Position numbers and translations under genes: made by a program. Positions 1 through 64,000 of a DNA stretch of 64,000 nucleotides are shown piece by piece. Position 1 is the first letter of the stretch. The number at the start of each line of letters is the position of its first letter. The notes below the pieces were generated by a model. It saw nothing but the letters and a program-made list of their open reading frames with translations. It did no database searches and had not been told where the DNA came from. Location of the stretch: the IMG/VR virus record IMGVR_UViG_3300012988_000001, positions 302,161 to 366,160 of that record; one strand, given 5' to 3'.

Positions 1-245
1 ACTCAGCAGGAGAGCAATGTAACAACTATGGTCGTGGCCGATTCCTGCCGACCCGCTTAGTACTCGTAAGGTACTAAACGATTATAAGTACAGAAGTATA
101 AGGGCAGCGGTGTATACCAAATTGACGATACTATTTCTGTACTTTCTTTTTATGGTAACAGATAACCAATTCTTGCAGTAATCCAGAGGGAGTGTATGCT
201 GGGAGGGGGATATCTTGGAGTGAAAATCTTCATGTTACCTGCATT

Positions 246-380
246 GCGTGACGTTACGTAGAGCACCGAACAGATATCCTAAGTCAGTCTAGAAATACTT
301 AGGAAGGAGTTAGTGTTATCTAGGGTATCATACGAGGTTGATCGCTCGTTGGTGTGGTTCGAGTCCACGGTTACGTACCA
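246..380 (+). ncRNA. tRNA-like RNA with greatly expanded anticodon arm (135 nt)
   Basis: GCGTGAC/GTTACGT acceptor stem, A + CCA end, canonical T-arm TGTGG-TTCGAGT-CCACG, variable hairpin ACGAG/CTCGT; anticodon arm replaced by an 8-bp stem with ~40-nt loop. Confidence 0.6.
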
Positions 381-553
381 CTTAAATCATTTACCTTTAG
401 ACTGTAGTTCGAAATGCAGAATATTGGGGTACATAACATCGCTTAAGGACTTCGTTTAGCGGCGAAGGGGATACGTGCAAGGGTTATGAAGAAAATACCG
501 GGAACGACTGGCTATGCCTTAGATGATTTATTTTTAATTAAAGGAGTACTGAA

Positions 554-946
554 ATGCTTCATGACTTAATAGAGTTGTATTATTATATTAAGAATCTCGA
601 TAAGATTGATAACGCAATATATAGTTGGCGTTTTGAAACATGTGGCATATTACATTATCTGGATTTGAAACAGGTAATGAATCCTCACACTGGTGAGATA
701 TATCTTGCCATCAAATTATATGTAACATCACAGGATTCAAATTTTAAGAGTTCTAGTATTCGAGTTGATCCTAATCGAGTTGTATATAGAGATTCATATG
801 CTCAATTATACACTACCAACCACGAAGGTGCTTTGACTGATGAGAATGCAGATTATCTGTTAACTTGTCTCAGTACTGAAGAGGTTAACGCTATTGGTTG
901 CATCTATGATGAAATCAATGCTTTATATAAACGGAGTCGTGTATGA
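554..946 (+). CDS. hypothetical protein, paralogue of 943..1341
   Basis: AAGGAG SD; shared DLI(E/D)xYYYIK N-terminus and LxxE(N)xxD..L...ST.E...I C-terminus. Confidence 0.8.
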   Translation: MLHDLIELYYYIKNLDKIDNAIYSWRFETCGILHYLDLKQVMNPHTGEIYLAIKLYVTSQDSNFKSSSIRVDPNRVVYRDSYAQLYTTNHEGALTDENADYLLTCLSTEEVNAIGCIYDEINALYKRSRV

Positions 947-1341
947 TCCAAGACTTAATTGATGTTTATTATTACATTAAAAGCGTTGATGACCTTCAAG
1001 ACCTTGAGGGTTGGGCATTTACTGCCGCCACGTCATCCCATGCGATAACAATTGTCCCAACGTGGAATGCAACGTATACTGATCGTAAATGGGAAATTAA
1101 AATAACCACTGGTAACATAAATGATTATCGGTGGATTTTTTTGACCAAAAATCAGGTAGAAGTATTCCATTACTGGAAATATCGTTACGCAATATCAATT
1201 CCCGGATTAATCACCGAGAATGAATCTGATATGTTGATGAAATTCATCAGTACTAATGAGATTTCTATTATAAATCAGATCTTACTTGAAATGCGTAAAT
1301 TAGAGAACAGGAGCGTTCCTTATGAACGAACTAAATCGTAA
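943..1341 (+). CDS. hypothetical protein, paralogue of 554..946
   Basis: overlapping ATGA coupling; sequence similarity to upstream ORF. Confidence 0.8.
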   Translation: MIQDLIDVYYYIKSVDDLQDLEGWAFTAATSSHAITIVPTWNATYTDRKWEIKITTGNINDYRWIFLTKNQVEVFHYWKYRYAISIPGLITENESDMLMKFISTNEISIINQILLEMRKLENRSVPYERTKS

Positions 1342-1837
1342 TAGAGATTACTTCAAACTATTGGCTGAAGAGTTTAGCCATGATATGATTGATGTTCTTT
1401 CTGATGAACCGTGTTTTACTGTTGACTTTTGGAATGGGGAAGAGTATGATTTTAACATCATAGACAACCAAAGTTATCTCCGTGACTATTGTCCGAATTT
1501 CACAGGTGACGTTCATCTCTTTACAAACAAGATCCATGTATGTTATACTCCTGATAACGGCGACATTGAATTGCGTGAGATGTTCCACTTCAATACGTCC
1601 GAGTACGGTGTACCGTCCGAGTACTGCAAAGATGAGATTCATGATAGTGATGCAAATATTATCATTATCAAGAAAGATACTTTCTGGTACAATGACGAAG
1701 AGTACAGAATGGGAAGTACAGAAGAAGAACGTTTCCAACTTTCCTGTACTGATTTGGGGTACTTCATTGAAGTACTAAATGAAGTGAAACGTTTTATCCT
1801 AGAGGATATTGAAGATCATGGAAAACCAGAAGTATAA
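1322..1837 (+). CDS. acidic hypothetical protein, EExFQ-motif family
   Basis: GGAG SD; STEEERFQLS near C-terminus. Confidence 0.8.
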   Translation: MNELNRNRDYFKLLAEEFSHDMIDVLSDEPCFTVDFWNGEEYDFNIIDNQSYLRDYCPNFTGDVHLFTNKIHVCYTPDNGDIELREMFHFNTSEYGVPSEYCKDEIHDSDANIIIIKKDTFWYNDEEYRMGSTEEERFQLSCTDLGYFIEVLNEVKRFILEDIEDHGKPEV

Positions 1838-2237
1838 AGAAATGTTTCAAAATATGCTATTTGATGCAGACTTCGAATTCGGCTTTGTAAGCGGTTCTAA
1901 TTATAAGTTCTTCATCAAGGCGGCTGGCTATCGCATCACTTGGGATCGTTTGGCACATACTATCGAATTGCCATCCCTTGATGAAGCAGGTTCAGTACGA
2001 ACGAATGCTAAATCTTCGCATGGCATGACTCCTGCACAAATGGTCAACCTATTAAAAGGTCAGTCAACTAAGCAGGAGTACTACATCCCTACTTCACAAG
2101 AAGACGAGTTCCAAGCTAGTACTGCTAGGGTTGGTAACATATTACCATTTGTGTTAGTAGAACATCTTGAACGCTTACTTAGTGTTGCACAGGAATGTAT
2201 TTCTCGGTACTCAATTGATGAGAGGAAGTATAAATGA
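1818..2237 (+). CDS. hypothetical protein, EExFQ-motif family
   Basis: GAGG SD; SQEDEFQAST motif. Confidence 0.8.
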   Translation: MENQKYKEMFQNMLFDADFEFGFVSGSNYKFFIKAAGYRITWDRLAHTIELPSLDEAGSVRTNAKSSHGMTPAQMVNLLKGQSTKQEYYIPTSQEDEFQASTARVGNILPFVLVEHLERLLSVAQECISRYSIDERKYK

Positions 2238-2494
2238 AAGATGCACACGGCATTGAGATTACAGAAGGTTGTACTCTCATGTTCGCACAGCGTGAACCAG
2301 ACAAATGGAATCCACGTGATATGATTTTCCGTAAAGTAGAGAAGATTGATCCCGCCTTTGGTGGTCGTATCATCTTTGAAGACAAAAACCAAAATAGCAT
2401 TGCTTACAAGCAAAACATCACAACTCTCCGTGTAGTATCGGAAAGTTTTGTAAAGGCTTGGGAAAGTGGTGAATTGTTTATGAGGGAATTCTAA
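2234..2494 (+). CDS. hypothetical protein
   Basis: coupled ORF with GAGG SD; MKDAHGIEITEG start typical of small phage YopX-like beta proteins. Confidence 0.75.
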   Translation: MKDAHGIEITEGCTLMFAQREPDKWNPRDMIFRKVEKIDPAFGGRIIFEDKNQNSIAYKQNITTLRVVSESFVKAWESGELFMREF

Positions 2495-2736
2495 TGAGTA
2501 ATAAGTACTTTGTACGTTATAGTTACAATGTAACCAACAAGGTTCCACGTGGTGATGGTCTTGGTTGGGGTTATGAAACTGAACAAGTGACCGATTCTTG
2601 TGTATGTGAAATCGATCCAGAGCATATTGATATATCTGAAGTACGTCATACTGTACTTCGTTATGAACTCAATTATTTGGGTGAACGTAAACCAGATGCA
2701 TATGATATTGATATTTTAGTACTGAATAAACTATGA
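2494..2736 (+). CDS. hypothetical protein
   Basis: TAATG coupling. Confidence 0.75.
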   Translation: MSNKYFVRYSYNVTNKVPRGDGLGWGYETEQVTDSCVCEIDPEHIDISEVRHTVLRYELNYLGERKPDAYDIDILVLNKL

Positions 2737-2906
2737 TTAACTATATCTTTCGTGTAAGGGGTAAAGGTATTGTTCCCGGATTGACAGTTGTTCGTGCGTA
2801 CACTGCAACTGATGCTCGTGAAATGCTACTAGCTGAATTCAGCAAGCCCGAAGACGTTACGATCACTTTGGTTGAATGTAGTCAAGAATTATCGTTTTTA
2901 AACTAG
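2733..2906 (+). CDS. small hypothetical protein (57 aa, not in ORF track)
   Basis: ATGA overlap with upstream stop; MINYIFRVRGKG...SFLN*. Confidence 0.6.
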   Translation: MINYIFRVRGKGIVPGLTVVRAYTATDAREMLLAEFSKPEDVTITLVECSQELSFLN

Positions 2907-3007
2907 GACATATTGCGTGATCTGGTTTTATCGTGTAGAATGAGGCTAAAATCATTTGTAAATGCGTTAGAAGCGGAGTCGGGGTTGAATTCCCCGAATG
3001 TCCACCA
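2906..3007 (+). ncRNA. degenerate class II (Leu-like) tRNA or tRNA mimic
   Basis: GGACAT/ATGTCC acceptor, A+CCA, T-arm CGGGG-TTGAATT-CCCCG with non-canonical loop, 8-nt anticodon loop GGCTAAAA. Confidence 0.5.
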
Positions 3008-3009
3008 CC

Positions 3010-3097
3010 GGGAGAGTGATGGAAAGGCATACATAGGCATCTCCAGTGTCTTAGTCTTGATGACAATGCAAGGTTCGAGTCCTTGTCTCTCCCACCA
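3010..3097 (+). tRNA. atypical class II tRNA (Leu-like body, ambiguous anticodon TCC or CCA)
   Basis: GGGAGAG/CTCTCCC acceptor, A73+CCA, T-loop TTCGAGT, variable arm GTC/GAC; anticodon stem AGGCA/TGTCT with loop TCTCCAG; one extra pair between T and acceptor stems. Confidence 0.65.
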
Positions 3098-3245
3098 AAC
3101 AATAATACCTATCATCTAATATCAGTACTGGTGGCGTGTCGTCGAGGACGATGGACAGTACTGACAGGATACCTCGTTCGCCAGCAGTGGGTTCGGGGGA
3201 TGTACGTAAAGTCGTGCTGGGTATGCCAAATTATTTAAAAAACTT

Positions 3246-3274
3246 GGGACAAAACATGAATTTTGTCCTATAAT
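3246..3274 (+). promoter_or_regulatory. class II promoter GGGACA-N12-TGTCC-TATAAT
   Basis: one of five conserved copies with 17-nt spacing. Confidence 0.75.
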
Positions 3275-3295
3275 ATACGTACAAGAGGAAATGAT

Positions 3296-3511
3296 ATGAA
3301 AGCTAAAAACCTGCTGGCGATGTTACAAAACAACCCAGAAGCTGAAATTATTATGCGTGAGCAAGGCTACGAAGTTGATGCGTTCAACGAAGTGTCCACC
3401 GCTCATTTGTACCGCCAAGGTGATGTTGTTTTTGAACGTGGTGAAAACTTCACTGATTTCATCGATGATGAAACCGCAGAGGCTTTAGTCGATATCATCG
3501 TCCTATCATAA
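3296..3511 (+). CDS. hypothetical protein
   Basis: GAGG SD, directly after class II promoter. Confidence 0.8.
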   Translation: MKAKNLLAMLQNNPEAEIIMREQGYEVDAFNEVSTAHLYRQGDVVFERGENFTDFIDDETAEALVDIIVLS

Positions 3512-3545
3512 ATTGTAAATTTGCTAATTGGAGAATCCAAAGAAT

Positions 3546-4127
3546 ATGAAATTAACCCTACGTAAAGCTCATCGTTTAGTTAAAGACCTACAGAACAAGT
3601 TAGGTGTTCGTAATGTTTCCAAGAACATTCACCACAGTGCTGACCTTGCTGAAGTAACAGCAACCATTGCACTTGTCGAAGGTCTAAACCGTGCTAGTGT
3701 TGAACAAACCCTAGACGTAGCAACAGCGATTAGTGAAATCCGTGCAGCAGTACAAGTACTAAACGCTCGTGACGTAGATGGTGATACCATCGATTCTCTA
3801 CTAAACGCTAAGGTTCTAGTAGAAACCAAGATGAAAGTACTTTCATCATTCGCGTATCCTACACAGCAGGATCAAGAAGGCCGTGAACTAGCGATTCGTC
3901 GCCAAGTTTCTGACGTTGCGAAACACGCTGGCTCAGGCATGTACCACAACGAAGTAACTGTTAGTGGTCACAGTGTTGATTCACATACCCTATTCAATGA
4001 ACAGTACGTTGCATTGAAACAGGAACAAGAACGCATTAGCGATAAGCTAGCGTACATCAATAACGCTCTACACGTAGAGATTGATGACAAGTATCTTGAA
4101 CTATTCAAGACACTACAAGTTTTATAA
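3546..4127 (+). CDS. coiled-coil protein (MKLTLRKA...) followed by structured non-coding RNA
   Basis: helical heptad pattern; biased codon usage suggesting high expression. Confidence 0.8.
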   Translation: MKLTLRKAHRLVKDLQNKLGVRNVSKNIHHSADLAEVTATIALVEGLNRASVEQTLDVATAISEIRAAVQVLNARDVDGDTIDSLLNAKVLVETKMKVLSSFAYPTQQDQEGRELAIRRQVSDVAKHAGSGMYHNEVTVSGHSVDSHTLFNEQYVALKQEQERISDKLAYINNALHVEIDDKYLELFKTLQVL

Positions 4128-4400
4128 GGTAGCTTAACCGCTGACCTCCCTTTACCGAAAGGGCATATAGATGTTAAATCTATACTTTACATGGTATGAA
4201 AGATTGTCTGAGGACACTTTTTCGAATAAAGAGTTTGCTGCCATCTACACTATTTTACAGATTATTTCTTGCTTGTTTGTGAAATGGCTTAACTCGATTG
4301 TCCGGTTGCTATGTTGCATGTTTGCATTGTTGCTTCGCTCTTTCGGTAACGTATCTTGGTCCCGTTCTGATGTAAATAGAATGGGACACCCTATTAATTT
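4128..4400 (+). ncRNA. putative structured RNA
   Basis: 13-bp long-range helix TTACCGAAAGGGC (4152-4164)/GCTCTTTCGGTAA (4337-4349), hairpins TATAGAT/ATCTATA and GTCCCGTTCT/AGAATGGGAC. Confidence 0.55.
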
Positions 4401-4415
4401 AAACACGAGGTGCTT

Positions 4416-4985
4416 ATGAATCTTGAGAAGTTTAATCCAAAGAAAGTAAAAGACCTACCATTGCGAAAGTATAATCTAATGCTTCTGGATGGACGATATA
4501 TGCAGTGTATGGAATTGGAATATGTTGAAGACGGTCCAATGACACAAACTGTTTATTACTTTGTTAGTACTGACAGGCAAACGAAAGTAACACCGAAAGA
4601 GGTTGAATCGTTTTGTCGCTATATTCATTTTGATTATGTAGCAGTTGGTAATGGATTTGCTCTCACTAAAAACGGTTCAAAGATATTTCGTGAAAACGTG
4701 TATGGTGTAATTGAAAACGAACAATATGCACAGCACTTCATTATTAATATGAACAATAACGCAAACACTTACACTCCTGATACAATTCATCGTAATGATA
4801 TCGTTGAATGTATTGACGGTCATTTCTACAATGGTGATAAAGCCATTGTTACTGAAGTACGCAAACCGTATGATGTAGAAGACCACGGAACCGTTGAAGT
4901 GTATATGCTTGATAAGAAGTTTTTTGAGCACTTCACTTACACCGGATGGAATCAATTCTTGAAGGTGGTGGAAAAATACGACTAA
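4416..4985 (+). CDS. hypothetical protein (possible C-terminal KOW/SH3-like domain)
   Basis: GAGGTG SD; DIVECIDGHFYNGDKAIVTEV. Confidence 0.75.
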   Translation: MNLEKFNPKKVKDLPLRKYNLMLLDGRYMQCMELEYVEDGPMTQTVYYFVSTDRQTKVTPKEVESFCRYIHFDYVAVGNGFALTKNGSKIFRENVYGVIENEQYAQHFIINMNNNANTYTPDTIHRNDIVECIDGHFYNGDKAIVTEVRKPYDVEDHGTVEVYMLDKKFFEHFTYTGWNQFLKVVEKYD

Positions 4986-5017
4986 TGTACTAAATACTCC
5001 TTTAAGTAGGAGTAAAT

Positions 5018-5368
5018 ATGTTCAGTACACATCTTAAAGTTGAACTAATAAACAACAAAGGTAAGAAATGGAAAGTACTAGAGGACTTGACATACCATAG
5101 CGATTACGGTATGATCACTGTGCCAAAAGACTTCCAGACTGACTTTGCTAGCGTCCCTCGTATCCCTGTGGTTTTCGAACTTGTAGGTGACAGAGGCCAC
5201 GCAGCAGCAACCGTACACGATTGGTTATACCAACATGGTGACCTATCGAGGAAGCAAGCCGATTTAGTACTTCGTCAAGCATTACGCGATACGAATGTAG
5301 GAAAGGCTAGATCGTATGTAATGTACTATGGAGTACGTGCATTCGGATGGTTGTTCTTCAAAAAATAA
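5018..5368 (+). CDS. DUF1353 family protein
   Basis: VPKDFQTDFASVPR and AATVHDWLY motifs. Confidence 0.85.
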   Translation: MFSTHLKVELINNKGKKWKVLEDLTYHSDYGMITVPKDFQTDFASVPRIPVVFELVGDRGHAAATVHDWLYQHGDLSRKQADLVLRQALRDTNVGKARSYVMYYGVRAFGWLFFKK

Positions 5369-5382
5369 AGTTAGAGCGGTTG

Positions 5383-5545
5383 TAGCCAGTACAGGGCAGT
5401 ACGTAGGAGTAGTGACCTATTAGTATCCTGTGGTCTTAATAGACTTTCACGAGGTCAGTACATACGTTAGTCACTTTTCGTATGTAGGAATAAAGCTGAT
5501 AAAAAATGAGTAAGTATACCATTCACTGGTTAGGGTGGGCTTACG
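5383..5545 (+). ncRNA. putative multi-branched structured RNA upstream of tRNA-Gly
   Basis: closing TAGCCAGT/ACTGGTTA, internal TGACCT/AGGTCA, CTATTA/TAATAG, ACATACG/CGTATGT. Confidence 0.45.
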
Positions 5546-5549
5546 TCTT

Positions 5550-5625
5550 GCGGTAGTAGCTCAGATGGTAGAGCGGGAGTTTTCCAAACTTCAGGTCTTC
5601 GGTTCGAAACCGAATTATCGCTCCA
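5550..5625 (+). tRNA. tRNA-Gly (TCC)
   Basis: 76-nt cloverleaf, D-arm GCTC/GAGC, loop TTTCCAA, TTCGAAA T-loop, U73 + CCA. Confidence 0.95.
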
Positions 5626-5636
5626 CGAGGTAAAAT

Positions 5637-6185
5637 ATGTATAATAAGAAGATAGAAATATCTGGCATTAACAATGGTTACCAATATTTTATTGATTATG
5701 AACATCCATTAGCAACCGGAAATTCAGGAAGGGTGTATTTACACCGTCACATCGCATCAATTAAAATTAGTCGATGGGTTACTGGTAATGAACATGTTCA
5801 CCATATTGATGAAAACAAACTTAATAATGATGAAGTTAATTTGGAAGTACTATCAGATCTTGAACATCGTCGTTTACATTGGAAAGAAAGAAATAATTTG
5901 CCAGATGATTACGAATGGTTTGATTCTGAAATTATTCCATGTAATTGGTGCTCAGAATTATTTCAAACGAAATATAAAGATCACATGTATTGTTCTATTA
6001 GTTGCGGATCATTAGCACAACCACAAAAATTCCCAATTGATAAAGATATATTATCCGAATTGATTTGGAAAATGCCAGCCACTGAGATAGCCAAAATATA
6101 TGGTTGCTCTGATAAAACCATCGGTAAAAAATGTAACCGATATAATATAACCAAACCACCACGCGGTTATTGGTTGCGTAAATAA
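5637..6185 (+). CDS. HNH homing endonuclease
   Basis: YLHRHIA...EHVHHIDENKLNN..NLEVLSDLEHRRLH HNH motif, CxxC and C-terminal HTH-like tail; sits next to a tRNA. Confidence 0.9.
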   Translation: MYNKKIEISGINNGYQYFIDYEHPLATGNSGRVYLHRHIASIKISRWVTGNEHVHHIDENKLNNDEVNLEVLSDLEHRRLHWKERNNLPDDYEWFDSEIIPCNWCSELFQTKYKDHMYCSISCGSLAQPQKFPIDKDILSELIWKMPATEIAKIYGCSDKTIGKKCNRYNITKPPRGYWLRK

Positions 6186-6198
6186 CAGGAGAATACAA

Positions 6199-6456
6199 AT
6201 GAAGTTTTCCAAGATTTTAGAAGAATTACAAGCGTCATGGAAAAATGGCGTATACGTTGACCTTCCAGAGTACCGCAGTAATGAACGCATTTATGTTCAT
6301 CGCAGTGGTAAACTCTTCCACGTTAAATCACAATACGGAGGTCCATTGTGGTGTATTCCAACTGAATTAACCAGCTACGAGAAGGAAGACAGCCGTTGGC
6401 AAGTCAACCCACTTCAAAGCAACAAACTACCAGAGAAATTCTCTGAAGGTTGGTAA
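6199..6456 (+). CDS. hypothetical protein
   Basis: AGGAG SD. Confidence 0.75.
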   Translation: MKFSKILEELQASWKNGVYVDLPEYRSNERIYVHRSGKLFHVKSQYGGPLWCIPTELTSYEKEDSRWQVNPLQSNKLPEKFSEGW

Positions 6457-6522
6457 CAGATCTCTCCCGGCAGTGATGATATATTACAAAAGCTGCCATC
6501 CCCATAACGTAAGTTATGTTTT

Positions 6523-6560
6523 GCCGATAGTATGATCATCTACTATCGGCTTTTTTCTTA
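6523..6560 (+). terminator. intrinsic terminator
   Basis: GCCGATAGTA/TACTATCGGC hairpin followed by TTTTTT. Confidence 0.8.
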
Positions 6561-6574
6561 TCTGGAGAAAGAAA

Positions 6575-7063
6575 ATGAACACTAAGAATCTAGCAAAGTA
6601 CGTAATGCGTAGATGTAAACTATTAAGTACTTTTAATGCTGACATGTGGAGTAATAAGGTAGATAATAAATTCCATGCTGGACGTGTATTCAACACAGCT
6701 AAAATACCAGCAGGAACGGTGCGTCAATCCCTTTATATGAGTACTGACGGTACTATCTATATGGGAATCCTTGATTGTGATCCGGGATTTGGGAATGATG
6801 AAATTGAACTAGATATTGAGTACAATTTCGATACTCGTGTTATTACCTTAAATTATAATAACATTACTCTTCAAGAAGCATATGAAGACATGGAAGATGA
6901 TGAAGAAGATTGCTTTACTGTTTCTTATGAACTTACTGATTCCGAAGCAGAGTACTTCCAAACTAGCTTAGTTGAAGATCCTATGTTTGAATTTGAAGAT
7001 GAATTAATGATGATTACATTCTTTGAAACAATTCGTGAACGTTTCTATAAGGTTAAATCATGA
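6575..7063 (+). CDS. acidic protein, EExFQ-motif family
   Basis: SEAEYFQTSLV. Confidence 0.8.
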   Translation: MNTKNLAKYVMRRCKLLSTFNADMWSNKVDNKFHAGRVFNTAKIPAGTVRQSLYMSTDGTIYMGILDCDPGFGNDEIELDIEYNFDTRVITLNYNNITLQEAYEDMEDDEEDCFTVSYELTDSEAEYFQTSLVEDPMFEFEDELMMITFFETIRERFYKVKS

Positions 7064-7569
7064 AGAATATTACAACACCAGATCGCAAGGCATTTGATTT
7101 GATTATGGGATTTATCGAAGATTACGATTGCTGTAATATGGCAACGTATGATTCAGTAATACACCACAATAACGCTCTAAACAATGAACAGTACTACAAT
7201 TCTGAACGTACTGATATGCATTGTTTTAAATCTAGTCTTGGTAATCATCCATTAGAAGTAACACTAAAATTTGGAACACAGGAAGATATGAGTTTCCTCA
7301 TCTATCCAAAGAATGAGAATGGTATACGTCTTATCAACTTCATGTACAATTTTGATGATGCTAATGGTGATGAAGAATGGTATGAGAAGTCAAACCATTG
7401 GTGGGCTGATTTTTGTATTGAATTGTATGATACAGAGGAAGAATACTTCCAAGCTAGTACGGTTGATGATCTACTTCTAACTCCAGAGGAAAACCAAATG
7501 TTTATTGATTTCAATAATGCATTTACCCAACATTTGATCAAACGCATAGGAGAAAAACACTATGGATAA
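7060..7569 (+). CDS. acidic protein, EExFQ-motif family
   Basis: TEEEYFQASTV. Confidence 0.8.
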   Translation: MKNITTPDRKAFDLIMGFIEDYDCCNMATYDSVIHHNNALNNEQYYNSERTDMHCFKSSLGNHPLEVTLKFGTQEDMSFLIYPKNENGIRLINFMYNFDDANGDEEWYEKSNHWWADFCIELYDTEEEYFQASTVDDLLLTPEENQMFIDFNNAFTQHLIKRIGEKHYG

Positions 7570-7786
7570 TCAACACCGTAAAATTACAGGCTATCGTGAA
7601 CTAAGTGCAGAAGAGATTGCACTCATGAATGAAGTCAAAGAAATGAGTGCTCAAGTAGGGCAGTTAATTGAGAAACTACACTCAACCCCAGACGTTGACA
7701 AACGCTGGCTAAATATTGCCAAGACAGATTTACAGAAAGGCTTCATGAGTGCTGTACGCAGCGTTGCAAAGCCTGATTCATTCTAA
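7562..7786 (+). CDS. acb2: Acb2/Tad1-family cyclic-nucleotide sponge (anti-CBASS)
   Basis: MDNQHRKITGYRELSxEEI...RWLNIAKTDLQKGFM...R.VAKPDSF closely matches the recalled Acb2 signature. Confidence 0.9.
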   Translation: MDNQHRKITGYRELSAEEIALMNEVKEMSAQVGQLIEKLHSTPDVDKRWLNIAKTDLQKGFMSAVRSVAKPDSF

Positions 7787-7795
7787 GGATAGAAT

Positions 7796-8476
7796 ATGGA
7801 CAATTACGAACACACCCCCGGTGGTAAACCTTTTGACGATTTAGATGCGTATTTCGATGATGACCATCTATCAGAAGAAGATAAAAAACTACTTGCTGAA
7901 CTAGATGCGATCGATGTTAATACAGCAGAACTAGCAGTAGAGTTTACCGACCGTGACCTAGTACATAATAGTATGCTAATGGGTCGTATGGCTAAACTAA
8001 AAGGCCACGCTAATAACGTAGACTGTTGCTCTTACACTTACGTAATCAACGTATATCAGAAAGACCCCGCCGCAAGTACTTTTAAGTACACTCGTGTATA
8101 TGAATTCGCTGATAATGTATCCATCTCTCTAATGGAACTATTCAGTACTCAAGGTTGTAACTTCATCAAGCGTAGTACCACACAGTGCTTTGGTGCTGAT
8201 GAACTACATAACCCACACATTGAACTTGAACAACGTGCAGTTTATGTGTATGATTTAATTGTTCCAGAAGGTTTTGATATTGATGCAACGCATTATCATT
8301 ACTTCTCTCACATCATTTCGTTTGAACCGTGGGAACAAATTGAGGAACATTGGAATTCTGAACTCGAAGATGGTTGGGTTGACAGTCTCCCTGACCACCG
8401 CCACCTAGTTCTTCACAGCACGTCACCGCACCAGCTTGACACACGCAGTGCTATCTACATCCGTGACATAAAATAG
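7796..8476 (+). CDS. acidic hypothetical protein
   Basis: AGGA SD, 226 aa. Confidence 0.8.
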   Translation: MDNYEHTPGGKPFDDLDAYFDDDHLSEEDKKLLAELDAIDVNTAELAVEFTDRDLVHNSMLMGRMAKLKGHANNVDCCSYTYVINVYQKDPAASTFKYTRVYEFADNVSISLMELFSTQGCNFIKRSTTQCFGADELHNPHIELEQRAVYVYDLIVPEGFDIDATHYHYFSHIISFEPWEQIEEHWNSELEDGWVDSLPDHRHLVLHSTSPHQLDTRSAIYIRDIK

Positions 8477-8535
8477 TTGACACCGAGCCTGTACTGATGT
8501 AAAATTGGTACAGGCTTTTTAATTGGAGGATTCCT

Positions 8536-9018
8536 ATGTTTGTCGAAGCAGCCTTTATGGAGCAACTTGATATGCTCCCAATTCCCACGGACAAGGCACA
8601 GGTACGCTTTGATCCACCGGACAGCACTCACTACCGTGACGGTCCCGGACACCCTAGCATGTATATCCTGAATGCACCACTGAAGACGTACTTCTATAGT
8701 ACTGAAACGATGTGCTTCCTATCTCTAGATCTCAATGAAGAAATATCTTATAACTTCACTTGGTGGTTTGCGGATAATAAATTTGCAGCGAGCCTTGTTG
8801 ATCTAAATGAATTGTACTGTGAGGACACCGTACCAATTCGCGATACTATCAAGTTTGGTATATTCCACGATACCGAGGAAGAACATTTCCAAAAGGATTG
8901 CCATAAAGGTACTCCACTATCCTGGGATGCTGAACAGTTAGTACAGAAGAAGTTAACGGCACTAGCTGATTTCTATCTTAACCAGTACTATAACAATTTC
9001 CTAGTAAGGAGTGAATGA
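8536..9018 (+). CDS. EExFQ-motif family protein
   Basis: DTEEEHFQ; GGAGG SD. Confidence 0.8.
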   Translation: MFVEAAFMEQLDMLPIPTDKAQVRFDPPDSTHYRDGPGHPSMYILNAPLKTYFYSTETMCFLSLDLNEEISYNFTWWFADNKFAASLVDLNELYCEDTVPIRDTIKFGIFHDTEEEHFQKDCHKGTPLSWDAEQLVQKKLTALADFYLNQYYNNFLVRSE

Positions 9019-9440
9019 TGTTTGATTTGCTATCACCTAAAGTACTTGAGATTACACGCCAGCGTTTATTAGGTCTTTCAAAAACTGAGATCTTTGCAGC
9101 ACAACCAGAGCTACGTGAAGAACGCAATGAGTTCTTAATGAACTACGGCGATCAAGGCCGTGCTTATTACTTTGACTTCAACATTGATCTCGAAGATGGT
9201 TCGCGTGGTATTGAAGGATGTATCTCTGAAGATACTTTCAAGTTCACAGAGTACACCAGTAAAGATGAAAAGATCTTCAAGTTGGATATTCGTAAGCTAC
9301 CATCTAAGATGGGTGAAGATGAATTCTTCCAGTACTCTCTAGTTACAGACATTGGGGATTTGACAGTAGAGCAGCTTCATGCTATTCTTGTAATCCGTGA
9401 TATCATCCGTGAAGAAAAAATTGATTGGGGTGTAAAATGA
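9015..9440 (+). CDS. EExFQ-motif family protein
   Basis: GEDEFFQYSLV. Confidence 0.8.
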   Translation: MMFDLLSPKVLEITRQRLLGLSKTEIFAAQPELREERNEFLMNYGDQGRAYYFDFNIDLEDGSRGIEGCISEDTFKFTEYTSKDEKIFKLDIRKLPSKMGEDEFFQYSLVTDIGDLTVEQLHAILVIRDIIREEKIDWGVK

Positions 9441-9583
9441 AAGATAAACTAGAGAGCTATTTGTTTGTACTCGTGTTCATTTGGATGTGTCTGAAAGAAA
9501 CAGTACTTAATACTCCTTGGATGCTTTTTGTACTGGGTATCATCGTAGCAACCGGTTTCGCATATTTTGTCGGAATTATTTAA
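9437..9583 (+). CDS. small membrane protein (48 aa, not in ORF track)
   Basis: ATGA overlap; hydrophobic. Confidence 0.55.
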   Translation: MKDKLESYLFVLVFIWMCLKETVLNTPWMLFVLGIIVATGFAYFVGII

Positions 9584-9590
9584 AAAACTT

Positions 9591-9619
9591 GGGACAAAAT
9601 GAACTTTTTGTCCTATAAT
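9591..9619 (+). promoter_or_regulatory. class II promoter
   Basis: GGGACA-N12-TGTCC-TATAAT. Confidence 0.75.
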
Positions 9620-9626
9620 ATAAGTA

Positions 9627-9720
9627 CAGGAAGGGATGGGTCATCGGGACCGTAGAAAGCGAAGGGTGCAATGAGCGACGGCAATAGATGCATATAGTAG
9701 TGGCTTTAGGAACCTTCCTG
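9627..9720 (+). ncRNA. putative structured small RNA
   Basis: starts just after class II promoter; closed by CAGGAAGG/CCTTCCTG, internal CCGT/ACGG; G-rich relative to genome. Confidence 0.5.
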
Positions 9721-9729
9721 TGAAATTTC

Positions 9730-9810
9730 GTTGAGTAGCTTAAGGGAGAGCCGCAGGTAATAACGATAAGGTCACCTGTCAGCGTGGATTAAAACACCAC
9801 CTCAACAACA
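9730..9810 (+). ncRNA. tRNA mimic
   Basis: GTTGAG/CTCAAC acceptor-like stem, D-arm-like TAGCTTAAGGGAGAGC, GCAGGT/ACCTGT arm with 15-nt loop, degenerate T-arm, no encoded CCA. Confidence 0.5.
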
Positions 9811-9816
9811 CAATTT

Positions 9817-9867
9817 GGAATCCAACAGCAATTTAATCATCGGCTTATATGAAAAACAATGGATTCC
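9817..9867 (+). ncRNA. hairpin element with ACAGCAA motif
   Basis: perfect GGAATCCA/TGGATTCC stem with ACAGCAA directly 3' of the 5' strand. Confidence 0.4.
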
Positions 9868-9873
9868 AGCTTT

Positions 9874-9961
9874 CGGGGTATGGTCAAATTGGTAAAGGCA
9901 CGACACTTAAAATGTCGCGGGGAATTTCCCCTTCTCGGTTCGAGTCCGAGTACCCCGACCA
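9874..9961 (+). tRNA. tRNA-Leu (TAA)
   Basis: CGGGGTA/TACCCCG acceptor, CGACA-CTTAAAA-TGTCG, long variable arm, A73+CCA. Confidence 0.95.
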
Positions 9962-9984
9962 CATTAATAGAATAGGATAAACAT

Positions 9985-10413
9985 ATGTTTACTCCAGAAG
10001 AATATGAGTTTTACAATATACAATTAGACCGTTCATTGAATGGTGAAATAGTTCTTAATGATGTTTTATGTAAAGCAGAAGAGATGGACCCAGTTGCGTA
10101 TTGGCACGATGGTGATGATGCTGTATTTGGTGAATTCACTAATGTAACTATATACAACAGTACTGATCCTAGAATGGATTATTACATTGACATATTCCCA
10201 GATCACATTGATTTTGAATATAGTGGGAATACAGGTAATCCAAGTGAACTATCACGTGTTTTGCGTACTGAACTATTCAGTACTGAAAGCGATGAAGAAT
10301 TCTTTCAAGTTGGGACTATTCAAGATCTTACCTTTATGGAAGAAACAATATTACGAAAATTTATTAAATTGTCCCTCATGGCAAGGACTAATTTAAACAA
10401 CAGGGAAAGCTAA
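9985..10413 (+). CDS. EExFQ-motif family protein
   Basis: SDEEFFQVGTI. Confidence 0.8.
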   Translation: MFTPEEYEFYNIQLDRSLNGEIVLNDVLCKAEEMDPVAYWHDGDDAVFGEFTNVTIYNSTDPRMDYYIDIFPDHIDFEYSGNTGNPSELSRVLRTELFSTESDEEFFQVGTIQDLTFMEETILRKFIKLSLMARTNLNNRES

Positions 10414-10441
10414 TGCTTTCCTTTTTTTATGAGGGTATAAA

Positions 10442-10921
10442 ATGCAAAAGCCTTTAGATTTCTGCGTTAAGTTCAATAGAAAAGTAAATCAAGCTATTCT
10501 TAGTTCAATCCTTGAATGTGCATTTGAATTGTATTCTTATGGACTGAGGAATGAAAAGTTTGAATGGGAAAATAGTAAAGACAATGCATGTACTTTATTT
10601 GACATAGACTTTTATAACAGTGGTAATGGTACTATTGAACCATTGGAAGCAATGACTAACATTGTTATTACAATCAAGAACCACAAATTAACTGAAGATC
10701 TTCAATTCAATGTTATTGACATTTTCAATGACCGCATTGAATTGTGTGCTGAAGTTAATGGCGACTCGATCTTAACAATCCCGCTCACGAAGTACACCGA
10801 TGTTGATGAAGGATACGTATTCCAGATTGAGACTGACTCACCTATCATGCCATTCACCGTGCAGCATCTAGAATTGATTCAAAAGTATTCATCAATACTT
10901 GACGACGACTACGAAGACTGA
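10442..10921 (+). CDS. hypothetical protein, divergent EExFQ family
   Basis: DEGYVFQIET at equivalent position. Confidence 0.75.
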   Translation: MQKPLDFCVKFNRKVNQAILSSILECAFELYSYGLRNEKFEWENSKDNACTLFDIDFYNSGNGTIEPLEAMTNIVITIKNHKLTEDLQFNVIDIFNDRIELCAEVNGDSILTIPLTKYTDVDEGYVFQIETDSPIMPFTVQHLELIQKYSSILDDDYED

Positions 10922-10954
10922 TATAATTATTCCATCTTAATGAAGGAGTGAATT

Positions 10955-11176
10955 ATGAAAAAAATCATCTTGCTCGCCTTGTTAGCCTTGAGTGCTAACG
11001 CAAGTGCTCGTGAATATGATGTGATCTGCAAATGGACTGACGGTACTAAAGAAGTCTATACACAGAAAGAAGTGTGGACTGTTACTGTCAATCAAGGTGG
11101 TACAACCATTCAATTAAACGATGGTACTCGCATTGAGTACTCAAACGCAGTTCAATGTAAGGTGGTGGGAAAATGA
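10955..11176 (+). CDS. small secreted protein, paralogue of 11173..11418
   Basis: signal peptide (ANASA); GTxIxLxDG...YSxAxQC. Confidence 0.8.
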   Translation: MKKIILLALLALSANASAREYDVICKWTDGTKEVYTQKEVWTVTVNQGGTTIQLNDGTRIEYSNAVQCKVVGK

Positions 11177-11418
11177 AAACTATCTTAGCTATGATGTTAG
11201 TACTTTTCAGTACTCAAGTGTTTGCTACCGACTACGTAATGTGTAATAACCCAATGCATATGACTGTAGACAAATACAGTAGTGATGAATATGTATCATT
11301 CAGCATTAGTCGCGATGGTACTGAAATTGAATTACGTGATGGACAGGTTCGTGTTTATTCCCCGGCAATTCAATGTTACCATGAAGATAACACAAAGGCT
11401 GCTAAACATGACAAATGA
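11173..11418 (+). CDS. small secreted protein
   Basis: signal peptide; same two-Cys motif. Confidence 0.8.
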   Translation: MKTILAMMLVLFSTQVFATDYVMCNNPMHMTVDKYSSDEYVSFSISRDGTEIELRDGQVRVYSPAIQCYHEDNTKAAKHDK

Positions 11419-11725
11419 AGAACTAGCAAGGTCGTTGATACGATCAATAATTCGCCGTGATTTCGGTACTCCAGTACATGAAATGTACTACGACTACCAC
11501 ACTGATGAACTAACGAACATCGTAGGGCGTATGCACACCAATGATGAGTCCCGTATACGTGAAACCTTCCGTGATATGGTAAAACTCAACACAAAGTTTA
11601 TTGCACTTGACGCATCAGAACAGGATGATGTAATATTCTGGATGTTGGTCATTACCTTCGGCAACAACTTTGATCTTGAGTATCATAGTGAAGGTGTTCT
11701 TGTTAATGCACGAGCGGAGAGTTAA
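11408..11725 (+). CDS. hypothetical protein
   Basis: internal ATG of track ORF 11282..11725. Confidence 0.65.
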   Translation: MTNEELARSLIRSIIRRDFGTPVHEMYYDYHTDELTNIVGRMHTNDESRIRETFRDMVKLNTKFIALDASEQDDVIFWMLVITFGNNFDLEYHSEGVLVNARAES

Positions 11726-11726
11726 T

Positions 11727-12650
11727 ATGATTTCTAAAGAAACACTATATCGTTTTCTGGTAGCACTGGACAAACAGTACGGCAACAGTGTTGAGTACTT
11801 TATGGTAAATCCATACAATGAGATTCAGCATAAATTGGCTGAATTACAGAAACTACGGGATGAGCATGAAATGTGCGTGTGTTGGGATTTCCGTGCACCA
11901 CATGATATCGAATCCTATGACATTTCTGATATGTTTGACATTCGCGATCGCCTTGCAGTTGCACAATCCCCAGAATATCTACGTCTTGGAGTATACACTA
12001 ATAGTGCCGATCCACGCGTATCTTTAACTCCTGATTCTGAACTCTTCCAGAAGATGGCTAAGTTGTTTGTCGAAACCGATGATATTGTGGCATATATGCC
12101 GACTGACGTGATCGCAATCGATGATATGTCATTCACTGTACATGATATCCTTTGTGCAATCAACGAACACGCAGAACCGACACGTTTGAAGAAACACATT
12201 ATCGGTGATCGCTATGTTAAAGTGAATAGTGAAGATTTGACTATTGGTAGTACTGAATGCTATTCGGACGAAATGATTGATAAAATTGAAAAGGTAGCAG
12301 ATAAAGTACTTCCATATTGGAATGGTACTAAAGATTATACATATCCAGAAAGTGATGAATATGTAGGGTGGGAGGCAATCTTTGACGGTGAGAATCCTGT
12401 TCTAACCGACGACAACGTAATCTACTTATGTTGTAATAAACCAGACTATGATACTACTCGTGATAATATTCCAGCACTAACCAACTTGGTGGACTTCATG
12501 TGGGATACTGAAGATAAGTTCGTTGGTATTATGCTTATTCGTGCAATAACACAGGCGAAGATTAGTATTTCGTATAAAGATGTTCCCCGCTTTAAAGATT
12601 ACGTAAATGATAATGCTCTTTACGTTCGTGAAATTCGCTACATGCAATAA
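11727..12650 (+). CDS. hypothetical protein
   Basis: GGAG SD; long acidic ORF. Confidence 0.8.
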   Translation: MISKETLYRFLVALDKQYGNSVEYFMVNPYNEIQHKLAELQKLRDEHEMCVCWDFRAPHDIESYDISDMFDIRDRLAVAQSPEYLRLGVYTNSADPRVSLTPDSELFQKMAKLFVETDDIVAYMPTDVIAIDDMSFTVHDILCAINEHAEPTRLKKHIIGDRYVKVNSEDLTIGSTECYSDEMIDKIEKVADKVLPYWNGTKDYTYPESDEYVGWEAIFDGENPVLTDDNVIYLCCNKPDYDTTRDNIPALTNLVDFMWDTEDKFVGIMLIRAITQAKISISYKDVPRFKDYVNDNALYVREIRYMQ

Positions 12651-12694
12651 TCTTTATGGGGAAGTAATACTTCCCCTTTTCTTAAGGAAGAGTT

Positions 12695-13117
12695 ATGTCC
12701 CTTTTAAAAGTACTTAAACAAATAGATGAAGAATTTGATTCACTATATAGTCCAGTATCTCACCATAGAGTCCCTATTCCGAAAACAGTAATGGAAATAG
12801 TGTTCAATTGGGGATGGAGTGCAAGTGACAAGCCCTATAGTATTAGATTTGAATGGTTCCCTGCACAGGATAGATATTGTCTATTAATTGATGTGAATGG
12901 TTCAGATGAATTCATATACAATTCATGGGATTTAACTAATAAAGGACATACTTGGAATGAAGACTTTGCAATAGAATTTGATATAGAACGTGGATTCTTT
13001 GATTGCCTACCAATGGCATATCCAATGACAACCAATTTTAAGTACGAGCATATTGCAGTACTTAAGAGTATTTCTGACAAATACGCGGAGAAGAAAATTA
13101 TACACAACATGAAATGA
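12695..13117 (+). CDS. hypothetical protein
   Basis: AAGGA SD. Confidence 0.75.
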   Translation: MSLLKVLKQIDEEFDSLYSPVSHHRVPIPKTVMEIVFNWGWSASDKPYSIRFEWFPAQDRYCLLIDVNGSDEFIYNSWDLTNKGHTWNEDFAIEFDIERGFFDCLPMAYPMTTNFKYEHIAVLKSISDKYAEKKIIHNMK

Positions 13118-13129
13118 CAAGAGGTGAAT

Positions 13130-13378
13130 ATGAAATGTGACAAGGCCATAGAGAAAATGCGTCGGAATAAACGTAACTGGACTATTCCTAAGCTGAAAGT
13201 GATTGCTACACGTTGTGGTATGACTGTAGAATCAAATGGTTCAACACATCACGTATTCAGGGTAGAAGGTGTCAAAGAACACCTATCAATACCCTTTAAT
13301 GGTAAAGATATCCACCCGGATTATATTACCAAATTTTTACGTCTTATTGATAAGACAAAAACCGAAGGAGAACAGTAG
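13130..13378 (+). CDS. hicA: HicA-like mRNA interferase (dsRBD fold), no adjacent HicB
   Basis: WTIPKLKVIA..CGM.V..NGSTHHVFR....HLSIP...IHPDYITKFL.LI resembles HicA; GAGGTG SD. Confidence 0.7.
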   Translation: MKCDKAIEKMRRNKRNWTIPKLKVIATRCGMTVESNGSTHHVFRVEGVKEHLSIPFNGKDIHPDYITKFLRLIDKTKTEGEQ

Positions 13379-14637
13379 TGATTGCAGAGTATATGGCAAC
13401 CTTCAGTAGTATGATGAAGGAATATCCGTGGATGGTTGGTATCTATTCCCTATACGGGATGACAGTACTAACATATTGTTTAAAATTCATTCCCGGATTT
13501 TTTGGTTTTATTAAAGCTCAAAGTATTACAACACTAGAGCTAAACAACGCTGGCTGGAGTGGCAATGAAGCACACTTTCAAGCATTCATGGCGTGGTATC
13601 TAAAGAGTCCATATTCCAAATGGTCACGCTATCTTTCACTAGATGGAAAGTACTCTCGTTGGGATGATGACGAAGACGAAAGTCCAGATGGGAAGAAACG
13701 CAAAACATACGTAATTGGTGCTGGTTATGGTACACACTTCTTCTTCTATAAGAAGCGTCTATTCTGGTTCAGCAAAGGTTCACTACAAAGTACAGGTTCA
13801 GAAAAAGAGAAACAAAATATTGTTATTAAAACTCTCGGTCGTAACCAACAACCACTAATTGACTTAGTAGAAGATTTCGCTGTTAAACCAAAAGAAACTG
13901 ATCTAAACATCTTCTCATACAAAGAAGAATGGGATGTTATTTCGCGAGTTAACAAACGCCCACTATCATCTGTAATTCTACGTAAAGACATTAAAGATGC
14001 ATTAGTGAAAAATCTTGAGTACTTCTACTCTAATCGTGATTGGTATGTCAAACGTGGACTATCATATAAGCAAACTTATATTCTACACGGTCTACCGGGT
14101 ACAGGTAAAAGTAGTACAATTAAAGCACTAGCTTCACATTTCAACAAGAACATCTGCCTAATTGATATTACATCATTAGGAAATGCAGCGTTCGAGAAAG
14201 CAATGGCTTCAGTGCCTAAAAATAGTATTGTACTAATTGAAGACTTTGATTCATGTCGTGCTTTACATTCACGTGTAGAAGATGATAGTGATGATCCAGC
14301 ATCTAAGCTAGCAGAGCTAACCGAAGTGCTATCACTATCTAAAGTACTAAACGTACTAGATGGTGTAGTATCACTAGATGATACAGTTGTTTTCCTAACA
14401 ACCAACCATCTAGAGAAAATTGATGCAGCACTAATCCGTAAAGGTCGTGTTGATTACATTCACGAGATTCCATATCTTGAGGATGCAGAAGTAAAAGAGT
14501 ACATAAAGCTAATGTATCCAGAAGCTGAAGTACCACAAGTTACATTTGACACTATAGCAGGTTGTGATATTCAATCTAATTACCTAGAGCATCGCGAAGA
14601 TGTTAATGCATTCGTGGCAAGTCTAGCAGTCAAATAA
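13378..14637 (+). CDS. BCS1-like AAA+ ATPase with N-terminal membrane anchor
   Basis: TM segment, BCS1_N-like GxGxHFFFY region, Walker A GLPGTGKS, Walker B IEDFD, LNVLDG, TTNH..IDAALIRKGRVD. Confidence 0.85.
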   Translation: MIAEYMATFSSMMKEYPWMVGIYSLYGMTVLTYCLKFIPGFFGFIKAQSITTLELNNAGWSGNEAHFQAFMAWYLKSPYSKWSRYLSLDGKYSRWDDDEDESPDGKKRKTYVIGAGYGTHFFFYKKRLFWFSKGSLQSTGSEKEKQNIVIKTLGRNQQPLIDLVEDFAVKPKETDLNIFSYKEEWDVISRVNKRPLSSVILRKDIKDALVKNLEYFYSNRDWYVKRGLSYKQTYILHGLPGTGKSSTIKALASHFNKNICLIDITSLGNAAFEKAMASVPKNSIVLIEDFDSCRALHSRVEDDSDDPASKLAELTEVLSLSKVLNVLDGVVSLDDTVVFLTTNHLEKIDAALIRKGRVDYIHEIPYLEDAEVKEYIKLMYPEAEVPQVTFDTIAGCDIQSNYLEHREDVNAFVASLAVK

Positions 14638-14678
14638 TAGGTTGGCACAGAAATGTGCCATATTAATCGGAGGACATT

Positions 14679-15086
14679 ATGGCAGAAGTTAAACTTAAAC
14701 TAAAAGAGCGTTGGGTTGATATTAAGACCAACAAAGTAATTCAAAGTATTGTCACTGAAGAATCCATTCACATTGATGATGACCTAGATCAAGAAGCAAT
14801 GAAGCAATACTATCTTAAAGAACGTATTGGAAGTTCTGAACATGATGGGGTTCGTCATGAAGTATCAATTGTGGGAGAGGGTCTATCTAAGTCAGAGATG
14901 TTTGACTTCATTCTAAACAATGCAGTATCGATTGATCCTGATAACACTACGTGGACCAAATACCATGAAGATGGTACTGAAGAAAAGTTTAAAAAGAAAT
15001 ATACGGTATCTATCAATGGTCATGGTATGAGTGGGTTTGATCTAGAAGATGCAATCAATTACTATGTTCGGGAGATTCAGAAATGA
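14679..15086 (+). CDS. hypothetical protein
   Basis: GGAGG SD. Confidence 0.8.
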   Translation: MAEVKLKLKERWVDIKTNKVIQSIVTEESIHIDDDLDQEAMKQYYLKERIGSSEHDGVRHEVSIVGEGLSKSEMFDFILNNAVSIDPDNTTWTKYHEDGTEEKFKKKYTVSINGHGMSGFDLEDAINYYVREIQK

Positions 15087-15406
15087 TTCTAACAATGGCT
15101 ATTATTTGTATCACAATAGTTGTGTGTTTTATTATTCGGTACAGTGCAATTGTTCACTGTCAAAATATTGAGTACCGCATATATCAGGATTTACATAAAA
15201 AAGAGTTGGCCTCCTATGGTGTACGTCCTTATTTTTATAATGGTGGTGAGAAGCGTGAATCATTCTGGGGATATGTTGTCTATGATGAAATGAATGACTG
15301 TATCTATAAAGGTGCGGATAAAGATAACACCAATTTTATAATTTATCGCCGGGAAGGAGATGCAGAGATCTTTGCCGCAAAAGTGAGGAAAATGCATGGC
15401 CTCTAA
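15083..15406 (+). CDS. membrane-anchored hypothetical protein
   Basis: N-terminal hydrophobic helix. Confidence 0.75.
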   Translation: MILTMAIICITIVVCFIIRYSAIVHCQNIEYRIYQDLHKKELASYGVRPYFYNGGEKRESFWGYVVYDEMNDCIYKGADKDNTNFIIYRREGDAEIFAAKVRKMHGL

Positions 15407-15761
15407 AGAACACTATGATGTTTGTTATGCTTTACTAAAACGGTTTGTTACTCTTGTGCGTGACACTGGTAGCTTGCATGGTATGTCATGGTCATTTAGT
15501 CCACGTAAAGTCCAGATTGATGATATAATCAATCACACAGGTATAATCATACGCAAGGATAAGATCTATGTGCAAGCAAAAGGTCTTAGTCCACACGATA
15601 CGCTTGAGCGGGTTTTCAGTGCGAGTGCATCTTTTCAGAAGTCGTGCAGTACTGAATACTTCTGTGATAAGGCTATGGAAGATTTAATTGTTGAGGTGTT
15701 CAAAGCACACCACGATTACATTAGTGATAGTCTATTAGTCGGTTATTGGGAAGAAATATAA
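15396..15761 (+). CDS. hypothetical protein
   Basis: coupled ORF, GAGG SD. Confidence 0.75.
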   Translation: MASKEHYDVCYALLKRFVTLVRDTGSLHGMSWSFSPRKVQIDDIINHTGIIIRKDKIYVQAKGLSPHDTLERVFSASASFQKSCSTEYFCDKAMEDLIVEVFKAHHDYISDSLLVGYWEEI

Positions 15762-16195
15762 TGGCTATTATCAAACATGCGAGTTGGAGCAAAAGTATGG
15801 AATACACCAACAAGCAGAAGATTAAAGAGAGAACCTTAGAGCATATAGTCCAAGCTATTATAGAGTTGGAAGAGAATAAAACAAGAACCTACTCATGCGA
15901 TCTACAAGATGAACGCTTTATAGTTTCCAAATCTTTGTATAGTTCATCCTTTAAAGTTGTCGTGACCATTGATTCAATGACAATCTACTGGATGAGTGAT
16001 CGAGTAGATATGAAACGTGCTAAGTGCGAGGAAGAACTTTTCCAGATGATGTGCTTAGATGATACGTACTGCGACGAAGAGTTCGAGGAAGGTATCAAAT
16101 TATTAGTAGAACTACATATCCAACGCATACTCAAACAGAGCGGTATTGGAGGATTCAAAGAAGGTGTTTATGACAATCAGCCAAACTGTGAATAG
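15761..16195 (+). CDS. hypothetical protein, EExFQ-like
   Basis: CEEELFQMM. Confidence 0.75.
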   Translation: MAIIKHASWSKSMEYTNKQKIKERTLEHIVQAIIELEENKTRTYSCDLQDERFIVSKSLYSSSFKVVVTIDSMTIYWMSDRVDMKRAKCEEELFQMMCLDDTYCDEEFEEGIKLLVELHIQRILKQSGIGGFKEGVYDNQPNCE

Positions 16196-16496
16196 TTATG
16201 TTGCTGGCCTTACCTCGTTTAAACAAGGTAAGGGTTATATGATTGGCGATATTACATACAGTGTGAATTTCGATCCATCATCATATAATGAAGTACTATT
16301 ATTCTGGACAGAAGAAGAAGGACAGAAGTCAATTCAATTTGCTTGTACTGACTTTGGCATCTATATTCGTGAAGAAGGTGTAGAACAACCAACGCAATAT
16401 TTTTATCACACACTTATGTACACAATGGATTTTGGATTCAATCTAAAAGACCTTGCAAATGTGCATTACATTTTCAAAGAAATGAAAAATTCCTGA
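16170..16496 (+). CDS. hypothetical protein
   Basis: AAGG SD. Confidence 0.7.
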   Translation: MTISQTVNSYVAGLTSFKQGKGYMIGDITYSVNFDPSSYNEVLLFWTEEEGQKSIQFACTDFGIYIREEGVEQPTQYFYHTLMYTMDFGFNLKDLANVHYIFKEMKNS

Positions 16497-16523
16497 GACA
16501 AAACGTGACTCGTGTCCTATAAT
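16495..16523 (+). promoter_or_regulatory. class II promoter
   Basis: GAGACA-N12-TGTCC-TATAAT. Confidence 0.7.
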
Positions 16524-16553
16524 ATAAGAGTCAATAATATGGAGAAATAAAAT

Positions 16554-17462
16554 ATGTTTACCAAATTCCACAACGTAAGTTTTATCGCATCAACTGTAAC
16601 TGGTCTAGAACTAGAAAACAATATCATTCACATCCTAACCACTGGTCAGGGTTATGAAGTTCGCTTTGCAACCAAAAGCGAAGCTGAAGCTGGCCTTGTA
16701 GAGCTAACCGACCTACTAAACGCTGCTGTTGGCACTACCAAAACCGCACAGGAAGCACCCAAAGCGTCCAAAGCAGACGAGCTAAAGGCTACCATCACTT
16801 CTGGTTTTGACCGCCTACAGAGCGTCCTAGAAGGTGCTAAGACCACGGCAACCGACAAAGTACAGGAAGCTATCATGGCTCAAGTGCTAGGTACTGCTGG
16901 TAAGACCGTATCTGACCTAATGAATCGCAAAGATGATCTATTGCAACGTGCAGCAGATATGCTATCATCTCTTGAGACTCTTTTAGATACAGAAGAAGTT
17001 AAAGACGAACCTAAACCAATGGCTACTCGCAATAAACCAGCCCCTGAAGAGAAAGTTACCATCAAAGATGCAGCAGAAGCAGTTAAACGTGCTACCAGCA
17101 TCCTAGACACTGACGGTATCTTTAGCGGTGCTAAAGAAATGCCAGAGTTCACCGCAGAAGTTAAAGCTACTCGTGATACCAAAAAGATCACGGCTGAAGA
17201 ATTCAAACAAATCTTCGGTACTGAAGCAGAACCTGTAATTGGTGACTTGAGCGAACGTCAAGTACGTGAATTCATTGCCGAGTTTGTAGATGGTGCACTA
17301 GCCAATGAACGTGTACAACAGCTATTCCAAAACATCAAAGATAATTTTGGGGTAGATGAAGCTGAAGGGGCGATTGATGGCTATAAGAATCTAATTCTAA
17401 CCATCTGTCTACAAAATACCGAGATGACTCTATCACAAATCATTGCTCGTTATTTCTCCTAA
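16554..17462 (+). CDS. helical Ala/Glu/Lys-rich hypothetical protein
   Basis: GGAG SD; strongly biased codons. Confidence 0.85.
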   Translation: MFTKFHNVSFIASTVTGLELENNIIHILTTGQGYEVRFATKSEAEAGLVELTDLLNAAVGTTKTAQEAPKASKADELKATITSGFDRLQSVLEGAKTTATDKVQEAIMAQVLGTAGKTVSDLMNRKDDLLQRAADMLSSLETLLDTEEVKDEPKPMATRNKPAPEEKVTIKDAAEAVKRATSILDTDGIFSGAKEMPEFTAEVKATRDTKKITAEEFKQIFGTEAEPVIGDLSERQVREFIAEFVDGALANERVQQLFQNIKDNFGVDEAEGAIDGYKNLILTICLQNTEMTLSQIIARYFS

Positions 17463-17472
17463 TACAGAAATA

Positions 17473-17503
17473 AAAAAAAGGCGGCCTTACGGTCGCCTTT
17501 TTG
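17473..17503. terminator. bidirectional terminator
   Basis: A8-GGCGGCC ttac GGTCGCC-T5 between convergent genes. Confidence 0.85.
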
Positions 17504-17505
17504 TG

Positions 17506-18645
17506 TTATACTTTTCCAGTTACAACAATAGTACCAGCGAAGTTATCTTCACTGTGAAGAATAATTTCTTCATCACTTTCTAGATCAGCTTCTACTGTAC
17601 TCACATTATTACCTGCATAAACAGTGAATGAAATGTTTTGCTTACCATGAGTAGATTGTGGTATACTTGACACATACGAATCACCAGAAGCGGTCCACGT
17701 TAGTGCTTGTGTAAACGGTGTGGTTTCTAATGTAGTACCGATTAGTATTAAGTAGAATGGACTATTATCTTCTTTCTGTACTGTAACAGTACCATTAACT
17801 ACTGATACATCAGCAAAGAATACTTCACGTGATGCATTGGCAGTCTGTAACTGTACTACTAAATCATTACCACGGCGGTGGACTGATTCAGGAACAACAG
17901 ATTGATAAACACCACCAACATTAGTTTGGTCTGCACTTGCAATATAAAGTTCAGTAACATAATCCGAGTCTTCCCCTGCTGGTACAATAGGAATTACTAC
18001 CTCTTTATCATTATAATTCGGAGATGTAATATCTATTACAATATTTCCCGGACCAGTAATACCACCCGGAATATCTATTTCAAATGAACCATCAGGATTT
18101 ACAGTACCTTCGACTTCAGTTCCATCTGGTAGGGTTGCTTTAATAACCATACCATTTGTATTAACTGTTCCACCCGGAACAACGATATTACCTGTAATTT
18201 TGGTATCACCATCTTGAATTGGATCAACCACAACATTAGAAATGTCAATTGGTGGAATACCACATTCAGGAGTATAGATATCGAATAGTACTTTACCATT
18301 ACTTAAAATTTTCTTGTTAAGTAACCAACGTACTACGAATCCTTGAATTGTATTACTTGGGTTGTATCCTCTCATGAAGAAAGTATTACGCGGAATGTTG
18401 TTAACTAATTGTTCATCCGATAGAGAATAATCTAACGGGTAGCCCATTAAGTCAACACCAGTTAGTAGTAGCTTTTGTGTTACTTTCATAGTACTTGGAT
18501 CAATCAAGTCAAACATTACATCACTACGTTGTTTGTAGATTCTTAAGTTTGTCGTTGTTGTTTGGTCATGAAAATGAACACCGTTGGCAATAAAGCCACA
18601 TACACCATAAGGATAATCATTTATCCCTGCTATTGGTCTTGCCAT
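17506..18645 (-). CDS. putative virion structural protein with Ig-like domain
   Basis: VDPIQDGDTKITG...ATLPDGT..GTVNPDGSFEIDIP resembles bacterial Ig-like repeats; late-type promoter upstream. Confidence 0.65.
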   Translation of the reverse strand: MARPIAGINDYPYGVCGFIANGVHFHDQTTTTNLRIYKQRSDVMFDLIDPSTMKVTQKLLLTGVDLMGYPLDYSLSDEQLVNNIPRNTFFMRGYNPSNTIQGFVVRWLLNKKILSNGKVLFDIYTPECGIPPIDISNVVVDPIQDGDTKITGNIVVPGGTVNTNGMVIKATLPDGTEVEGTVNPDGSFEIDIPGGITGPGNIVIDITSPNYNDKEVVIPIVPAGEDSDYVTELYIASADQTNVGGVYQSVVPESVHRRGNDLVVQLQTANASREVFFADVSVVNGTVTVQKEDNSPFYLILIGTTLETTPFTQALTWTASGDSYVSSIPQSTHGKQNISFTVYAGNNVSTVEADLESDEEIILHSEDNFAGTIVVTGKV

Positions 18646-18674
18646 TTTTCCCCCTTGTTTTTATTAGCGTTACC

Positions 18675-18684
18675 CATATTTACC
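18675..18684 (-). promoter_or_regulatory. putative late promoter GGTAAATATG
   Basis: identical 10-mer ~30 nt upstream of both - strand units (here and 60185). Confidence 0.55.
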
Positions 18685-18697
18685 TGAAATTTATGAT

Positions 18698-18726
18698 TTG
18701 ACACCGGACATGAAAACCAGTATAAT
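18698..18726 (+). promoter_or_regulatory. consensus sigma70 promoter
   Basis: TTGACA-N17-TATAAT. Confidence 0.85.
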
Positions 18727-18826
18727 GTTTGCATCTTATGGAGTGGTGTAGCAGAGAATTTTGATTGACACCTACCATTTTTGGCTGTATTATAAGGCTG
18801 TATTATTATAAGACTGGAGAATGTAA

Positions 18827-19399
18827 ATGAATCGCTTAACTATTAAGAATGACAAGATGACTGTGAAATTATTCAGTGACGAGGCTGATTCGTTCATGGC
18901 TAAGGCCATTGCGAAATCTGAAAAGTACGAAAAAATCGCATCATCTTCAAAATCACCGTATGGCTTCAACCACCCACATGCACACTTTGTTGGTATGGTT
19001 GCTGAACATGCGGCATGGGTACTCTTCAATGAAATCGAAGAACTCACCAACAAAGAGCTATCAATTGATCCCGCTTATCAGTTCGAAAACCGTGATGCAG
19101 AATGTGATCTAATAGTGAATGGTTTGCGGATTGAAGTCAAAGGTATCAAGTACGGTAGCTGGTTACAGTTCGGTCCGTGCATCAGTACTCGCCAGTTGAA
19201 AAAGATTGAGAAAAAGGCTGACATTGTATTGTGGGCGTTGTATAATGAACGCCGTCAGGAATTTTCTTTCGAAGGTTTCAACTACGTTAAAGATATCCGT
19301 GCTCTACCTACCATGATTACAGGTGCTGTAGGTCGTCCACAGATTGAAAACTATCCAGTAATGGATATCATTAAACCACTTCAGGAGCTAGCTCTATGA
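18827..19399 (+). CDS. PD-(D/E)XK restriction-endonuclease-fold protein
   Basis: GMVAEHA...CDLIVNGLRIEVK. Confidence 0.65.
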   Translation: MNRLTIKNDKMTVKLFSDEADSFMAKAIAKSEKYEKIASSSKSPYGFNHPHAHFVGMVAEHAAWVLFNEIEELTNKELSIDPAYQFENRDAECDLIVNGLRIEVKGIKYGSWLQFGPCISTRQLKKIEKKADIVLWALYNERRQEFSFEGFNYVKDIRALPTMITGAVGRPQIENYPVMDIIKPLQELAL

Positions 19400-19641
19400 A
19401 AACAATTATTCAAGAAGGTACTACTGCCAATGTTATCTACACCTTAAATGGTGATGATGAAAACATGGTTGAAGTTAACTTTCCAGTACTACCAAAAGTT
19501 GGTGATGTAGTTTCTCTAAGCCGTCATGGTGGCTACTTCAGTTCTAAACATGTGATTACTAAAGTCGAACATGAAGTACGTGTTGGTGATCTTGGTAACA
19601 CCGTTACAATCAATCTCTATACTGTACCGGAGGAAGTATGA
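19396..19641 (+). CDS. hypothetical protein
   Basis: coupled; LPKVGDVV motif. Confidence 0.75.
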   Translation: MKTIIQEGTTANVIYTLNGDDENMVEVNFPVLPKVGDVVSLSRHGGYFSSKHVITKVEHEVRVGDLGNTVTINLYTVPEEV

Positions 19642-20102
19642 GTTTATTCTGGATTCTATTCCCAACGATTGTATTCTTTGTAGTACTCTCGTGGACTGAT
19701 CTACAAAGCCATGTTGGGTATGCCGTTTGTATCTCTAAGTACGAAGGGTGGTGGAAGTTCCCATTGATTTGGTTACAATCATTCTTCATTCCATCTTGCT
19801 TCTTACGTAGTGGAAGGAGTAATATAGATTTTGATATTGTTGCCAACGTTGAACGTGCTTGTCGCATTGCACTAAGTGATGATCCTAAGATTACATTATC
19901 GTTTGATAAACGGCGTGATATCTATGAAATCAATGGATCTCGTAATTTGTATTTCCGGTTCAAAGATAATGACAGTGTTGATGTAAACGGTTATGACAAG
20001 TTAATACCACCACGTGTTGCATTCCTCATGTTGGCAGTACGGGACAAGATCAATGCAAAAGTCAAGGCTGAGGATTTAAAACCAAAGTCACTTATTAGTT
20101 GA
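19638..20102 (+). CDS. membrane-anchored hypothetical protein
   Basis: GGAGG SD; hydrophobic N-terminus. Confidence 0.75.
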   Translation: MSLFWILFPTIVFFVVLSWTDLQSHVGYAVCISKYEGWWKFPLIWLQSFFIPSCFLRSGRSNIDFDIVANVERACRIALSDDPKITLSFDKRRDIYEINGSRNLYFRFKDNDSVDVNGYDKLIPPRVAFLMLAVRDKINAKVKAEDLKPKSLIS

Positions 20103-20152
20103 CAGGGCGGTTATACTGTATTACAATATTTTCACTTACTAAGGAGACAGAT

Positions 20153-20641
20153 ATGAATATCGTAGCAACCAAACTAACCAACGCAATGAGTAAGCGTCAA
20201 GGCTACATCAGCATTTCTGATGCGATGGAAGATAGCTTTAAAAGCTATACTTTCAGCAATTGCCTTAAACTAAAGAAAGATCACACTGGTTTTACAAAGT
20301 GGGTTCTATATTGGGATGATGTTGATTTTGTAGTAGTATTCACTGTTCTAACTACAGTATTGAGTACTGGCTTCGTGAAAGCAACTATCATCGACCGTAC
20401 ATTAACTGATGTACAAACAGTCGGTCCTTACGTTGGTAAACTATCCTTCTGCGAAGTTGAGTTGATTCAGGGTAAGTACACTACTCGCAAAGCACGTGAT
20501 GCTCACGTACAAGCCGAACTAGCCAAGCACGACTTCACGGCACGTGGCGTTAAGAAAGAGCAAACCGAAAAAGACACCGCAGCAATTCAGAGTAAAGTTG
20601 ACTCAATCGCCGCAGCGTGGGGCATTACACCCAAGAAATAA
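20153..20641 (+). CDS. hypothetical protein
   Basis: AAGGAG SD at internal ATG. Confidence 0.8.
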   Translation: MNIVATKLTNAMSKRQGYISISDAMEDSFKSYTFSNCLKLKKDHTGFTKWVLYWDDVDFVVVFTVLTTVLSTGFVKATIIDRTLTDVQTVGPYVGKLSFCEVELIQGKYTTRKARDAHVQAELAKHDFTARGVKKEQTEKDTAAIQSKVDSIAAAWGITPKK

Positions 20642-20686
20642 CAACATAGGCTACGCTACGTAGCCTACTTTTAACGGAGATTAGAA

Positions 20687-21133
20687 ATGATCAAGCTAGG
20701 ATATTTGAAGTACTGGCTAATTAGTACTGTTGCATTAGTCTACAGTTTCATTGCAGCATACTTCCCAGAACTAATTACATGGGAAACTCCTAAACATATT
20801 ACCGTCATAATGAACATTGTACTTAGTATTACTGGTGTGTTCTATGCTCTAATGATCATGAGTTGTTGGTCAGAAGATATGATGAGTCGTACTGATTCGT
20901 TCAAGGTATTTGGTGAGCGTAAAATATGGCGTATCTGGCAGTGGGTTTATCTACCAATGATGATTTGGTCTATTTACATGTGGAGCCATTTTGGTATTCT
21001 AGTTGCGTGTGTTCTCTTCTACTTCGGATTGAAGGTGATGATCACTAATCAGAACAAACATTATGATTCATATAAGTTAGATTGTATTAAACGGGCAGCC
21101 CGTCAAGAACAAGCGGAGAAAGTAACACTATGA
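20687..21133 (+). CDS. multi-pass membrane protein
   Basis: about four hydrophobic segments. Confidence 0.8.
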   Translation: MIKLGYLKYWLISTVALVYSFIAAYFPELITWETPKHITVIMNIVLSITGVFYALMIMSCWSEDMMSRTDSFKVFGERKIWRIWQWVYLPMMIWSIYMWSHFGILVACVLFYFGLKVMITNQNKHYDSYKLDCIKRAARQEQAEKVTL

Positions 21134-21546
21134 TCAAGTATATCTATTTTGTAATGTCAGCAATCATGGCTATTACCCTGATTGAAGGTATTCCAGTGAT
21201 TGATATCTTCAGTACAAGTTGGCACTTCATTGCTAAGTGGAGCCTAGCCATTATCTCGTTCCTAAGCCTATTCGCTACTATTATCATCCTAATAGCGTAT
21301 GCTGAAGAACATGATAACCCACAGAGTGACTTTGTGCAGTTCTTCTTACGTACAACTGTTGGCTTGAAATTTTTACCTAAATGGCCTGTTGTCCTTTGGG
21401 GCATCCTCGCAGCGACATTAGTTCAGTTCAACCAGATTGGTATGGCGGTAGCAGTAACGATTCTTACAATCTTCGCTAGTGCGATTGTCTTTGTACAGAA
21501 TGGTCTTTACACCGCTTTCTTGAAGGGTGAAGCAAAGGGCGAATAA
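21130..21546 (+). CDS. multi-pass membrane protein
   Basis: about four hydrophobic segments; similar layout to upstream gene. Confidence 0.8.
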   Translation: MIKYIYFVMSAIMAITLIEGIPVIDIFSTSWHFIAKWSLAIISFLSLFATIIILIAYAEEHDNPQSDFVQFFLRTTVGLKFLPKWPVVLWGILAATLVQFNQIGMAVAVTILTIFASAIVFVQNGLYTAFLKGEAKGE

Positions 21547-21612
21547 AAACACTTGACCGCTTCGGCGGTCATTTGCTATAATACTTTCACCAAAACAACA
21601 GAGGGTTTAAAA

Positions 21613-22035
21613 ATGGCTTGGGTTCATGTTAGTCGTGCAGATGTAAACAGCGTTGATATCTTTGCGTTCGTCAATCTTAAAGAGAACGTGTTGATGAAAG
21701 GTCGCGTGGTAGTAGGTTCTGACCTAGTTACCAAAGTACTGGTAATGTGCGACAAAGGTGAGATTCAGGGTCTTGTACCTCTTCCTGATTGGGCTTACTA
21801 CAGTAAAGAAGATTCAATGCTTAAAGCATTTTACGAAGAAGTAGGCTCTCTACCGGGTGGTGATTTTAAGAACAAGGTGTGGAACGTGAAGAACAACAAT
21901 TATACCCCAGAACAATTGGAGAAATTGTACACGGCGATCTCCAGCATTGCATTTGAAGCACCAGAAGCCGTAATCCTTAAGTACATTCCTGATCTCACGA
22001 TCACAGACGAGATGTTTGAAAACTTCCGTTTCTAA
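21613..22035 (+). CDS. hypothetical protein
   Basis: GAGG SD after TTGACC..TATAAT promoter. Confidence 0.8.
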   Translation: MAWVHVSRADVNSVDIFAFVNLKENVLMKGRVVVGSDLVTKVLVMCDKGEIQGLVPLPDWAYYSKEDSMLKAFYEEVGSLPGGDFKNKVWNVKNNNYTPEQLEKLYTAISSIAFEAPEAVILKYIPDLTITDEMFENFRF

Positions 22036-22114
22036 TCAAAATTGAACAATAGCAGTTGACGAAGTGAATGTTGGCTGCTATAATTACTGTACTTTAATCA
22101 ACAGGAGAATCATC

Positions 22115-22480
22115 ATGGGTCATCGTTTCGCGTTTGTTCACAACCGTAAAGAATACTTTATGAAATCTGGTATGAATGAAGAACAAGCTAAACAAAAAGC
22201 AGAGAAAGACTTCCGTCGCATGTCACGCCTTGCTGCTGATTGTGTAATGACAGGTTACCACGATGAACTTCCGGGTAAAGGTGTAACTCGCTGCAACCGT
22301 ACAGCTTGCCAGAGTGATCAGCACGTGGCATTTCATAACTTTGTTATGAACCGCAACTACTGCGTGAACTGTGCAACCGATATCCGTTTTTGTAATAACC
22401 TCAATGAACTCGATCTGTACCCAGAGTACAATGAAAGTCTTGACAAACTTCTTCAGGAGAGCGATAATGAGCATCAGTAA
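22115..22480 (+). CDS. Cys-rich putative Zn-binding protein
   Basis: CNRTAC...YCVNC. Confidence 0.75.
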   Translation: MGHRFAFVHNRKEYFMKSGMNEEQAKQKAEKDFRRMSRLAADCVMTGYHDELPGKGVTRCNRTACQSDQHVAFHNFVMNRNYCVNCATDIRFCNNLNELDLYPEYNESLDKLLQESDNEHQ

Positions 22481-22724
22481 AATGGTTGAATACGCCGCCG
22501 ACCAAATCAAAAACGACCAAGCCGAAGTCGAATCACTACGCTTGCATATCAAAGATTTATATGCACGTATTAACTCTGGCCTTGCAGCAACCAACGGCGT
22601 AATTACCAAGGGTATTGAAAATCTTTACAAAGAAATTGATTCTACCTTCAACAAGAAATCTAAGTTGGAGCAGAATATTCAGTCTGCAAAGCGTCAAATC
22701 ATGATTGACTTGGGGATTAACTAA
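22467..22724 (+). CDS. coiled-coil hypothetical protein
   Basis: AGGAG SD. Confidence 0.7.
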   Translation: MSISKMVEYAADQIKNDQAEVESLRLHIKDLYARINSGLAATNGVITKGIENLYKEIDSTFNKKSKLEQNIQSAKRQIMIDLGIN

Positions 22725-23023
22725 TGCACGAATTTAGTAAGTACTCCCCATTTGAAGATAAACGTCCCGCAGAAAGCGGGGCATATAACACTATCACCTT
22801 TACACGTGATAATGTACCAGTGATCGAAGTGTCATATTACGATGCATACAAACGTCAATGGTATCGCCGCCGTATTGAAGAGTACGGTTACAGTGAAGAG
22901 TTCAAGATTGATGACAATTATATCTCGTACTTCAAACAGATCGAAGGTGTAGGTTTTGTGGTAATCCCCGAAACTTACGATATTGATATCCCCGGTGTTA
23001 AATTAGAGGACGACGACGAATAA
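22724..23023 (+). CDS. hypothetical protein
   Basis: TAATG coupling. Confidence 0.75.
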   Translation: MHEFSKYSPFEDKRPAESGAYNTITFTRDNVPVIEVSYYDAYKRQWYRRRIEEYGYSEEFKIDDNYISYFKQIEGVGFVVIPETYDIDIPGVKLEDDDE

Positions 23024-23529
23024 TGACTACCATCTATGTCAATCATACTCTGGGTGTTGTAATGACGGACACTCGCACTACTACTACGTATGTAAAATCC
23101 TTCTTGGGTTTAATCCCGGTAGGTACGTATGATGTATATGATGACACTGGTATTAAAGCGATTCATGTACATGATCGCATCTTCGTTGAAAGCGGTTCTT
23201 GCTCTGAAAGTACTAAAATTCTTCAGTACTTAACTAACGGAACACCGATCAAACCAGCACACAAAAAGCATAAACTTATCAGTAATTGCTTCCTTATCGA
23301 TAAGAATTGGGTTTTACAGATTGCAATCGACAAGGGAAAGATTATCAAAAAGTTTACTGCCCTCAGCCCAACAGCTTGGTACAGCACTGGTAGTGGTGCG
23401 TCAGCCCTTTATGAAGCATTAAAGGGCTACGGCTTCAATCCAACGATGGAACAGGCTATAGCGGCGTTTAAGACGGTTCATTTCAGTGATCGTTTTACAA
23501 GCAGTGACGTACAGATTTACCAAATGTAA
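23023..23529 (+). CDS. Ntn-hydrolase, proteasome beta/HslV-like protease
   Basis: N-terminal MTT, xDTR, SG, TGSGA motif, D..TS..V tail. Confidence 0.7.
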   Translation: MTTIYVNHTLGVVMTDTRTTTTYVKSFLGLIPVGTYDVYDDTGIKAIHVHDRIFVESGSCSESTKILQYLTNGTPIKPAHKKHKLISNCFLIDKNWVLQIAIDKGKIIKKFTALSPTAWYSTGSGASALYEALKGYGFNPTMEQAIAAFKTVHFSDRFTSSDVQIYQM

Positions 23530-23616
23530 TCGTTTCTACTTGACCAATAAAATAATATTATGTATTATAAATGCCAGTTAAAGAAGACTGGCATTTTTCT
23601 TCTATAGGAGTTGTAA

Positions 23617-24585
23617 GTGAAAAAACTAGATCTAGAATCAATCCACGATGAAGTACTAGACGAATGTTTCCATAATGAGAACGTAAAAGTGAGTAATCTT
23701 CTTGTTAACGACGATGAAGATATTGAGGTGACAACGACTCCAACCTCCGAATCTTACAATACAAAAGAACGTCTTCCTGCTGGTCTAACGAATGAAATTC
23801 TAATTGACCGTATCAATGCTGGTGTTGACGTATCTCGCAACATGGATATGCTAGTTCGCTGTAACAGTGGTCTAGTATATGCAATTGCACGTAAGTGTAC
23901 TTGTAATATTCCTTTCCAAGATAAAGTACAATATGGGTTCGAAGGTCTTATTCACGCAGTGCGTAAGTTCGATACTTCTAAGGGTATCTCTTTCAGTACT
24001 TATGCCAGTACTGCAATCCGTCAGACCATGTACAACTACGGTAACGAAGAAGCTCGTATGGTTGCATTGCCTAAGTATCAGTCAGTGAATAACGTAACTA
24101 TTCAAAACTTCATTGAACGTTTCATTAGTAATAATGGGCGTGTTCCAACAAATGAGCAGATTGCAGAAGGTACTAACATTGATCTAGTATCAGTTGGGCG
24201 TGTAATGCAGTACTCAAGTAATGCAATCAGTCTTGACACACCAGTGAACGACGATGGCTCTGTAATGCTACAGGACGTTATCAAAGGGGAAAGCTCTGAA
24301 TTCCACCTTGATCCGGGTCTAGTAACTGATGAGAGCATTATGAATGAATTACTCGAAGTAATATTCCAAGACCTTTCTGCTGATGACCGTGCATTGATTG
24401 AGGCGGTTCATGGCTTGAACAAGGATGATGAGAAATCCTTCTGGACTCTAGCTTCTGAGGGGTTCGTGTACACCGATAATAAGGGTCGCACGTACAGTTC
24501 ACGCACATCATTGCATCGTTGCTACAATGACGTTGTAGCTCGCATCCGTCGCCACATGGCAGATCGTGATATCAAAAGTAACTAA
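23617..24585 (+). CDS. sigma70-family RNA polymerase sigma factor
   Basis: region 2 (NSGLVYAIARK...G..GLI.AVRKFD.SKG..FSTYA) and region 3 (GRVPTNEQIAE...SLDTPV). Confidence 0.85.
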   Translation: MKKLDLESIHDEVLDECFHNENVKVSNLLVNDDEDIEVTTTPTSESYNTKERLPAGLTNEILIDRINAGVDVSRNMDMLVRCNSGLVYAIARKCTCNIPFQDKVQYGFEGLIHAVRKFDTSKGISFSTYASTAIRQTMYNYGNEEARMVALPKYQSVNNVTIQNFIERFISNNGRVPTNEQIAEGTNIDLVSVGRVMQYSSNAISLDTPVNDDGSVMLQDVIKGESSEFHLDPGLVTDESIMNELLEVIFQDLSADDRALIEAVHGLNKDDEKSFWTLASEGFVYTDNKGRTYSSRTSLHRCYNDVVARIRRHMADRDIKSN

Positions 24586-24591
24586 TTAAAG

Positions 24592-24627
24592 AAAAGGGTT
24601 GACGAGAGTCAGCCCTTTTGTTATTAT
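24592..24627 (+). promoter_or_regulatory. class I terminator/promoter repeat (copy 1 of 9)
   Basis: AAAGGGTTGAC-n-GTCAGCCCTTTT hairpin containing the -35 element, -10 TATTAT. Confidence 0.85.
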
Positions 24628-24720
24628 ATCTACATCGAAACGAATGAATGAGGTTAATTATGTTATTAGTATTCATTATTGGTGTTGTTCTTATTATTTT
24701 ATCTGATTAAGGAATCTAAG

Positions 24721-24996
24721 ATGAAAGTAACTATTACAGTTGAAGCACCAAGTAAAGTACATCTGGTTAAAGAACTGAACAACATCGTAGAGAATATCTC
24801 TCGCTTTAACCGCTTTGATGCTCGCCGTAAGTTCCTACAGGGTAGTGCTGAAGTAACAGTTGAAGGTGAGTACTTCAAGTACGCAGTAGTGGATCGGGAC
24901 GATAGCTATATCTCTTTCCACAACGACCGTAAAGAAGCAAACGAAGCAGCAGGTGAGAAGTACTCCGTTATTAACATGTTAAAAGAGTGGGCGTAA
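24721..24996 (+). CDS. hypothetical protein
   Basis: AAGGA SD. Confidence 0.75.
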   Translation: MKVTITVEAPSKVHLVKELNNIVENISRFNRFDARRKFLQGSAEVTVEGEYFKYAVVDRDDSYISFHNDRKEANEAAGEKYSVINMLKEWA

Positions 24997-24997
24997 T

Positions 24998-25243
24998 ATG
25001 ATTCGTTACAAAGGTACTATCAAACAAAAACATCCAAACTATGATATTCTGTGCAACAAAATTGAAGTCGATGGCTTTGTTATGTATGATCGTTTTAATG
25101 TAGGTGCAACTAACAAACCATGCTCAATGAGCATTACCATTGACAAAGCTATGAAAGTACTGGAAGATCACAACAACGGTACAAGCGTTATTTCGTACCC
25201 ATGTACTGGTCACTGCCTTGACATTTTCCCAGTAAGGAAGTAA
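24998..25243 (+). CDS. hypothetical protein
   Basis: packed operon. Confidence 0.7.
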   Translation: MIRYKGTIKQKHPNYDILCNKIEVDGFVMYDRFNVGATNKPCSMSITIDKAMKVLEDHNNGTSVISYPCTGHCLDIFPVRK

Positions 25244-25244
25244 T

Positions 25245-25559
25245 ATGGATCGCAATGCGGTTGTTGGTATCATGACTGGTATTGGTTTTGCTGTCGCGGT
25301 TTGGTCTTACCCTTACATCAAGCCAGTACTTGACAAAGTACTCGATACGGAGTATACTTGTAAAATCGAATACACACTACCAAATGGTATCTATCAGGAA
25401 CGTACCACCGATGCACTAATGACCGAATTGAAGGTCGGTAAGTTCATCAAAGGTTTTCGTATCGTAGATGCTAACTTTGTAGGTGACAAGTTCTTCGGAA
25501 TGGTGTATCATCCTGAATACAAAGTTGAACAACTCTTATGCTCAAAGAAGGAGAAATAA
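25245..25559 (+). CDS. membrane-anchored hypothetical protein
   Basis: AAGGA SD, N-terminal TM. Confidence 0.75.
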   Translation: MDRNAVVGIMTGIGFAVAVWSYPYIKPVLDKVLDTEYTCKIEYTLPNGIYQERTTDALMTELKVGKFIKGFRIVDANFVGDKFFGMVYHPEYKVEQLLCSKKEK

Positions 25560-25772
25560 ATGGTTAAGTACTTCACAGCAGTTGGTAAAGTAAATGTCAA
25601 AACATTAACTGAATCTGGGCATACTAACGTTGAATGTAATTTCAATCATGTAGTACAGGCAGATGATTCAGATGAAGCTCATGAAAAAGTAATTGCTTAT
25701 TACTCTGATAAGAGTACGTATTACGAAGAGTTCGGTCTGAATGAAATCGAAATCTTTGATTTTATCTCTTAA
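25560..25772 (+). CDS. hypothetical protein
   Basis: AGGAG SD. Confidence 0.75.
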   Translation: MVKYFTAVGKVNVKTLTESGHTNVECNFNHVVQADDSDEAHEKVIAYYSDKSTYYEEFGLNEIEIFDFIS

Positions 25773-25784
25773 AGGAGTCTTATA

Positions 25785-26075
25785 ATGAAGATCGTTAAAA
25801 TTTATGTCCAAGTTAAAGACACTAAGTACGGTAATGGTCATTACACCTTAAGTGCTATTAGTGTTGATGCAGCGGTTAAGTACTTAACAGAGAAGTTTGA
25901 AGGTATTATTGATGATACTGAACAGTACTTCAAAGACCATCCTTATCAAATGCAGGATGAAGACACGCTGTTAAAACATTTCCATCATACTAAAGAACGT
26001 GTTGATGAAGATGGTGATTGGGACTATCCATGTGAAAGTGAAATTTCACTGTACTGGGAAGAGGTGATTGAATAA
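25785..26075 (+). CDS. hypothetical protein
   Basis: AAGGAG SD. Confidence 0.75.
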   Translation: MKIVKIYVQVKDTKYGNGHYTLSAISVDAAVKYLTEKFEGIIDDTEQYFKDHPYQMQDEDTLLKHFHHTKERVDEDGDWDYPCESEISLYWEEVIE

Positions 26076-26359
26076 TGAAATCTAAAGCTGATCAAGAGTT
26101 AATTAGTACTCTGTCGAAAGACCATCAAGATATCATCACCTTTAAGCACGGCGGTGAAGAGTTCTTTAAGAACACAAAAATTCGTGATTTCCTTAACAAA
26201 CTCCTTTCCGCTGATATCAAATCCGTGTATACTGTGTCCAAGAAATATGACACTACACACGGTTTGGATTGGAGTGGTGAGAGTATCATCTTAGTTAATG
26301 CTAAGGATGAAGTTGTTTATCTTACCAACTCTGAATGGGCTGCATTCGGACTTTTATAA
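26075..26359 (+). CDS. hypothetical protein
   Basis: GAGGTG SD. Confidence 0.75.
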   Translation: MKSKADQELISTLSKDHQDIITFKHGGEEFFKNTKIRDFLNKLLSADIKSVYTVSKKYDTTHGLDWSGESIILVNAKDEVVYLTNSEWAAFGLL

Positions 26360-26368
26360 GGAATAGTA

Positions 26369-26686
26369 ATGAAAGCATTATGGGCGGTTCTGGTAGTACT
26401 GATTGTTATTATGGGTATGGGTATCTATATTGTAGTACAGAAGGTTCAGGAGACACCATACGAATGTTCTGTACTGACAGTGGATGCAGACGGTAATAAG
26501 ACGTATCGTGACGGTAAGTTCACACAGGGACAGCTAGACGCTATCTCCGAGCACGGAGGTGGTATGCTTGGTTCACACGTTGAAATGATGCAGGAAAACG
26601 ATTCTGGTGATTATATATCGCCAATCCTGAAGCAAGAAGAATCATTCGGTGGTGCGGTAGTTTGTAAGAAATCAGTAAGTATTTAA
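26369..26686 (+). CDS. membrane-anchored hypothetical protein
   Basis: N-terminal TM; YEC...VVC pattern like 25245..25559. Confidence 0.75.
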   Translation: MKALWAVLVVLIVIMGMGIYIVVQKVQETPYECSVLTVDADGNKTYRDGKFTQGQLDAISEHGGGMLGSHVEMMQENDSGDYISPILKQEESFGGAVVCKKSVSI

Positions 26687-26687
26687 A

Positions 26688-26724
26688 ATAAAGGGTTGAC
26701 TTAGGTCAGCCCTTTTGCTATTAT
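26688..26724 (+). promoter_or_regulatory. class I terminator/promoter repeat
   Basis: AAATAAAGGGTTGACTTAGGTCAGCCCTTTTGCTATTAT. Confidence 0.85.
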
Positions 26725-26767
26725 ATCTACATCGAAACGAAACACACTAACAACATTAAGAGGAAAT

Positions 26768-27187
26768 ATGACTATGCCAGCTATCAACACTACTAAAGGT
26801 ATTGCTCCGGGTAAAATCCTGTATCACGTATATGGTTCAGTTATTGCTAAAGGTAAAGGCCAATCTTCTGATCCTGAAAAATTGGTTGAGAAAATCATTG
26901 TAACTTCTTTCCCTAAAAATTGGCACACTGGCACAGGTCGTCGGTCAGACTCTCTGTTCTTTGATGTGCTGCGTAAAAGCTCTTTGGGTGATGGTGATTG
27001 GCATAGTGCTCACAGTGTTCGCGATTGTGGGATTGGTGCTAAGTACAACCTGAACCGCATCTTCGCAACTAAGGCAGAAGCCATTGAGTTTGCCAGTGAA
27101 TGTTTGTTGGGTAAATTCTTTGACAATTCAGATCAAGCTGTGTATGATCGTATTAAATATGATGATTTCTTGAACTGGGATTTTTAA
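26768..27187 (+). CDS. hypothetical protein
   Basis: first gene after class I promoter. Confidence 0.8.
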   Translation: MTMPAINTTKGIAPGKILYHVYGSVIAKGKGQSSDPEKLVEKIIVTSFPKNWHTGTGRRSDSLFFDVLRKSSLGDGDWHSAHSVRDCGIGAKYNLNRIFATKAEAIEFASECLLGKFFDNSDQAVYDRIKYDDFLNWDF

Positions 27188-27198
27188 GGAGAACTACA

Positions 27199-27873
27199 AT
27201 GAATAAGTACACTATCTCTTTCACTTGCGATAAAAAGCACGTACTACTGAACAACTATGATCATTTTGATTCTATGTTCGAAATGTTCCTTGAGTTATTA
27301 GAAGAAGCCTTTGAAAATAAATGGGTGGTGTGTGACGCTGAATTACGTTATTGTGGCATAAGCATTTCTAATGATATAGTTAATATCATTAAGATTGGTA
27401 CTGTCATTGCGAACTTCAGTATTATGGTTTCTGATCCTAATAATCAGGGTGTTTTTATGCTGTACCCACTCAGCACTTATGTCGTTGGTGTTCGCGAATT
27501 CAAGATTGACAGTGAAGAGGTTAAAATTCACATTGTTGGCAATCGCAGTAATTCTTATAATGTATTTCCTCTTTCCATCTTCACTTGCAACTTGAAGCCT
27601 TACTTCAAACAGTGGGGTGATATGGTAGAGAAAGCACAACAGAAAGTACAGAGCCTGATGAAAGCAGCTAAAGAGCACAAGAATGTGTGTCATGATCATG
27701 CGATCAATTCAGTACTGCAAAATGATATCAAACTTGTTGACATGAATTGGACGATGCAGTATAATCTTCACAACGAGTTGAAAGAAGCGATTGAACTTCT
27801 TGAAACAAACCCAAGTGAATCCAAGCGTCTACTAATGATGATGGACTACATGCTCTCTAAGGGGAAAAAGTAA
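27199..27873 (+). CDS. hypothetical protein, paralogue of 27873..28508
   Basis: shared LxNYxHFxxMFExFLE..E.A and IGxxIAxFxIM. Confidence 0.8.
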   Translation: MNKYTISFTCDKKHVLLNNYDHFDSMFEMFLELLEEAFENKWVVCDAELRYCGISISNDIVNIIKIGTVIANFSIMVSDPNNQGVFMLYPLSTYVVGVREFKIDSEEVKIHIVGNRSNSYNVFPLSIFTCNLKPYFKQWGDMVEKAQQKVQSLMKAAKEHKNVCHDHAINSVLQNDIKLVDMNWTMQYNLHNELKEAIELLETNPSESKRLLMMMDYMLSKGKK

Positions 27874-28508
27874 TGAACAATTACTCAATTGCAATGAAAA
27901 TAAACAACCATCAAGTTACACTGGATAACTACGCACACTTTGGTACTATGTTTGAAGTATTTCTTGAGTACATTGAAAAGGCTTATCTGGCGAAGCACCC
28001 AATCGATGATGTGGTGTTGTGCTATAAAGATGCAATCCTTGCAACTGATGTAGCCTCTCTAATTCGCATTGGGTCTTCTATTGCTGGGTTTGATATTATG
28101 TTCACCGATCCAACAACAGGCTATTGTATTACGGCTGTCCCACTTTCAGTACTGCTGAATAGTCCAGACACGATTCGCCTACCGGGTAAGACCATCAATG
28201 TTAATATTGTTGGTAAACGCCAACAAATGTACGATTTGTTACCTAATGCTATGTTGGTTTCTAATATGCCAATGGTATTCTCAAATTGGGCTTCACTCGT
28301 CAAAGATGCACAGTGTGTGGTGACGACCGTCTACGATCTCCCAGACATTGACGCAGTGTTAGAACCTGTTGACACCGAATGGATGTTAGGGTATTATGTA
28401 CGCAATGAACTCAAGCAGATTAAAGAATTGCTTGAAACTGATCTCCAAGAAGCTAAGAAGCGTATTAGCGTCATGGAATACATGATTAACTCAAAGGTGA
28501 AAATCTAA
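27873..28508 (+). CDS. hypothetical protein, tandem paralogue
   Basis: similarity along whole length to upstream ORF. Confidence 0.8.
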   Translation: MNNYSIAMKINNHQVTLDNYAHFGTMFEVFLEYIEKAYLAKHPIDDVVLCYKDAILATDVASLIRIGSSIAGFDIMFTDPTTGYCITAVPLSVLLNSPDTIRLPGKTINVNIVGKRQQMYDLLPNAMLVSNMPMVFSNWASLVKDAQCVVTTVYDLPDIDAVLEPVDTEWMLGYYVRNELKQIKELLETDLQEAKKRISVMEYMINSKVKI

Positions 28509-28798
28509 TGAAAGACGGTCTGATCATTCGTACTGAACAATCTATTCCTTCACTCAAACTCAAGTTACCTGAAGGGCTTGATGAAAGTGAATATATGCGT
28601 CGGGAACAACAGATCGTCTATTTGTTTGAACGTGTATATCGCCAGCATGGGGTAGAACTAAAGTTTAGCGAAAACGAGTACTTTAACTTTACCATTCGTA
28701 CAATGAACTATGATGGTGAATGCAAAACGGAACTTCTTCTCGAAGCATATAAACACTTCGAAGAGATTCGTAAAATACTTAATCTTGAAGTAGCTTAA
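28508..28798 (+). CDS. hypothetical protein
   Basis: coupled. Confidence 0.75.
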   Translation: MKDGLIIRTEQSIPSLKLKLPEGLDESEYMRREQQIVYLFERVYRQHGVELKFSENEYFNFTIRTMNYDGECKTELLLEAYKHFEEIRKILNLEVA

Positions 28799-28808
28799 GG
28801 GGAATACT

Positions 28809-29402
28809 ATGTTAGTATCGTTGAAGACCAACCACGAAGAGTACAATAAAGAAACTCACTTTCACGGTTGTCGCGAAGAGGTTGAAGTAAGTGATGATGG
28901 TTTGGTATTCATCAAAACCTATGCCGACACCAGCCATGAATGGTGGGCGGCCTTTGCCGAAAATGGTGCTGAAATCTTAGTTGATGCTAAGGAAGAAGTA
29001 CAGAAGGGTGTATGGATTACTCTCGGTGGTAACTTCCATTCAGATATCGCAGATTGTATCAACCTCAAGAACAACCATAGTCTGTGGTTTGTTAGTTCTG
29101 ATGGTGTTCCAATTAGCGAACTCAAGGGTACACGTCCAGATCAGTTAGCGGAATACATGGTTTGTGATAATGTAGAACAAGCTCTTGAGTACTGGAAAGG
29201 TGCTGTTGAAAACCCTGATCACAAATACGTGATTGCTCTTATGCCTATCAAGAAATCGGATGAGCCTGAAACTGATGGCTGGCGTTGGCATAAGTGGGGT
29301 AAGTACATCGGTACTCAAAAACCACAATGCGAATATATGTTTGACGAGCCAGAGATCGAAATGGTATACTGTGCTCACATTTACAACGTAGAGGAAATCT
29401 AA
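28809..29402 (+). CDS. hypothetical protein, RWHK-motif family
   Basis: VCDNVEQAL...GWRWHKWGKYIG. Confidence 0.8.
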   Translation: MLVSLKTNHEEYNKETHFHGCREEVEVSDDGLVFIKTYADTSHEWWAAFAENGAEILVDAKEEVQKGVWITLGGNFHSDIADCINLKNNHSLWFVSSDGVPISELKGTRPDQLAEYMVCDNVEQALEYWKGAVENPDHKYVIALMPIKKSDEPETDGWRWHKWGKYIGTQKPQCEYMFDEPEIEMVYCAHIYNVEEI

Positions 29403-29403
29403 T

Positions 29404-30036
29404 ATGTCCGTACCATTATTCCACCCAAACAATACGTTCACCATTTACAAAAAGGATGAACAACTTAAGACCATTCACTTCAATGGTCATAAGGTTGGAC
29501 TGTATTACAAACTGTATTCCATCCTACGCAAGAAGCACAACTATCATCTAGGTACTTCTACGGTTCTTTCTTTAACTAATCGTGTCCTCATGACTGGTAA
29601 CTTCTTTGATATTTTCGCGGCATTAATCGCTGATCTCAAAGACGAACACAAGTACTCAATCATTTCTTCTAATTCGGACAATGGTGAAGTGTATCACTGG
29701 TGTGATGATAAAACACGAGTGGTGGAACAGTTGCAATACTTAAAAGAGAAGTACACTCGTAGTGGTGATCCTCGCTTGTTCGCAACTGTAGCTATTGATA
29801 ACAACGAAACTGGTGATACATACAACGCCAGCCTCGATGAACTAATTGAAATCTTCAGTACTAAAGAAGATGCCGATGAAGATACTGAATGTGAAGAAGC
29901 AGAGTTTGGTGTGTACCTTAGCTTCGAAGAAGTACTTGCTGATATGCGTCCGTTGATCATGAACGGTACTGACAAAGAGAAGATTGAAGCTAAAGCTATC
30001 TTGGCTTATGTAGCTACTAAACTAGCGGAGAAGTAA
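29404..30036 (+). CDS. hypothetical protein
   Basis: GAGG SD. Confidence 0.8.
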   Translation: MSVPLFHPNNTFTIYKKDEQLKTIHFNGHKVGLYYKLYSILRKKHNYHLGTSTVLSLTNRVLMTGNFFDIFAALIADLKDEHKYSIISSNSDNGEVYHWCDDKTRVVEQLQYLKEKYTRSGDPRLFATVAIDNNETGDTYNASLDELIEIFSTKEDADEDTECEEAEFGVYLSFEEVLADMRPLIMNGTDKEKIEAKAILAYVATKLAEK

Positions 30037-30038
30037 TC

Positions 30039-30254
30039 ATGACACTGGAAATGATTTCGTATCAGAATGGTGAAGCAGTATTAGTTTTCAAATACATCCG
30101 TGAACATGGTTTGGAGATTGATAGTGTACGCTTGATCGAAAGCGATACCAGTACTAATATCATGTTACTATACGTTTGGTGCAATGAGGAACAAAAGGAA
30201 GAACTTATCAGGCTCAAAAAGATTGATGAGAATTCTGGGACAAAAGTCGAATAA
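30039..30254 (+). CDS. hypothetical protein
   Basis: GGAG SD. Confidence 0.7.
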   Translation: MTLEMISYQNGEAVLVFKYIREHGLEIDSVRLIESDTSTNIMLLYVWCNEEQKEELIRLKKIDENSGTKVE

Positions 30255-30265
30255 TGTCCTATAAT
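30237..30265 (+). promoter_or_regulatory. class II promoter driving the large ncRNA
   Basis: GGGACA-N12-TGTCC-TATAAT. Confidence 0.75.
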
Positions 30266-30269
30266 ATGA

Positions 30270-30700
30270 TATAAACCGATTACAGGGAGCTTCGTGCTCC
30301 CTGCTGTTATTTCCTGATCCGTTGAAAACGTAAACGGCAGATGAGTAGAGAATCGCTACGCAGTGCAGATGAAACCCGCTAGGCGGCAATGTGGCACTCT
30401 AAACGAACACGAAAAGCACGTTAGTTCGCTCGATAGAACATATGAGAAACCCCTCACCAGATTGCTAAGGGAGTTTATTAAAGGATGAGTCACGCCTGTA
30501 ATAAACGCATTGCACAGTGGACTGTATCGCTGTACAATGTAGTGTAGTAAGACTACGACCGTTGCATAGAACAGAGATAGGAAGAAACAGGGCAACCCGC
30601 TTCCGTGTCGAAAGATAATTCTCTATACAGTAAGCCGATGCCACCAGCGTCAAACTTTCCTCCCTTCCCAGTGGGGGGATGAAATTGCCTCCACAAACCT
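30270..30700 (+). ncRNA. large (~430 nt) multi-helix RNA of unknown class
   Basis: own promoter, no credible ORF, at least 10 helices visible by eye incl. CAGGGAGC/GCTCCCTG, GTTTATTA/TAATAAAC, long-range GTGGCA/TGCCAC, GNRA loop. Confidence 0.7.
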
Positions 30701-30805
30701 CGTCAATATAAAAGGTTGACAGTACAGAAGAATTGAATTACAATGAACGTAGTGAAGTGTAATTCCGTTGCTATCGAAGATAGAAACGCTCATTAGGAGA
30801 ATGAA

Positions 30806-31669
30806 ATGATTAACCTTACAGTCCCATTAGATATCCCAATCAATCTATTAAGTGAAATATATCTTCCCTATGTGGATTGGACTAACGTTCCTGATCCAGA
30901 TATTCAATCCCTACCTACATCTTCATTGAAGTATGTCAGTACTAGGAAGTTACTCTCCACCTATCTCAATAACAAAAATGCTGGTATAAGTGATGAGGAT
31001 TTAATGTCAATCATTGTTCGGGACATGAAGATCCTCAACAATCAGTACGACTACACTAAAGACGCACGACTTGAAGAATTTTTGCATACATTTTGTACTG
31101 AAGAGTTCTTATCTAAGTATAACAAACAAATTTACGCTTTGTGTAAACTAAACAATACTTCCAAACGTTCGATTTCACTATTACTAACCTATGGTCTTCA
31201 ACCACTCCACAAATTAGTGGATTTTGGATTGTATGAAATACGTTGGAATGTACTTAATCGCCGTGAAGTACCTATGCAGCACCGCTACGAAATACTACGT
31301 AGTGGTTCATACATGGGATATATGATTGTGTATGATAAAGAGTTTGTTGAAATGGCTCCAGTACTGTATAGTGGTCAACTGGAATCGATGCCCTTCATGA
31401 TTCATGTACCATACAATTTCGATGATTATGCGATTTCACATATATTTCAAGGTAACACGGTAATGTTTCCTGGGATTGCTGATCGCCAAGATATCACATG
31501 GGATGAGCTAATAGATTTGTATCTTGCTGAAAAGATTCATTACAGTCAAATCGAAGCAGCGTGGGAGTACTTCTTACGTAATGGTGACTTTGATATTGAA
31601 GCATATGAAAACCGCATAAGTAGTATGATGCCTAACAATACAGTCTTTAAGAAGGAGGACTTCTTATGA
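30806..31669 (+). CDS. hypothetical protein
   Basis: AGGAG SD after TTGACA..TACAAT promoter. Confidence 0.8.
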   Translation: MINLTVPLDIPINLLSEIYLPYVDWTNVPDPDIQSLPTSSLKYVSTRKLLSTYLNNKNAGISDEDLMSIIVRDMKILNNQYDYTKDARLEEFLHTFCTEEFLSKYNKQIYALCKLNNTSKRSISLLLTYGLQPLHKLVDFGLYEIRWNVLNRREVPMQHRYEILRSGSYMGYMIVYDKEFVEMAPVLYSGQLESMPFMIHVPYNFDDYAISHIFQGNTVMFPGIADRQDITWDELIDLYLAEKIHYSQIEAAWEYFLRNGDFDIEAYENRISSMMPNNTVFKKEDFL

Positions 31670-31938
31670 TGTTGAATATCTTTATTGTACTAATCATGTA
31701 CATTCCGTTTTACGCAGCATTGATTCACAAACACAGTGGTTGGCTCACAGCTATCATGATGTTCTTGTGGTGTGCTGCAACTAGTTCAATGATGATTCTC
31801 TGCGTAGCGGTGGCATTCTTCTTAGAGATATCAGTACACCCTTCTACTTTAGCCGCTGTTGGTAGCATAGTGGGATGGGGTTCGATAAACTTCTTTATTG
31901 GCTTCAAGGTTGTATTGTCTGATAGGCTGAAAGATTAA
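31666..31938 (+). CDS. membrane protein
   Basis: three hydrophobic segments. Confidence 0.75.
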   Translation: MMLNIFIVLIMYIPFYAALIHKHSGWLTAIMMFLWCAATSSMMILCVAVAFFLEISVHPSTLAAVGSIVGWGSINFFIGFKVVLSDRLKD

Positions 31939-31939
31939 A

Positions 31940-31978
31940 AATAAAGGGTTGACTTAGGTCAGCCCTTTTTGCTATCAT
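31940..31978 (+). promoter_or_regulatory. class I terminator/promoter repeat
   Basis: near-identical to the 26688 copy incl. ATCTACATCGAAACGAAACAC leader. Confidence 0.85.
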
Positions 31979-32018
31979 ATCTACATCGAAACGAAACACA
32001 TTTTTAAGGAATTAAGTA

Positions 32019-32996
32019 ATGGCTAAGATCGCAAAAACTAAAACTGATAACATCGGTGGTGTACTGTACGAAGCATCACGCAAATCTAAGATTCGTAACC
32101 CACGTTTCAAAGCTGCGTTCATAGCTTCTATTCCACGTGAGAAGAACTATTCCAAAACTGTTCATGCTCTGATTCACCGTTACAAACAAACTGGTGAACT
32201 CAAATGTGAATGCTGTGGTGCTGATAATGTTTACTTCAAATTTCACAAAGAGAATGGTCGCGTAACATTCAAGGCATTTGTTAAAACCGATAAAGGTGAA
32301 CAGCCTATGACTGTGGACCACGATATGCTTAAGTCGTTGGGTGGTGCTGATGGTGTAAGCAATTACAATCCAATGTGCTATCGTTGTAACCAGCTTCGTG
32401 GTTCACGTTTTGCTGGCTTTAAAGAGTTTAAAGAATGGTATGATGCACAGGAATACATCGATACTATTGCTGGTCTTCCTGATGCAAACTTTTGTTTCAT
32501 TGATTATTCTCTGAACAAAAACAACAATCAATTCTTCAACAACGTTGTTGGTGCGAAAACATTACCACCACGGTTAGTACAGGCAATGAAGAAAACAATG
32601 CGTACTTCAGCACCAGAACCTTTCGCACATATTAGTATGAAAGAGATGATTAACCTTGATCGTGATTATGCCAACCAATTACTTAATGAACTGGTTTACG
32701 AGCGTAGTACTAAAGTTAACGGATGCCGGGATGTGCCAATGGGCGAGCATGATTTCTTCATTGGTTGTACCAGTGCTGATCATCGTAAGATTAAGACTTA
32801 CATTGAAGAACACGTTAAGGCACAACTGCGTAAGCATAAAGCAATGCAGCACAAGATTAATGTTGAAAAACATACTGGTGCTGGTTATAAAGACTTTACT
32901 GAAGAAGTTAAAATGAAAGTGAAAGAAGTTAACGAAGTCAATACGTCCTTTACGTTCAAATCTTTGTGGATTAAATTCACAAATATCTTTGCATAA
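32019..32996 (+). CDS. HNH nuclease-domain protein
   Basis: CECCG...MTVDHDMLKSLGGADGVSNYNPMCYRCNQLRG. Confidence 0.8.
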   Translation: MAKIAKTKTDNIGGVLYEASRKSKIRNPRFKAAFIASIPREKNYSKTVHALIHRYKQTGELKCECCGADNVYFKFHKENGRVTFKAFVKTDKGEQPMTVDHDMLKSLGGADGVSNYNPMCYRCNQLRGSRFAGFKEFKEWYDAQEYIDTIAGLPDANFCFIDYSLNKNNNQFFNNVVGAKTLPPRLVQAMKKTMRTSAPEPFAHISMKEMINLDRDYANQLLNELVYERSTKVNGCRDVPMGEHDFFIGCTSADHRKIKTYIEEHVKAQLRKHKAMQHKINVEKHTGAGYKDFTEEVKMKVKEVNEVNTSFTFKSLWIKFTNIFA

Positions 32997-33060
32997 CGCT
33001 TGACTGTCATCGGGAGTATTGATATAATACTCCCATACCAAACAAAGAGAGGAAATCAAA

Positions 33061-33327
33061 ATGTACGATAAAAATACACAAGGTTTTACTATCATTAATT
33101 TAAGTCATGAAAATGTCAAATTCGGTCAACAAATTGATGCATGTTTCCAATTTGAATTTCATGGTTATGAAATCTCAGTAAGTACTGGTGGTTCAGTACT
33201 GTCAGGTGCATGTCTGGTTGAACATCTGGTAACACGTCCAGATACTTCTACCTTCATTGTACGTGGTAGCGTTGAAGATGCAATCATGCAAGTACTGCAA
33301 GAAGTTAACAAAACTAAAGAGGCATAA
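33061..33327 (+). CDS. hypothetical protein
   Basis: GAGG SD; similar to 36444..36686 (F.FKGY.I.VST/KT.G). Confidence 0.75.
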   Translation: MYDKNTQGFTIINLSHENVKFGQQIDACFQFEFHGYEISVSTGGSVLSGACLVEHLVTRPDTSTFIVRGSVEDAIMQVLQEVNKTKEA

Positions 33328-33328
33328 C

Positions 33329-33646
33329 ATGAACTATCAACTCATTCTTACAGGACTGCGTGATTTGAAAGCTGGTCATCTGGAAGATGATAGCAAAGGT
33401 ATATGCTTCAACTTGGCGTGGAAAGTAGACGCGAAGCGTGGTGGAAGTGCAGAGTATTTCATTGAAGAATGCTTTATTCACATCTTTGGAAAACACGTGT
33501 GTTCACCAGTAGAAGGTGATCTCGTTTCTTATCTGAACAATGAACGTAAATGGGATAAAGAAACTGATTTTGGCTTGCGTCGTTACGATTTACTTGATAA
33601 AATGATCGCCTACGCAGAAGAACAACTCAACAAAGAGGAAGCATAA
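33329..33646 (+). CDS. hypothetical protein, paralogue of 34554..34874
   Basis: GICxNL...P(V/I)EGD...KWD..T..G..R..LLD.MI. Confidence 0.8.
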   Translation: MNYQLILTGLRDLKAGHLEDDSKGICFNLAWKVDAKRGGSAEYFIEECFIHIFGKHVCSPVEGDLVSYLNNERKWDKETDFGLRRYDLLDKMIAYAEEQLNKEEA

Positions 33647-33815
33647 CATGAAATTGTTAATCGTATTAGGTCTAATTTGTAGCATTGGTGCTGGTTTCTG
33701 GCTGGGTAAAGCAGTGTATCAGGTTAAACTCACGCCGGGTCAATGTCTGGACGCAACTACCCAAAGCATCGGTGAAAGTATCGATAACTTCATCGCGAAT
33801 ATCAAGGGGTAAGTC

Positions 33816-34205
33816 ATGAACTTCAACACGATTGTTAATTACAATACTAAGCTGTCAATCAAAGATTACCAGATTGAACATAGTGCAAATGAGTTAATAC
33901 TCAATCGCAATTGTGTAGTACTCGAACCTTCGCACAAATTAGGTGATGACTTCCATCTCATTACTGATGATCTATGTAATGCACGTGGTATGGTACGGTT
34001 TGAGTATAAAGGATGGGATGATGTAATTCGTCGTGTTGAAGGTCATGTTTGTTCTATACTTTCCCAAACTAAATTTGCGGCAGATGTAAAAATATGGACA
34101 GAAAAAAATGAGATGGTTTCCATATTTTTCTCTTCCGCTTGGAACATGAACGTGGTACAATTACCACCTACTTACACAGCACTGGAAGATAATCATGAAT
34201 TCTGA
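33816..34205 (+). CDS. hypothetical protein
   Basis: packed operon. Confidence 0.7.
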   Translation: MNFNTIVNYNTKLSIKDYQIEHSANELILNRNCVVLEPSHKLGDDFHLITDDLCNARGMVRFEYKGWDDVIRRVEGHVCSILSQTKFAADVKIWTEKNEMVSIFFSSAWNMNVVQLPPTYTALEDNHEF

Positions 34206-34554
34206 TTACCATAATCAACTTTCGGCTCTTAAAATGTATGAGGGGATTGAAAATATGAAAACTCAAGATACTGTAATTTACTACCAGACTCGTCGTAACG
34301 CAGACATGACCGAAGGCCGTGGTCCAATGGTCAATGACCGTGCGTTTGTACATCGTGAAGATGCAGCAAATTACATCGACAGTCGCAGTGGTTGTATGGG
34401 TCGTCGTGCTAAATGGTCTGAAGAAAAGTACGGCGATTGGGACATTCAAACTGTTCACGTACTAACTGGTCCATTTGATCCTGAAGCAGAAGCAAAAGCA
34501 AAAGCTCTAGCAAAACTCACCGCAGAAGAACGTAAACTTCTTGGTCTTGAATAA
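34195..34554 (+). CDS. hypothetical protein with NADxTEGRGP motif
   Basis: intact ORF; true start may be the internal MKTQ. Confidence 0.75.
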   Translation: MNSDYHNQLSALKMYEGIENMKTQDTVIYYQTRRNADMTEGRGPMVNDRAFVHREDAANYIDSRSGCMGRRAKWSEEKYGDWDIQTVHVLTGPFDPEAEAKAKALAKLTAEERKLLGLE

Positions 34555-34874
34555 TGGTTCTAAACAAGAAACAGAAGAAGAAGCTCGCCAAAGTACTCAC
34601 CGCTCTCCATGAACTAAAGAGCGGTGACCGCAACGAGAAACATGGTATCTGCAACAATTTGTACTTTAAGGTTGACAGTACTGATCTCGTTGAGCAATTC
34701 ATTGCATACTCCTTTGAATTGAAGTACGGTGATTCTGATATCCTATATCCAATTGAAGGTGATCGCCGTTTGCATTACTCGGATAATGGGAAATGGGATG
34801 GAAATACAGTGAATGGTGCTGCAAGGCTAAAACTTCTTGACTTCATGATTGAAACATGTGAGGGCTTACTATGA
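34554..34874 (+). CDS. hypothetical protein, paralogue of 33329..33646
   Basis: see paralogue. Confidence 0.8.
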   Translation: MVLNKKQKKKLAKVLTALHELKSGDRNEKHGICNNLYFKVDSTDLVEQFIAYSFELKYGDSDILYPIEGDRRLHYSDNGKWDGNTVNGAARLKLLDFMIETCEGLL

Positions 34875-35131
34875 AGTACTTAATGCTTGTACTTGCTGTC
34901 TTTGCTCTTAGTGGTTGCTATAAAGAAGAGGAAGTGATTGACGCTAAGTATCTTGCACTAAACAATTGTGAGTACACTGGTCAATCCTTTGAGGTCACTG
35001 AGCAAGTTTGGCATAGTGTGGGTCGTGGTGGTAGCTATGAGGATGTGAAGAAGCGTTATTATCTTTACGTCTGTTCTCCCGGAAACAAAAAGACCTTATC
35101 ACTTGTTCGCCTAGTATTCGACAAAGAGTAG
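34871..35131 (+). CDS. lipoprotein
   Basis: signal peptide with lipobox LSGC. Confidence 0.8.
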   Translation: MKYLMLVLAVFALSGCYKEEEVIDAKYLALNNCEYTGQSFEVTEQVWHSVGRGGSYEDVKKRYYLYVCSPGNKKTLSLVRLVFDKE

Positions 35132-35359
35132 TTGACACCTTAATGGGAGTATGTAATAATATTCCCATATTAATTTAAGAAGAGAGGAAACTATGGAACG
35201 CATTTATAAAAATGAATTCACTGGTTTAGTACGCAAGTTCAAAGGCAGCGAAGACAGCACAGGCTGGAACCTCCAAGATGATGGTTCATGGGTCAGTACT
35301 GGTATGACCGAGAAACAAGTGAAACGTCTTCCTTACTACAAACTTCAGGAGCAGAAATA

Positions 35360-35911
35360 ATGGCTGGTATCGAAAAAGTATGTGAACTGTCAGGTGACTA
35401 TCCGGGCTACCATATGTACGCCATGAAGCGTAACCACATTCAGGTTGTGCCAAAGTATCGGAAACTGTTCCGTGGTCACAAAGCTACTCTGTACATCTTC
35501 AAGGGTGAACTACAAATAGATGATGGAGACTGTCACTGGAAAGCAAACCTGAACTGCATTAACTCCCAGCCGACCGAAGCTGATTGGGATTCATATAATG
35601 CTGATCGTGCAGTACGCTACAAGAACGGCATCAAACAGGTTTACAGCGTCTTTTATGACAACCTAGACGAATACAAGGCTGAACTGCGTAAACGTGGTCA
35701 GCGGCTCGTACAGGAGTTTGAGTACGTTCTTGATGTACCTTCTCTTCCCGGTCAAGTAGATGGCCTGTACACTAACTACAGTCGGGATATCAGTACTGTA
35801 ATCCGTCGCCTGTCGCGTTTGGTTGGTCATCGCAACCTAACTATCAAGTACAAAGATGGTGATATGGGTGATTTCTGTGATTCACTGTACAGCGAAAGGG
35901 GTAAGAAATGA
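35360..35911 (+). CDS. hypothetical protein
   Basis: AGGAG SD at internal ATG; coupled to a 55-aa ORF upstream. Confidence 0.75.
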   Translation: MAGIEKVCELSGDYPGYHMYAMKRNHIQVVPKYRKLFRGHKATLYIFKGELQIDDGDCHWKANLNCINSQPTEADWDSYNADRAVRYKNGIKQVYSVFYDNLDEYKAELRKRGQRLVQEFEYVLDVPSLPGQVDGLYTNYSRDISTVIRRLSRLVGHRNLTIKYKDGDMGDFCDSLYSERGKK

Positions 35912-36159
35912 AAGCCTTAAAAGGTAAAGTGCTGACCTCCGTTGACGAAGGTTATAATGTAATGGTGTACTTGACACCAAAAGAGATTACAAGTAAACTG
36001 CTCGAATTGGAAACGTATTACACACGTGATGGGGAAGAATTGAGTACTGAACAAATTCTCACGAAACTAGCAGAAGTTGGTTACGTTTACTTATATACGA
36101 AAGATTATTACGATTATCTTTCCAACGATTGGGTTTATCGTGTGGAGACTCACAAATGA
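35908..36159 (+). CDS. hypothetical protein
   Basis: ATGA overlap. Confidence 0.7.
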   Translation: MKALKGKVLTSVDEGYNVMVYLTPKEITSKLLELETYYTRDGEELSTEQILTKLAEVGYVYLYTKDYYDYLSNDWVYRVETHK

Positions 36160-36443
36160 AATTCGTAATCGACTACACTAGCTTCAAGCTAAGTAAAGGT
36201 ACTGAAGCCATTCGCTGGACTGAACGTGCTGAATGGTTCTTCCGTGATCATAACTTGGAATACGAAATTGTTTTGCTGGACTTCTATAACGATCCACAAG
36301 TAAAATGCATTCAGTGGAGTGAAGAGTTGGTTGTTAACATTCCAATCCACACACTATCTGTACTTCAGAGCTACACCGAGATCTATAACTGTAAAATTAT
36401 TGTAGAAAAAGATCTTTACACTATAAAATTCAACGAGGTATAG
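36156..36443 (+). CDS. hypothetical protein
   Basis: GGAG SD, ATGA overlap. Confidence 0.7.
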   Translation: MKFVIDYTSFKLSKGTEAIRWTERAEWFFRDHNLEYEIVLLDFYNDPQVKCIQWSEELVVNIPIHTLSVLQSYTEIYNCKIIVEKDLYTIKFNEV

Positions 36444-36686
36444 ATGAAAGTTATTGACAAGAATCCGTACAGTAAACACTTTGAGCAGATTACAGAAGCT
36501 ATTGTAATCTTCGACTATAAAGGTTATACTATTGCTGTTAAAACAAATGGTACTGGCTCTCTTGGATTCGTAGGTGCAGAGCAAGAGTTCCACATTAATG
36601 ATGTATTCAAACAGCAATGGAATGGTAAAGGTTGCATTGCAGATGCAATCAAATTTATCCACAATTTAGAATCCTTGAAGGACTAA
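36444..36686 (+). CDS. hypothetical protein
   Basis: GAGG SD. Confidence 0.7.
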   Translation: MKVIDKNPYSKHFEQITEAIVIFDYKGYTIAVKTNGTGSLGFVGAEQEFHINDVFKQQWNGKGCIADAIKFIHNLESLKD

Positions 36687-36688
36687 TC

Positions 36689-37345
36689 ATGTTAAAAGAC
36701 CCTAACTTCAATGTAGCAGATTTGACCCTCCGCAATATGGAAAATGGTATGTCGTTTAGTGAATACTTTTTTACGAGTCCTATTGACGGTCGGGACATCC
36801 CTACTGTTGTTGGGGTCACTATCCCTACGCATACAAAGTGGGCTGAACACAGTAATAAAAATCCTGTGCGTATGATGTGTGCAGCAAAACACAGTACTGG
36901 TATCTATCTGGGATTTCCATTAGACCATACTATTGAGATGTTTAGTAGTACTGAAATTCTCTCTGACTTTGCCGACTTCGACTTGAGTACTGGTATGTGG
37001 TACACTATGGATGAATACCGTGAAAGTCTGAACCGTGAGGATTGGGATGATCGTAGCCCTCTGACGAGCGGTAAGCCTCGTCCTAGCCATAACGCGATGA
37101 CAACGGCATATGGCCTAGCTGATAACATTACTCAAGTCCTGAAGCATTACAGGAAGGTTGTGAGCCATCCTGATTATGATGTGGTTATGCACGTTCGCTT
37201 CCTCGATAAAGATAGCTGGGGTGGTATGCGTTGGCACAAACAAGGCAAGTACTTGGGTAACTTCAAGAAGAAGTGGGAATACATGCAGGATGAGGTTGGG
37301 CTGAATAGTCTTATCCAATTTCATTTCTATGTAATTAAGAATTAG
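36689..37345 (+). CDS. hypothetical protein, RWHK-motif family
   Basis: YGLADNITQVL...GGMRWHKQGKYLG. Confidence 0.8.
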   Translation: MLKDPNFNVADLTLRNMENGMSFSEYFFTSPIDGRDIPTVVGVTIPTHTKWAEHSNKNPVRMMCAAKHSTGIYLGFPLDHTIEMFSSTEILSDFADFDLSTGMWYTMDEYRESLNREDWDDRSPLTSGKPRPSHNAMTTAYGLADNITQVLKHYRKVVSHPDYDVVMHVRFLDKDSWGGMRWHKQGKYLGNFKKKWEYMQDEVGLNSLIQFHFYVIKN

Positions 37346-37353
37346 GAGATAAC

Positions 37354-37551
37354 ATGCGTGATTCGCTTGCTTTCTTCCTCGGTTATGTAGTATCATTACT
37401 TGTAGCCGCAGGAATCTATATGTACAATGTTTGGGATAGTTTATATCCATCCCTATGTAATTTGTTCTGGGGTGATGTAGTAATAGTAGCATTTGGGTGT
37501 GCTATACCCGCAATGCTGACGATGCTTGTGAACGTTATAATTAAGGATTAA
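37354..37551 (+). CDS. small membrane protein
   Basis: two hydrophobic segments, AGGAG SD. Confidence 0.7.
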   Translation: MRDSLAFFLGYVVSLLVAAGIYMYNVWDSLYPSLCNLFWGDVVIVAFGCAIPAMLTMLVNVIIKD

Positions 37552-37883
37552 CATGAAATACTTGATTTATTGGGTGATCTTGTTTATAATGTTCTTCTTG
37601 GTGGTTGGTGGTATGTACAGTGCCGCTGGAGTACCAACCAACATTGAAGTACTGTTCTATCAAGCACTAGGTTTTTCATCTTCTGTTACTCTACTAAGGT
37701 GGTGCTGTGAATGAAATACTTGACTTCTTTTGCTGTGTGTTTTATAATTACTTTCATCGGTTGTGCTTTGATTGTTAAAACAACTGGTGATATCGATGGG
37801 TTTGTCTTGACAATGTTGTTGGGGCAATCTACAATAGCTGGATTAATGTGCGTACTGTTACGGTACTGCGTGGAGAATAAAGA

Positions 37884-38252
37884 ATGAAACGTTTAGCATT
37901 AGCAGTACTTTGTTTAGTAGGCTTCAGTACTTCAGCTTATGCAGAGAAACTTCTCTGTGTAGATAAAAAGCACCAGCCACACAGCGTAGAATTTATTGGC
38001 GACAATATTGACTTTGTGTTCGTGGATAATGTACAATACACTTACACTGGTGAGTCAAAGGATGGGAAGACCATTCAGTACTCAAACGATAAGCACCATG
38101 TCAAGTTCTTAGTTGATCCTGACAACCGCGATTGGTTCTTCCTTGTCCAAACAACAAAAGGGAAAAAAGAAGTTGAAAAATTCTATGCGTTGTGCGATAA
38201 TGTTCACGTTGTAGAAGAAGAACCACAACCTAAACTAGTTCTAAACAAATAA
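37884..38252 (+). CDS. secreted hypothetical protein
   Basis: signal peptide (SAYA). Confidence 0.8.
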   Translation: MKRLALAVLCLVGFSTSAYAEKLLCVDKKHQPHSVEFIGDNIDFVFVDNVQYTYTGESKDGKTIQYSNDKHHVKFLVDPDNRDWFFLVQTTKGKKEVEKFYALCDNVHVVEEEPQPKLVLNK

Positions 38253-38261
38253 GGAAAACAA

Positions 38262-38579
38262 ATGACAATTCTTTCTATCGCTTTGTACGTAATGGTAATC
38301 TGCATGGGTATTTGCTACTTCTCTAAGAACGAAGCACTAAACCACGATTACTTCAATCTCGATGAAGCAGTAAGTAAACCTGTTCGCTTCACTGGTTATG
38401 CAGCAATTGCGTTCTTCGTCGTGTGGATTGCATCTATTCTTATCGTGCCACTCGTTGTAGTACTACCAATCTTGAAGATTGCAATTGTTGTACTAACTTG
38501 GTGGTGGTTGATCGAAACTGTACAGAAGGGTAATGTTCGTGTATGGTTCCAAGACGCCAAAGAGTACTTCAATAAGTAA
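38262..38579 (+). CDS. membrane protein
   Basis: three hydrophobic segments. Confidence 0.75.
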   Translation: MTILSIALYVMVICMGICYFSKNEALNHDYFNLDEAVSKPVRFTGYAAIAFFVVWIASILIVPLVVVLPILKIAIVVLTWWWLIETVQKGNVRVWFQDAKEYFNK

Positions 38580-38635
38580 TACATTTGGGCTGTGAAAGCA
38601 GCCCATTTTAATTTAATACAAAAGGAGTTTTCCAA

Positions 38636-38971
38636 ATGGTAATGTTCTTTATGATCCCAATGTTCCTCTATATGTTAACTTTCATCGCAGGTTCCATTAT
38701 TACTGCTTTTGGTGGCAAATGTATTGCAGAGTTAGTACAAGTGGATCTAAGTAATTCTTTGGCTACTAAATTATTCATGGGCTGTCTTGCGGTATTCATT
38801 GTCATCGCAGTATACGCAGGTGTAACAGGTGCAAAACCCGAAGGTGGTGTATTCATCTTTGAGGTGGCTAAACTTTCCTTCTTCGGTATGATCGCAGCGT
38901 CTTGGTACTGGTTGTATGAATGCTATCGCGAAGGTGTTTACGGTAAAATCGTCCAGCTTCTAAAGAATTAA
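38636..38971 (+). CDS. membrane protein
   Basis: three hydrophobic segments; C-terminus resembles upstream gene. Confidence 0.75.
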   Translation: MVMFFMIPMFLYMLTFIAGSIITAFGGKCIAELVQVDLSNSLATKLFMGCLAVFIVIAVYAGVTGAKPEGGVFIFEVAKLSFFGMIAASWYWLYECYREGVYGKIVQLLKN

Positions 38972-39011
38972 AAATAAAGGGTTGACTTCGGTCAGCCCTT
39001 TTTGCTATAAT
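38972..39011 (+). promoter_or_regulatory. class I terminator/promoter repeat
   Basis: TTGACT-N18-TATAAT inside hairpin. Confidence 0.85.
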
Positions 39012-39038
39012 AATCCCATATTATTAAGGGAAAGAAAG

Positions 39039-40571
39039 ATGCGTACACAAGCTAAAGCTGAAATTGAAGTACTTCAACGTTGTAAAGAATTAGGTTATAC
39101 ATGTTCAGCATTTGAATACATCGGTGTTGATAAGACAATGCTTCCTCTTACGTGTGATGCTGGTCATTCATGGAATACTACTTCATTCTATAGCTTTATC
39201 AGGATGCAAACTAAGTGTCGCATATGTCGTGGAAAAGCACGTGTTACACAGGAATCATCTGAGGCTAAGGTATCAGCTACGTGCATTGAACGTAACTATA
39301 CGTTTAAGCCTTTTAAGTACATTGGTGTTGATGACACTAAAATTGAACTTACTTGTAAAGATGGTCACGATTTCACAACAACATATTACCGACTGATCTG
39401 TACTCCTACTGGCTGTCCATCTTGTGCAGAACTAAATCGCAGTTCTCGTAGGAAGATGAAACCGGAAACTATTAAACGTCGCATTGAGGAAGTCTGCAAT
39501 GAACGTGGTTTTTCATTGGTGTCCGATTACGAGTACACTACTGCTATTAAAACCAAACTGCATCTTAAATGCACAAAGGATCATACGTGGATAACTACAT
39601 TTAACACATTGGTTAATGGTAAAAGTGGTTGCCCTGATTGTGGTGGTTCAAAGAAGAAATCCCACTCTGCGGTAGTGGTTGATATTGAGAATCGTTGTAC
39701 TGATCTTAACTATACTTTCATTAGTAAAGATAAGTTTGATTACAAAAATGTATACACACGTATTGATTTGAAGTGCCATTGTGGTAATGTGTGGAATACA
39801 ACATGTCAGGTCTTTCTTGGCGTTGGTAGTGGCTGTCCGAAGTGTGCAAACTGCCAGAGGCTGACACAAGAAGAAGCCACTGAATTAGTCGCGAAAGCGT
39901 GTAAAGAACTCGGCAACTATAAGTTTGAACAGTTTGATTACATTGGAAATAAAAACACTAAGGTAACTATTACATGTCCTAAGAAACATACTTGGACAAA
40001 GCCATTTAACCAAATAACAAGCTCTCGTAATAATGCAGGGTGTGTAATCTGTGCTGGTCAAGTGGTAACGCAAAAAGAAGCCGAAGCGAAAGTTCAAGAC
40101 GCATGTAATCGTACTGGATATACAGTTGAGAAGTTCGTGTACAAGAATAGTAGGACACGTCTTAGTCTTAATTGCACCTGTGGGTATAGCTGGAAAGTAA
40201 CATACGCTAACTATGTTTATCATGGTCGTGGTTGTCCGGGTTGTAGTGGTCGTAACCAAACATATGCGTATATTAATGTCGTCACTGATGACGATTTACC
40301 AATAGCATTGAAGTACGGTATTGAAAAGAATGCGGGGAGTCGCCACCAGCAACAATCATTGAAGTCTGTATTTGACGTACATCCTTATCTGGTCTTTAAA
40401 TTCAAAAGTGCAGAGAGTTGTAAAGCGGCAGAACGTAAATGCAAAAGTACCTTTGGAAAAGGCATCCTAACACGTTCGGAAATGCGTGACGGATACACTG
40501 AAACAACTGGCACACAAAACCTTGAAAAGATTATCGAGATCTATAAAAGTTTTGGTGGAGAAAAAATGTAA
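39039..40571 (+). CDS. free-standing homing endonuclease with six Zn-finger-like repeats and C-terminal GIY-YIG-like domain
   Basis: six C..GHxWxTT......GCPxC-type repeats; YAYINV...KYGI....R.QQQ terminal domain. Confidence 0.75.
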   Translation: MRTQAKAEIEVLQRCKELGYTCSAFEYIGVDKTMLPLTCDAGHSWNTTSFYSFIRMQTKCRICRGKARVTQESSEAKVSATCIERNYTFKPFKYIGVDDTKIELTCKDGHDFTTTYYRLICTPTGCPSCAELNRSSRRKMKPETIKRRIEEVCNERGFSLVSDYEYTTAIKTKLHLKCTKDHTWITTFNTLVNGKSGCPDCGGSKKKSHSAVVVDIENRCTDLNYTFISKDKFDYKNVYTRIDLKCHCGNVWNTTCQVFLGVGSGCPKCANCQRLTQEEATELVAKACKELGNYKFEQFDYIGNKNTKVTITCPKKHTWTKPFNQITSSRNNAGCVICAGQVVTQKEAEAKVQDACNRTGYTVEKFVYKNSRTRLSLNCTCGYSWKVTYANYVYHGRGCPGCSGRNQTYAYINVVTDDDLPIALKYGIEKNAGSRHQQQSLKSVFDVHPYLVFKFKSAESCKAAERKCKSTFGKGILTRSEMRDGYTETTGTQNLEKIIEIYKSFGGEKM

Positions 40572-40609
40572 GAAATGGGTTGACTTCGGTCAGCCCTTTT
40601 TGGTATCAT
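40572..40609 (+). promoter_or_regulatory. class I terminator/promoter repeat
   Basis: GGGTTGACTTCGGTCAGCCCTTTT..TATCAT. Confidence 0.85.
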
Positions 40610-40639
40610 ATGTACACACCAACTGATGAGGATTAAGCA

Positions 40640-41056
40640 ATGTCCAACGTATCGTTCAAAGTCACCGAATTCGATCCAAACCGTATCCACCGTGATATGT
40701 TCGAAACCAAGAAAGCATATGAGTACTTCCTGATCGGATTCTATGCCGCTCGCGAGTTACAAATACTGAAGGACGCTGGGCATGTTATTCTTGATGATGG
40801 TGAACCATTTGATAATCGCTACAACTTCCACATCAACTTCGATGAAGATAATGGGAAGTTATCTATGCCCCGCCTCGGTCCATATCGCAGGGGTGGTATG
40901 ACGATGTGGCTTGGTGCAACGATGGGTAACGTTCCTAACACTATCTTTGTGTACAAGTCAGAACTGAATGATGCCTTTGGAAAGATTACTCACTTCAAAC
41001 CACAAGAAGTGCAGAAATTTAACGTCAAAAGCATTGACGAATATCTTGGTCGGTAG
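40640..41056 (+). CDS. hypothetical protein
   Basis: GAGG SD. Confidence 0.8.
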   Translation: MSNVSFKVTEFDPNRIHRDMFETKKAYEYFLIGFYAARELQILKDAGHVILDDGEPFDNRYNFHINFDEDNGKLSMPRLGPYRRGGMTMWLGATMGNVPNTIFVYKSELNDAFGKITHFKPQEVQKFNVKSIDEYLGR

Positions 41057-41091
41057 TATAATACCTGTACTTTAATTAAGAGGGTAACGAA

Positions 41092-41322
41092 ATGTTTGAA
41101 GAAGATATGCAACATCTTCCACCAGTACTTCAAGAAACACTTGCTAGTATTGAAAAAATGGGTAAGAAAGAACTTAAAGAGTTCGCAAAGAGCGTTCTCC
41201 TTAATCTCGCTGACCTGCTCGAAAAACATGAACAGCTTCAGAAACAATACAATCGCCAATCCCAAGACTACCTCTCACGTTGTCGTAGCTCTGGTGGCGT
41301 AACACTACCACCGGGGGTTTAA
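41092..41322 (+). CDS. hypothetical protein
   Basis: GAGG SD. Confidence 0.7.
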   Translation: MFEEDMQHLPPVLQETLASIEKMGKKELKEFAKSVLLNLADLLEKHEQLQKQYNRQSQDYLSRCRSSGGVTLPPGV

Positions 41323-41323
41323 T

Positions 41324-41632
41324 ATGGCTGAACTAATCAATCAGGTGTATTATGTTGTAACTGTTCTTCTATGCTGTTATAGTACAATCGGTATGCTATT
41401 GACCTTCTTCAAGAAAGACAGCTTGCGTTATAAATGGAAGATGAAGTTGAGTGGCAAAGATTACTTACTACTATCAGCATATACATATTTGTTCTTTATT
41501 ATGGGCTTAATAGACACCCAAGACGGGTATTCAATTGGTGTGTTAGCGGTAGCGTTCTTATCATGCGTTGCTGTTGTAGTTGCCTTAATATATGCCATTT
41601 ACAAATGGCATACTAATTTACAATCATCATAG
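41324..41632 (+). CDS. membrane protein, paralogue trio
   Basis: 3 TM; FFKK after first TM. Confidence 0.75.
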   Translation: MAELINQVYYVVTVLLCCYSTIGMLLTFFKKDSLRYKWKMKLSGKDYLLLSAYTYLFFIMGLIDTQDGYSIGVLAVAFLSCVAVVVALIYAIYKWHTNLQSS

Positions 41633-41640
41633 GGGGTATA

Positions 41641-41970
41641 ATGCCTACTATCATCAATAACCTAGTTTTTGTTTTACACGTCATTTTAGCAATGGCAATT
41701 GTATTTGTTTGGCTAGGTAATTTCTTTAAAAAGCGTACACTGTTGGAAAAATACGGATTATATGGTGATACTCCTATTTTTATATCAATTGTTGTAGCTG
41801 CGTTTGATACTTTGTTGATATGCACCGATTTCATGTATGCATATTACGATAGTCAACGCTTAGGATATACTTTAGGTAGCATTGTCACTGGTATTTTGTT
41901 AGCTGGAATTGCAGTCTTTGCAATCTTAGTGTACTTATGTGTATTGCAAACAAAAATTAAAGAAACATAA
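41641..41970 (+). CDS. membrane protein, paralogue trio
   Basis: FFKKRTLLEKYGLYGD. Confidence 0.75.
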   Translation: MPTIINNLVFVLHVILAMAIVFVWLGNFFKKRTLLEKYGLYGDTPIFISIVVAAFDTLLICTDFMYAYYDSQRLGYTLGSIVTGILLAGIAVFAILVYLCVLQTKIKET

Positions 41971-41979
41971 GGGGTTGTT

Positions 41980-42312
41980 ATGGATATTTTAGTATGGGTA
42001 GTGAACGTATTCGTCATGGGGAGTTCAGGAATCATAGCTACTATCATGTTTGTAGTGTACCTCCTAAACCTTTTCAAGAAGCGTTCAGTACTAGAAAGTT
42101 GGGGGATGTACGGTGATGATGAACGTCTTGCGTCATTCTGGGGTGGCGTAGTATCAGCAATATTCTGTTTGTTAGGTTTGGTTCAGGATGATAAAGATTT
42201 CTATGGACTTTCAGTTGGTGCGGGGATACTATTGTTACTCATAGCATTCGTGTTGTTCGTGATGATTTGTGAATTTATCGGTTCGTGGTTTAAAAATCTA
42301 CCGGAGAGCTAA
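41980..42312 (+). CDS. membrane protein, paralogue trio
   Basis: LFKKRSVLESWGMYGD. Confidence 0.75.
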   Translation: MDILVWVVNVFVMGSSGIIATIMFVVYLLNLFKKRSVLESWGMYGDDERLASFWGGVVSAIFCLLGLVQDDKDFYGLSVGAGILLLLIAFVLFVMICEFIGSWFKNLPES

Positions 42313-42313
42313 G

Positions 42314-42643
42314 ATGAAAGAATATGTTGGTGTACTAGTTTGGGCATTAGCAACAATTCTGCTTGCTATCGCATTAACTTACGGGTATAATAAATCACGT
42401 GAAGTAGAGATGACTAAAGAATATCGCTGCTACTTGAACATCGAAAAGAAAGAAGGTTGGTATGAAGGCATGACTCGCCTTACTAAAACACGGGGTGAAT
42501 TGGAAATGCTAACTCCGGGTGCAGATCTAGAAGGTTATACCGTCAGCCGACAAGAACTTAACAATACAAGTGCTGATATCTACCTCGATGAAGTAGATAA
42601 CCCAACACTAGAACCAAGTAAAATGACATGTTTTAGTTCATAG
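42314..42643 (+). CDS. membrane-anchored hypothetical protein
   Basis: GGAG SD, N-terminal TM. Confidence 0.75.
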   Translation: MKEYVGVLVWALATILLAIALTYGYNKSREVEMTKEYRCYLNIEKKEGWYEGMTRLTKTRGELEMLTPGADLEGYTVSRQELNNTSADIYLDEVDNPTLEPSKMTCFSS

Positions 42644-42651
42644 GGAGCTAT

Positions 42652-42969
42652 ATGAATTTCAGTACAGTAACAAAGAGTGGTGTCTTCCAGTTCGTTCAGA
42701 AAGACAAAACAAAGAAGATTGTAGTGCCAGAAGTTGAGTACCAAATCGTTGAAGCATTCAATACTCGCTACGCGAAGGATGGTATTAAACTCTGTGCCTA
42801 CTCTCCAAACTTACCACTGGCTTTCATGATTGTAGCGGAAACTCGCTATAACAGTGAAAATACTGATAAGCGTGACCATCCAGATTACAGTGCTTTAATC
42901 TTAAGTACTGGTTATTTGAACAGTATCGCTGATGGTTTTGACTTGAAGTGTACACGTAAAGGTACTTAA
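42652..42969 (+). CDS. hypothetical protein
   Basis: GGGAG SD. Confidence 0.75.
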   Translation: MNFSTVTKSGVFQFVQKDKTKKIVVPEVEYQIVEAFNTRYAKDGIKLCAYSPNLPLAFMIVAETRYNSENTDKRDHPDYSALILSTGYLNSIADGFDLKCTRKGT

Positions 42970-42970
42970 T

Positions 42971-43165
42971 ATGATGCTATTGTGCTCTAAAACGTTCTGG
43001 ATTTCATTTGTAGTTTTCTCACTTCTCGGTTTTGGTTTGGATATTATAATGGAGTGGAATGAATTAGGCACATACTTCTATGAAACGCCGTGGTATATCA
43101 AGTTAACACCATGTTATGTGTCGTTTTTTGTGTCCTTCCTTGTATTCATTTTCGCAGAGGATTAG
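42971..43165 (+). CDS. small membrane protein, paralogue of 43176..43394
   Basis: EWNELG.YFY...WY. Confidence 0.7.
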   Translation: MMLLCSKTFWISFVVFSLLGFGLDIIMEWNELGTYFYETPWYIKLTPCYVSFFVSFLVFIFAED

Positions 43166-43175
43166 GGGGGAGAGT

Positions 43176-43394
43176 ATGGAAAGCAAAGGCGTTTTACTTA
43201 CATTGCCTTTTGTTATTCAGTTTGTGTTGTACAACGTGGCTGGTTATGGTATAATCATTTACATTGAGTGGGGCGAGCTAGGCAAGTTCTACGACAACTT
43301 TGAATGGTACGAACTTTTGGTTCCATGTGCTCTAGCTACTTTGGTATCAATGTTCAGTACTTCATTAATGCTAACAATCGACGGAGATTGGTAA
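43176..43394 (+). CDS. small membrane protein
   Basis: EWGELGKFY...WY. Confidence 0.7.
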   Translation: MESKGVLLTLPFVIQFVLYNVAGYGIIIYIEWGELGKFYDNFEWYELLVPCALATLVSMFSTSLMLTIDGDW

Positions 43395-43395
43395 T

Positions 43396-43716
43396 ATGAA
43401 ACGCATCGCAATGGTAGGTATCGCAATTGGTTTGGCTCTGAGTGCTTCTGTAGCACAGGCCGATGAACTCGATCAACCTATGTGTAAGGTTCGTATCTGT
43501 AACAAGATTGAACGCTTCTCACTTGATATCTTTGCTCATATGAAAGACTCTATGGGTGAAGTATGTGATACCGTCATCATGCCTAAGTCAGAATTAGGTA
43601 CTGGTGTAGGTCAAGAACTATCATCCGAATCGCGTTGGTGGCAGGGTAGTAGTATTAACCCAACTAAGAGGTCGGTAACTCGTATCGACCAAATCATTCG
43701 TTGTCAAGGGGAATAA
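43396..43716 (+). CDS. secreted hypothetical protein
   Basis: signal peptide (VAQA), four Cys. Confidence 0.8.
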   Translation: MKRIAMVGIAIGLALSASVAQADELDQPMCKVRICNKIERFSLDIFAHMKDSMGEVCDTVIMPKSELGTGVGQELSSESRWWQGSSINPTKRSVTRIDQIIRCQGE

Positions 43717-43718
43717 TT

Positions 43719-43931
43719 ATGCTAAAAGAAATTCTGTATTTTGATGAAGGTTTGACAGTTAAAGAACTGAAAGAAATCATCAAAGACTGGCCTGATGAAC
43801 GTGCAGACGGAACACCCACCGAAGTATGGTTGGCAAACGCAGCAGGTGTTAGCAACCTAGCAGTTGAAGTGAGCGATCTCAATCGTGATGATGAAAATGT
43901 AGGTGATCTAATTCTATCGCACGGTTGGTAA
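43719..43931 (+). CDS. hypothetical protein
   Basis: LTVKELKEIIKDWP...EVW. Confidence 0.75.
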   Translation: MLKEILYFDEGLTVKELKEIIKDWPDERADGTPTEVWLANAAGVSNLAVEVSDLNRDDENVGDLILSHGW

Positions 43932-43971
43932 AATAAAAGGGTTGACTTCGGTCAGCCCTTTTTGCTATAAT
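43930..43971 (+). promoter_or_regulatory. class I terminator/promoter repeat
   Basis: TTGACT-N18-TATAAT. Confidence 0.85.
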
Positions 43972-43994
43972 GATACTTCAACGGGAGGAACACC

Positions 43995-44192
43995 ATGAAC
44001 AACATTATTCATTCTGCTCTTACTTTTGTAGTATCACAATTAATCGGAATCAGTATTATGCTGTATGGTTATACAGTATATCAAAGTACTGAAAAGTTCT
44101 GGCATTTCTTGATAATTAGTGCTGGTGGAATTATAATAGCTCTACTGTTTATTGAGGCAATGAATCGCTTTATTAAGGTAACACATGACTAA
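43995..44192 (+). CDS. small membrane protein
   Basis: GGAGG SD, two TM. Confidence 0.75.
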   Translation: MNNIIHSALTFVVSQLIGISIMLYGYTVYQSTEKFWHFLIISAGGIIIALLFIEAMNRFIKVTHD

Positions 44193-44826
44193 GAATGATA
44201 TCTTTCAATCCCTAATCAATATCCTACGTCCAGAAGATGTACGCCGTTATATGGAGTACAATATAGATTTAGCTCAACGTACTATCTACCCACAAGTGGA
44301 AGCGTTGGGATTAACTGTACTTGGAATGGGGATGTATGCTATTGTTGTCGAACACAAAGATTATCCGGGTCGTGCCTTTAAAGTTACTACGTCACGTTGG
44401 GATGGCTTCAGGACTTATGCTAAGTACTGTCAAGCTAACAAAGGTGCACCGTTTATTCCTAACGTTTATAGTATTAATGAACAGGGCAACTTTGGATGGT
44501 ACGAGCTTGATAAGTATTACCCTATCGTAAAGCCTTGTAATGGCTATGAGGCGTTTGTTAGTATTAAAGGTGAAGAGATGTATACCTACGCTCATGCAGG
44601 GCAGTACGCATCGTCCTGTGGCGTTCTAAGGGGTACACCTGAGCAGTTAGCCATCTATGAGTTAGCAAAAAGTATTGCTGATGAATTCGGAAAACGCTTT
44701 ACAACTGACATTCATACGGGTAATATAATGGTAGATTCAAATGGTGATGTGTTTATCACTGATCCATTAGGCGGCGACTTGCGTCGTGAGATTCCAGTTA
44801 CCGAAGATGATCCCACATTTGATTAA
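44185..44826 (+). CDS. T7 gp0.7-like Ser/Thr protein kinase
   Basis: LGMGMYAIV glycine loop, AFKV, IPNVY, DIHTGNIM catalytic loop, FITDP. Confidence 0.8.
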   Translation: MTKNDIFQSLINILRPEDVRRYMEYNIDLAQRTIYPQVEALGLTVLGMGMYAIVVEHKDYPGRAFKVTTSRWDGFRTYAKYCQANKGAPFIPNVYSINEQGNFGWYELDKYYPIVKPCNGYEAFVSIKGEEMYTYAHAGQYASSCGVLRGTPEQLAIYELAKSIADEFGKRFTTDIHTGNIMVDSNGDVFITDPLGGDLRREIPVTEDDPTFD

Positions 44827-44835
44827 GGAACTATT

Positions 44836-45048
44836 ATGAAAGGTTTGCATTTTAATGATGTATCTGTTATGATTATCGACGGTGATTATACGATTGAAGT
44901 ACTGAACAGTACCGGGGCAAAGAAAATGGTTGCTGTTTCAATCCGTGGTGCAATCGCTTTCACTGCTACGGATAAGTACGCAGTACCAGTACTGACAAGC
45001 TGCATCCCTATGCACATCTTAAAAACTGTTATTTCTTTTGTGGAGTAA
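44836..45048 (+). CDS. hypothetical protein
   Basis: AAGGA SD. Confidence 0.7.
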   Translation: MKGLHFNDVSVMIIDGDYTIEVLNSTGAKKMVAVSIRGAIAFTATDKYAVPVLTSCIPMHILKTVISFVE

Positions 45049-45214
45049 ATTATGAACATGAAACGTCATTTGTTAAAGAAAGCAATCTCCGATCTGTGCA
45101 CCATGCGTTGCCTGTACATGAAGAATCTGTACGAAGGGAACGACAACACCAAACTGGATGCAGAAATCACCAAACAGCAGAAGTACGTGGATGGTTTGGT
45201 TGATGAGGTGACTA

Positions 45215-45424
45215 ATGCGTAATGTATTATTCAGTACTAAAGACCCGGTAGGCGATTCTAGCAATCTAGTTCGTAACTTCTATAATCACGCTGGGCGTAA
45301 GACCCATCATGGTTCATGGGGTGGTGATAAACATACACGTAAGCTATTCCCACGTGGAAAGGCGTATGATCGTCTGTTTGAATTGCAATTGGATAGTTGG
45401 ATGAACAACTACGATTATTTCTAA
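45215..45424 (+). CDS. hypothetical protein
   Basis: GAGGTG SD. Confidence 0.65.
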   Translation: MRNVLFSTKDPVGDSSNLVRNFYNHAGRKTHHGSWGGDKHTRKLFPRGKAYDRLFELQLDSWMNNYDYF

Positions 45425-45433
45425 GAGGATATT

Positions 45434-45823
45434 ATGACTACACAACTAACTGAAGATGGCCCAATTACTGTACAAGTACTGTTTTCTTTTGTACAAGCCA
45501 CGAAAGACGAACTACCAGCACTGTTTGTTTGTACTGCTGAGTACTTAGAATACAACGAAGAAACCGACGATGATATCACACCTGAACAATTCCCTGATAT
45601 CTTTGAAGCTGGTGAACCAGAAGATGAAGATGATTGCATTTTCTACTACGTCAAAGGCTCTACACGCTTCCGCTTCTACGACATGGGCTATGGTACGTGG
45701 GGCATTGAAGAACTCAAAGACTGCGAGTATGATTGCGTAGGTGAGGTGGATGAGAAAGCACTCATGATGTTACTTGGTCAAGCTGGCCTCGTGAAAGATG
45801 ATTCATTGATTCAGTACTTCTAA
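45434..45823 (+). CDS. acidic hypothetical protein
   Basis: GAGG SD. Confidence 0.8.
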   Translation: MTTQLTEDGPITVQVLFSFVQATKDELPALFVCTAEYLEYNEETDDDITPEQFPDIFEAGEPEDEDDCIFYYVKGSTRFRFYDMGYGTWGIEELKDCEYDCVGEVDEKALMMLLGQAGLVKDDSLIQYF

Positions 45824-45861
45824 AATAAAGGGTTGACTTCGGTCAGCCCTTTTGCTATTAT
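45822..45861 (+). promoter_or_regulatory. class I terminator/promoter repeat
   Basis: TTGACT-N17-TATTAT. Confidence 0.85.
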
Positions 45862-45887
45862 AGACATAACGAAACACATTAAGGAAA

Positions 45888-46229
45888 TTGAAGATGCCTA
45901 CTATCACTAGCAACAAAACTGAAAAGTATGATGAGTGGAACAGCTTACACCAAAAGACTCAATATTGGATCAAAGACGTACCTGATTCCGAATTGTCTAA
46001 AGGTTTAGTAAAGCGTTGTATTTCATATGCTATGAAACGCATGGAGAAATTTCCACTTGATCATTCTAAAGTACTGAACATTCACGTATCAAAGAATGAC
46101 TCGGACTTTATCACTGTATCATTAAAAGGTGAGTTCGGTGCTATTAAGGTAGAAGGTATCATGATTGGTGCTGGTGGCTGGCCTTTCATCGACCACGGAA
46201 TTTCATACGATGAAAATGATGTAGCTTAG
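45888..46229 (+). CDS. hypothetical protein
   Basis: AAGGA SD. Confidence 0.7.
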   Translation: MKMPTITSNKTEKYDEWNSLHQKTQYWIKDVPDSELSKGLVKRCISYAMKRMEKFPLDHSKVLNIHVSKNDSDFITVSLKGEFGAIKVEGIMIGAGGWPFIDHGISYDENDVA

Positions 46230-46292
46230 TACTTGACAATATCTTTATACTTTGATATTATATCTGCATAGAAACGAAAGAGGATTAAGTAA

Positions 46293-46475
46293 ATGACATG
46301 TAAAGAATCGGTGGTTAATGCAATTGTTGCTCATGAGGTTTTACATCTAGTGCATTCAATTCCGGGTGTACATAACTTGCAATTCCTTCAAGCAGCAGTT
46401 GAACACCAAATTCAAACCGAAGAACGTTACGCTCACATTCGTAACTATATTAATCAAAATGAGGTACAGAAATGA
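46293..46475 (+). CDS. hypothetical protein
   Basis: GAGG SD after TTGACA promoter. Confidence 0.65.
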   Translation: MTCKESVVNAIVAHEVLHLVHSIPGVHNLQFLQAAVEHQIQTEERYAHIRNYINQNEVQK

Positions 46476-46699
46476 AATACGCATACACAGGTATCCACAA
46501 GTTCATCTCTCACAAAGATCGTCTGTACTTCATTTGTGAAGCTACTCTTGACGCAGCAACACAAGCTGAGTGGGCTGAAGATGTACTGAAACGTGCTAAC
46601 GTACAATTCGACAATGGTCGTTGGTCACATGAAGCAGCAGGGGAAATCCTTGACAAAGCTGAAGCAACTCTGTTAAACTATCTCGTAGTTACTGCTTAA
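46472..46699 (+). CDS. hypothetical protein
   Basis: GAGG SD, ATGA overlap. Confidence 0.75.
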   Translation: MKYAYTGIHKFISHKDRLYFICEATLDAATQAEWAEDVLKRANVQFDNGRWSHEAAGEILDKAEATLLNYLVVTA

Positions 46700-46980
46700 G
46701 GGGATAACCATGATTATCATCGGAACCGCGTACTGCATTGTCGGCGTAGTCTGTTTTTATCTGATTGCTCGCATGACAATTCAAAGCGACAAAGATACGT
46801 GTAAAACTCTTGATTGGTTAGAAGAGGAACTTAAGAAATGAAACTCTTGACTTGCGATGATTGTGGTGTTAAAATACCTGAAAATGAAGTACATCGCAAC
46901 GAAACCGCTTTTGGTGATGATGGTGATTATTGCCAAGATTGCTTTTATGAAAACCATTATGATTTTGGAGAAGACGAAGA

Positions 46981-47175
46981 ATGAAACTGAAACGTTATGA
47001 TCGCAATCGTATTATGGATTCACTGTATCGTGAAGAAACCAGCATCAAAGCAGTGAAAGCACATTTCGTATTGGGCTTTCGTATGCCAGCCCGTAAAGCT
47101 AAACAGCTTGCGGTTGACCTTCTGAACGAAGGTATTGAGTACTGGAACTCTGACGTAATGGATGATATCTACTAA
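46981..47175 (+). CDS. hypothetical protein
   Basis: packed operon. Confidence 0.65.
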   Translation: MKLKRYDRNRIMDSLYREETSIKAVKAHFVLGFRMPARKAKQLAVDLLNEGIEYWNSDVMDDIY

Positions 47176-47265
47176 TGGGTGACATTGGTGGATTCATCTT
47201 CAGCGTAATAGTAACTATCATTGCATGTGCGATAGCTTACTATTACTTACATATTCATCCAGAAG

Positions 47266-47505
47266 GTGCTTTCCATAAGTCCAAATCTGAAACTTGGAAA
47301 GAACACAAAAAGCCAGAAGCGGAGAAAAATGATGGAAAAGATTTTTGGGATTAGTATCGTTGGGATTGTAGTATCAATTGTACTAGGCGTACTTGGTCTA
47401 TTGATTAACCCATTACTTCCTTTAGCTGGTGCATTGTTCATTGTATCTTGTTTAGTACTGATCATCACTTTCTTCATTGAAGCTGCCATTTACTTATTGC
47501 GTTAA
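47266..47505 (+). CDS. small membrane protein
   Basis: two TM; true start probably the internal MMEK. Confidence 0.65.
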   Translation: MLSISPNLKLGKNTKSQKRRKMMEKIFGISIVGIVVSIVLGVLGLLINPLLPLAGALFIVSCLVLIITFFIEAAIYLLR

Positions 47506-47635
47506 GAGGATTAAATGAAAGTATTAAATGAAAGTATTAAATGTTAAAATTGATTATAGTACATGTGAAGGATGTGGCTTGCCAGTATATCTCTGTGCAT
47601 GTCATGGTGAATATTTTTTAATATAAGGAACTGCC

Positions 47636-47920
47636 ATGAAATTAACTCGCGTACCAAATAGTACTAAGATGAAAACAGTCCAGTACTTCAACTTAGAACT
47701 GATCGTTCCTGAAGATATTAAGTACATTAGTGTTGATAGTGAAGGTGAGATTGTCCTTTGGTTCGGTGTGTACGAACCTTATGTTCGCATGTATTCATGG
47801 GGCGTAGATGATTGGGTAGGCGAAACCTATGATATGGACATGGGTACGGTCGATCTGGAAGGTATGGATTGGCGTGAAACCCTCGTTGAATACGAAGTGC
47901 AAGAAGACGATATCTTTTAA
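47636..47920 (+). CDS. hypothetical protein
   Basis: AAGGA SD. Confidence 0.75.
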   Translation: MKLTRVPNSTKMKTVQYFNLELIVPEDIKYISVDSEGEIVLWFGVYEPYVRMYSWGVDDWVGETYDMDMGTVDLEGMDWRETLVEYEVQEDDIF

Positions 47921-47960
47921 AAAGAAAAGGGTTGACAATAGTCAGCCCTTTTGTTATTAT
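47920..47960 (+). promoter_or_regulatory. class I terminator/promoter repeat
   Basis: TTGACA-N17-TATTAT in hairpin. Confidence 0.85.
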
Positions 47961-47996
47961 AGTACTACCAAAACGAAACACATTAAGGAACTCACT

Positions 47997-48401
47997 ATGC
48001 CAATTCTCGTATCAATTCAGCCACGGTTGCAGCACGGTACTCCAAAGTACTTCTTAGTGATTGAATCTGGCTATAATGCTGGTAAACTCATTATGCACCC
48101 GTCCTTTATCAGTACTGAATCAGCTAAGAAATGGGCTGAAGAAACTGGCTACACGGTGCAAGATGAAGAGATGCCAAAAGAAGAGATCATTCGCCTAGCT
48201 GAAGAAGTGCGTTATAAGTGCGTACACTTCACTATGAAGGCCGCAAAGCAAACTCTTATGATTGCTTGTGTTGGTAAAGAAAACTGCACCAAGCTCTTTG
48301 CAAAGGCTCTGGATGCACGTACCAAAGACCAGTTCTGTGATGCAGTAACTACTGCCGCAGCATTAATCCGTAATCCAATTTTAAGGAGTGTTGACGAATG
48401 A
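47997..48401 (+). CDS. hypothetical protein
   Basis: AAGGA SD at internal ATG. Confidence 0.75.
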   Translation: MPILVSIQPRLQHGTPKYFLVIESGYNAGKLIMHPSFISTESAKKWAEETGYTVQDEEMPKEEIIRLAEEVRYKCVHFTMKAAKQTLMIACVGKENCTKLFAKALDARTKDQFCDAVTTAAALIRNPILRSVDE

Positions 48402-48736
48402 AAAAGATTGCAATCGCATTACTAACAATGGTATCATTCTATGCAACTGCTGGTGGTGAAATCACTGGTACACACAAAGTAGTTGATGTTGACAGCGTAA
48501 CATATGAGCGTGTATTCCTCGGATGCTTAAGTACTTTCAAAGTAGATGCGAAGAAGCCAGCAGAAGATCTATCCGACCTTGTTGAAGCGTGTCAGAAGTC
48601 AGCACAAAAGATTGCTTCGCAAAGCGAGTATGTTGGTACTGATGATAAGTACTACATCACTATCAAGCCCCGGAGTCCTTCTGTACCTAAAGAATCTGGT
48701 GCTGGTGTTAAACCAATAAATCCAGTGAAGAATTAG
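48398..48736 (+). CDS. secreted hypothetical protein
   Basis: signal peptide (YATA). Confidence 0.8.
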   Translation: MKKIAIALLTMVSFYATAGGEITGTHKVVDVDSVTYERVFLGCLSTFKVDAKKPAEDLSDLVEACQKSAQKIASQSEYVGTDDKYYITIKPRSPSVPKESGAGVKPINPVKN

Positions 48737-48774
48737 AATAAAGGGTTGACTTCGGTCAGCCCTTTTGTTATTAT
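48737..48774 (+). promoter_or_regulatory. class I terminator/promoter repeat
   Basis: TTGACT-N17-TATTAT. Confidence 0.85.
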
Positions 48775-48802
48775 ATCTGTATCGAAACAAAGGAGACTTA
48801 CC

Positions 48803-49570
48803 ATGACACGCGAAGAAAAAGCAATCCAAATTGAAAAGAACTTCAATAGCATGATGGATGCTCTGGAATGCCTGATCGCCCCTAACAGTGCAATCAACAG
48901 CATGATCGTGTCTGGTAAAGGCGGTGTTGGTAAAACCTATAACATCGAACAACGTCTGAATAAAGCCAACGACAACATGGAATGCAACTTCAAAAGCATT
49001 TCTGGTAAGATTACTACAATGGGTCTGTATAAGGCTCTGTACGAAAGCCGTCACAGTACTGATATCCTTCTGTTAGATGACGTTGATGTGTTCGCAAACG
49101 AAACAACTATCGACTTGCTGAAAGCTGTACTTGACACCTCAGCCATTCGTAATGTATCATACATCACTAGCTCTAAGGTACTGGCTGAATCTGGTATTCC
49201 TCAAGAGTTTGAATTCCGTGGGAAGGTAATCTTCATCACGAACAAAAACTTAGCTCGTATGGCTAAGATGGAGAATGCTCTTTCTCCACACGTTGACGCA
49301 TTGTTAACCCGTAGTATCTTTGTTGATCTGCAACTCTTTACTAATGAAGAAGTAATGATCCACATCGAAAACCTTATGCGTAAGCATAATATGTTAGCTA
49401 AGTACGGTATCAACAAAGAGGGTTCTGATTTGATCCTCGCGTGGATGCTTAAACATGAATCTAAACTGCGTTCACCTTCTTTACGTATGCCTGTACTCAT
49501 GAGTGCAATGTATAACAAATTCCCATTCGATTGGGAAGAGAAGTGTGAAAATATGTTCCTTGAAAAATAA
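48803..49570 (+). CDS. AAA+/P-loop ATPase
   Basis: GKGGVGKT Walker A, LLLDDVD Walker B, VIFITN, LLTRS. Confidence 0.85.
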   Translation: MTREEKAIQIEKNFNSMMDALECLIAPNSAINSMIVSGKGGVGKTYNIEQRLNKANDNMECNFKSISGKITTMGLYKALYESRHSTDILLLDDVDVFANETTIDLLKAVLDTSAIRNVSYITSSKVLAESGIPQEFEFRGKVIFITNKNLARMAKMENALSPHVDALLTRSIFVDLQLFTNEEVMIHIENLMRKHNMLAKYGINKEGSDLILAWMLKHESKLRSPSLRMPVLMSAMYNKFPFDWEEKCENMFLEK

Positions 49571-49580
49571 TGGAGAAACC

Positions 49581-49862
49581 ATGACTACGATCCTTTTTGT
49601 ACTATCAGCAATTGTTCTAGCTTTCTATGTGATTGGTGCAGTAGCACTAATCTGGGAAAACAAATTCACTGAATACTTTGAATTCTTTGTTGAATTTAAT
49701 GGTTGGTTCATCACCGCTCTTGGTGCATTCAATTCACTATTACTTGTACTAGCAATTACAATCGGTGCAATTGGTTCTACGCAAGTACTAATCCTACTAG
49801 CATACATCCTATTCTGCATTGGTTCTATCGCGGTTAGTACTCACAAGTTTATCCGGGCGTAA
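49581..49862 (+). CDS. membrane protein
   Basis: GGAG SD, 3 TM. Confidence 0.75.
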   Translation: MTTILFVLSAIVLAFYVIGAVALIWENKFTEYFEFFVEFNGWFITALGAFNSLLLVLAITIGAIGSTQVLILLAYILFCIGSIAVSTHKFIRA

Positions 49863-49864
49863 CT

Positions 49865-50224
49865 ATGAACTGGGAGAATATACACTTAGTTTACTACGTG
49901 TACACTTCCATTAGTGTAGCCTTCTTACTATTAGCACTTGGTAAGTACTTCTGTGTTCGGAGGCTATACGAAGTATACAACGTACTGGACCGCAAACTTG
50001 ATTACGGTTTAAATGTCTGTCTCATCATCGGCTTTGGTATTCTAATGGTAGCTTACGTTTCACTGTTCTTTGTGTGGAAAACAATGATACTATTATCAGT
50101 CTTAGCAATGATGTTATGCGGCGGGGTCTTTACTATAATCGTAGTTTGCTTTGTATTGGGTATGGGTTATGATTTTCTTGGTTCATATCATCACAAACTA
50201 AAACGTAAGAAGAATCTATATTAG
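49865..50224 (+). CDS. membrane protein
   Basis: 3 TM. Confidence 0.75.
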   Translation: MNWENIHLVYYVYTSISVAFLLLALGKYFCVRRLYEVYNVLDRKLDYGLNVCLIIGFGILMVAYVSLFFVWKTMILLSVLAMMLCGGVFTIIVVCFVLGMGYDFLGSYHHKLKRKKNLY

Positions 50225-50235
50225 GAGTACTGAAA

Positions 50236-50541
50236 ATGCTTTTCTGGACATTGCCAATTATCTTTTTAGTACTTGGTGCGTTCCTAGCACTAGGTTGGTT
50301 CTTTAACGCAGACTCTTACCATTCGGCACAAAAAACGTTTGGGATACAAATTACCATCGGTGTAGTTGGTAACTTCTACCTGCTCCCTGCGTTAGCATAT
50401 TCCGTCTGGTTTGATGGTAGCAAAGATTTATACATCATTCAAGGATTGTACTTGATATTCTTTTGTGCTTTTGCTATAATGACTGCATTCAAAGGGTTGA
50501 TGATTTATCGGGAGAAGTATATTTTGGTGCACAAAGAATGA
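50236..50541 (+). CDS. membrane protein
   Basis: AGGAG SD, 3 TM. Confidence 0.75.
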   Translation: MLFWTLPIIFLVLGAFLALGWFFNADSYHSAQKTFGIQITIGVVGNFYLLPALAYSVWFDGSKDLYIIQGLYLIFFCAFAIMTAFKGLMIYREKYILVHKE

Positions 50542-50669
50542 AACCTGAAAGCTGGATTATCGAAGACATTCGCCGTATGCGGGGAACAAAAGAACGCACA
50601 GCAATCGAAGAGTCCTACCTCGATCTATTGCTGTGGTATGTTAAAGTACTGAACGAGAAGGAATAAACT

Positions 50670-51014
50670 ATGTGGGGATTTGTTAGTGAAATCATTTTCT
50701 TTGTTCTGGCAACATTGGGTTCAATAATTGCACTCGATTATATGTTCGGAACGGATAAGCTAAAAAATATACGCGAAGCTCTCTGCACCGACCGCCACGC
50801 TATTATTCTAATAGCAGGTGCAGTAATCCTAATTGCTGGTGTCCTGCATTTATGGGCTATTATGTTGGACAGTACAACATTTAAAGACCTAACAACTTTC
50901 TACATGTCATTGGCATGGACTATTACATGGGCGTATTATACAGTACTCAATGTAAAAGAAGGTATAATTACCTTACGTAATAATAGTATCCTTAAACGTC
51001 AAAAGCCCCAGTAA
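50670..51014 (+). CDS. membrane protein
   Basis: 3 TM. Confidence 0.75.
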   Translation: MWGFVSEIIFFVLATLGSIIALDYMFGTDKLKNIREALCTDRHAIILIAGAVILIAGVLHLWAIMLDSTTFKDLTTFYMSLAWTITWAYYTVLNVKEGIITLRNNSILKRQKPQ

Positions 51015-51028
51015 GGGGCTTTTCTTTT
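51001..51028. terminator. bidirectional terminator
   Basis: AAAAGCCCC-agta-AGGGGCTTTT between convergent units. Confidence 0.8.
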
Positions 51029-52193
51029 ATGGAATATAGTACGGAACTGTAGTATCAATTGAATAAATTGGATGTGATGGCGTAAACACTGATCCAGTAC
51101 CATACAATTTACCATTGTATACAAACACTGTACCTGATAACATTTTACCCGGAAATAAAAACTCATTATAATCGGTGGGTGTTGGTGTACCTGAACTTAA
51201 TACATATGAAGAAAGTACTGCTGTACTCCCATTACCATTACCGTATTGGTTACCATTACCGACAGAATATATACCAGTAGTTGCAATAACACTTACTGTA
51301 TTACTACTCTGTTGTGAAGGCATTAACTTGACTGGTGTTGCAGCAGTACCACCAGTACCGAATTGTGTGGAAAGAGCAAACGTCAATTGGTTTCCAGTAG
51401 TTGCACCATTACCACCAAACGCCGCATTTCCAGCAAAAAGAACAACTTTCTTGGTCGAACTATTAGTCTGTGCGATAAGTTGGACAAAATCAGAACCTGC
51501 AACAACATCAGTGATTAGTGGATATGTAGTAACGACTGTTGAACTAGTACTTTGTGTCCATGTATTAACTTGTGTAGTATTGTTATTACCAAATTGTCCA
51601 TTGGCGTTATATCCAGCGAACCATACTTTATTTGAGGTATCAATATGAGCAGCACTTCGATTATGTATTGAGATTTTTAATACACCACTTTTGATCAAGA
51701 ATGGCGTTCCATATCTTGTCCCAACTGCCCCAGAACCTAATGCACCTTCTAAGTTATAACCCATACCATACATATTACCCGCATTATCAAGTATTAGTGT
51801 ACTGTACTGTCCAAACTTCATATCTACAATTGTATTAAGCGGAATCACAGGACTGATTGTTGTTATTTGGGTCCACACTTGAGTACTACTACTTCCGGTG
51901 GCTAACATCGTATACTGTAATCCACACCAGTAAGTAGTATCATCGTTTTTAATAATAAACGTGGTATAGTTCGATGAATAAAAATCACGAACATTTGTAT
52001 TTGTTAATGTCCACGTTGTTCTAGGGCTGTTGTCACCTAAACCAAAGTTACCAAATCCTTGACCTCCTAGGCAATACAACTCACCGTTATCATATAGGAT
52101 AAAGATACCACCAGTACTGGTACTAACTTTCTTTATTTTTGGTGCTTCTGGTAATATATTACCATATTTTACTATTCTTGCGAATGGAATCAT
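51027..52193 (-). CDS. MIPFARI-family protein, RCC1-like beta-propeller
   Basis: MIPFARIVKYGN; G.N..G.LG repeats. Confidence 0.85.
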   Translation of the reverse strand: MIPFARIVKYGNILPEAPKIKKVSTSTGGIFILYDNGELYCLGGQGFGNFGLGDNSPRTTWTLTNTNVRDFYSSNYTTFIIKNDDTTYWCGLQYTMLATGSSSTQVWTQITTISPVIPLNTIVDMKFGQYSTLILDNAGNMYGMGYNLEGALGSGAVGTRYGTPFLIKSGVLKISIHNRSAAHIDTSNKVWFAGYNANGQFGNNNTTQVNTWTQSTSSTVVTTYPLITDVVAGSDFVQLIAQTNSSTKKVVLFAGNAAFGGNGATTGNQLTFALSTQFGTGGTAATPVKLMPSQQSSNTVSVIATTGIYSVGNGNQYGNGNGSTAVLSSYVLSSGTPTPTDYNEFLFPGKMLSGTVFVYNGKLYGTGSVFTPSHPIYSIDTTVPYYIP

Positions 52194-52203
52194 TATTTTT
52201 CTC

Positions 52204-53295
52204 CTACGGTAATTGTATTTCAGTAAATGAAGTGGAATTTATATTAAAAACAGAAAGTGCACTGCTACCAGTACCAGTAGCATATAACTTACTATCAACA
52301 ACAACAAATACGCAGTTGTTTGAAGAACTGGACACCCATTCAACATTCGTCAATGGTAACCCAGATGAATACCTACCAAACTGTGAATGTGTTACCAAAT
52401 CACCAGTACCCAATGTATTGTTATCATTGCGACCTGCACTATATAATCCACTTTGTGGATTAGCACTGGCAAAGATGTTATCACCACACGCACCAGACTG
52501 CACCAAATCGCCTGTAGCGTTACCAATGCCTGTCCATTGACCCGAACTACCATTGGTGTTCAAAAACGTGCTACCACACGCATAGGCGACATTTGAATAG
52601 TTCACAGCATAAGTCGCTGCTCCGTTTGTAACCACATCACGGATGTTTGTCATTGTGGATGCTCCCAACGGACCTGAACTAGATGCCCCAGTACTACGCC
52701 CCAATTGACCACCACCGTTATATCCACCACAGTATAATGAACCGTCTTTCAGTACAACACATGTAACATTACTACATGAGAATATCTTAGCTCCATCTGC
52801 ATATACATATTGCGGCGTAGATGTAGTACTGTATATTTCCCCATATGTATTATAACCACGTGTGTATACTTTGCCATCAGTTAATAAGTAAACCATACCA
52901 GTACTTGTTAATGTAATATCGGCAATCGTATCTAGTGTAAAATGTGTAAAGTTTGGAGTAACATCAGTCCAGACCGTATTTTGAGTACCAGAACTTGAAG
53001 CAGTATACAATGACTGTCTTCCGATATGCCACCATGTACCATCTTCGGTGATGGCTAATGCACATTTATCACCATAACCACAATATAAACGTTGTACATT
53101 ACTTCTTATTAATTTAAATGCACCGGGACTAGAAACTCCATCGGGATATACGGAAGCATCACTTCCTCTAGCATACAAATCACCATTTTGATATAATATA
53201 AACAATGTATTATTGTTCATTATTGCCATTTTTTTAATATTCTTTAAGTCCGGGGCAATATTACCGTACTTACTTATTCTTGCAAATGGTATCAT
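52204..53295 (-). CDS. MIPFARI-family protein, RCC1-like beta-propeller
   Basis: MIPFARISKYGN; GYNGGGQLG, GRNDNNTLGTG. Confidence 0.85.
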   Translation of the reverse strand: MIPFARISKYGNIAPDLKNIKKMAIMNNNTLFILYQNGDLYARGSDASVYPDGVSSPGAFKLIRSNVQRLYCGYGDKCALAITEDGTWWHIGRQSLYTASSSGTQNTVWTDVTPNFTHFTLDTIADITLTSTGMVYLLTDGKVYTRGYNTYGEIYSTTSTPQYVYADGAKIFSCSNVTCVVLKDGSLYCGGYNGGGQLGRSTGASSSGPLGASTMTNIRDVVTNGAATYAVNYSNVAYACGSTFLNTNGSSGQWTGIGNATGDLVQSGACGDNIFASANPQSGLYSAGRNDNNTLGTGDLVTHSQFGRYSSGLPLTNVEWVSSSSNNCVFVVVDSKLYATGTGSSALSVFNINSTSFTEIQLP

Positions 53296-53344
53296 ATTGT
53301 TATCCTTTATTTTATCTCTTTTTATATTTAAGTACTCAAATTAC

Positions 53345-54076
53345 TTAAGGATATAAGTTAGTTAAACTGAAATTGGCATTAACCACTAAATCCTTACGAA
53401 CCCTGTATCTATCTACGTATGTATGGTTTGAACCATTGTTATTTACATGTCCACCTATTCCAAATCTAGTTGCACCAGTTGGTGTTGGAAATGTAAATGT
53501 AAAAGTATCTACTTGAACCCCGTTGATAAAGAAATAACTATTCTTTGTAACAGAATCATATGAATACAAAATATGTTTCCATACATTAGTACTTAATCCT
53601 GCATATAAAGTTCCTGAACGAGAAGTACTTGTCCCGGCATATTGATAGTATACATTGGGATTAAAAGGAAACCATGCCATTAGTTTAGGGTTATTATTGG
53701 AAGCCGTTATATAATGTCCAAATGGTATAGTTTCTAATGAACCATTGGAGATTTGTCTTTGCCAAAAATCTACAGTAAATGACTGACTACTCCCAAGCTG
53801 CACGGAAAGAACAGTACTGTCTAAACTACTAACTAATCCCGCAGCCAAGTTTATTATATTTGTACCGTATGGCCCTGTACTGTCAATCATTAAATTGGGA
53901 CGTAAGTATCCAGCATTCTGCATTTCCAAGGTCATAGTATTACCTACATAATCAGTAAATCCATTACTGGAAAAATTATTACCATCCCACGCCATTACTA
54001 CATTACTATCAGTATACCAAGGTGGACTAATTGGTAATGTATTACCATATTTTGATATTCTTGCAAATGGTATCAT
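53345..54076 (-). CDS. MIPFARI-family protein, LamG/ConA-like domain
   Basis: FTVDFW...WKHI...FINGVQ...GIGG...DRYRV. Confidence 0.85.
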   Translation of the reverse strand: MIPFARISKYGNTLPISPPWYTDSNVVMAWDGNNFSSNGFTDYVGNTMTLEMQNAGYLRPNLMIDSTGPYGTNIINLAAGLVSSLDSTVLSVQLGSSQSFTVDFWQRQISNGSLETIPFGHYITASNNNPKLMAWFPFNPNVYYQYAGTSTSRSGTLYAGLSTNVWKHILYSYDSVTKNSYFFINGVQVDTFTFTFPTPTGATRFGIGGHVNNNGSNHTYVDRYRVRKDLVVNANFSLTNLYP

Positions 54077-54087
54077 ATTTTGTCCTA

Positions 54088-54759
54088 TTATTTTATCTCT
54101 TTTATATTTAAGTATTTTATATATCCAGTAAAGGCAGAACTCAATCCCTTAAAGTATCCCCCAATACCAAATGTAGTGCTAGCACCAAATGGTTGGTTTG
54201 TGCCAGTAACTGTACCCTGTTGTACTCCGTTCATATCGTATATGGTTGCCGTTGTTGTCAATCCAATGCGTGTAATGACAACACGCCTCCATGCATTATC
54301 AACTGCACCAGTTACGTAGTTACGCCAATAATCACTTATTGTGTTACCAGTAGTGAATATCTGTGCTTGTCCTGAAGTTTGGTGTATTTGATAGCATATC
54401 CCTGTACTCCAGTTTGCGGCATCAGGATAATAACCAGTTCCCCATACCAATGCGGTTGATCCCGCTGAACTTAAATATTCAAATTCCATGACCCAGTTTT
54501 TAGTACTCAAATCTAACGCTGAATTTGATGTTATAGGAGAACCAAATATAGCTCCGGTGAAATACATCACATTACCAGCACTTGTATTATCGTAAACAAC
54601 CGATGCCGCACCGGAATTTAATTTTGTAAAAACATTTGCATGTGAACTATTATCAACAATATTAGTATCTCCTACAGTACTTTTTCTAAAATCAACGTCC
54701 AATAACGTTAAATCTGTAACAGTATTACCATATTTGCTTATTCGTGCAAAAGGTATCAT
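54088..54759 (-). CDS. MIPFARI-family protein, LamG/ConA-like domain
   Basis: WRRVVITR...FGIGG...FTGYI. Confidence 0.85.
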   Translation of the reverse strand: MIPFARISKYGNTVTDLTLLDVDFRKSTVGDTNIVDNSSHANVFTKLNSGAASVVYDNTSAGNVMYFTGAIFGSPITSNSALDLSTKNWVMEFEYLSSAGSTALVWGTGYYPDAANWSTGICYQIHQTSGQAQIFTTGNTISDYWRNYVTGAVDNAWRRVVITRIGLTTTATIYDMNGVQQGTVTGTNQPFGASTTFGIGGYFKGLSSAFTGYIKYLNIKEIK

Positions 54760-54770
54760 ATTTTCTCTCC

Positions 54771-55478
54771 TTAATAATGTATTCCCGCTCTCATTCTATA
54801 CCTATCAATCGCCGCAGTAAAATTAGCATTGTCTACGGTCCTGATGCTAGCTGTTGTTGTTGCACCCGGTGATGCTAATGTTCTAGTAACTGAACCCTGA
54901 TATACTTCATTAATATAAAATTTCAACAGTCCCGAAGACTTCTCATATGTAATAGCATGATGCTGCCATACTCCTTGACCATAATATGCAGTAGTAGGCC
55001 AAGAACTATAAGAAACTGGTGCACCACTGTTATTCCATAAGTGCACATATCCCGGCTGATTACCACCACTATATGCTATTAATATTCTTGATGTAGAAGC
55101 AATAGCAGAAAACGGAGTGTTAATCGCTAATGGATATAAATGCACTACCGCAGGATATACATACGCATCAAGTTGTTTAGTGTGATAATCTATAGTCCAA
55201 TCATTATCTATATAATTTCCAATAGGAAAACTACTAGCTCCTATGTTCCAATATATACCACCACTTTTAATCATCAAACCAGTACCAAACGGTGAATCTG
55301 GATAACTCTCTATAGTACTAGTTGCCGCACCACCATTACCCTTTAACAATGGTACACCATTATAATCAGTCCATCCACTTGTACCAACAATTCTAGTACT
55401 GTCAAATGCAATTAATGTATCTTTATACCACGGATCTGGTCTATTTCCGTAAGTACTTATTCTTGGAAAAGGTATCAT
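54771..55478 (-). CDS. MIPFPRI-family protein, LamG/ConA-like domain
   Basis: WTIDY...WQHHAITY...FYIN...IDRYRMRAG. Confidence 0.85.
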   Translation of the reverse strand: MIPFPRISTYGNRPDPWYKDTLIAFDSTRIVGTSGWTDYNGVPLLKGNGGAATSTIESYPDSPFGTGLMIKSGGIYWNIGASSFPIGNYIDNDWTIDYHTKQLDAYVYPAVVHLYPLAINTPFSAIASTSRILIAYSGGNQPGYVHLWNNSGAPVSYSSWPTTAYYGQGVWQHHAITYEKSSGLLKFYINEVYQGSVTRTLASPGATTTASIRTVDNANFTAAIDRYRMRAGIHY

Positions 55479-55479
55479 A

Positions 55480-56613
55480 TTAACTCACTCCCACTAATGT
55501 AGATTTAACTAGATTTATATTACCAGTATTAACACCCAATTGATATGCTAAACTATTACCACCCATAACAACACCAGTTTTCTGTAATGATATATACTGA
55601 ATAGAGGTAGCACTTTCAGTACTTGGAGTATAAATTTTAGTAATAACTTCATCAACATTTTTATTAGCACGACCAACATATGACCCAACTGAATCAAATG
55701 ACGAAGTTCTATTCACATTTCTACCACCAGCATTCAGTACTGTAGGAGTAGCAGTAAGTACATAATACGAACTCTCATAGTTCAAACCAAATAACTTAAC
55801 TCCACTAGCCATTAAAGTATTATTAAATGTTGGCCTGTTTAGATTTCCGTCCAACTCACCATTTAAATTACCATCACCATATAGTGTCCCAGTATCATCT
55901 AAGTACATAATACTCGCCCCACTTCCACATGCAATCTGAACTATATTACTAGCTGCTGTTCTCTGTATCCATGCTGTAGTACTAATATATGTTCCAAATC
56001 CAAATCCAGTACCAACCGCACGAACTGAACCAGCACCCCATACTGTACCATCATTAAGCAACAATGTACTATATGCACTACTACCTTCACTTGTAACAAA
56101 TGTATGAAACATATCTTTAATGTTATTCTTACTGCTCAAAGTCCATGTACTAATCAATCCAGTACTTGCATTTCCAAATCTACCGTTAGTTCCCGCTCCA
56201 CGGAAGTATAATGTACCATCATTTAATAGTATCATAGCACTCGCATTAGTACTGCATTGTATTTTCTTAATATTAATCGCACTAAACGGTAAAGTCATCA
56301 CTGTTGGAACAGAAACCACACCTCCACTATCAAAAGATACGGCTACGCCTATACGGTATAGCGTAGTGTTTTTAACATACATCGTGAATTGATATCCACA
56401 AAACATAGCTGATACTCCAGTATCAACCAATACAAAGGTAGAAGTCGTAGTTATTAAACTATTGTTTAGAATGTTGTTAGTATTTGTTCCTCGTCCCCAC
56501 AAGTTACCATCACTGTCTAAAACCAATGCATGTGACCTAGATACCTGTATATCAACTATATTTTTAATCTTAACTGAATTACCATATTTGGATATTCTAG
56601 CAAACGGTATCAT
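55480..56613 (-). CDS. MIPFARI-family protein, RCC1-like beta-propeller
   Basis: HALVLDSDGNLWGRGTN, GTNGRFG. Confidence 0.85.
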   Translation of the reverse strand: MIPFARISKYGNSVKIKNIVDIQVSRSHALVLDSDGNLWGRGTNTNNILNNSLITTTSTFVLVDTGVSAMFCGYQFTMYVKNTTLYRIGVAVSFDSGGVVSVPTVMTLPFSAINIKKIQCSTNASAMILLNDGTLYFRGAGTNGRFGNASTGLISTWTLSSKNNIKDMFHTFVTSEGSSAYSTLLLNDGTVWGAGSVRAVGTGFGFGTYISTTAWIQRTAASNIVQIACGSGASIMYLDDTGTLYGDGNLNGELDGNLNRPTFNNTLMASGVKLFGLNYESSYYVLTATPTVLNAGGRNVNRTSSFDSVGSYVGRANKNVDEVITKIYTPSTESATSIQYISLQKTGVVMGGNSLAYQLGVNTGNINLVKSTLVGVS

Positions 56614-56716
56614 ATTTTTTTACCCTCCCTTAAGGTAATCTCATCAATTATCTCTAAAGATACTTATTATGTATTTAACCAAAAAAAGGCCAGTACAGTC
56701 AATGTACTGACCCATC

Positions 56717-57364
56717 TTATACACTCATTGTCATCCTGTAATTATCTATTATCCCTATTAATGGTATAGCATTATCAGTACTATTACCAATCCTCAATGT
56801 ATTCGAAGATGAACTAAAACCTAAACTCATCACCTGTGATGTACCAATCTGTACATCATTAAGCCAAAAAGATAAGTTCGTACCAACTCTCTGTAACTTA
56901 ATCTTGAACCAAGTATTAATCGGTAACTTAGTAGAACCAACACCGAATCGGAATCTCTGTACCGATCCTGTAGTACTGTAACCATCTAACGATATCTGAC
57001 TAGCTGCACCAAACACGTTGTTTAATGTAACCCAATAAGATCCAGTACCTAAGTTATTATTTAAATTACCAACTAATATCTGCGTAGCAGTAGAAGTCAA
57101 ATACACATTACTCTCAATAACAAAATTAGTACTGTTACCTATACTAAACACCGATGGAACTCCACCAGAACCTATCTGCAAATATCCAGATGCTGGAAAT
57201 TGTATAGCATTATTCTGCGAAGTCACAAAATTAGTCGGTGTAACATTTATGTTTGAACTCTTTACCACAAAATCATGCATCTGATTCTGTAGTACTGAGA
57301 TTATTTTATTTGGATTGTCATACGAAGTATTCCCGTATTTCACTATCCTTGCAAAAGGTATCAT
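56717..57364 (-). CDS. MIPFARI-family protein, LamG/ConA-like domain
   Basis: NTWFKIKLQRVG...LRIG...GIIDNYRMT. Confidence 0.85.
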   Translation of the reverse strand: MIPFARIVKYGNTSYDNPNKIISVLQNQMHDFVVKSSNINVTPTNFVTSQNNAIQFPASGYLQIGSGGVPSVFSIGNSTNFVIESNVYLTSTATQILVGNLNNNLGTGSYWVTLNNVFGAASQISLDGYSTTGSVQRFRFGVGSTKLPINTWFKIKLQRVGTNLSFWLNDVQIGTSQVMSLGFSSSSNTLRIGNSTDNAIPLIGIIDNYRMTMSV

Positions 57365-58518
57365 TCTAAACCTCCCGGTAAATCCAATTTAACAAATGGT
57401 GCATTAACAATCGAACCCTGTCCAACACAGTAACCAACGCAGTATAGAGTACTTTTACCATCTACATCTTGATATAACACGTACATGTTTTTGTTACCAG
57501 ATGAAGTCCCACCGTTACCGCATATGAACTTAATATCACTGGAATTAAAACCACTAGGCATTGCTCTTATATTCACAACACTTCCACTGTTACTGTTAGA
57601 CGAACTAGCAATCGGCAACTGATTTGATGAATACGCACCAAGCATTAGCGTTGTTATTCCTATTCCACATCCAGCAAACGCAGCAACTCGTCTTGGTGCA
57701 TTAGATGCAGCAGTTAAGGTATTATTAAAACTAGCGACACCAGTTAATGAACCACAATGTACCGCCCTACCATCACTCAATATACCAGTACTGAATGTTC
57801 CACCATTCGCCATCTGATAATCTGTATAAGCTAATGTTCCCAATTTAGTGAACGAAAAAAACGTACTAGTTGCAGCAGAACTAATTAATCTGTTACTATT
57901 CGAACCTATACCATATAAGAACCCATCAGTACCCTGAATGATAAAAACAAACCCACTTGCAGTTTGCTCGAATGATATCATTTTTTCAACTGTTACTACA
58001 CTCGATGTGTTTAATCTCCATGTGCGATCTATAACAGTACTGCCATCTGCTAATGTCAACGCTACACTATATAATGTATTATCATATGTTAATATAGCAA
58101 CATAATTTGTATGATTATATATCTGCTTAATACCCTTTGCCAAAATTTCCGCAGGGATATGATCAGTAACATCCAACCATGATAAATTAGATGTTGGTAA
58201 GTTTGGAGTACTAAACTTCGCCGCTAATATTGAACCACATACATATACTTTATCATCATTTGTAACTGCTATTGTACTAGCCAGTCTATTTGAACTAAAT
58301 GATTTAACATTTGAGATATTACTTTTGTACCAACCCTGATTTGCAGTTGAAACAGTTGTCCCAATTCCCATAGACCCACTCGAAGTATATCCAAATGCCC
58401 ACATTTCACCATCAGCCGTTAATAACATCAAATGTGTATCGTTTGCTTGTAAATCTTTAATCTTTTGTAACCCCGCTACGGTATTACCATATTTGCTTAT
58501 TCTAGCAAAAGGTATCAT
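57361..58518 (-). CDS. MIPFARI-family protein, RCC1-like beta-propeller
   Basis: HLMLLTADGEMWAFG..SGSMGIG. Confidence 0.85.
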   Translation of the reverse strand: MIPFARISKYGNTVAGLQKIKDLQANDTHLMLLTADGEMWAFGYTSSGSMGIGTTVSTANQGWYKSNISNVKSFSSNRLASTIAVTNDDKVYVCGSILAAKFSTPNLPTSNLSWLDVTDHIPAEILAKGIKQIYNHTNYVAILTYDNTLYSVALTLADGSTVIDRTWRLNTSSVVTVEKMISFEQTASGFVFIIQGTDGFLYGIGSNSNRLISSAATSTFFSFTKLGTLAYTDYQMANGGTFSTGILSDGRAVHCGSLTGVASFNNTLTAASNAPRRVAAFAGCGIGITTLMLGAYSSNQLPIASSSNSNSGSVVNIRAMPSGFNSSDIKFICGNGGTSSGNKNMYVLYQDVDGKSTLYCVGYCVGQGSIVNAPFVKLDLPGGLE

Positions 58519-58528
58519 GTCTCTCTCC

Positions 58529-59446
58529 TTATGTTAACTTAAATGCTTGTGTTGTCGTTGCACCAGAATTATTCTTTCCACCCATAGTGAGTATAAAATT
58601 ATTCGCACTATTCGCGAATATATTACAGTTCACCAAATAACTAGGAACCGTACCCATAGACTCAATAGAAGAATTACCCGGAACATATGTGTACATATTA
58701 CCAGTACTATAACCAAACAATACAACAATGTCTTTATATGCAGCTATACGCCCTATAGCCTCTGTAGTGCTCAATATGACTCGCCACGTCCCAGACACCG
58801 TATTATACCCCATTAGGTATAACGTGCTCCCTGTGCCTCCCATAACCAATAATTCAGTACCAACCAACACCATGCTCGTTCCCAATGCCATAGGATATGG
58901 GGAAGTGGCTAATGTCGTCCACGTTGAAGTACTGATATCAAATACTGACGCTGTGTTAGCCGCCGCTAATGTACTATAAGAACCAAACAACCACAACTTA
59001 TTATCATAACATACCATAGAAGCATGTAATCTGGCTGCTGGTTTCGTCCCTAAAGTATTAACTAAACTCCACGCATTAGTACTGACATTATATACATATA
59101 AATCGTTCTGCATACTTCCACCCGCTGGTAATGATGTACTACCACCAAATGAATATACTCTGTTATTAACATCATCAAATGCCATTGCTGGTGCACTTCG
59201 GTTTGAACCAAATTGTGCTAGCTGTGTCCAGTTATTAGTACTAGGATTATATCTCCAAAAGTCTCGGTAATATGTATTGGTCAGTACTCCACCCATAGCA
59301 TATATCTCTCCTGTACTCGCCGCACAAAAACCCATCTCCGCTCTTGTACTCATTGCACTGTAAGTCTGTGCTTCGTAATTTCCTAAGAATGAATTTTGTG
59401 GTATAATCACATTCCCGTACTTTACTATCCTCGCAAAAGGTATCAT
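58529..59446 (-). CDS. MIPFARI-family protein, Kelch-repeat beta-propeller
   Basis: IYAMGG..WRYNP..NNW, VYSFGG..YNV..NAW, LLVMGG. Confidence 0.85.
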   Translation of the reverse strand: MIPFARIVKYGNVIIPQNSFLGNYEAQTYSAMSTRAEMGFCAASTGEIYAMGGVLTNTYYRDFWRYNPSTNNWTQLAQFGSNRSAPAMAFDDVNNRVYSFGGSTSLPAGGSMQNDLYVYNVSTNAWSLVNTLGTKPAARLHASMVCYDNKLWLFGSYSTLAAANTASVFDISTSTWTTLATSPYPMALGTSMVLVGTELLVMGGTGSTLYLMGYNTVSGTWRVILSTTEAIGRIAAYKDIVVLFGYSTGNMYTYVPGNSSIESMGTVPSYLVNCNIFANSANNFILTMGGKNNSGATTTQAFKLT

Positions 59447-60156
59447 GAATAAATCTCCTGTACTGTGAATCCGGTAACCGGATACTTCATACCAGCCCGC
59501 ATCCGGTATCTCTCAACTATAGCACTATTTGTAGGAGTACTGTTATATACATCACCACATAAAGTGAAAGCAGCCAACGATCCACCAGTACTTAATACAT
59601 CGTACTGTGCAGTAGGTACACCATCTATATACAAATAATGTCGGTTTATTGACGAATCATACATAAAACAATAATGATGCCACACTGGAGTATTCCATGG
59701 AATTGCAGTGTAATTGTAATATTGAACGTTATTACCTAATTTAAATGTCGCAGAACTACCACTATAATCATTTAATAATTGATATTTGGGAGTACTAGCC
59801 CACGGACCGCTAAATGTATTTAAACAATTAATTGCACCAAAAAATGTATATCCTGATATCAATGTCCGGTGCCAAAAATCTAAAGTATATGATGATGTAA
59901 CCCATTGAACCGGAAAACCATTTTTACCTATAATACTCTTCTTTACTTGTACCCCTGAACCATATGGCATATCAGTTCCAATACTGATAGTAGCTGAACC
60001 AGCAGCACCATTTATATCCTGTACAGTTATCGTATTACCTACATAATCAGTAAACTCTGTACTAGAAAATATAGTACTATCCCATGCCAATAATGATCCA
60101 CTGTACCATGGCAACACAGTGTTCCCGTACTTACTTATTCTCGCAAATGGTATCAT
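59443..60156 (-). CDS. MIPFARI-family protein, LamG/ConA-like domain
   Basis: YTLDFW...WHHYC...LYIDG...ERYRMRAG. Confidence 0.85.
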   Translation of the reverse strand: MIPFARISKYGNTVLPWYSGSLLAWDSTIFSSTEFTDYVGNTITVQDINGAAGSATISIGTDMPYGSGVQVKKSIIGKNGFPVQWVTSSYTLDFWHRTLISGYTFFGAINCLNTFSGPWASTPKYQLLNDYSGSSATFKLGNNVQYYNYTAIPWNTPVWHHYCFMYDSSINRHYLYIDGVPTAQYDVLSTGGSLAAFTLCGDVYNSTPTNSAIVERYRMRAGMKYPVTGFTVQEIYS

Positions 60157-60184
60157 TTCCCCCCTCCATAATTTTCCATTATTA

Positions 60185-60194
60185 CATATTTACC
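60185..60194 (-). promoter_or_regulatory. putative late promoter GGTAAATATG for the MIPFARI array
   Basis: same 10-mer and spacing as at 18675. Confidence 0.55.
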
Positions 60195-60215
60195 CAAATT
60201 CCCCAAAAGATTCTT

Positions 60216-60244
60216 GGGACAAACACCACAAAATGTCCTATAAT
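60216..60244 (+). promoter_or_regulatory. class II promoter
   Basis: GGGACA-N12-TGTCC-TATAAT. Confidence 0.75.
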
Positions 60245-60274
60245 ATCTGTATATAAATCCCGCAAGGAGCAATC

Positions 60275-61288
60275 ATGAATAAACCAAAAAATACACCATT
60301 CTATACCAAATTCATCGCACAAGTATACTCTCACATCATAACCTCCGACGACAATACCGTAGTTATGAATCTCGACAACAATACAATTCTCTCCGTGAAC
60401 TTCAATTCACCTACGTATAAAACACTAAACAATACATTCGTAATGACTAACCCTCCTGTACTACATATCAGTAATACAGAATATAACCTATACGTAAAAG
60501 TAGATACCGAAACCCTTACCGTATCTCTCAGAGACTACAAAACCGATGACCTAATCTATGATGTATCTTTCAACGAAATTAATGCCGTCCAACTACAGTC
60601 AGATGTTAAACAAAGCAAAAAACCATTCATCGACTCAGTGGCTATCGCGTACCAAATCCTTAAGTACATCCCATATGTCACACCAGCATATAACAACGGT
60701 AAAGATAAAATCTTTAATACCGCTAAAGAACTTAAAGCCCATGTAGCAGAATGCATCAATCGTACTATCTTACACTTCAATAATCGCGAACAAGAAATTA
60801 TCCTCAGTACAGAAAAAGATATGCAGGAAATCACCGGAGTAATTGATTACCTCAATAATCTCAGTACTCAAAGCGTTAAAGAAACTAATAGCCTAGAACT
60901 ACAAGTCAAAGCAACAGTCAATGACACCACCTATATCATTAATATCAACGACAAACTCTCAATAGATATTATAGATAAAGAAGATGCAAATATTACCTAC
61001 AAACTACAGTACGACCCAGATAACTCTTCTGTACTACAAGTAATAAACAAAAACTTTAATAACACTATTCATACCATCCCTACATTCATTCTACAGAATA
61101 ACAAAATGGATGAGGAAGAAATTAAAGCACTACGTAGTACATACAAACTATTCGATGCCACTTGTCAAGGTTATCGAATTTTACAACACTTCCATAACTC
61201 TGGTACGTTCTCTATTACAGATAAAGCATATGATATCAAACAACAAGTCTATTCAGCACTAGGGTATACTCCATTTATCCTCAAATAA
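60275..61288 (+). CDS. hypothetical protein (Asn/Thr-rich, G-poor coding strand)
   Basis: AAGGAG SD, 337 aa. Confidence 0.8.
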   Translation: MNKPKNTPFYTKFIAQVYSHIITSDDNTVVMNLDNNTILSVNFNSPTYKTLNNTFVMTNPPVLHISNTEYNLYVKVDTETLTVSLRDYKTDDLIYDVSFNEINAVQLQSDVKQSKKPFIDSVAIAYQILKYIPYVTPAYNNGKDKIFNTAKELKAHVAECINRTILHFNNREQEIILSTEKDMQEITGVIDYLNNLSTQSVKETNSLELQVKATVNDTTYIININDKLSIDIIDKEDANITYKLQYDPDNSSVLQVINKNFNNTIHTIPTFILQNNKMDEEEIKALRSTYKLFDATCQGYRILQHFHNSGTFSITDKAYDIKQQVYSALGYTPFILK

Positions 61289-61495
61289 GTATACGCCAGA
61301 ACGCATAGGAAGCCCGTAGGCAAGACTTCTCTTACACCCTGTACAGGTGTCGCTCCTGTAGATTGCGTCCAGTAGACGCTTATCGAAAGGATTCAACACC
61401 TGTAAAAATACCCAACTGTTGTGTTGTACAGTACTTTTCTTTTTATAATTATACAGGGAATCGTTTCATATGCAACTATTCTCCTGTACTCATGT

Positions 61496-61531
61496 GAGCT
61501 ACGGTAAGCTACGGTAAGCTACGGTAAGCTA
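61496..61531 (+). repeat. 10-bp tandem repeat (AGCTACGGTA) x ~3.5
   Basis: GAGCTACGGTAAGCTACGGTAAGCTACGGTAAGCTAC. Confidence 0.9.
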
Positions 61532-62143
61532 CTGTGAAGTACTCCTTCTGTACTTTACCCCCTTCCGCTATATCTTCTCTTAAAGAGAAGTATAAAGTAC
61601 TGAAAAGTACTTGTACCTTGTTTTGTAAAAGCCCTTTCACCTTTCAGGGAAAGTACCATCGACCCTTGAGCTAAAATCTGGAAAGTACTCCATCCTAAAT
61701 CTCGATCCTAGAAATTTTGGAGTACCTTCCAACCTTCAGCCCAATGTTGGAGTACTGACCAAATCATTAACCGATGCACCAAAAGTACTTGACACGTTTG
61801 TTAGACTATGGTAACATGCCATTAGTGGGAATCCACCCTGCGTGTACGTGTATGTATATAATACCAGTACTGGATAAATTAACAGTAAATTTAATGAAAA
61901 TAATGATTGACATGCTGGTGGGTTTTAGGCATAATAGTTGCCATAGAGTCATGGTTTTCCTTCCATAACTTTTCGTTGAATATAAACAGTACGGCTTACC
62001 CTGCAAGTATTCAGTACTGATATTAAGCTAAGAGGAAGTTCACCACCTATCACCTACCAGACTTCCAATCTGGGAAATGATAAAAAATGTAAGAATAATA
62101 AGAAGGGAGAATCCCCACTGAGAAATACAGTCTATTGAGATTA

Positions 62144-62195
62144 TCAGTACTACAATAGTTACTCCACAAGAATGAGAAGACTATTGTAGTACTGA
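62144..62195. repeat. perfect 16-bp inverted repeat, 20-nt spacer
   Basis: TCAGTACTACAATAGT / ACTATTGTAGTACTGA. Confidence 0.9.
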
Positions 62196-62311
62196 CACTT
62201 TTATGGTAAGATTTGTTGGATGGATTTTGGGTATACTTGTCCTGTACTCTGGACGGATTTTGGGCGTAGTTGTGCTAGTTGCGTTTATACGAATGATAAG
62301 CGTTCTCCTTT

Positions 62312-62413
62312 TGAGAATGGTTCTCGTTTGCATTTGCGAATGAGATTGATTCTCATTTGCTGGTGGAAATGATAATGATTCGCATTAGCCCCTGAGAATG
62401 ATAATGACTATCA
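62312..62413. promoter_or_regulatory. four Fur-box-like 7-1-7 palindromes at 29-bp period
   Basis: boxes start at 62312, 62341, 62370, 62399; best copy TGATAAT-G-ACTATCA. Confidence 0.6.
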
Positions 62414-62509
62414 TTTGCAGTACTGGCCTGTTTTTGCCATTGCCTAGCCTACCGCGACGGAATATATTATTCCGGCAGTATCTCAATTCATCTTTTTTTG
62501 TTCACGGCT

Positions 62510-62593
62510 ATTATCTCAATATATGGGGGAAGTGTCAAGCGTTTATTTTACTAAAAATAGTAGTTGACAGGGTAGCCAGTACTGATATATAAT
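62510..62593. promoter_or_regulatory. divergent sigma70 promoters
   Basis: + strand TTGACA(62564)-N18-TATAAT; - strand TTGACA(62538)-N17-GATAAT. Confidence 0.65.
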
Positions 62594-62618
62594 AATCACA
62601 ACAAAGAGAAATTTGTAG

Positions 62619-62705
62619 CCCACAGGGTGCGGGGGTCTGTCCTTAATTTTTTAAATGCGAATGATTATCATTTCGCTCATATGATACATTTCCGCACCCT
62701 GTGGG
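62619..62705 (+). ncRNA. long hairpin enclosing a fifth Fur-like box
   Basis: perfect 14-bp CCCACAGGGTGCGG/CCGCACCCTGTGGG; TGCGAAT-G-ATTATCA at 62656-62670. Confidence 0.5.
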
Positions 62706-62844
62706 TTCGGGAGTTTCGCCTCCATGTAAAACATTATACGGGTTTCCTGTGCTTGAGTCAACATCTTTTTAAAAGAAAATCGAAAATAATTCCGGTTGTT
62801 TTATCCCTCCAGTACTGGCATACTTAAAGCCTACTATATAAGGA

Positions 62845-63150
62845 ATGAAAACAATGTATCATTTAACATTAGAAAAGCATTTATCTAGCATTTTGGAAAA
62901 GGGTTTAATCCCTGCTATTGGATCGCGTAGTCGGGCGTTTGGTGAAAAAGTGGCGGCGGTATACTTGTTTAAGCACGTTGACGATGCATACGACGCTTTA
63001 GCTAATTGGTACGGGGATGCAGTAGGGGATCAATCTGTTGTACTGTTAGAAGTTGATAGCCAGCGTTTTAGTACTGTAAACGTTGCGTTTGAATATCAGT
63101 GTTTAGAAGTAATAAAAAGTACTGAAATAAAAGTTTTAGAATATCTTTAA
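62845..63150 (+). CDS. putative ADP-ribosyltransferase-fold protein (Tpt1/KptA-like)
   Basis: YHLT....SILEKGLIP....R....VYL....V.LL.V...FEY. Confidence 0.55.
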   Translation: MKTMYHLTLEKHLSSILEKGLIPAIGSRSRAFGEKVAAVYLFKHVDDAYDALANWYGDAVGDQSVVLLEVDSQRFSTVNVAFEYQCLEVIKSTEIKVLEYL

Positions 63151-63229
63151 AAAGTACTTGCATTGTTTTTTCATTCTGTCATAATAGCTCTATCGAAACG
63201 AGATACACAAACACATTAAGGAAAGTATT

Positions 63230-63472
63230 ATGTTACGCATTGTTAAAATGACTCCATCAGTAGGTAAAGCAATTGTTTATGCAGTTGTAGTATCCGAAGA
63301 TAATGCCAACCATTTACACGATTTACTGAGTCGCTTCTTTGAGCGTGAAGGATATCAATTCTTTACTATCTCATATGTTGAACGTTTTGTTTGCCCTTGT
63401 GTGGATATTTCAGAATACAAAGTAACGGCCTTTATGAATGCCGACGAAATGATCTCAAACGGTACTTTGTAA
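63230..63472 (+). CDS. hypothetical early protein
   Basis: sigma70 promoter, AAACACATTAAGGAA leader. Confidence 0.75.
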   Translation: MLRIVKMTPSVGKAIVYAVVVSEDNANHLHDLLSRFFEREGYQFFTISYVERFVCPCVDISEYKVTAFMNADEMISNGTL

Positions 63473-63554
63473 GTTAGTATTAAAAGTACTTGCAAAGTAT
63501 AAGCGAGTACTTTATAATACTTACATACAAACGAAACACATTAAGGAAAGAATC

Positions 63555-64000
63555 ATGGAAAACATCATCGACGTTATCAAAGCAGTATCTTATGACGCAC
63601 TGAATGAAGCACAGAAAGCACAGGCAATTGAGATTATGAGAGATTTAGAAAATCATGACTCTACTCCGTTTTGGTCACAATGCATTCTGGAAGATTGGAA
63701 AGAGCATTTAGAATCAAACTATGGCATCAGTGAAGCCGTGATCTACTGGTCTGGTTTTAGCTCACAGGGCGACGGTGCAAGCATTAGCACAGAGTACTAT
63801 ATTGATATTGAGAAGTTTTTACGCAAATGTAAAGCGTGGTCAAAATTCCGTGTCTTACATAACATTGTAGACCGTGAAGAGATTCACGCAAAGGTTAACC
63901 GTAGCTCAAGCCGTTACAGTCACGAAAACACTGTAGGCGGCAGTGTAGAACTTGATTATAACATTGATTGGACTCCTACCCAAGAAGCGAACGCCGAACG
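63555..64000 (+). CDS. hypothetical protein with YWSGFxSQGDGAS motif (partial, runs off window)
   Basis: open to window end; TTGCAA..TATAAT promoter and shared leader. Confidence 0.75.
   Translation, partial: MENIIDVIKAVSYDALNEAQKAQAIEIMRDLENHDSTPFWSQCILEDWKEHLESNYGISEAVIYWSGFSSQGDGASISTEYYIDIEKFLRKCKAWSKFRVLHNIVDREEIHAKVNRSSSRYSHENTVGGSVELDYNIDWTPTQEANAE

Follow-up and report, generated by a model that had tools for sequence, protein, structure and literature searches.

The palindrome AGTACT is about ten times too frequent in a clade of giant bacterial viruses that otherwise purges short palindromes, and individual copies are held in place over evolutionary time and placed beside early promoters. 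We examined a 64-kb window, the right end of a 366-kb RaK2-like jumbo phage contig from soil, in which a first-pass annotation had noted that AGTACT is highly iterated throughout and had inferred a selected genome-wide signal. The observation holds, and the interpretation is partly supported: a selected signal at the DNA level is well supported, but the functions proposed for it (a binding site for a condensing, packaging or injection protein, a modification target, a recombination cue or a self-recognition mark) could not be narrowed to one. We found no published description.

Enrichment of AGTACT at the DNA level

The window contains 195 AGTACT sites between positions 59 and 63798, about one per 330 bp, while one hundred dinucleotide-preserving shuffles give 21.3 +/- 4.6 sites with a maximum of 33. 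The hand counts of the first-pass annotation, 17 sites in 1-5300 and 11 in 61430-62195, are exact; window GC is 38.7% rather than the about 35% it assumed, but its expectation of roughly one site per 3 kb still holds. AGTACT is the most frequent of all 4096 hexamers, whereas 24 of the 64 palindromic hexamers are absent and so is GCGC, making the word the opposite of an avoided restriction site. Extended forms are common, with CAGTACTG occurring 28 times and AAGTACTT 22 times, but the flanks carry little information (weak TTC-AGTACT-GAA), such that the sites are not parts of a longer repeat. Their spacing is close to Poisson and slightly under-dispersed (index of dispersion 0.63 in 500-bp bins over 1-61000, p = 0.0006).

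The excess is independent of coding constraints; its disappearance under such controls had been specified in advance as a condition that would refute the observation. Genes on both strands hold 170 sites, against 49.5 +/- 6.1 in synonymous-codon shuffles (z = 20) and 27.6 +/- 5.2 in codon-order shuffles (z = 27). All three reading frames are enriched, with 82/38/50 sites observed against 27/8.5/13 expected under synonymous shuffling, and density is 3.9 per kb in intergenic DNA and 3.0 per kb in coding DNA. The word has also reshaped proteins: Ser-Thr is the most over-represented dipeptide (154 against 92.5) and Val-Leu ranks fifth, while the reversed dipeptides are not enriched, and about half of all amino-acid contexts that can encode the word do so (82/154, 38/64 and 50/114).

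The first-pass annotation had also accepted that its case would fail if only the sub-words GTAC or TACT were enriched. This is not what we find: TACT alone is at 1.7x, and enrichment rises from GTAC (2.6x) to AGTAC (4.6x) to AGTACT (9.2x). Single changes at the four inner positions reduce it to 0.5-1.7x, and changes at the outer positions to 2.2-3.0x. The hexamer count is, however, only 1.12x what two independent AGTAC/GTACT half-sites predict (195 against 174; pooled over the clade, 1015 against 899), meaning that most of the signal is GTAC with a strong A/T flank preference. The two half-sites contribute almost independently, with a small positive coupling of 1.13x, compared to about 0.45x in outgroups and E. 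coli. Flank preferences are symmetric in the sense orientation (TCAGTACT 30, AGTACTGA 34), as are half-site counts on the sense strand (AGTAC 286 against GTACT 276). These properties are what additive binding by a symmetric dimer predicts.

Clade distribution, conservation and placement

All 18 clade loci sampled, from RaK2, Turkey5, CMSTMSU, fHe-Yen9-04, Munch, fENko-Kae01 and metagenomic relatives, carry the trait, with 1347 sites against 144 expected in 427 kb. The same loci share a total lack of GCGC (0 against 477 expected in 427 kb). Three outgroup jumbo phages, MIJ3, Atu_ph07 and XacN1, have neither trait, nor does E. coli, where a 50-kb sample holds 3 AGTACT sites against 11.6 expected. 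Avoidance of CCWGG and AAGCTT varies between the clade loci while the AGTACT excess does not, pointing to a phage-intrinsic cause rather than host restriction enzymes. At about 25% divergence, 52-73% of sites are retained against 21-26% of all hexamers (p from 1e-3 to 3e-7 in eight comparisons), a two- to three-fold better retention than that of average hexamers.

Sites are densest at the genome end and in early intergenic DNA. Position 61571 of the window aligns with base 1 of Salmonella phage Munch and with the PhageTerm-defined repeat start of Klebsiella phage fENko-Kae01, and therefore corresponds to the start of the direct terminal repeat in relatives. In the early regions of relatives, intergenic density is 8.6-9.3 per kb against 3.3-3.5 per kb in coding DNA. 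Site pairs 20-23 bp apart number 30 against 11.9 expected (p = 8e-6), and about half of them lie just upstream of the -35 and -10 elements of a promoter. The overlaps with -35 elements that the first-pass annotation reported at three positions are real, and lie at 46228, 63153 and 63485. The individual features are as follows.

59..63798 (no strand): the array of 195 AGTACT sites, covering coding DNA of both strands, all three frames and intergenic DNA.
61571..62195 (no strand): the densest stretch, noncoding, with nine sites in the first roughly 620 bp after the position homologous to the genome's left physical end; in the window-versus-Munch alignment, which covers this region, 9 of 11 sites are conserved against 33% of all hexamers.
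61596..61611 (no strand): two sites 10 bp apart (AAAGTACTGAAAAGTACTTG), 25 bp inside the inferred terminus, following a terminal inverted repeat, ATATCTTCTCT/AGAGAAGTATA; both sites are invariant in the window, Munch and fENko-Kae01.
63485..63511 (+): an early-promoter cassette with a site pair 21 bp apart, AAAAGTACT-TGCAA (-35) ... GCG-AGTACT-TTATAAT (-10), placing the sites at about -41..-36 and -20..-15 in the usual numbering; the same architecture recurs in the terminal repeat of Munch.
63153..63158 (+): a site abutting the -35 element of a sigma-70-type promoter (AAAAGTACT-TGCAT, 17-bp spacer, CATAAT) upstream of the ORF at 63230.
46228..46233 (+): a site abutting a -35 element (AGTAC-TTGACA, 17-bp spacer, TATTAT).
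61784..61789 (+): a site abutting a -35 element (AAAAGTAC-TTGACA, 17-bp spacer, TAACAT) in the leading noncoding region.
25325..25342 (+): two sites 12 bp apart bracketing TTGACA, followed at the correct spacing by TATACT, which may be an internal promoter.

A real promoter-adjacent subclass therefore exists, but the word as a whole does not behave as a sigma-70 promoter element. Only 6 of 195 window sites, and 14-16 of about 210 in the early regions of relatives, match a strict promoter-context pattern; the site at 63153 is one further case, whose CATAAT -10 element the pattern missed. By contrast, 87% of window sites lie inside genes.

A proposed recognition word and its alternatives

We propose that AGTACT is a positively selected recognition word of the RaK2-like jumbo phages, with a GTAC core, a strong A/T preference at the outer positions and a weak C/G preference one base further out. 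Most likely, though we hold this only tentatively, it is bound by a clade-encoded, two-fold symmetric sequence-specific protein, either a dimeric DNA-binding protein or a DNA enzyme. Such a protein would find about 3 sites per kb on phage DNA, or roughly 1100 per genome by extrapolation, against about 0.06 per kb in the host sample, and the word would therefore mark 'self' DNA in a phage lineage that lacks T4-type base hypermodification. Two layers can be seen: an even, genome-wide layer inside genes, and a denser layer at the genome end and in early intergenic DNA, where site pairs two helical turns apart lie just upstream of the -35 and -10 elements of sigma-70 promoters. The latter is the geometry of an operator, so the same factor probably also switches early transcription. 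Our analysis directly demonstrates the enrichment, its independence from coding constraints, its clade distribution, its positional conservation and its placement at the terminus and at promoters; that a protein reads the word, that this protein is phage-encoded, and what its binding achieves are all inferences.

Several observations temper this model. No candidate reader protein was found: among 109 window ORFs, none matches a Pfam methyltransferase or a classical DNA-binding domain, apart from a sigma-70-like factor and HNH endonucleases. A strong sequence-specific repair or conversion bias would also produce positional conservation and enrichment in all frames, and a 6-bp site with nearly uninformative flanks is more typical of restriction-modification enzymes than of helix-turn-helix regulators. 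Further, AAAAAGTAC upstream of a -35 element also fits the proximal UP-element consensus, so promoter-adjacent copies could be tolerated rather than functional. Since the hexamer is only modestly above the product of its half-sites, a monomeric reader of AGTAC cannot be excluded.

The best-surviving alternative, possible but in our view unlikely, is that the word is the target of a phage DNA methyltransferase, for example the PF05869 Dam-family enzyme of the clade acting on the A of GTAC, with the high site density serving an epigenetic purpose such as self-marking or switching early promoters between the methylated incoming genome and newly replicated DNA. Sharp 6-bp specificity with weak flanks fits this idea, the clade encodes adenine and cytosine methyltransferases, and Munch carries a divergent PF05869 methyltransferase of unknown specificity. 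In addition, sites sit directly against the -35 and -10 elements, where methylation could affect RNA polymerase. Yet a methyltransferase explains protection, not a ten-fold accumulation of targets. RaK2 has only two putative methyltransferases, and the reported m5C there lies at a CpG, which AGTACT does not contain. A modification target is thus neither shown nor excluded: modification of virion DNA was not measured here, as public runs holding this phage are available only as assembled contigs, and the papers searched report no methylome for the clade. No methyltransferase is encoded in the window.

Somewhat less likely is a neutral drive, in which sequence-specific repair or biased gene conversion, as proposed for HIP1 or shown for Vsr and CCWGG, keeps converting near-cognate words into AGTACT, leaving the word without a function of its own. 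A drive would produce an excess in every frame and in noncoding DNA, distorted amino-acid usage and maintenance at orthologous positions. However, transition neighbors are not depleted (AATACT/AGTATT 1.16x, AGCACT/AGTGCT 1.72x and GGTACT/AGTACC 2.3x), and a tblastn search of 50,697 phage records for Vsr homologs matched only 40, none of them a RaK2-like phage. The one measured analog, CCWGG in E. coli, reaches about 1.5-1.8x rather than 9x. Nor does a drive predict the concentration at the genome end, the three-fold higher density in early intergenic DNA or the 20-23 bp pairing at promoters.

A host reader, recruited or titrated by the phage, is very unlikely. The obvious candidate is the nucleoid-occlusion factor SlmA, whose binding could block cell division: its 12-bp box GTGAGTACTCAC has AGTACT at its center, AGTACT is rare in the E. 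coli sample, and the clade's cultured members infect Enterobacterales. The box, GT(R)AG(Y)(R)CT(Y)AC, requires G1, T2, A4 and G5 (PMC3020112), with a purine at position 3, but only 21 of 390 half-sites (5%) have GT at positions -3 and -2. G is the least frequent base next to the word (0.14) and C the most frequent (0.37), and full boxes number 2, 0 and 1 in the window, Munch and fENko-Kae01, respectively. Soil relatives with non-enteric restriction-avoidance profiles keep the trait, and no other host factor with this specificity is known to us.

A signal acting in RNA, with AGUACU as a processing, stability or translation signal, is less likely still: most sites lie in transcribed DNA and a palindrome would serve genes on both strands, but flank preferences are mirror-symmetric with respect to the sense strand, and the highest densities are in promoter-proximal DNA upstream of transcription starts and at the genome terminus. 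Finally, a by-product of composition, codon or dipeptide bias, purging of other palindromes or repeated DNA is refuted by the dinucleotide, synonymous-codon and codon-order shuffles (z = 20-38); the flanks are uninformative and outgroups of similar GC content lack the excess. The pentamer-based Markov expectation (174) does approach the observed count, but 61% of all AGTAC pentamers lie inside the hexamer, making that conditioning nearly circular.

Related genomic words and self-marking systems

Among the closest known systems is HIP1, the highly iterated palindrome GCGATCGC of cyanobacteria and the precedent raised by the first-pass annotation. HIP1 is likewise a short palindrome enriched genome-wide, by one to two orders of magnitude, inside genes in all frames and in noncoding DNA, and shared by related genomes; its function is unresolved and a link to methyltransferases is suspected. 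The word described here differs in being 6 bp rather than 8 bp, in occurring in a lytic phage lineage that otherwise purges palindromes, in its second layer at the genome terminus and against promoter -35 and -10 elements, and in that no cognate methyltransferase has been identified; the specificities of the clade's methyltransferases are unknown.

The SlmA-binding sequence shares an identical core, is a palindrome bound by a dimer and is scattered over a chromosome, but E. coli has only some tens of SlmA sites and the flanking GT(R)/(Y)AC that SlmA requires is absent here. Vsr/Dcm very-short-patch repair shows that a sequence-specific process can raise the frequency of a short palindrome without selection on individual sites, but it depletes a specific neighbor word, which is not seen for AGTACT. 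Chi (GCTGGTGG), KOPS and DNA uptake sequences are over-represented short words that proteins use to recognize a genome or a direction along it. These words are asymmetric and strand-polar, whereas AGTACT is a palindrome with no polarity. A polar recombination cue, one of the originally suggested functions, is thus unlikely, and that niche appears to be filled by Chi itself, which is also enriched in these phages.

The closest functional analogy to our proposed mechanism is phage SPO1 TF1 with hydroxymethyluracil DNA, together with the T4 Alc/hydroxymethylcytosine logic of marking self DNA. In those systems a phage factor tells its own genome from the host's, binds preferentially near early promoters and takes part in temporal switching. 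There, the mark is a modified base; here it would be an iterated sequence word, and no TF1-like or Alc-like protein has been identified in this clade. A more speculative and unlikely, but not excluded, extension is that RaK2-like jumbo phages, relatives of T4 that lack hydroxymethylcytosine, encode self/non-self discrimination in plain sequence rather than in modified bases. In this view, the genome is saturated with AGTACT for a phage protein that organizes, protects or transcribes 'self' DNA and switches early promoters, while its complete freedom from GCGC, which occurs at 6.8 per kb in the host sample, would allow a phage nuclease to destroy host DNA without harming the phage. The two traits have exactly the same distribution across the phages sampled.

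Enrichment of AGTACT and its independence from coding constraints

AGTACT occurs 195 times in the 64-kb window, while one hundred dinucleotide-preserving shuffles of the same sequence give 21.3 +/- 4.6 sites with a maximum of 33. The first-pass annotation had counted by hand 17 sites in positions 1-5300 and 11 in 61430-62195, and both counts are exact; its observation of a highly iterated AGTACT word therefore holds. AGTACT is the most frequent of all hexamers, in a genome where 24 of the 64 palindromic hexamers are missing altogether. Enrichment rises stepwise from GTAC (2.6x) to AGTAC (4.6x) to AGTACT (9.2x), whereas single substitutions reduce it to 0.5-1.7x at the four inner positions and to 2.2-3.0x at the outer positions. 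The recognised unit is therefore GTAC with a strong A/T flank preference, and a weak preference for C/G follows one base further out: CAGTACTG occurs 28 times, AAGTACTT 22 times and GAGTACTC once.

Loss of the excess once dicodon and amino-acid usage were controlled for had been set out in advance as grounds for discarding the observation, and the excess is not lost under synonymous-codon or codon-order shuffles. We called 136 ORFs, covering 90% of the window. Of the 195 sites, 82, 38 and 50 lie in the three codon phases and 25 lie in intergenic DNA, with similar densities of 3.0 per kb in coding DNA and 3.9 per kb in intergenic DNA. The 170 sites observed in genes compare with 49.5 +/- 6.1 when synonymous codons are shuffled within each gene and 27.6 +/- 5.2 when codon order is shuffled, and each phase is individually 3-4.5x above the synonymous expectation. 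The pressure is strong enough to show in the encoded proteins: Ser-Thr (AGT-ACT) is the most over-represented of all 400 dipeptides, at 154 against 92.5, and Val-Leu (GTA-CTN) ranks fifth, yet Thr-Ser and Leu-Val are at expectation. About half of all amino-acid contexts that could encode the word do so (82/154, 38/64 and 50/114).

Flank preferences are mirror-symmetric on the sense strand (TCAGTACT 30, AGTACTGA 34), which argues for a DNA-level signal rather than an RNA-level one. The two half-sites behave almost independently, the full palindrome being 1.12x above their product in the window and 1.13x pooled over the clade (1015 against 899), while in outgroup phages and E. coli the same ratio is about 0.45x.

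Clade distribution, conservation and placement of sites

The window forms the last 64 kb of a 366,160-bp soil-metagenome contig, and is distantly related to Salmonella phages Munch, 7t3 and PHA46 and to Klebsiella phage fENko-Kae01. Window position 61571 aligns with base 1 of Munch, and also with the start of the 19.7-kb direct terminal repeat that PhageTerm defined in fENko-Kae01; positions 61571-64000 are therefore the first 2.4 kb of the terminal repeat. The rest of the window is an early-type region of small genes.

The AGTACT excess is shared by every clade member sampled, together with a complete absence of GCGC, and neither trait is found in three outgroup jumbo phages or in a 50-kb sample of E. 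coli K-12. The clade loci counted are the window and loci L001, L002, L004-L009 and L013-L021 of our set.

Observed / expected counts of AGTACT and of GCGC in clade members, outgroup phages and E. coli
Munch: AGTACT 205 / 17; GCGC 0 / 48
fENko-Kae01: AGTACT 214 / 17; GCGC 0 / 49
RaK2 (replication and structural region): AGTACT 58 / 9; GCGC 0 / 16
Turkey5: AGTACT 79 / 8; GCGC 0 / 27
CMSTMSU: AGTACT 98 / 9; GCGC 0 / 24
Yersinia phage fHe-Yen9-04: AGTACT 44 / 8; GCGC 0 / 17
All 18 clade loci (427 kb), including the window, 2 IMG/VR and 9 metagenome loci: AGTACT 1347 / 144; GCGC 0 / 477
Outgroup MIJ3: AGTACT 3 / 8; GCGC 35 / 29
Outgroup Atu_ph07: AGTACT 1 / 4; GCGC 12 / 14
Outgroup XacN1: AGTACT 0 / 3; GCGC 24 / 44
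E. coli K-12 (50 kb): AGTACT 3 / 11.6; GCGC 342 / 215

The two IMG/VR relatives and nine further metagenome loci each show 6-12x enrichment of AGTACT. In the window itself GCGC is absent against about 89 sites expected, whereas it is present at normal levels in the outgroup phages and is abundant in E. coli (6.8 per kb). Avoidance of CCWGG and AAGCTT differs between clade members and looks like host-specific restriction avoidance, while the AGTACT excess and the absence of GCGC do not differ and look intrinsic to the phage lineage. The GCGC gap holds even in clade members that do not avoid CCWGG or AAGCTT, suggesting a phage-intrinsic cause such as a GCGC-directed nuclease.

Individual sites are conserved. 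In BLAST alignments of the window with four relatives at about 25% nucleotide divergence, 52-73% of AGTACT sites are retained in place, compared with only 21-26% of all hexamers (p from 1e-3 to 3e-7), and per-base divergence is 0.09-0.19 inside sites and about 0.25 outside. About half of the sites nevertheless differ between such relatives, so sites also turn over. We also asked whether homing-endonuclease genes are depleted of sites, as slow accumulation would predict, but the difference is not significant (10 sites against 15 expected, p = 0.12). Strain-level variation in public runs is uninformative, since these are assembled contigs, and none of the 40 variant places examined, out of 466, falls inside the 2 sites covered.

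Inside genes the sites are spread nearly at random, and slightly more evenly than Poisson. In L008 (Escherichia phage CMSTMSU, 100-125 kb) AGTACT is strongly clustered, with 9 of 25 one-kilobase bins empty (index of dispersion 3.2); this record is flagged UNVERIFIED and has fragmented gene calls, and part of the stretch may be foreign or misassembled. Density rises toward the genome end, and the first 620 bp of the terminal repeat hold 9 sites. In Munch and fENko-Kae01 the repeat carries about 6 sites per kb against about 2.7 per kb elsewhere, and in the sampled early regions of these phages (50 kb each) intergenic DNA has 8.6-9.3 per kb against 3.3-3.5 per kb in coding DNA.

The intergenic sites of the Munch repeat reveal a recurrent early-promoter cassette: AAAAGTACT-TTGACA or TTTACA, a spacer, then AG-AGTACT-TTATAAT. 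With the usual numbering, one site lies at about -41..-36 and a second at about -20..-15, and the window copy of this cassette is at 63485/63506. Across 14 non-redundant loci, site pairs 20-23 bp apart are 2.5x over-represented (30 against 11.9, p = 8e-6), and about half of these pairs sit in this promoter geometry. No other spacing stands out, pairs closer than 10 bp are depleted, and no helical periodicity is found beyond the 20-23 bp pairs.

A possible recognition word for a symmetric protein

We propose that AGTACT is under selection as a recognition site for a two-fold symmetric, probably clade-encoded, protein or enzyme. The first-pass annotation had interpreted the word as a selected genome-wide signal with one of several possible functions, and this interpretation is partly supported. 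The roughly 50-fold density contrast with the sampled host DNA makes the word a potential 'self' mark, and this lineage, unlike T4, has no hydroxymethylcytosine pathway. Its operator-like pairing at early promoters and its concentration at the genome end suggest a role in early transcription control or in handling of the genome ends. A methyltransferase or DNA-binding protein had been named beforehand as something to look for, and within the window none was found by Pfam searches of 109 ORFs or PHROGs searches of 20, which detected only a sigma-70-like factor, HNH endonucleases, a T7 gp0.7-like kinase, an Acb2/Tad1-like protein and beta-propeller proteins; no candidate reader protein lies in the window, and gene content was not compared between trait-positive genera and the outgroup phages. 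The identical distribution of the GCGC gap invites the bolder idea of a two-part self/non-self code written in sequence, but whereas the two distributions are observed, that idea is inference only.

Of the alternatives, a methyltransferase target remains possible. The clade encodes a Dam-family (PF05869) enzyme and a cytosine-5 methyltransferase. RaK2 DNA is reported to carry m5C at a CpG, making cytosine-5 methylation of AGTACT unlikely, and methylation alone would not explain why targets accumulate. A Vsr-like repair drive is not supported: transition-neighbour words are not depleted, no Vsr homologue appears in any RaK2-like genome among 50,697 phage records, and a drive does not predict the placement at the terminus and at promoters. 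A promoter element is rejected as the general explanation, because only about 3% of window sites and 7% of sites in the Munch and fENko-Kae01 early regions are in strict promoter context, although a promoter-adjacent subclass is real. Binding by SlmA is rejected on its required flanks, as its box GTGAGTACTCAC has the same core but needs G1, T2 and a purine at position 3. A longer repeat or mobile element is rejected because flanking positions carry at most 0.13 bits, and composition, codon and dipeptide bias are rejected by the three shuffles.

Full-text searches of the literature library found no paper that mentions AGTACT together with any member of this phage group, and no description of the trait. 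The phenomenon resembles the cyanobacterial palindrome HIP1 in kind, but differs in its setting, in its association with the terminus and promoters, and in being coupled to the complete absence of a tetramer. If a protein reads this word, it is a genome-wide handle on the biology of a large and therapeutically used group of jumbo phages of Klebsiella, E. coli, Salmonella, Yersinia and related bacteria, in which more than 80% of genes have no known function. It would show how a phage with apparently unhypermodified DNA tells its own 350-kb genome from the host chromosome, a question that is also open for T5-like phages, and would provide a phage counterpart to the unsolved HIP1 problem in a system that is easy to manipulate. 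In practical terms, the word and the absence of GCGC together give a simple sequence signature for recognising this clade in metagenomes. ScaI and RsaI would cut these genomes unusually often (about 3 and 9 sites per kb) and HhaI not at all, which matters for restriction typing.

Other features of the window and its relatives

The inferred left physical end, which is the start of the terminal repeat, is preceded by tandem repeats and lies within an inverted repeat; this region may be where the terminase recognises the DNA. The E. coli Chi octamer GCTGGTGG is strongly enriched, with 8 copies in the window against 0.4 expected, 15 in Munch 1-50 kb and 19 in fENko-Kae01 310-360 kb, each of the latter against about 0.2; loci L001 (Munch), L002 and L008 are concerned in addition to the window. 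Most copies lie in one orientation within the terminal repeat, and Munch and fENko-Kae01 have an inverted Chi pair about 490 bp from the genome end. The leading noncoding region also contains a cluster of Fur-box-like sequences, in which three matches to GATAATGATAATCATTATC with up to 3 mismatches compare with 0.05 expected. A further copy, AATGCGAATGATTATCATTTCGC, is 100% conserved in Munch and fENko-Kae01 and sits in the loop between long inverted arms, GCCCACAGGGTGCGG and CCGCACCCTGTGGG.

Features of the window
61571: inferred left physical end, the start of the terminal repeat
61497-61530: three tandem copies of GCTACGGTAA, preceding the terminus
61569-61593: inverted repeat, ATATCTTCTCT-TAA-AGAGAAGTATA, containing the terminus
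30641, 40343, 44121, 46170, 48449, 55724, 61914 and 62359: Chi octamers
62280-62420 and 62640-62665: Fur-box-like sequences, the three matches lying at 62371-62418
23617-24585 (+): phage sigma-70-family factor
44185-44823 (+): T7 gp0.7-like protein kinase (phrog_15752)
51027-60156 (-): block of about ten ORFs of 215-388 aa, beta-propeller paralogues
45822-45862, 47921-47961, 48737-48791, 63195-63228 and 63520-63550: short intergenic repeats
5550-5622 and 9874-9958 (+): two tRNA genes

In the sigma-70-like factor, Pfam regions 2 and 3 are detected and region 4 is not, and relatives in soil metagenomes share 41-86% identity. Host-takeover and anti-defence genes are present. Besides the kinase, an ORF among those of one alignment (A2), which was not resolved to a single ORF, carries an Acb2/Tad1 hairpin domain, typical of sponges for cyclic-nucleotide defence signals. 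Munch also encodes a DksA/TraR-type zinc-finger protein in its terminal repeat (L001 4428-4688). The window searches additionally detected HNH homing endonucleases. The minus-strand block carries RCC1-like, Kelch and Laminin_G_3 beta-propeller or lectin domains and is syntenic with ENKO_515c-528c of fENko-Kae01; these are probably tail or hair fibre proteins, and GC skew reverses across the block. The short intergenic repeats, which break public assemblies, include a conserved leader (CGAAACGAGATACACAAACACATTAAGGAAA) ahead of many early genes.

What the first reader, a model, noticed from the sequence alone, without database searches (positions are those of the whole stretch)
246..380. 135-nt tRNA-like RNA with a large insertion in place of the anticodon loop
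Seen: acceptor stem, discriminator A, CCA and a perfect T-arm are kept. The anticodon arm is GATATCCT/AGGGTATC enclosing ~40 nt, with an alternative CCTAAGT/ACTTAGG hairpin. Inference: a tRNA mimic (YrlA-like), a decoy for anticodon nucleases or uncharged-tRNA sensors, or a tRNA carrying an unrecognised small intron.
Basis: partly seen in the sequence, partly recalled or inferred. Interest (0 to 1): 0.65.

Follow-up and report, generated by a model that had tools for sequence, protein, structure and literature searches.

The report
Phage tRNA mimic with D-loop insertion
A giant bacteriophage encodes a 135-base RNA that keeps the ends and elbow of a transfer RNA, carries a long extra hairpin and cannot read codons; relatives occur in several unrelated phage groups, so it is a conserved non-decoding tRNA look-alike whose function is still unknown.

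Summary
The sequence features are real. Window 246-380 has a 7-bp acceptor stem, A73, an encoded CCA and a canonical T arm. ARAGORN and Rfam (E<=10) call nothing there.

The 64-nt insertion (259-322) sits in the D loop, 5' of a conserved GGG. The hairpin read as a long variable arm (332-349) is the anticodon-arm equivalent. It has a 5-bp stem and an 8-nt loop, GUUGAUCG.

Syntenic homologues occur in Salmonella/Klebsiella jumbo phages (7t3, Munch, fENko-Kae01) and in a 360-kb viral contig. Every stem differs in sequence but still pairs, while flanking proteins are only 26-84% identical.

The same core is unannotated in CR3/CR9/phiTE-type, IME250 and crAss-like phages and in metagenomic phage tRNA clusters. 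Some copies are compact 70-nt cloverleaves. Others carry a D-loop insertion.

It is not a pseudogene, not YrlA, and not a known intron type.

Most likely it is a matured, non-decoding tRNA scaffold that displays two loops as bait or pairing sites. The partner is unknown. Candidates are self-pairing (both loops are palindromic) and decoy for RNA-cutting host defences; the apical loop matches ToxI 16 of 18. The closest analogue is T4 RNAC. Function is inferred, not shown.

The parts
246..380 (+). Whole tRNA-like RNA gene (135 nt including the encoded CCA)
   Evidence: The CM R1 core match at 320-377 scores 55.2 bits, the only family-level match in the 64-kb window.
246..252 (+). Acceptor stem, 5' strand (GCGUGAC)
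   Evidence: It pairs 7 of 7 with 370-376. The syntenic homologues have different sequences that still pair: 7t3 GUAUAGA/UCUAUAU, L003 GGGGAGC/ACUUCCU. In 7t3 this strand starts 4 nt after the CCA of tRNA-Glu.
253..256 (+). Weak D-stem, 5' strand (GUUA); pairs 3 of 4 with 326-329
   Evidence: Assigned by analogy with AUCA/UGAU in 7t3 and UAAC/GUUA in crAss-like copies. This is the least certain helix.
259..322 (+). D-loop insertion: long hairpin with lower stem 259-262/319-322 and 263-266/313-316, and upper stem 278-284/297-303
   Evidence: Pair probabilities are 0.82-0.98 under the core constraint. The upper stem is CCUAAGU/ACUUAGG here, GAUAUUA/UAAUAUC in 7t3 and UCCAGA/UUUGGA in L003. CrAss-like copies have an insertion at the same place.
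285..296 (+). Apical 12-nt loop CAGUCUAGAAAU with the self-complementary hexamer UCUAGA. The ToxI-like stretch spans 279-296.
   Evidence: The GUCUAGR motif is kept in 7t3 and L003, and GCUAGC in crAss-like and Kolpuevirus copies. The stretch matches ToxI positions 17-34 at 16 of 18, including C27, U28 and the AA^AU site.
323..325 (+). Conserved GGG, the equivalent of D-loop G18/G19 that docks on the T loop
   Evidence: Conserved 6-10 nt upstream of the hairpin in most of alignment A1. It lies in the D loop of the canonical-size members.
326..329 (+). Weak D-stem, 3' strand (UAUC)
332..349 (+). Anticodon-arm equivalent: stem ACGAG/CUCGU with the 8-nt loop GUUGAUCG (337-344)
   Evidence: In alignment A1 the stem is 97.9% paired and 4 of its 5 pairs show changes on both sides. 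It is the only arm between the D and T arms in the compact homologues.
350..352 (+). Short variable region (UGG)
   Evidence: 1-5 nt in this position across the 28 tabulated family members.
353..369 (+). T arm: UGUGG / UUCGAGU / CCACG
370..376 (+). Acceptor stem, 3' strand (GUUACGU)
377..380 (+). Discriminator A377 and encoded CCA 378-380
   Evidence: The same ACCA is present in 7t3, L003 and L102.
392..419 (+). Possible accessory: a 28-nt stretch 22 of 28 identical to the ToxI antitoxin repeat (positions 11-38), 12 nt after the CCA
   Evidence: About 5 hits of this strength are expected per 64 kb on both strands, so adjacency has p of about 0.01. It is absent from 7t3 and L003. Membership of the feature is uncertain.

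Best explanation
The element is a functional, tRNA-derived RNA that no longer decodes. It belongs to a family seen almost only in phages.

Shown by sequence comparison:
- It has an acceptor stem, A73, CCA, a canonical T arm and a D-loop-type GGG, so it should fold into a tRNA-like L shape.
- The arm in the anticodon position ends in a conserved 8-nt loop, R-UURAUY-R (GUUGAUCG here).
- A 64-nt hairpin is inserted in the D loop and displays a second conserved loop, (G/U)CUAG(A/G/C).

Inferred:
- It is co-transcribed with the tRNA cluster on the same strand.
- It is cut out by RNase P and 3' trimming like its tRNA neighbours, and accumulates as a stable ~135-nt RNA.
- It cannot act on the ribosome. 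The loop has 8 nt with a pyrimidine where purine 37 should be, and the elbow is blocked by the inserted hairpin.
- The tRNA body therefore serves as a maturation and stability scaffold, and the two displayed loops are the working parts.

My most likely reading is that the RNA is a decoy or sponge that engages a host RNA-directed factor, such as a tRNA- or RNA-cutting defence nuclease, through these loops. The partner has not been identified.
For: Structure.

Conservation under deep divergence: syntenic copies lie after the Asn-Asp-Lys-Glu tRNA block in 7t3, Munch, SE_PL, PHA46 and fENko-Kae01 and in contig L003. Flanking proteins are only 26-84% identical. Even so, acceptor, anticodon-arm equivalent, T stem and upper insertion stem all differ in sequence and still pair.

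Family statistics on 28 distinct cores: 89.6% of cells are paired, and the covariation score is 0.69 against 0.19 in shuffles (0 of 500 shuffles reach it). Sliding the partners collapses the signal.

CM R1 separates members (42-65 bits) from ordinary tRNAs (at most 29 bits).

Breadth: Vequintavirinae CR3/CR9/phiTE, Ackermannviridae IME250, crAss-like Buchavirus and Kolpuevirus, and many metagenomic phage tRNA clusters. One representative genome per species across 185,579 species gave only one clear member.

Modular insertion: compact 72-nt and expanded 165-nt crAss forms exist. In the expanded forms the distal acceptor strand covaries U-A, U.G, C-G.

Non-decoding: ARAGORN either misses these RNAs or reports impossible anticodons of 2 or 4 bases.

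Precedents: T4 RNAC and RNAD are stable RNAs made from the tRNA region. phiTE pseudo-ToxI is an RNA decoy encoded in that phage's tRNA region.
Against: There is no expression, end-mapping or binding data for any member.

The folding-energy z-score is not significant.

No protein partner is consistently encoded next to the RNA.

Most family members were found with a pattern that fixed the loop sequence. Loop conservation is therefore partly built in, and the natural loop variants are few.

The D stem of the window copy is weak.

The 5' boundary of the L003 copy is uncertain (6 of 7 pairs).

The decoy role is inference from anatomy and precedent only.
Confidence: 0.4

Rival explanations
1. Self-assembling RNA. 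The two apical loops each carry a 6-nt self-complementary sequence (UGAUCG and UCUAGA). They form kissing-loop homodimers or chains, and the function lies in the multimer, as for other phage-associated RNAs that assemble on their own.
For: Both loops are palindromic, counting G.U. Variants stay self-complementary: UGAUCA, UGAUUG and UAAUUG in the anticodon-position loop, and UCUAGG, GCUAGC, GCUAGU and ACUAGU in the insertion loop. Within crAss-like phages the core changes GAUC -> GAUU -> AAUU, a compensatory path. Duplex energies are -4.4 to -8.2 kcal/mol for the stronger variants.
Against: My search patterns forced TT[AG]AT[CT][AG], so 3 of the 4 possible position-4/7 combinations pair by construction. 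One lineage (L107/L116, GUUAAUCG) breaks the palindrome. The UGAUUG and UAAUUG duplexes are near 0 kcal/mol. CR3-type copies lack a palindromic second loop. A palindrome in both loops by chance has a probability of a few percent.
Confidence: 0.15
2. Cis-acting punctuation. The tRNA-like fold exists mainly to recruit RNase P or RNase Z, so that the cluster transcript is cut and the downstream mRNA gets a defined, stable 5' end. The excised RNA has no trans function.
For: In crAss-like Buchavirus the element sits after a terminator-like hairpin and ends about 18 nt before the DNA primase start codon. In the window it lies 173 nt upstream of ORF 554-946, and the intervening 470-593 is 81% identical to L003. 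No promoter or terminator consensus flanks it.
Against: A processing signal needs only an acceptor stem and T arm. It does not explain an 8-nt loop kept across unrelated phage families, nor a conserved apical loop on an inserted hairpin. In most phages the element sits inside tRNA arrays that already supply processing sites.
Confidence: 0.12
3. A decoding tRNA after all. Options are an Ile-type tRNA (GAU in the loop) with an unusual loop, a quadruplet or frameshift reader, or a tRNA whose insertion is spliced out.
For: Some members have a 7-nt loop UUGAUCG that ARAGORN reads as Ile-GAU (L064, second copy in L087). The G-to-A variant would give AAU, still an Ile anticodon. The compact crAss copy scores 26.5 bits on Rfam tRNA, just under the 29-bit threshold. 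Compact and expanded forms coexist.
Against: Position 37 would be a pyrimidine, and most loops have 8 nt. The insertion sits at the elbow that the ribosome and RNase P contact. Carriers such as CR3 and L060 also encode a normal tRNA-Ile(GAU). A 64-nt insertion is too short for a group I intron, and no intron family is hit in Rfam. There is no bulge-helix-bulge at its base, and bacteria are not known to have that splicing enzyme.
Confidence: 0.08
4. A decaying tRNA pseudogene with no function.
For: The same cluster holds other degenerate tRNA-like sequences (L028 3851-3936 and 3939-4017; window 2906-3007). No detector recognises the element.
Against: Helices are kept by compensatory changes between phages whose neighbouring proteins are 26-45% identical. 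The loops are conserved while the stems vary. The family recurs in unrelated phage groups.
Confidence: 0.04
5. A YrlA-like Y RNA that tethers a Ro (Rsr) protein.
For: Only the general idea of a tRNA mimic in a microbial genome.
Against: YrlA places its termini in a Ro-binding stem and closes the acceptor-like end. Here the termini form the acceptor stem and end in ACCA. Rfam gives no match even at E<=10 on 171 nt. None of the 20 window ORFs scanned against Pfam has a TROVE/Ro domain.
Confidence: 0.02

Closest known systems
Bacteriophage T4 RNAC (species 1 RNA) and RNAD
   Same: Both are stable small RNAs of 119-139 nt encoded at the end of the phage tRNA cluster on the tRNA strand. RNAC has a canonical T arm, a hairpin just before it, a long 5' hairpin and a closing stem joining the 5' and 3' ends. 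That is the same order of parts as here. Their function is unknown despite detection by Northern blot (PMC3014915; PMC9697503).
   Different: No specific sequence homology. RNAC scores 26.9 bits on CM R1, in the range of ordinary tRNAs. Its pre-T loop is CGUCAA, not R-UURAUY-R. Its closing stem has two U.U mismatches, and CCA is not encoded.
Canonical bacterial or phage tRNA (Rfam RF00005)
   Same: 7-bp acceptor stem, discriminator, CCA, 5-bp T stem with a UUCGANU loop, a GG(G) in the D region, and a location in a tRNA array. Compact relatives are 67-75-nt cloverleaves.
   Different: The anticodon position has an 8-nt loop without purine 37. A 64-nt hairpin is inserted in the D loop. The D stem is weak. 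Rfam tRNA and ARAGORN do not detect it.
phiTE pseudo-ToxI (phage RNA mimic of the ToxI antitoxin of ToxIN)
   Same: A phage non-coding RNA encoded in the tRNA region that neutralises a host RNase toxin by mimicry (PMC3475682). In phiTE it lies about 1 kb from that phage's copy of the present family and is flanked by tRNA-like pieces (UAGCUCAG ... GGUUCGAAC ... CCACCA). The window's apical loop matches ToxI at 16 of 18 positions, including the ToxN contact C27-U28 and the AA^AU site.
   Different: There are no tandem 36-nt repeats here and no complete pseudoknot unit. The match is short and near chance level for a 64-kb window. The AAAU site is not kept in 7t3 or L003.
YrlA / bacterial Y RNA
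   Same: A tRNA-mimicking non-coding RNA with a T-arm-like module.
   Different: The topology is opposite: YrlA termini lie in the Ro-binding stem. There is no Rfam match and no Ro gene among the 20 ORFs scanned.
ROOL / GOLLD (large phage-associated RNAs next to tRNA genes)
   Same: From my own knowledge: phage or prophage RNAs of unknown function that cluster with tRNA genes and assemble into RNA-only multimers through loop contacts. The two palindromic loops here would allow self-association.
   Different: Those RNAs are 500-800 nt and not tRNA-shaped. Rfam finds neither in the window.

Membership tests
Canonical tRNA (RF00005) | Acceptor stem, discriminator, T arm with UUCRANY loop | tested here: met
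   246-252/370-376, A377, 353-369.
Canonical tRNA (RF00005) | 7-nt anticodon loop with U33 and purine 37 | tested here: not met
   The 8-nt loop GUUGAUCG places C and G where positions 37 and 38 would be.
Canonical tRNA (RF00005) | Detected by the covariance model or by ARAGORN | tested here: not met
   No hit at the gathering score or at E<=10. No ARAGORN call.
YrlA / Y RNA | 5' and 3' ends form a Ro-binding helix and the tRNA-like module is closed at the acceptor end | tested here: not met
   The termini form the acceptor stem and end in ACCA.
YrlA / Y RNA | Match to an Rfam Y-RNA/YrlA model and linkage to an rsr (Ro, TROVE) gene | tested here: not met
   No Rfam match. No TROVE domain in the 20 window ORFs scanned against Pfam. 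The rest of the 366-kb genome was not examined.
tRNA with group I intron | Intron of 200 nt or more with the P1-P9 core, usually in the anticodon loop | tested here: not met
   The insertion is 64 nt, lies in the D loop and forms a simple hairpin. No intron family is hit.
tRNA with archaeal-type (BHB) intron | Bulge-helix-bulge (3-4-3) at the exon-intron junctions | tested here: not met
   The base of the insertion is a 4-bp helix, a 2-nt bulge on one strand only, then a 4-bp helix.
tmRNA tRNA-like domain | G3.U70 alanine identity pair, and a long helix with an mRNA-like ORF and pseudoknots | tested here: not met
   The pair at 3:70 is G-C. ARAGORN makes no tmRNA call and Rfam gives no tmRNA hit.
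T4 RNAC-type tRNA-cluster stable RNA | Stable RNA of about 120-140 nt made from the tRNA cluster, with a T arm and a 5'/3' closing stem | tested here: inconclusive
   Position and architecture match. Sequence homology is not detectable (26.9 bits on R1). Stability and expression cannot be tested here.
ToxI / pseudo-ToxI (type III antitoxin RNA) | Tandem ~36-nt repeats bounded by ToxN cleavage sites | tested here: not met
   Only two partial matches, 18 nt and 28 nt, 112 nt apart. There is no tandem array.
ToxI / pseudo-ToxI (type III antitoxin RNA) | 3' tail GCUAGAA with C27-U28 and an AA^AU site | tested here: met
   Window 287-296, GUCUAGAAAU (role of C27/U28 from PMC3475682).
ToxI / pseudo-ToxI (type III antitoxin RNA) | Binds and inhibits ToxN | not testable with these tools
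   Needs a ToxN protection or cleavage assay.
Family defined here (CM R1: phage tRNA-like RNA with R-UURAUY-R loop) | 5-bp hairpin with the 8-nt loop, a 1-5 nt linker, a T arm and an acceptor strand, preceded by GGG | tested here: met
   Window 320-377 scores 55.2 bits. Members score 42-65 bits and ordinary tRNAs at most 29 bits.

The most novel reading that the evidence does not exclude
Phages use a tRNA body as a natural display scaffold. A non-decoding tRNA core guarantees RNase P/CCA maturation and stability. Short functional RNA modules are swapped into its D loop and anticodon-position loop. In this jumbo phage the D-loop hairpin presents a ToxI-like CUAGAA^AU bait, with a second ToxI-like stretch just 3' of the CCA, which would blunt ToxN-type abortive-infection RNases. 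This would make phiTE pseudo-ToxI, the CR3 ToxI-like unit and this family variations on one strategy.
Probability: 0.12. Interest if true: 0.85.

Novelty: new variant of a known kind. Interest (0 to 1): 0.62.

Why it matters
Phage tRNA clusters are usually annotated with tRNA finders only, so this RNA is unannotated in every named phage checked (7t3, Munch, fENko-Kae01, CR3, CR9, phiTE, IME250, crAss-like cr60_1/cr113_1/cr109_1).

A conserved, non-decoding tRNA look-alike shared by jumbo phages, rV5-like phages, Ackermannviridae and crAss-like phages points to a common and still unknown interaction with the host.

It gives a comparative handle on an old open question: what the T4 tRNA-region RNAs RNAC and RNAD are for.

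Several carriers are cultured, so it offers a tractable system for asking whether phages counter tRNA- or RNA-directed defences with RNA decoys.

If the scaffold idea holds, it is a natural counterpart of the engineered 'tRNA scaffold' used to stabilise recombinant RNAs.

Tried and rejected
1. Rfam at the gathering score, at E<=10 on 12 kb, and at E<=10 on 171 nt: nothing at the element.

2. ARAGORN: no call.

3. T4 RNAC/RNAD as true homologues: the architecture is similar, but RNAC scores no better on R1 than ordinary tRNAs.

4. My first test used wrong coordinates and was redone.

5. A short form of the window RNA using the proximal strand GUGUUAU (6 of 7 pairs): rejected. The distal strand pairs 7 of 7 and matches the 7t3 boundary. 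In crAss-like copies the distal strand covaries while the proximal duplicate decays.

6. RNAalifold on the four jumbo-phage copies: MAFFT misaligned the divergent 5' halves, so only the anticodon-position hairpin and part of the T arm were recovered. The helices were compared segment by segment instead.

7. A conserved neighbouring protein: none found.

8. A copy in RaK2/K64-1-type phages near the shared 3098-3232 element: none.

9. BLAST of the L003 and L102 copies against named phages: no match.

10. Literature searches for the loop sequence, for 8-nt-loop phage tRNAs and for crAss tRNA-like RNAs: nothing relevant.

11. Choosing between three readings of the loops (palindromes, stop triplets UGA/UAA/UAG, pairing with the tRNA-Ile anticodon): not possible. 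My scan patterns fixed TT[AG]AT[CT][AG], and unforced variants are too few.

12. The ToxI match: real but statistically marginal. There are 4 hits of at least 24 in the window, and simulated sequence gives 4-8.

Full report
**What is at 246-380**

The window is part of a 366-kb viral contig. Locus L028 is identical over the element and extends upstream of the window start. The element lies on the + strand at the end of a tRNA array (Ser, Tyr, Pro, Asn, Asp, Lys, Glu), after several degenerate tRNA-like sequences.

Read directly, the parts are:
- Acceptor GCGUGAC 246-252 pairs 7 of 7 with GUUACGU 370-376.
- A377 is the discriminator and CCA is 378-380.
- The T arm is UGUGG / UUCGAGU / CCACG, 353-369.

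The T-loop motif GGTTCGANTCC occurs three times in the window against 0.02 expected. The other two copies are an ordinary tRNA-Leu and a tRNA-Gly-like RNA with an extra hairpin.

ARAGORN does not call the element. Rfam finds nothing, even at E<=10 on a 171-nt slice.

The unconstrained fold recovers acceptor, T arm and two hairpins. Its energy is not unusual (z = -1.16), so the case rests on comparison with homologues.

**Homologues in related jumbo phages**

A distant BLAST search found the 3' core in Salmonella phages 7t3, Munch, SE_PL and PHA46 and in Klebsiella phage fENko-Kae01. In those phages it occupies an unannotated gap that begins 4 nt after the CCA of tRNA-Glu. A pattern scan added a 360-kb viral contig, L003.

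The three lineages are syntenic, but their flanking proteins are only 26-84% identical, and the nearest ones 26-45%. Every helix differs in sequence and still pairs:

| Helix | Window | 7t3 | L003 |
|---|---|---|---|
| Acceptor | GCGUGAC/GUUACGU | GUAUAGA/UCUAUAU | GGGGAGC/ACUUCCU (6 of 7) |
| Hairpin before the T arm | ACGAG/CUCGU | AAGAG/CUCUU | UUGAG/CUCGA |
| T stem | UGUGG/CCACG | GUGGG/CCUAC | CUUGG/CCAAG |
| Upper stem of the big hairpin | CCUAAGU/ACUUAGG | GAUAUUA/UAAUAUC | UCCAGA/UUUGGA |

Two loops stay constant: GUUGAUCG, and an apical loop containing GUCUAGR. This is the signature of a functional RNA, not of a decaying pseudogene.

**A wider family**

Pattern scans of viral contigs, metagenomes and reference genomes, followed by BLAST from the hits, found the same core in:
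- Vequintavirinae: CR3, CR9, phiTE, CB7, KaOmega.
- Ackermannviridae phage IME250, with loop AUUGAUCA.
- CrAss-like Buchavirus: cr60_1, cr113_1 with AUUGAUUG, and cr109_1 with GUUAAUUG.
- Many uncultured phage tRNA clusters.

None of the named records annotates it.

On 28 distinct cores (alignment A1):
- 89.6% of cells in the two helices are paired.
- The covariation score is 0.69, against 0.19 in shuffles (0 of 500 reach it).
- The signal collapses when the partners are slid.

A covariance model built on A1 scores members at 42-65 bits and ordinary tRNAs at no more than 29 bits.

One representative genome per species across 185,579 bacterial and archaeal species gave only one clear member, in a Dehalococcoidia MAG. 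Other hits were chance matches, including genuine tRNA-Ser variable arms. The family is therefore essentially phage-borne.

One caveat applies throughout. Most members were found with a pattern that fixes the loop, so loop conservation across them is partly built in.

**Correct anatomy**

Several members are ordinary-sized cloverleaves of 67-75 nt with a normal D arm: L060, L042, L122, L087 and the crAss cr113 type. The cr113 copy scores 26.5 bits on Rfam tRNA. In these, the hairpin with the 8-nt loop is the only arm between the D arm and the T arm, so it is the anticodon-arm equivalent. ARAGORN, when it calls them at all, reports 2- or 4-base 'anticodons'.

In the expanded members the extra sequence (49-111 nt between the acceptor strand and the hairpin) lies between the acceptor 5' strand and a conserved GGG that corresponds to D-loop G18/G19.

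CrAss-like phages show this directly. Compact 72-nt and expanded 165-nt versions share the acceptor, the D stem UAAC/GUUA and everything 3' of GGG. They differ by about 94 nt inserted in the D loop. In the expanded forms the distal acceptor strand covaries with the 3' strand (U-A, U.G, C-G), while a proximal duplicate decays.

By the same logic the window RNA reads as follows:
- Acceptor 246-252.
- Weak D stem 253-256/326-329.
- D-loop insertion 259-322: lower stem 259-266/313-322, upper stem 278-284/297-303, 12-nt apical loop 285-296.
- GGG 323-325.
- Anticodon-arm equivalent 332-349.
- UGG 350-352.
- T arm, acceptor 3' strand, ACCA.

With the core constrained, this fold has -36.6 kcal/mol and helix probabilities of 0.82-0.98.

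**What it is not**

- It is not YrlA-like. The termini are at the acceptor end, there is no Rfam hit, and no Ro/TROVE domain was found among the 20 window ORFs scanned against Pfam.
- It is not tmRNA.
- Its insertion is not a group I or bulge-helix-bulge intron. The insertion is a 64-nt plain hairpin.
- It is unlikely to decode. The loop has 8 nt with pyrimidine and G where purine 37 and position 38 should be. The inserted hairpin also projects from the elbow that the ribosome contacts. Carriers such as CR3 and L060 also encode a normal tRNA-Ile(GAU).

**How it probably works**

Shown: a tRNA-shaped core under purifying selection, two conserved displayed loops, a modular D-loop insertion, and a distribution almost confined to phages.

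Inferred: it is co-transcribed with the tRNA array (same strand, no promoter or terminator consensus nearby). It is excised by RNase P and 3' processing and accumulates as a stable RNA. The T4 tRNA-region RNAs RNAC and RNAD behave this way. They are detected by Northern blot and still have no known function. RNAC has the same order of parts.

I take the tRNA body to be a maturation and stability scaffold, and the loops to be the active parts. The most likely role is decoy or sponge for a host RNA-directed factor.

Three more specific readings of the loops cannot be separated with the present data:

1. *Self-pairing.* UGAUCG and UCUAGA are self-complementary, and so are most variants, including the crAss path GAUC -> GAUU -> AAUU. 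One lineage (GUUAAUCG) breaks the rule, and my patterns biased the sample.

2. *Stop triplets or anticodon pairing.* The loops always contain UGA, UAA or UAG. In the neighbouring RNA at 3010-3097 the equivalent 5-nt loop is UUGAU here and CUAGU in L003, while the rest of that RNA is 94% identical.

3. *ToxI bait.*
   - Window 279-296 matches the ToxI antitoxin repeat at 16 of 18 positions. The repeat was verified in pECA1039 and is present in 75 plasmid records in all, mostly enterobacterial.
   - The match includes C27-U28, which contact ToxN (PMC3475682), and the AA^AU cleavage site.
   - A second stretch, 392-419, matches at 22 of 28.
   - Hits of this strength occur about 5 times per 64 kb by chance, so the adjacency has p of about 0.01.
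   - The AAAU site is absent from 7t3 and L003.
   - In phiTE the proven pseudo-ToxI decoy lies 1 kb from that phage's family member, between tRNA-like fragments. CR3 has a ToxI-like unit abutting a tRNA 3' end.

**Verdict**

The element belongs to an unannotated, apparently undescribed family of phage tRNA-like RNAs. I rate it a new variant of a known kind: stable tRNA-cluster RNAs such as T4 RNAC. Function remains inferred. Cultured carriers make it directly testable.

Noticed in passing
window 3010-3097 (hairpin 3054-3064): ARAGORN calls an 86-nt tRNA-Gly(UCC) that carries an extra hairpin before the T arm, GUC[UUGAU]GAC. The L003 homologue is 94% identical overall, but its loop is CUAGU. 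These are the same two motif types (UUGAU and CUAG, or UGA versus UAG) as the two loops of the 246-380 RNA.
   Followed up: partly
window 2906-3007: Another CCA-ended tRNA-like RNA. It has acceptor GGACAUA/AAUGUCC (6 of 7 pairs), one long hairpin, T arm CGGGG-UUGAAUU-CCCCG, then A and CCA. No tool calls it.
   Followed up: partly
window 3098-3232: A 135-nt stretch is 82-86% identical to RaK2-, K64-1- and EJP2-type Klebsiella/E. coli jumbo phages. It is the only near-identical DNA in the first 6 kb of the window. In those records it is unannotated or lies under 'hypothetical protein'. It folds with a 5'/3' closing stem and ends GGUAUG-CCA (3220-3228), so it is probably another structured RNA.
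   Followed up: partly
window 470-593: The intergenic stretch between the tRNA-like RNA and ORF 554-946 is 81% identical to L003 12481-12602, although the flanking proteins are only 26-33% identical. It may be a conserved leader or promoter region, or another RNA.
   Followed up: no
L028 3851-3936 and 3939-4017 (just upstream of the window start): There are two more aberrant tRNA-like genes after tRNA-Glu. ARAGORN calls one tRNA-??? with a 4-base anticodon (ctgg). The other has a non-canonical T loop, UUAGAUU.
   Followed up: no
L006 (phiTE) 2947-3010; L016 (CR3) 3587-3628: The experimentally studied pseudo-ToxI of phiTE sits between a D-arm-like UAUAGCUCAG and a 3' piece AGGUC...GGUUCGAAC...CCACCA, as if inserted in a degenerate tRNA. 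CR3 has a single ToxI-like unit that starts right at the CCA of tRNA-Gly. Rfam sees no tRNA in the phiTE region.
   Followed up: partly
L143 3649-3720 (-), Dehalococcoidia MAG chromosome: This is the only clear bacterial-genome copy of the family, a compact form. It lies directly downstream of a HEPN (NTase_sub_bind) plus minimal nucleotidyltransferase pair and next to a NucS-like nuclease-domain protein. The setting looks like a toxin-antitoxin or defence island.
   Followed up: partly
L087 714-784 (-) and 799-872 (-): Two family members sit in tandem. One has the 8-nt loop GUUGAUCG. The other has the 7-nt loop UUGAUCG, which ARAGORN labels tRNA-Ile(GAU).
   Followed up: partly
L035 (Kolpuevirus 'frurule') about 1463-1633: A ~170-nt tRNA-like RNA lies between tRNA-Arg and tRNA-Asn. 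It shares the crAss D-loop hairpin, including the loop UGUAGGCUAGCAAG, with Buchavirus copies from another crAss family. Its pre-T hairpin loop is different (AAAGGUACAG). This suggests the insertion module moves or is conserved independently of the core.
   Followed up: partly
window 5637-6185, 32019-32996, 51027-59446: There are HNH endonuclease ORFs, one of them beside tRNA-Gly at 5550-5625. On the minus strand there are four RCC1-repeat proteins and one Kelch-repeat protein among the ORFs scanned in 51-59 kb. There is also a sigma-70-like factor at 23617-24585 and a BCS1-type AAA ATPase at 13378-14637.
   Followed up: no

What the first reader, a model, noticed from the sequence alone, without database searches (positions are those of the whole stretch)
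1322..16195. Dispersed acidic paralogue family sharing a C-terminal EE(E)(F/Y)FQxS motif
Seen: otherwise dissimilar 140-170 aa proteins carry EEERFQLS (1322), EDEFQAS (1818), EAEYFQTS (6575), EEEYFQAS (7060), EEEHFQ (8536), EDEFFQYS (9015), DEEFFQVG (9985), EGYVFQ (10442) and EEELFQ (15761). In eight of the nine the motif lies 31-41 aa from the C-terminus. Inference: a second tag system, in which a shared helix docks a diverse set of effectors on one partner or targets them for capsid packaging or injection.
Basis: partly seen in the sequence, partly recalled or inferred. Interest (0 to 1): 0.62.

Follow-up and report, generated by a model that had tools for sequence, protein, structure and literature searches.

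The report
Forty-copy jumbo-phage protein family
The nine motif-bearing genes belong to an undescribed family of about 40 small acidic proteins per genome in RaK2-like giant phages; members share only a near-invariant C-terminal helix-loop-helix on otherwise unrelated sequences, they are probably early host-takeover proteins rather than packaged cargo, and their function is unknown.

Summary
All nine ORFs carry the motif, and "31-41 residues after FQ in eight of nine" is exact. The motif is in 8 ORFs of window 1-17 kb against 0.065 in shuffles. The window is the end of a complete 366-kb RaK2-like jumbo phage. Profile searches raise the family to at least 41 paralogues here, with no decoys recruited. 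Relatives hold 10-36 copies, and there are 118 clusters in 1.84 billion proteins. No Pfam, NCBIfam, PDB or fold match was found.

The consensus is (T/S)EEEΦFQxS(T/L)VxD followed by an amphipathic helix. All detectable similarity lies there. The 80-150-residue N-terminal parts do not recognise one another (0 of 40), yet they are conserved between orthologues. Synonymous codons vary freely at the invariant residues, so selection acts on the protein.

AlphaFold2 places the motif at the start of a helix (pLDDT about 95) inside one compact α+β domain, so it is not a free tag. In fENko-Kae01 only 1 of 36 members was seen by LC-MS/MS, which argues against capsid packaging. The genes sit among tRNAs in the putative early region and diverge faster than their neighbours.

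Best reading: fast-evolving early host-interaction proteins built on a conserved C-terminal keystone. Docking on a common partner remains possible and untested.

The parts
1322..1837 (+). Family member, 171 aa, pI 4.3; motif EEERFQLS at nt 1721-1744 (aa 134-141)
   Evidence: ORF and motif. Leave-one-out profile E 2.9e-4; external-only HMM E 0.03. Positional orthologue is ENKO_429 at 43% identity.
1809..2237 (+). Weakest member, 142 aa (139 aa from the ATG at 1818), pI 6.3; motif EDEFQAS at nt 2100-2120, one residue shorter than the consensus
   Evidence: No leave-one-out or external-HMM hit. Recruited only by the iterated in-genome profile. Its positional orthologue ENKO_430 matches profile A2 at E 2.2e-4.
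6575..7063 (+). Family member, 162 aa, pI 4.3; motif EAEYFQTS at nt 6944-6967; follows a terminator-like hairpin at 6523-6550
   Evidence: Leave-one-out E 3.7e-8; external HMM E 1.4e-7. BLASTP to 7060-7569 gives E 7e-5, confined to the C-terminal 41 aa.
7060..7569 (+). Family member, 169 aa, pI 4.5; motif EEEYFQAS at nt 7435-7458; start overlaps the stop of the previous member; this is the protein modelled
   Evidence: External HMM E 2e-9. AlphaFold2 gave pLDDT 78.6 and pTM 0.74; the motif is helix 126-135 with pLDDT about 95.
8536..9018 (+). Marginal member, 160 aa, pI 4.6; motif EEEHFQKD at nt 8875-8898; preceded by a TTGACA-17-TAAAAT promoter-like site at 8477-8505
   Evidence: No leave-one-out hit; external HMM E 0.04. 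Positional orthologue ENKO_440 matches profile A2 at E 1.8e-6.
9015..9440 (+). Best window member, 141 aa, pI 4.6; motif EDEFFQYS at nt 9315-9338
   Evidence: External HMM E 1e-12; phrog_17453 E 4e-9, function unknown. AlphaFold2 puts the motif in helix 101-110, the highest-pLDDT stretch. Orthologues at 53-80% identity keep both the N- and C-terminal parts.
9985..10413 (+). Family member, 142 aa, pI 4.1; motif DEEFFQVG at nt 10291-10314; follows tRNA-Leu at 9874-9961 and ends at a terminator-like hairpin at 10402-10423
   Evidence: Leave-one-out E 6e-4; external HMM E 4.9e-4.
10442..10921 (+). Divergent member, 159 aa, pI 4.3; degenerate motif EGYVFQIE at nt 10808-10831
   Evidence: Leave-one-out E 0.008. 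Not hit by the external HMM.
15746..16195 (+). Divergent member, 149 aa (144 aa from the ATG at 15761), pI 5.2; motif EEELFQMM at nt 16028-16051, with 49 residues after FQ
   Evidence: Leave-one-out E 6.9e-4. Not hit by the external HMM. Positional orthologue is ENKO_452.

Best explanation
The nine genes belong to a lineage-specific multigene family of RaK2-like jumbo phages, with at least 41 copies in this 366-kb genome. Each protein is small (125-217 aa) and usually acidic. It has a paralogue-specific N-terminal part, predicted as one or two helices plus a 5-6-stranded antiparallel sheet. It ends in a shared C-terminal helix-loop-helix with the consensus (T/S)EEEΦFQxS(T/L)VxDΦGΦTΦE, followed by an amphipathic helix.

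Shown: the family is real. Its only sequence signal is this C-terminal module. Selection acts on the protein. The copies are old, positionally conserved and fast-evolving. They are rarely detected in phage-particle preparations.

Inferred: the motif is the N-cap (T/S), the acidic first turn and the aromatic anchor (ΦF) of the helix that clamps onto the sheet. On this view it is the structural keystone of one compact domain, which stays fixed while the rest of the surface diversifies. The proteins are made early and stay in the cell. Each uses its own variable surface to bind or block a different host or defence component, as host-takeover or anti-defence inhibitors.
For: Family reality:
- Iterative profiles grow from 9 to 41 ORFs with no decoy among 6x shuffled or reversed ORFs.
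- An HMM built only from 80 external sequences finds 37 ORFs before the first decoy.
- There are 118 clusters worldwide, nearly all with the motif.
- Relatives hold 36, 32, 30, 29, 27 and 10 copies (fENko-Kae01, Munch, K64-1, RaK2, EJP2, CBB).

Protein-level selection: the invariant F uses TTC 23 times and TTT 18 times, Q uses CAA 21 and CAG 16, and S uses both AGT and TCN codons.

Keystone reading:
- Two AlphaFold2 models of different members give the same order of elements. The motif helix is the most confident segment, at pLDDT 90 and about 95. The second model is one domain with pTM 0.74.
- T/S followed by acidic residues at the start of both C-terminal helices fits the helix N-capping pattern, and the hydrophobic positions have i/i+3/i+4 spacing.
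- BFVD matches to other RaK2-like phage proteins span the full length.

Not virion cargo: 1 of 36 members is LC-MS/MS-flagged in fENko-Kae01, against 128/578 overall (p = 0.0014) and 16/101 neighbouring genes (p = 0.03). None of 12 in RaK2 is flagged (PMC11218385).

Early, arms-race-like behaviour:
- The genes lie in + strand arrays of short ORFs mixed with tRNAs and HNH genes.
- In CBB most copies fall in CBB_390-546, which its authors propose as the early host-takeover region (PMC5259590).
- Positional orthologues with fENko-Kae01 have a median identity of 34%, against 57% for neighbours (p = 1e-6).
- N-terminal parts are conserved within an orthologue group at 53-78% identity.
Against: - No function was observed, and no member of the family has been characterised.
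- The complete lack of profile signal in 80-150 N-terminal residues (0 of 40), set against near-invariance of polar residues E126, Q131, S133 and D137, is more extreme than a purely structural core usually gives. It would also fit a conserved binding site.
- I could not get model coordinates, so burial of these residues is untested.
- The common fold of the N-terminal parts rests on two models (pLDDT 68 and 79) built from alignments that carry little information in that region.
- Early expression is inferred from gene position and from published promoter predictions in a relative, not measured. The sigma-70-like site count in window 1-17.5 kb equals that of shuffles (62 against 60).
- The fENko-Kae01 preparation was an ultrafiltrate, not pure virions, and small acidic proteins can escape mass spectrometry.
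Confidence: 0.5

Rival explanations
1. Adaptor model, the surviving half of the reader's idea. The invariant C-terminal helix-loop-helix is a docking module that plugs about 40 different N-terminal target-binding parts into one conserved host or phage machine, such as a protease, polymerase or chaperone. This would resemble the way F-box or PRANC modules work in eukaryotic and poxviral multigene families.
For: All family signal is confined to about 45 C-terminal residues, while the N-terminal parts are mutually unrecognisable yet constrained within orthologue groups. The conserved positions include many polar or acidic residues (T125, E126, E127, Q131, S133, D137, E143), as expected of an interaction surface. 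Copy number varies from 10 to 41 among genera, as it does in other adaptor families.
Against: No partner is known. AlphaFold2 packs the module into the domain rather than leaving it exposed. The one candidate I could test by phyletic pattern is the BCS1-like AAA ATPase at 13378-14637. It is absent from EJP2, RaK2 and CBB, all of which have the family.
Confidence: 0.27
2. Capsid-targeting or injection tag. The motif directs the proteins into the prohead so that they are injected with the DNA.
For: These are small acidic proteins, as some phage internal proteins are. One member, ENKO_077, was detected by LC-MS/MS in a fENko-Kae01 preparation.
Against: Only 1 of 36 members is flagged in fENko-Kae01, significantly fewer than the genome average. 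None of 12 is flagged in CsCl-purified RaK2 (PMC3622015). The genes lie outside the structural clusters. The genome's prohead protease is T4 gp21-like, whose known sites are (L/I)xE (my own knowledge), and the residues before the motif's glutamates do not fit that pattern consistently. The known T4 targeting sequences are N-terminal (my own knowledge).
Confidence: 0.05
3. Proteolytic processing site. The consensus ExxΦxQ followed by x-S resembles the sites of 3C/NIa-type proteases, so the family could be cleaved after the glutamine.
For: Only the pattern resemblance of EEEYFQ|xS to ExxYxQ|(S/G) (my own knowledge).
Against: The motif is predicted as a well-packed helix. No NIa-like protease was found in the genome, although that search had no positive control. 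The residue after the glutamine is variable.
Confidence: 0.02
4. Not a protein feature. The motif reflects chance, composition, gene conversion or a DNA or RNA element embedded in the genes.
For: None found.
Against: The enrichment is over 100-fold above shuffles. Synonymous codons vary freely at invariant residues, including both serine codon families. The motif is conserved in distant phages at 15-20% overall identity.
Confidence: 0.01

Closest known systems
PHROG families of unknown function (phrog_17453, 13866, 30111, 24941, 21500 and others)
   Same: Window members hit these phage protein families, mostly through their C-terminal regions. They are pieces of the same superfamily.
   Different: PHROGs splits the family into many small groups and assigns none a function. 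No Pfam or NCBIfam model covers it. The unifying motif and the 30-40-copy expansion were not mentioned in the papers I searched.
Paralogue sets noted in RaK2-like phage genome papers (RaK2: 'nearly 10% of gene products are paralogues'; CBB: 22 paralogous ORFs)
   Same: Same phage clade, and the same genome regions of short hypothetical ORFs (PMC3622015, PMC5259590).
   Different: Those papers used pairwise similarity and name no family or motif. Profile searches here show 29 copies in RaK2 and 10 in CBB belonging to one family.
Viral multigene families with a conserved short C-terminal docking module on variable bodies (poxvirus ankyrin/PRANC F-box-like proteins; my own knowledge)
   Same: The architecture is alike: a variable N-terminal part plus a short, highly conserved C-terminal helical module, with many copies per genome and variable copy number.
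   Different: There is no sequence or fold relation. No partner is known here, and the module appears packed into the domain.
T4 internal proteins with a capsid targeting sequence (my own knowledge)
   Same: Small phage proteins that share a short sequence and are otherwise diverse.
   Different: The T4 signal is N-terminal, is cleaved off, and its cargo is found in virions. Here the motif is C-terminal and helical, and members are nearly absent from particle proteomes.
MAM33/p32 (gC1qR) acidic proteins
   Same: These are acidic proteins with an N-terminal helix, an antiparallel sheet and two C-terminal helices. They appear as weak hits for both models (1p32 E 0.12; 7te3 Z 4.7, 3qv0 Z 4.2, 1yqf Z 3.9).
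   Different: The scores are within the noise for this tool (Z under 8), TM is about 0.2, and there is no sequence similarity. This is not evidence of kinship.

Membership tests
The family itself (undescribed; working definition) | C-terminal signature (T/S)EEEΦFQxS(T/L)V followed 30-60 residues later by the C-terminus | tested here: met
   Present in all nine window ORFs in more or less degenerate form, in 41 genome ORFs and in nearly all 118 external clusters.
The family itself (undescribed; working definition) | Significant match to a profile that does not contain the protein | tested here: inconclusive
   Met for 6575, 7060, 9015, 9985 and 15746 (E below 1e-3) and for 1322 (leave-one-out E 2.9e-4). 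Marginal for 10442 (E 0.008) and 8536 (E 0.04). Not met for 1809.
T4-type capsid-targeted internal proteins | Presence in purified virions | tested here: not met
   From published proteomes of relatives only: 1 of 36 in fENko-Kae01 and 0 of 12 in RaK2. This phage itself was not tested.
T4-type capsid-targeted internal proteins | N-terminal targeting peptide ending in a prohead-protease site | tested here: not met
   The shared element is C-terminal, and the N-termini share nothing.
MAM33/p32 fold | Structural match clearly above background over the whole domain | tested here: not met
   Best Z is 4.7 with rmsd 4.5 over 105 residues; Foldseek E 0.12 with TM about 0.2.
SUKH/SMI1-KNR4 and other immunity-protein families | Pfam or fold match | tested here: not met
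   No Pfam hit at E up to 1. None appears among the top Foldseek or VIA rows.
Known acidic DNA-mimic anti-restriction proteins (Ocr, ArdA) | Sequence or fold similarity; binding to restriction enzymes | tested here: not met
   No Pfam, PDB-sequence or fold hit. Binding is not testable with these tools.
3C/NIa protease substrates | A cognate protease in the genome and an exposed site | tested here: inconclusive
   PF00863 was not found, but the control genomes were also silent. The site is predicted helical and packed.

The most novel reading that the evidence does not exclude
RaK2-like jumbo phages run a modular adaptor system. About 40 paralogues per genome use one nearly invariant C-terminal helix-loop-helix, (T/S)EEEΦFQxS(T/L)VxD plus an amphipathic helix, to plug 40 different target-binding bodies into a single conserved host or phage machine. 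This would be a phage counterpart of the F-box/PRANC logic, built on a fold with no solved relative.
Probability: 0.2. Interest if true: 0.8.

Novelty: new member of a known kind. Interest (0 to 1): 0.5.

Why it matters
About 7% of the genes of a whole clade of 350-kb enterobacterial phages belong to this one family, on my rough estimate of 600 genes per genome. The clade includes phages being considered for Klebsiella, E. coli and Salmonella therapy. No database names the family, and no solved structure resembles the models.

The family gives a single handle on dozens of 'hypothetical proteins' at once, through one motif and one profile. It also offers a clean experiment. Mutating F, Q or S of the motif in several paralogues, and then asking whether they misfold or lose a shared partner, would decide between a scaffold and a docking module. 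If the members are anti-defence or host-takeover factors, the family is a large natural library of binders on one small scaffold.

Tried and rejected
- Pfam, NCBIfam and PDB-sequence profile searches found nothing.
- Foldseek against PDB (twice), VIA-align wide (twice), the ESM Atlas by shape and the Atlas look-alike search gave no match above background. BFVD returned only uncharacterised proteins of RaK2-like and other large phages.
- The homodimer prediction for 7060-7566 gave no verdict (ipSAE 0.00). This is no evidence either way.
- The word-based protein search on 9015-9437 found only close unnamed orthologues. Cluster look-ups gave no names.
- PA5oct has RNA-seq and virion data, but it has no family member, so its timing data cannot be used.
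- The sequencing-run search found DNA holders in soil, plant, wastewater and isolate runs but no RNA run. I did not lay reads.
- The BCS1-like AAA ATPase at 13378-14637 was rejected as an obligate common partner on its phyletic pattern.
- The TEV-like cleavage idea and the T4 gp21 site idea found no support.
- A DNA-level element or gene conversion was rejected on codon variation.
- N-terminal-only profiles were an attempt to prove full-length homology by sequence, and they failed. The common fold therefore rests on structure prediction only.
- I first misread the query coordinates and thought a conserved nucleotide stretch lay inside ORF 1809-2237. After adding the offset it lies in non-coding DNA.
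- Fusions: the longer external members (P0011, P0034, P0045, P0125) carry no Pfam domain. P0051, at 995 aa, looks like a low-complexity false positive.
Full report
**Setting.** The window is the last 64 kb of a single 366,160-bp virus record with direct terminal repeats, rated complete by CheckV, at 38% G+C. Nucleotide and protein matches place it among the RaK2-like enterobacterial jumbo phages. The closest is Klebsiella phage fENko-Kae01, with which the region is syntenic gene for gene. Window 1-17 kb is a + strand run of short ORFs. It is interrupted by tRNA genes at 5550-5625 and 9874-9961, with an ARAGORN-only call at 3012-3097. It also holds an HNH endonuclease, a DUF1353 protein and a BCS1-like AAA ATPase.

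**Observation.** All nine ORFs and motifs are as described, and 31-41 residues follow FQ in eight of the nine. The pattern is far above chance. It is found in 8 ORFs in window 1-17 kb against 0.065 in shuffles, and in 21 against 1.4 genome-wide.

**Extent of the family.** Iterated profile searches over all ORFs of the genome grow the set from 9 to 41. All members are on the + strand. They lie in arrays at genome 19.6-36 kb, 45-49.5 kb, 267-287 kb, 299 kb and window 1.3-16.2 kb, with three members at 102 and 122 kb. No shuffled or reversed decoy was recruited from a sixfold excess.
- A profile search of 1.84 billion representative proteins found 118 clusters, almost all carrying (T/S)EEE(F/Y)FQxS(T/L)V.
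- An HMM built only from 80 of these that are under 40% identical to anything in this genome recovers 37 ORFs before the first decoy.
- Whole-record searches give 36 copies in fENko-Kae01, 32 in Munch, 30 in K64-1, 29 in RaK2, 27 in EJP2 and 10 in CBB, and none in the more distant PA5oct.
- Pfam and NCBIfam have no model. PHROGs splits the family into several groups of unknown function.
- The papers I searched mention paralogues in these phages but not this family.

**Where the similarity lies.** In a 125-sequence alignment, the conserved columns run from T125 to E143 of protein 7060-7569. The counts out of 125 are T/S 99, E 118, E 99, E 72, F/Y/L 95, F 125, Q 120, S 113, T/L 116, V/I/L 117 and D 98. 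A hydrophobic i/i+3/i+4 pattern then follows in the last helix. When the motif and everything after it are removed, the N-terminal parts of 40 paralogues no longer recognise each other:
- Leave-one-out profiles give 0 of 40 at E below 0.01.
- All-against-all phmmer gives 33 hits at E below 1, against 154 in a fivefold decoy set. This is the chance rate.
- The external HMM finds 1 of 40.

The N-terminal parts are not junk, however. Orthologues of 9015-9437 keep theirs at 53-78% identity, and every window member has a positional orthologue in fENko-Kae01. The duplications are therefore old, and each copy is individually maintained.

**Level of selection.** The invariant F, Q and S use synonymous codons in about genomic proportions, and serine uses both codon families. 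This excludes gene conversion or a nucleic-acid element.

**Evolutionary rate.** Family orthologues between this phage and fENko-Kae01 have a median identity of 34%, against 57% for neighbouring non-family ORFs (Mann-Whitney p = 1e-6).

**Structure.** AlphaFold2 on 9015-9437 with the 41 paralogues gave pLDDT 68. On 7060-7566 with 125 sequences it gave pLDDT 78.6 and pTM 0.74. Both models have N-terminal helices, a 5-6-stranded antiparallel meander, a short helix that begins exactly at the motif and carries the highest confidence, a loop, and a long terminal helix.

A T/S followed by acidic residues stands at the start of both C-terminal helices. This fits the known helix N-capping pattern, which is an inference of mine. 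No solved structure matches: the best Foldseek E-value is 0.07-0.15 and the best VIA Z is 5.7-5.8. Only weak recurrent resemblances appear, to p32/MAM33, levivirus coats and CapZ, all of them sheets with helices on one face. I could not obtain coordinates, so burial of the conserved polar residues is untested.

**Location of the proteins.** The fENko-Kae01 record marks every protein seen by LC-MS/MS. Of its 36 family genes only ENKO_077 is marked, against 128 of 578 genes overall (binomial p = 0.0014) and 16 of 101 neighbouring non-family genes (Fisher p = 0.03) (PMC11218385). That preparation was an ultrafiltrate, so the result is a trend and not proof. In RaK2, where CsCl-purified virions were analysed, none of the 12 members between 161.5 and 184 kb is a 'virion structural protein' (PMC3622015). 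That count alone is not significant (p = 0.28).

**Timing.** There are no expression data. In CBB most copies lie in or beside CBB_390-546, which its authors propose as the early host-takeover region because RpoD-like promoters cluster there (PMC5259590). In the window, a few strong sigma-70-like sites and terminator-like hairpins bracket small operons of members (8477-8505, 10899-10927; 6523-6550, 8485-8517, 10402-10423). The overall promoter count equals that of shuffles, though.

I favour the first of two readings at about 0.5. These would be early, non-virion, fast-evolving host-interaction proteins on one small scaffold. The conserved C-terminal helix-loop-helix would be the keystone that every copy must keep while the rest diversifies.

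The contrast between an undetectable N-terminal signal and near-invariant polar residues keeps a second reading alive at about 0.27. Here the module is a docking site for one common partner.

One concrete candidate was tested and rejected. The neighbouring BCS1-like AAA ATPase is missing from EJP2, RaK2 and CBB, which all have the family. A homodimer test gave no verdict. Cleavage-site readings have no support.

**Limits.** Function, timing, oligomeric state and partner are all untested. The common fold of the N-terminal parts rests on two predictions. Membership of ORF 1809-2237 is weak, and that of 8536-9018 and 10442-10921 is marginal.

Noticed in passing
window 3097-3243 (non-coding gap between the ARAGORN tRNA call at 3012-3097 and ORF 3263): A stretch of about 135 nt is 84-86% identical to K64-1, EJP2, KP13-7 and RCIP0023, phages that otherwise share no nucleotide similarity with this region. 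Two invariant blocks flank a variable insert of about 25 nt. RNAalifold on three sequences gives a multi-stem structure closed by a 7-bp stem, with 5 compensatory pairs. There is no Rfam hit. It is a candidate conserved non-coding RNA of RaK2-like phages.
   Followed up: partly
window 9735-9801 (non-coding gap 9440-9985, upstream of tRNA-Leu 9874-9961): A 67-nt stretch is 95.5% identical to Klebsiella phages Muenster and phiKp_21, with nothing annotated under the match there. No Rfam family reaches threshold.
   Followed up: partly
window 3246-3274 and 9591-9619: The same promoter-like site (GGGACA, 17 nt, TATAAT) occurs twice. Each copy overlaps a GGACAAAA...TTTTGTCC hairpin followed by CAAGTTTTTT on the minus strand. 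It is a repeated regulatory-looking element at the head of two gene blocks.
   Followed up: no
window 13378-14637: This 419-aa ORF has an N-terminal hydrophobic segment, a BCS1_N domain and an AAA domain (E 2e-16 and 1.5e-15). It is the most conserved gene of the region: 76.5% nucleotide identity to fENko-Kae01 and 80% protein identity to Munch. It is absent from EJP2, RaK2 and CBB. Its fENko-Kae01 orthologue ENKO_448 was seen by LC-MS/MS.
   Followed up: partly
window 554-946 and 943-1341: Two adjacent ORFs of 130-132 aa share an N-terminal DLI(E/D)(L/V)YYYIK(N/S) and a similar C-terminal region. They appear to be a second, separate paralogue pair with no Pfam match.
   Followed up: no
window 10955-11176 and 11173-11418: Two adjacent small ORFs (73 and 81 aa) have signal-peptide-like N-termini and similar bodies. 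They look like a duplicated secreted protein or lipoprotein pair.
   Followed up: no
window 5550-6185: An HNH_3 endonuclease ORF (5637-6185, E 7e-7) lies directly after tRNA-Gly 5550-5625. RaK2 and K64-1 have the same tRNA-plus-HNH arrangement.
   Followed up: no
whole genome (public runs): Near-identical copies of window 6575-10921 occur in runs from 13 studies, including isolate-labelled runs of one coded organism and soil, plant, retting, beetle and wastewater metagenomes. This phage or close kin is therefore widespread.
   Followed up: no
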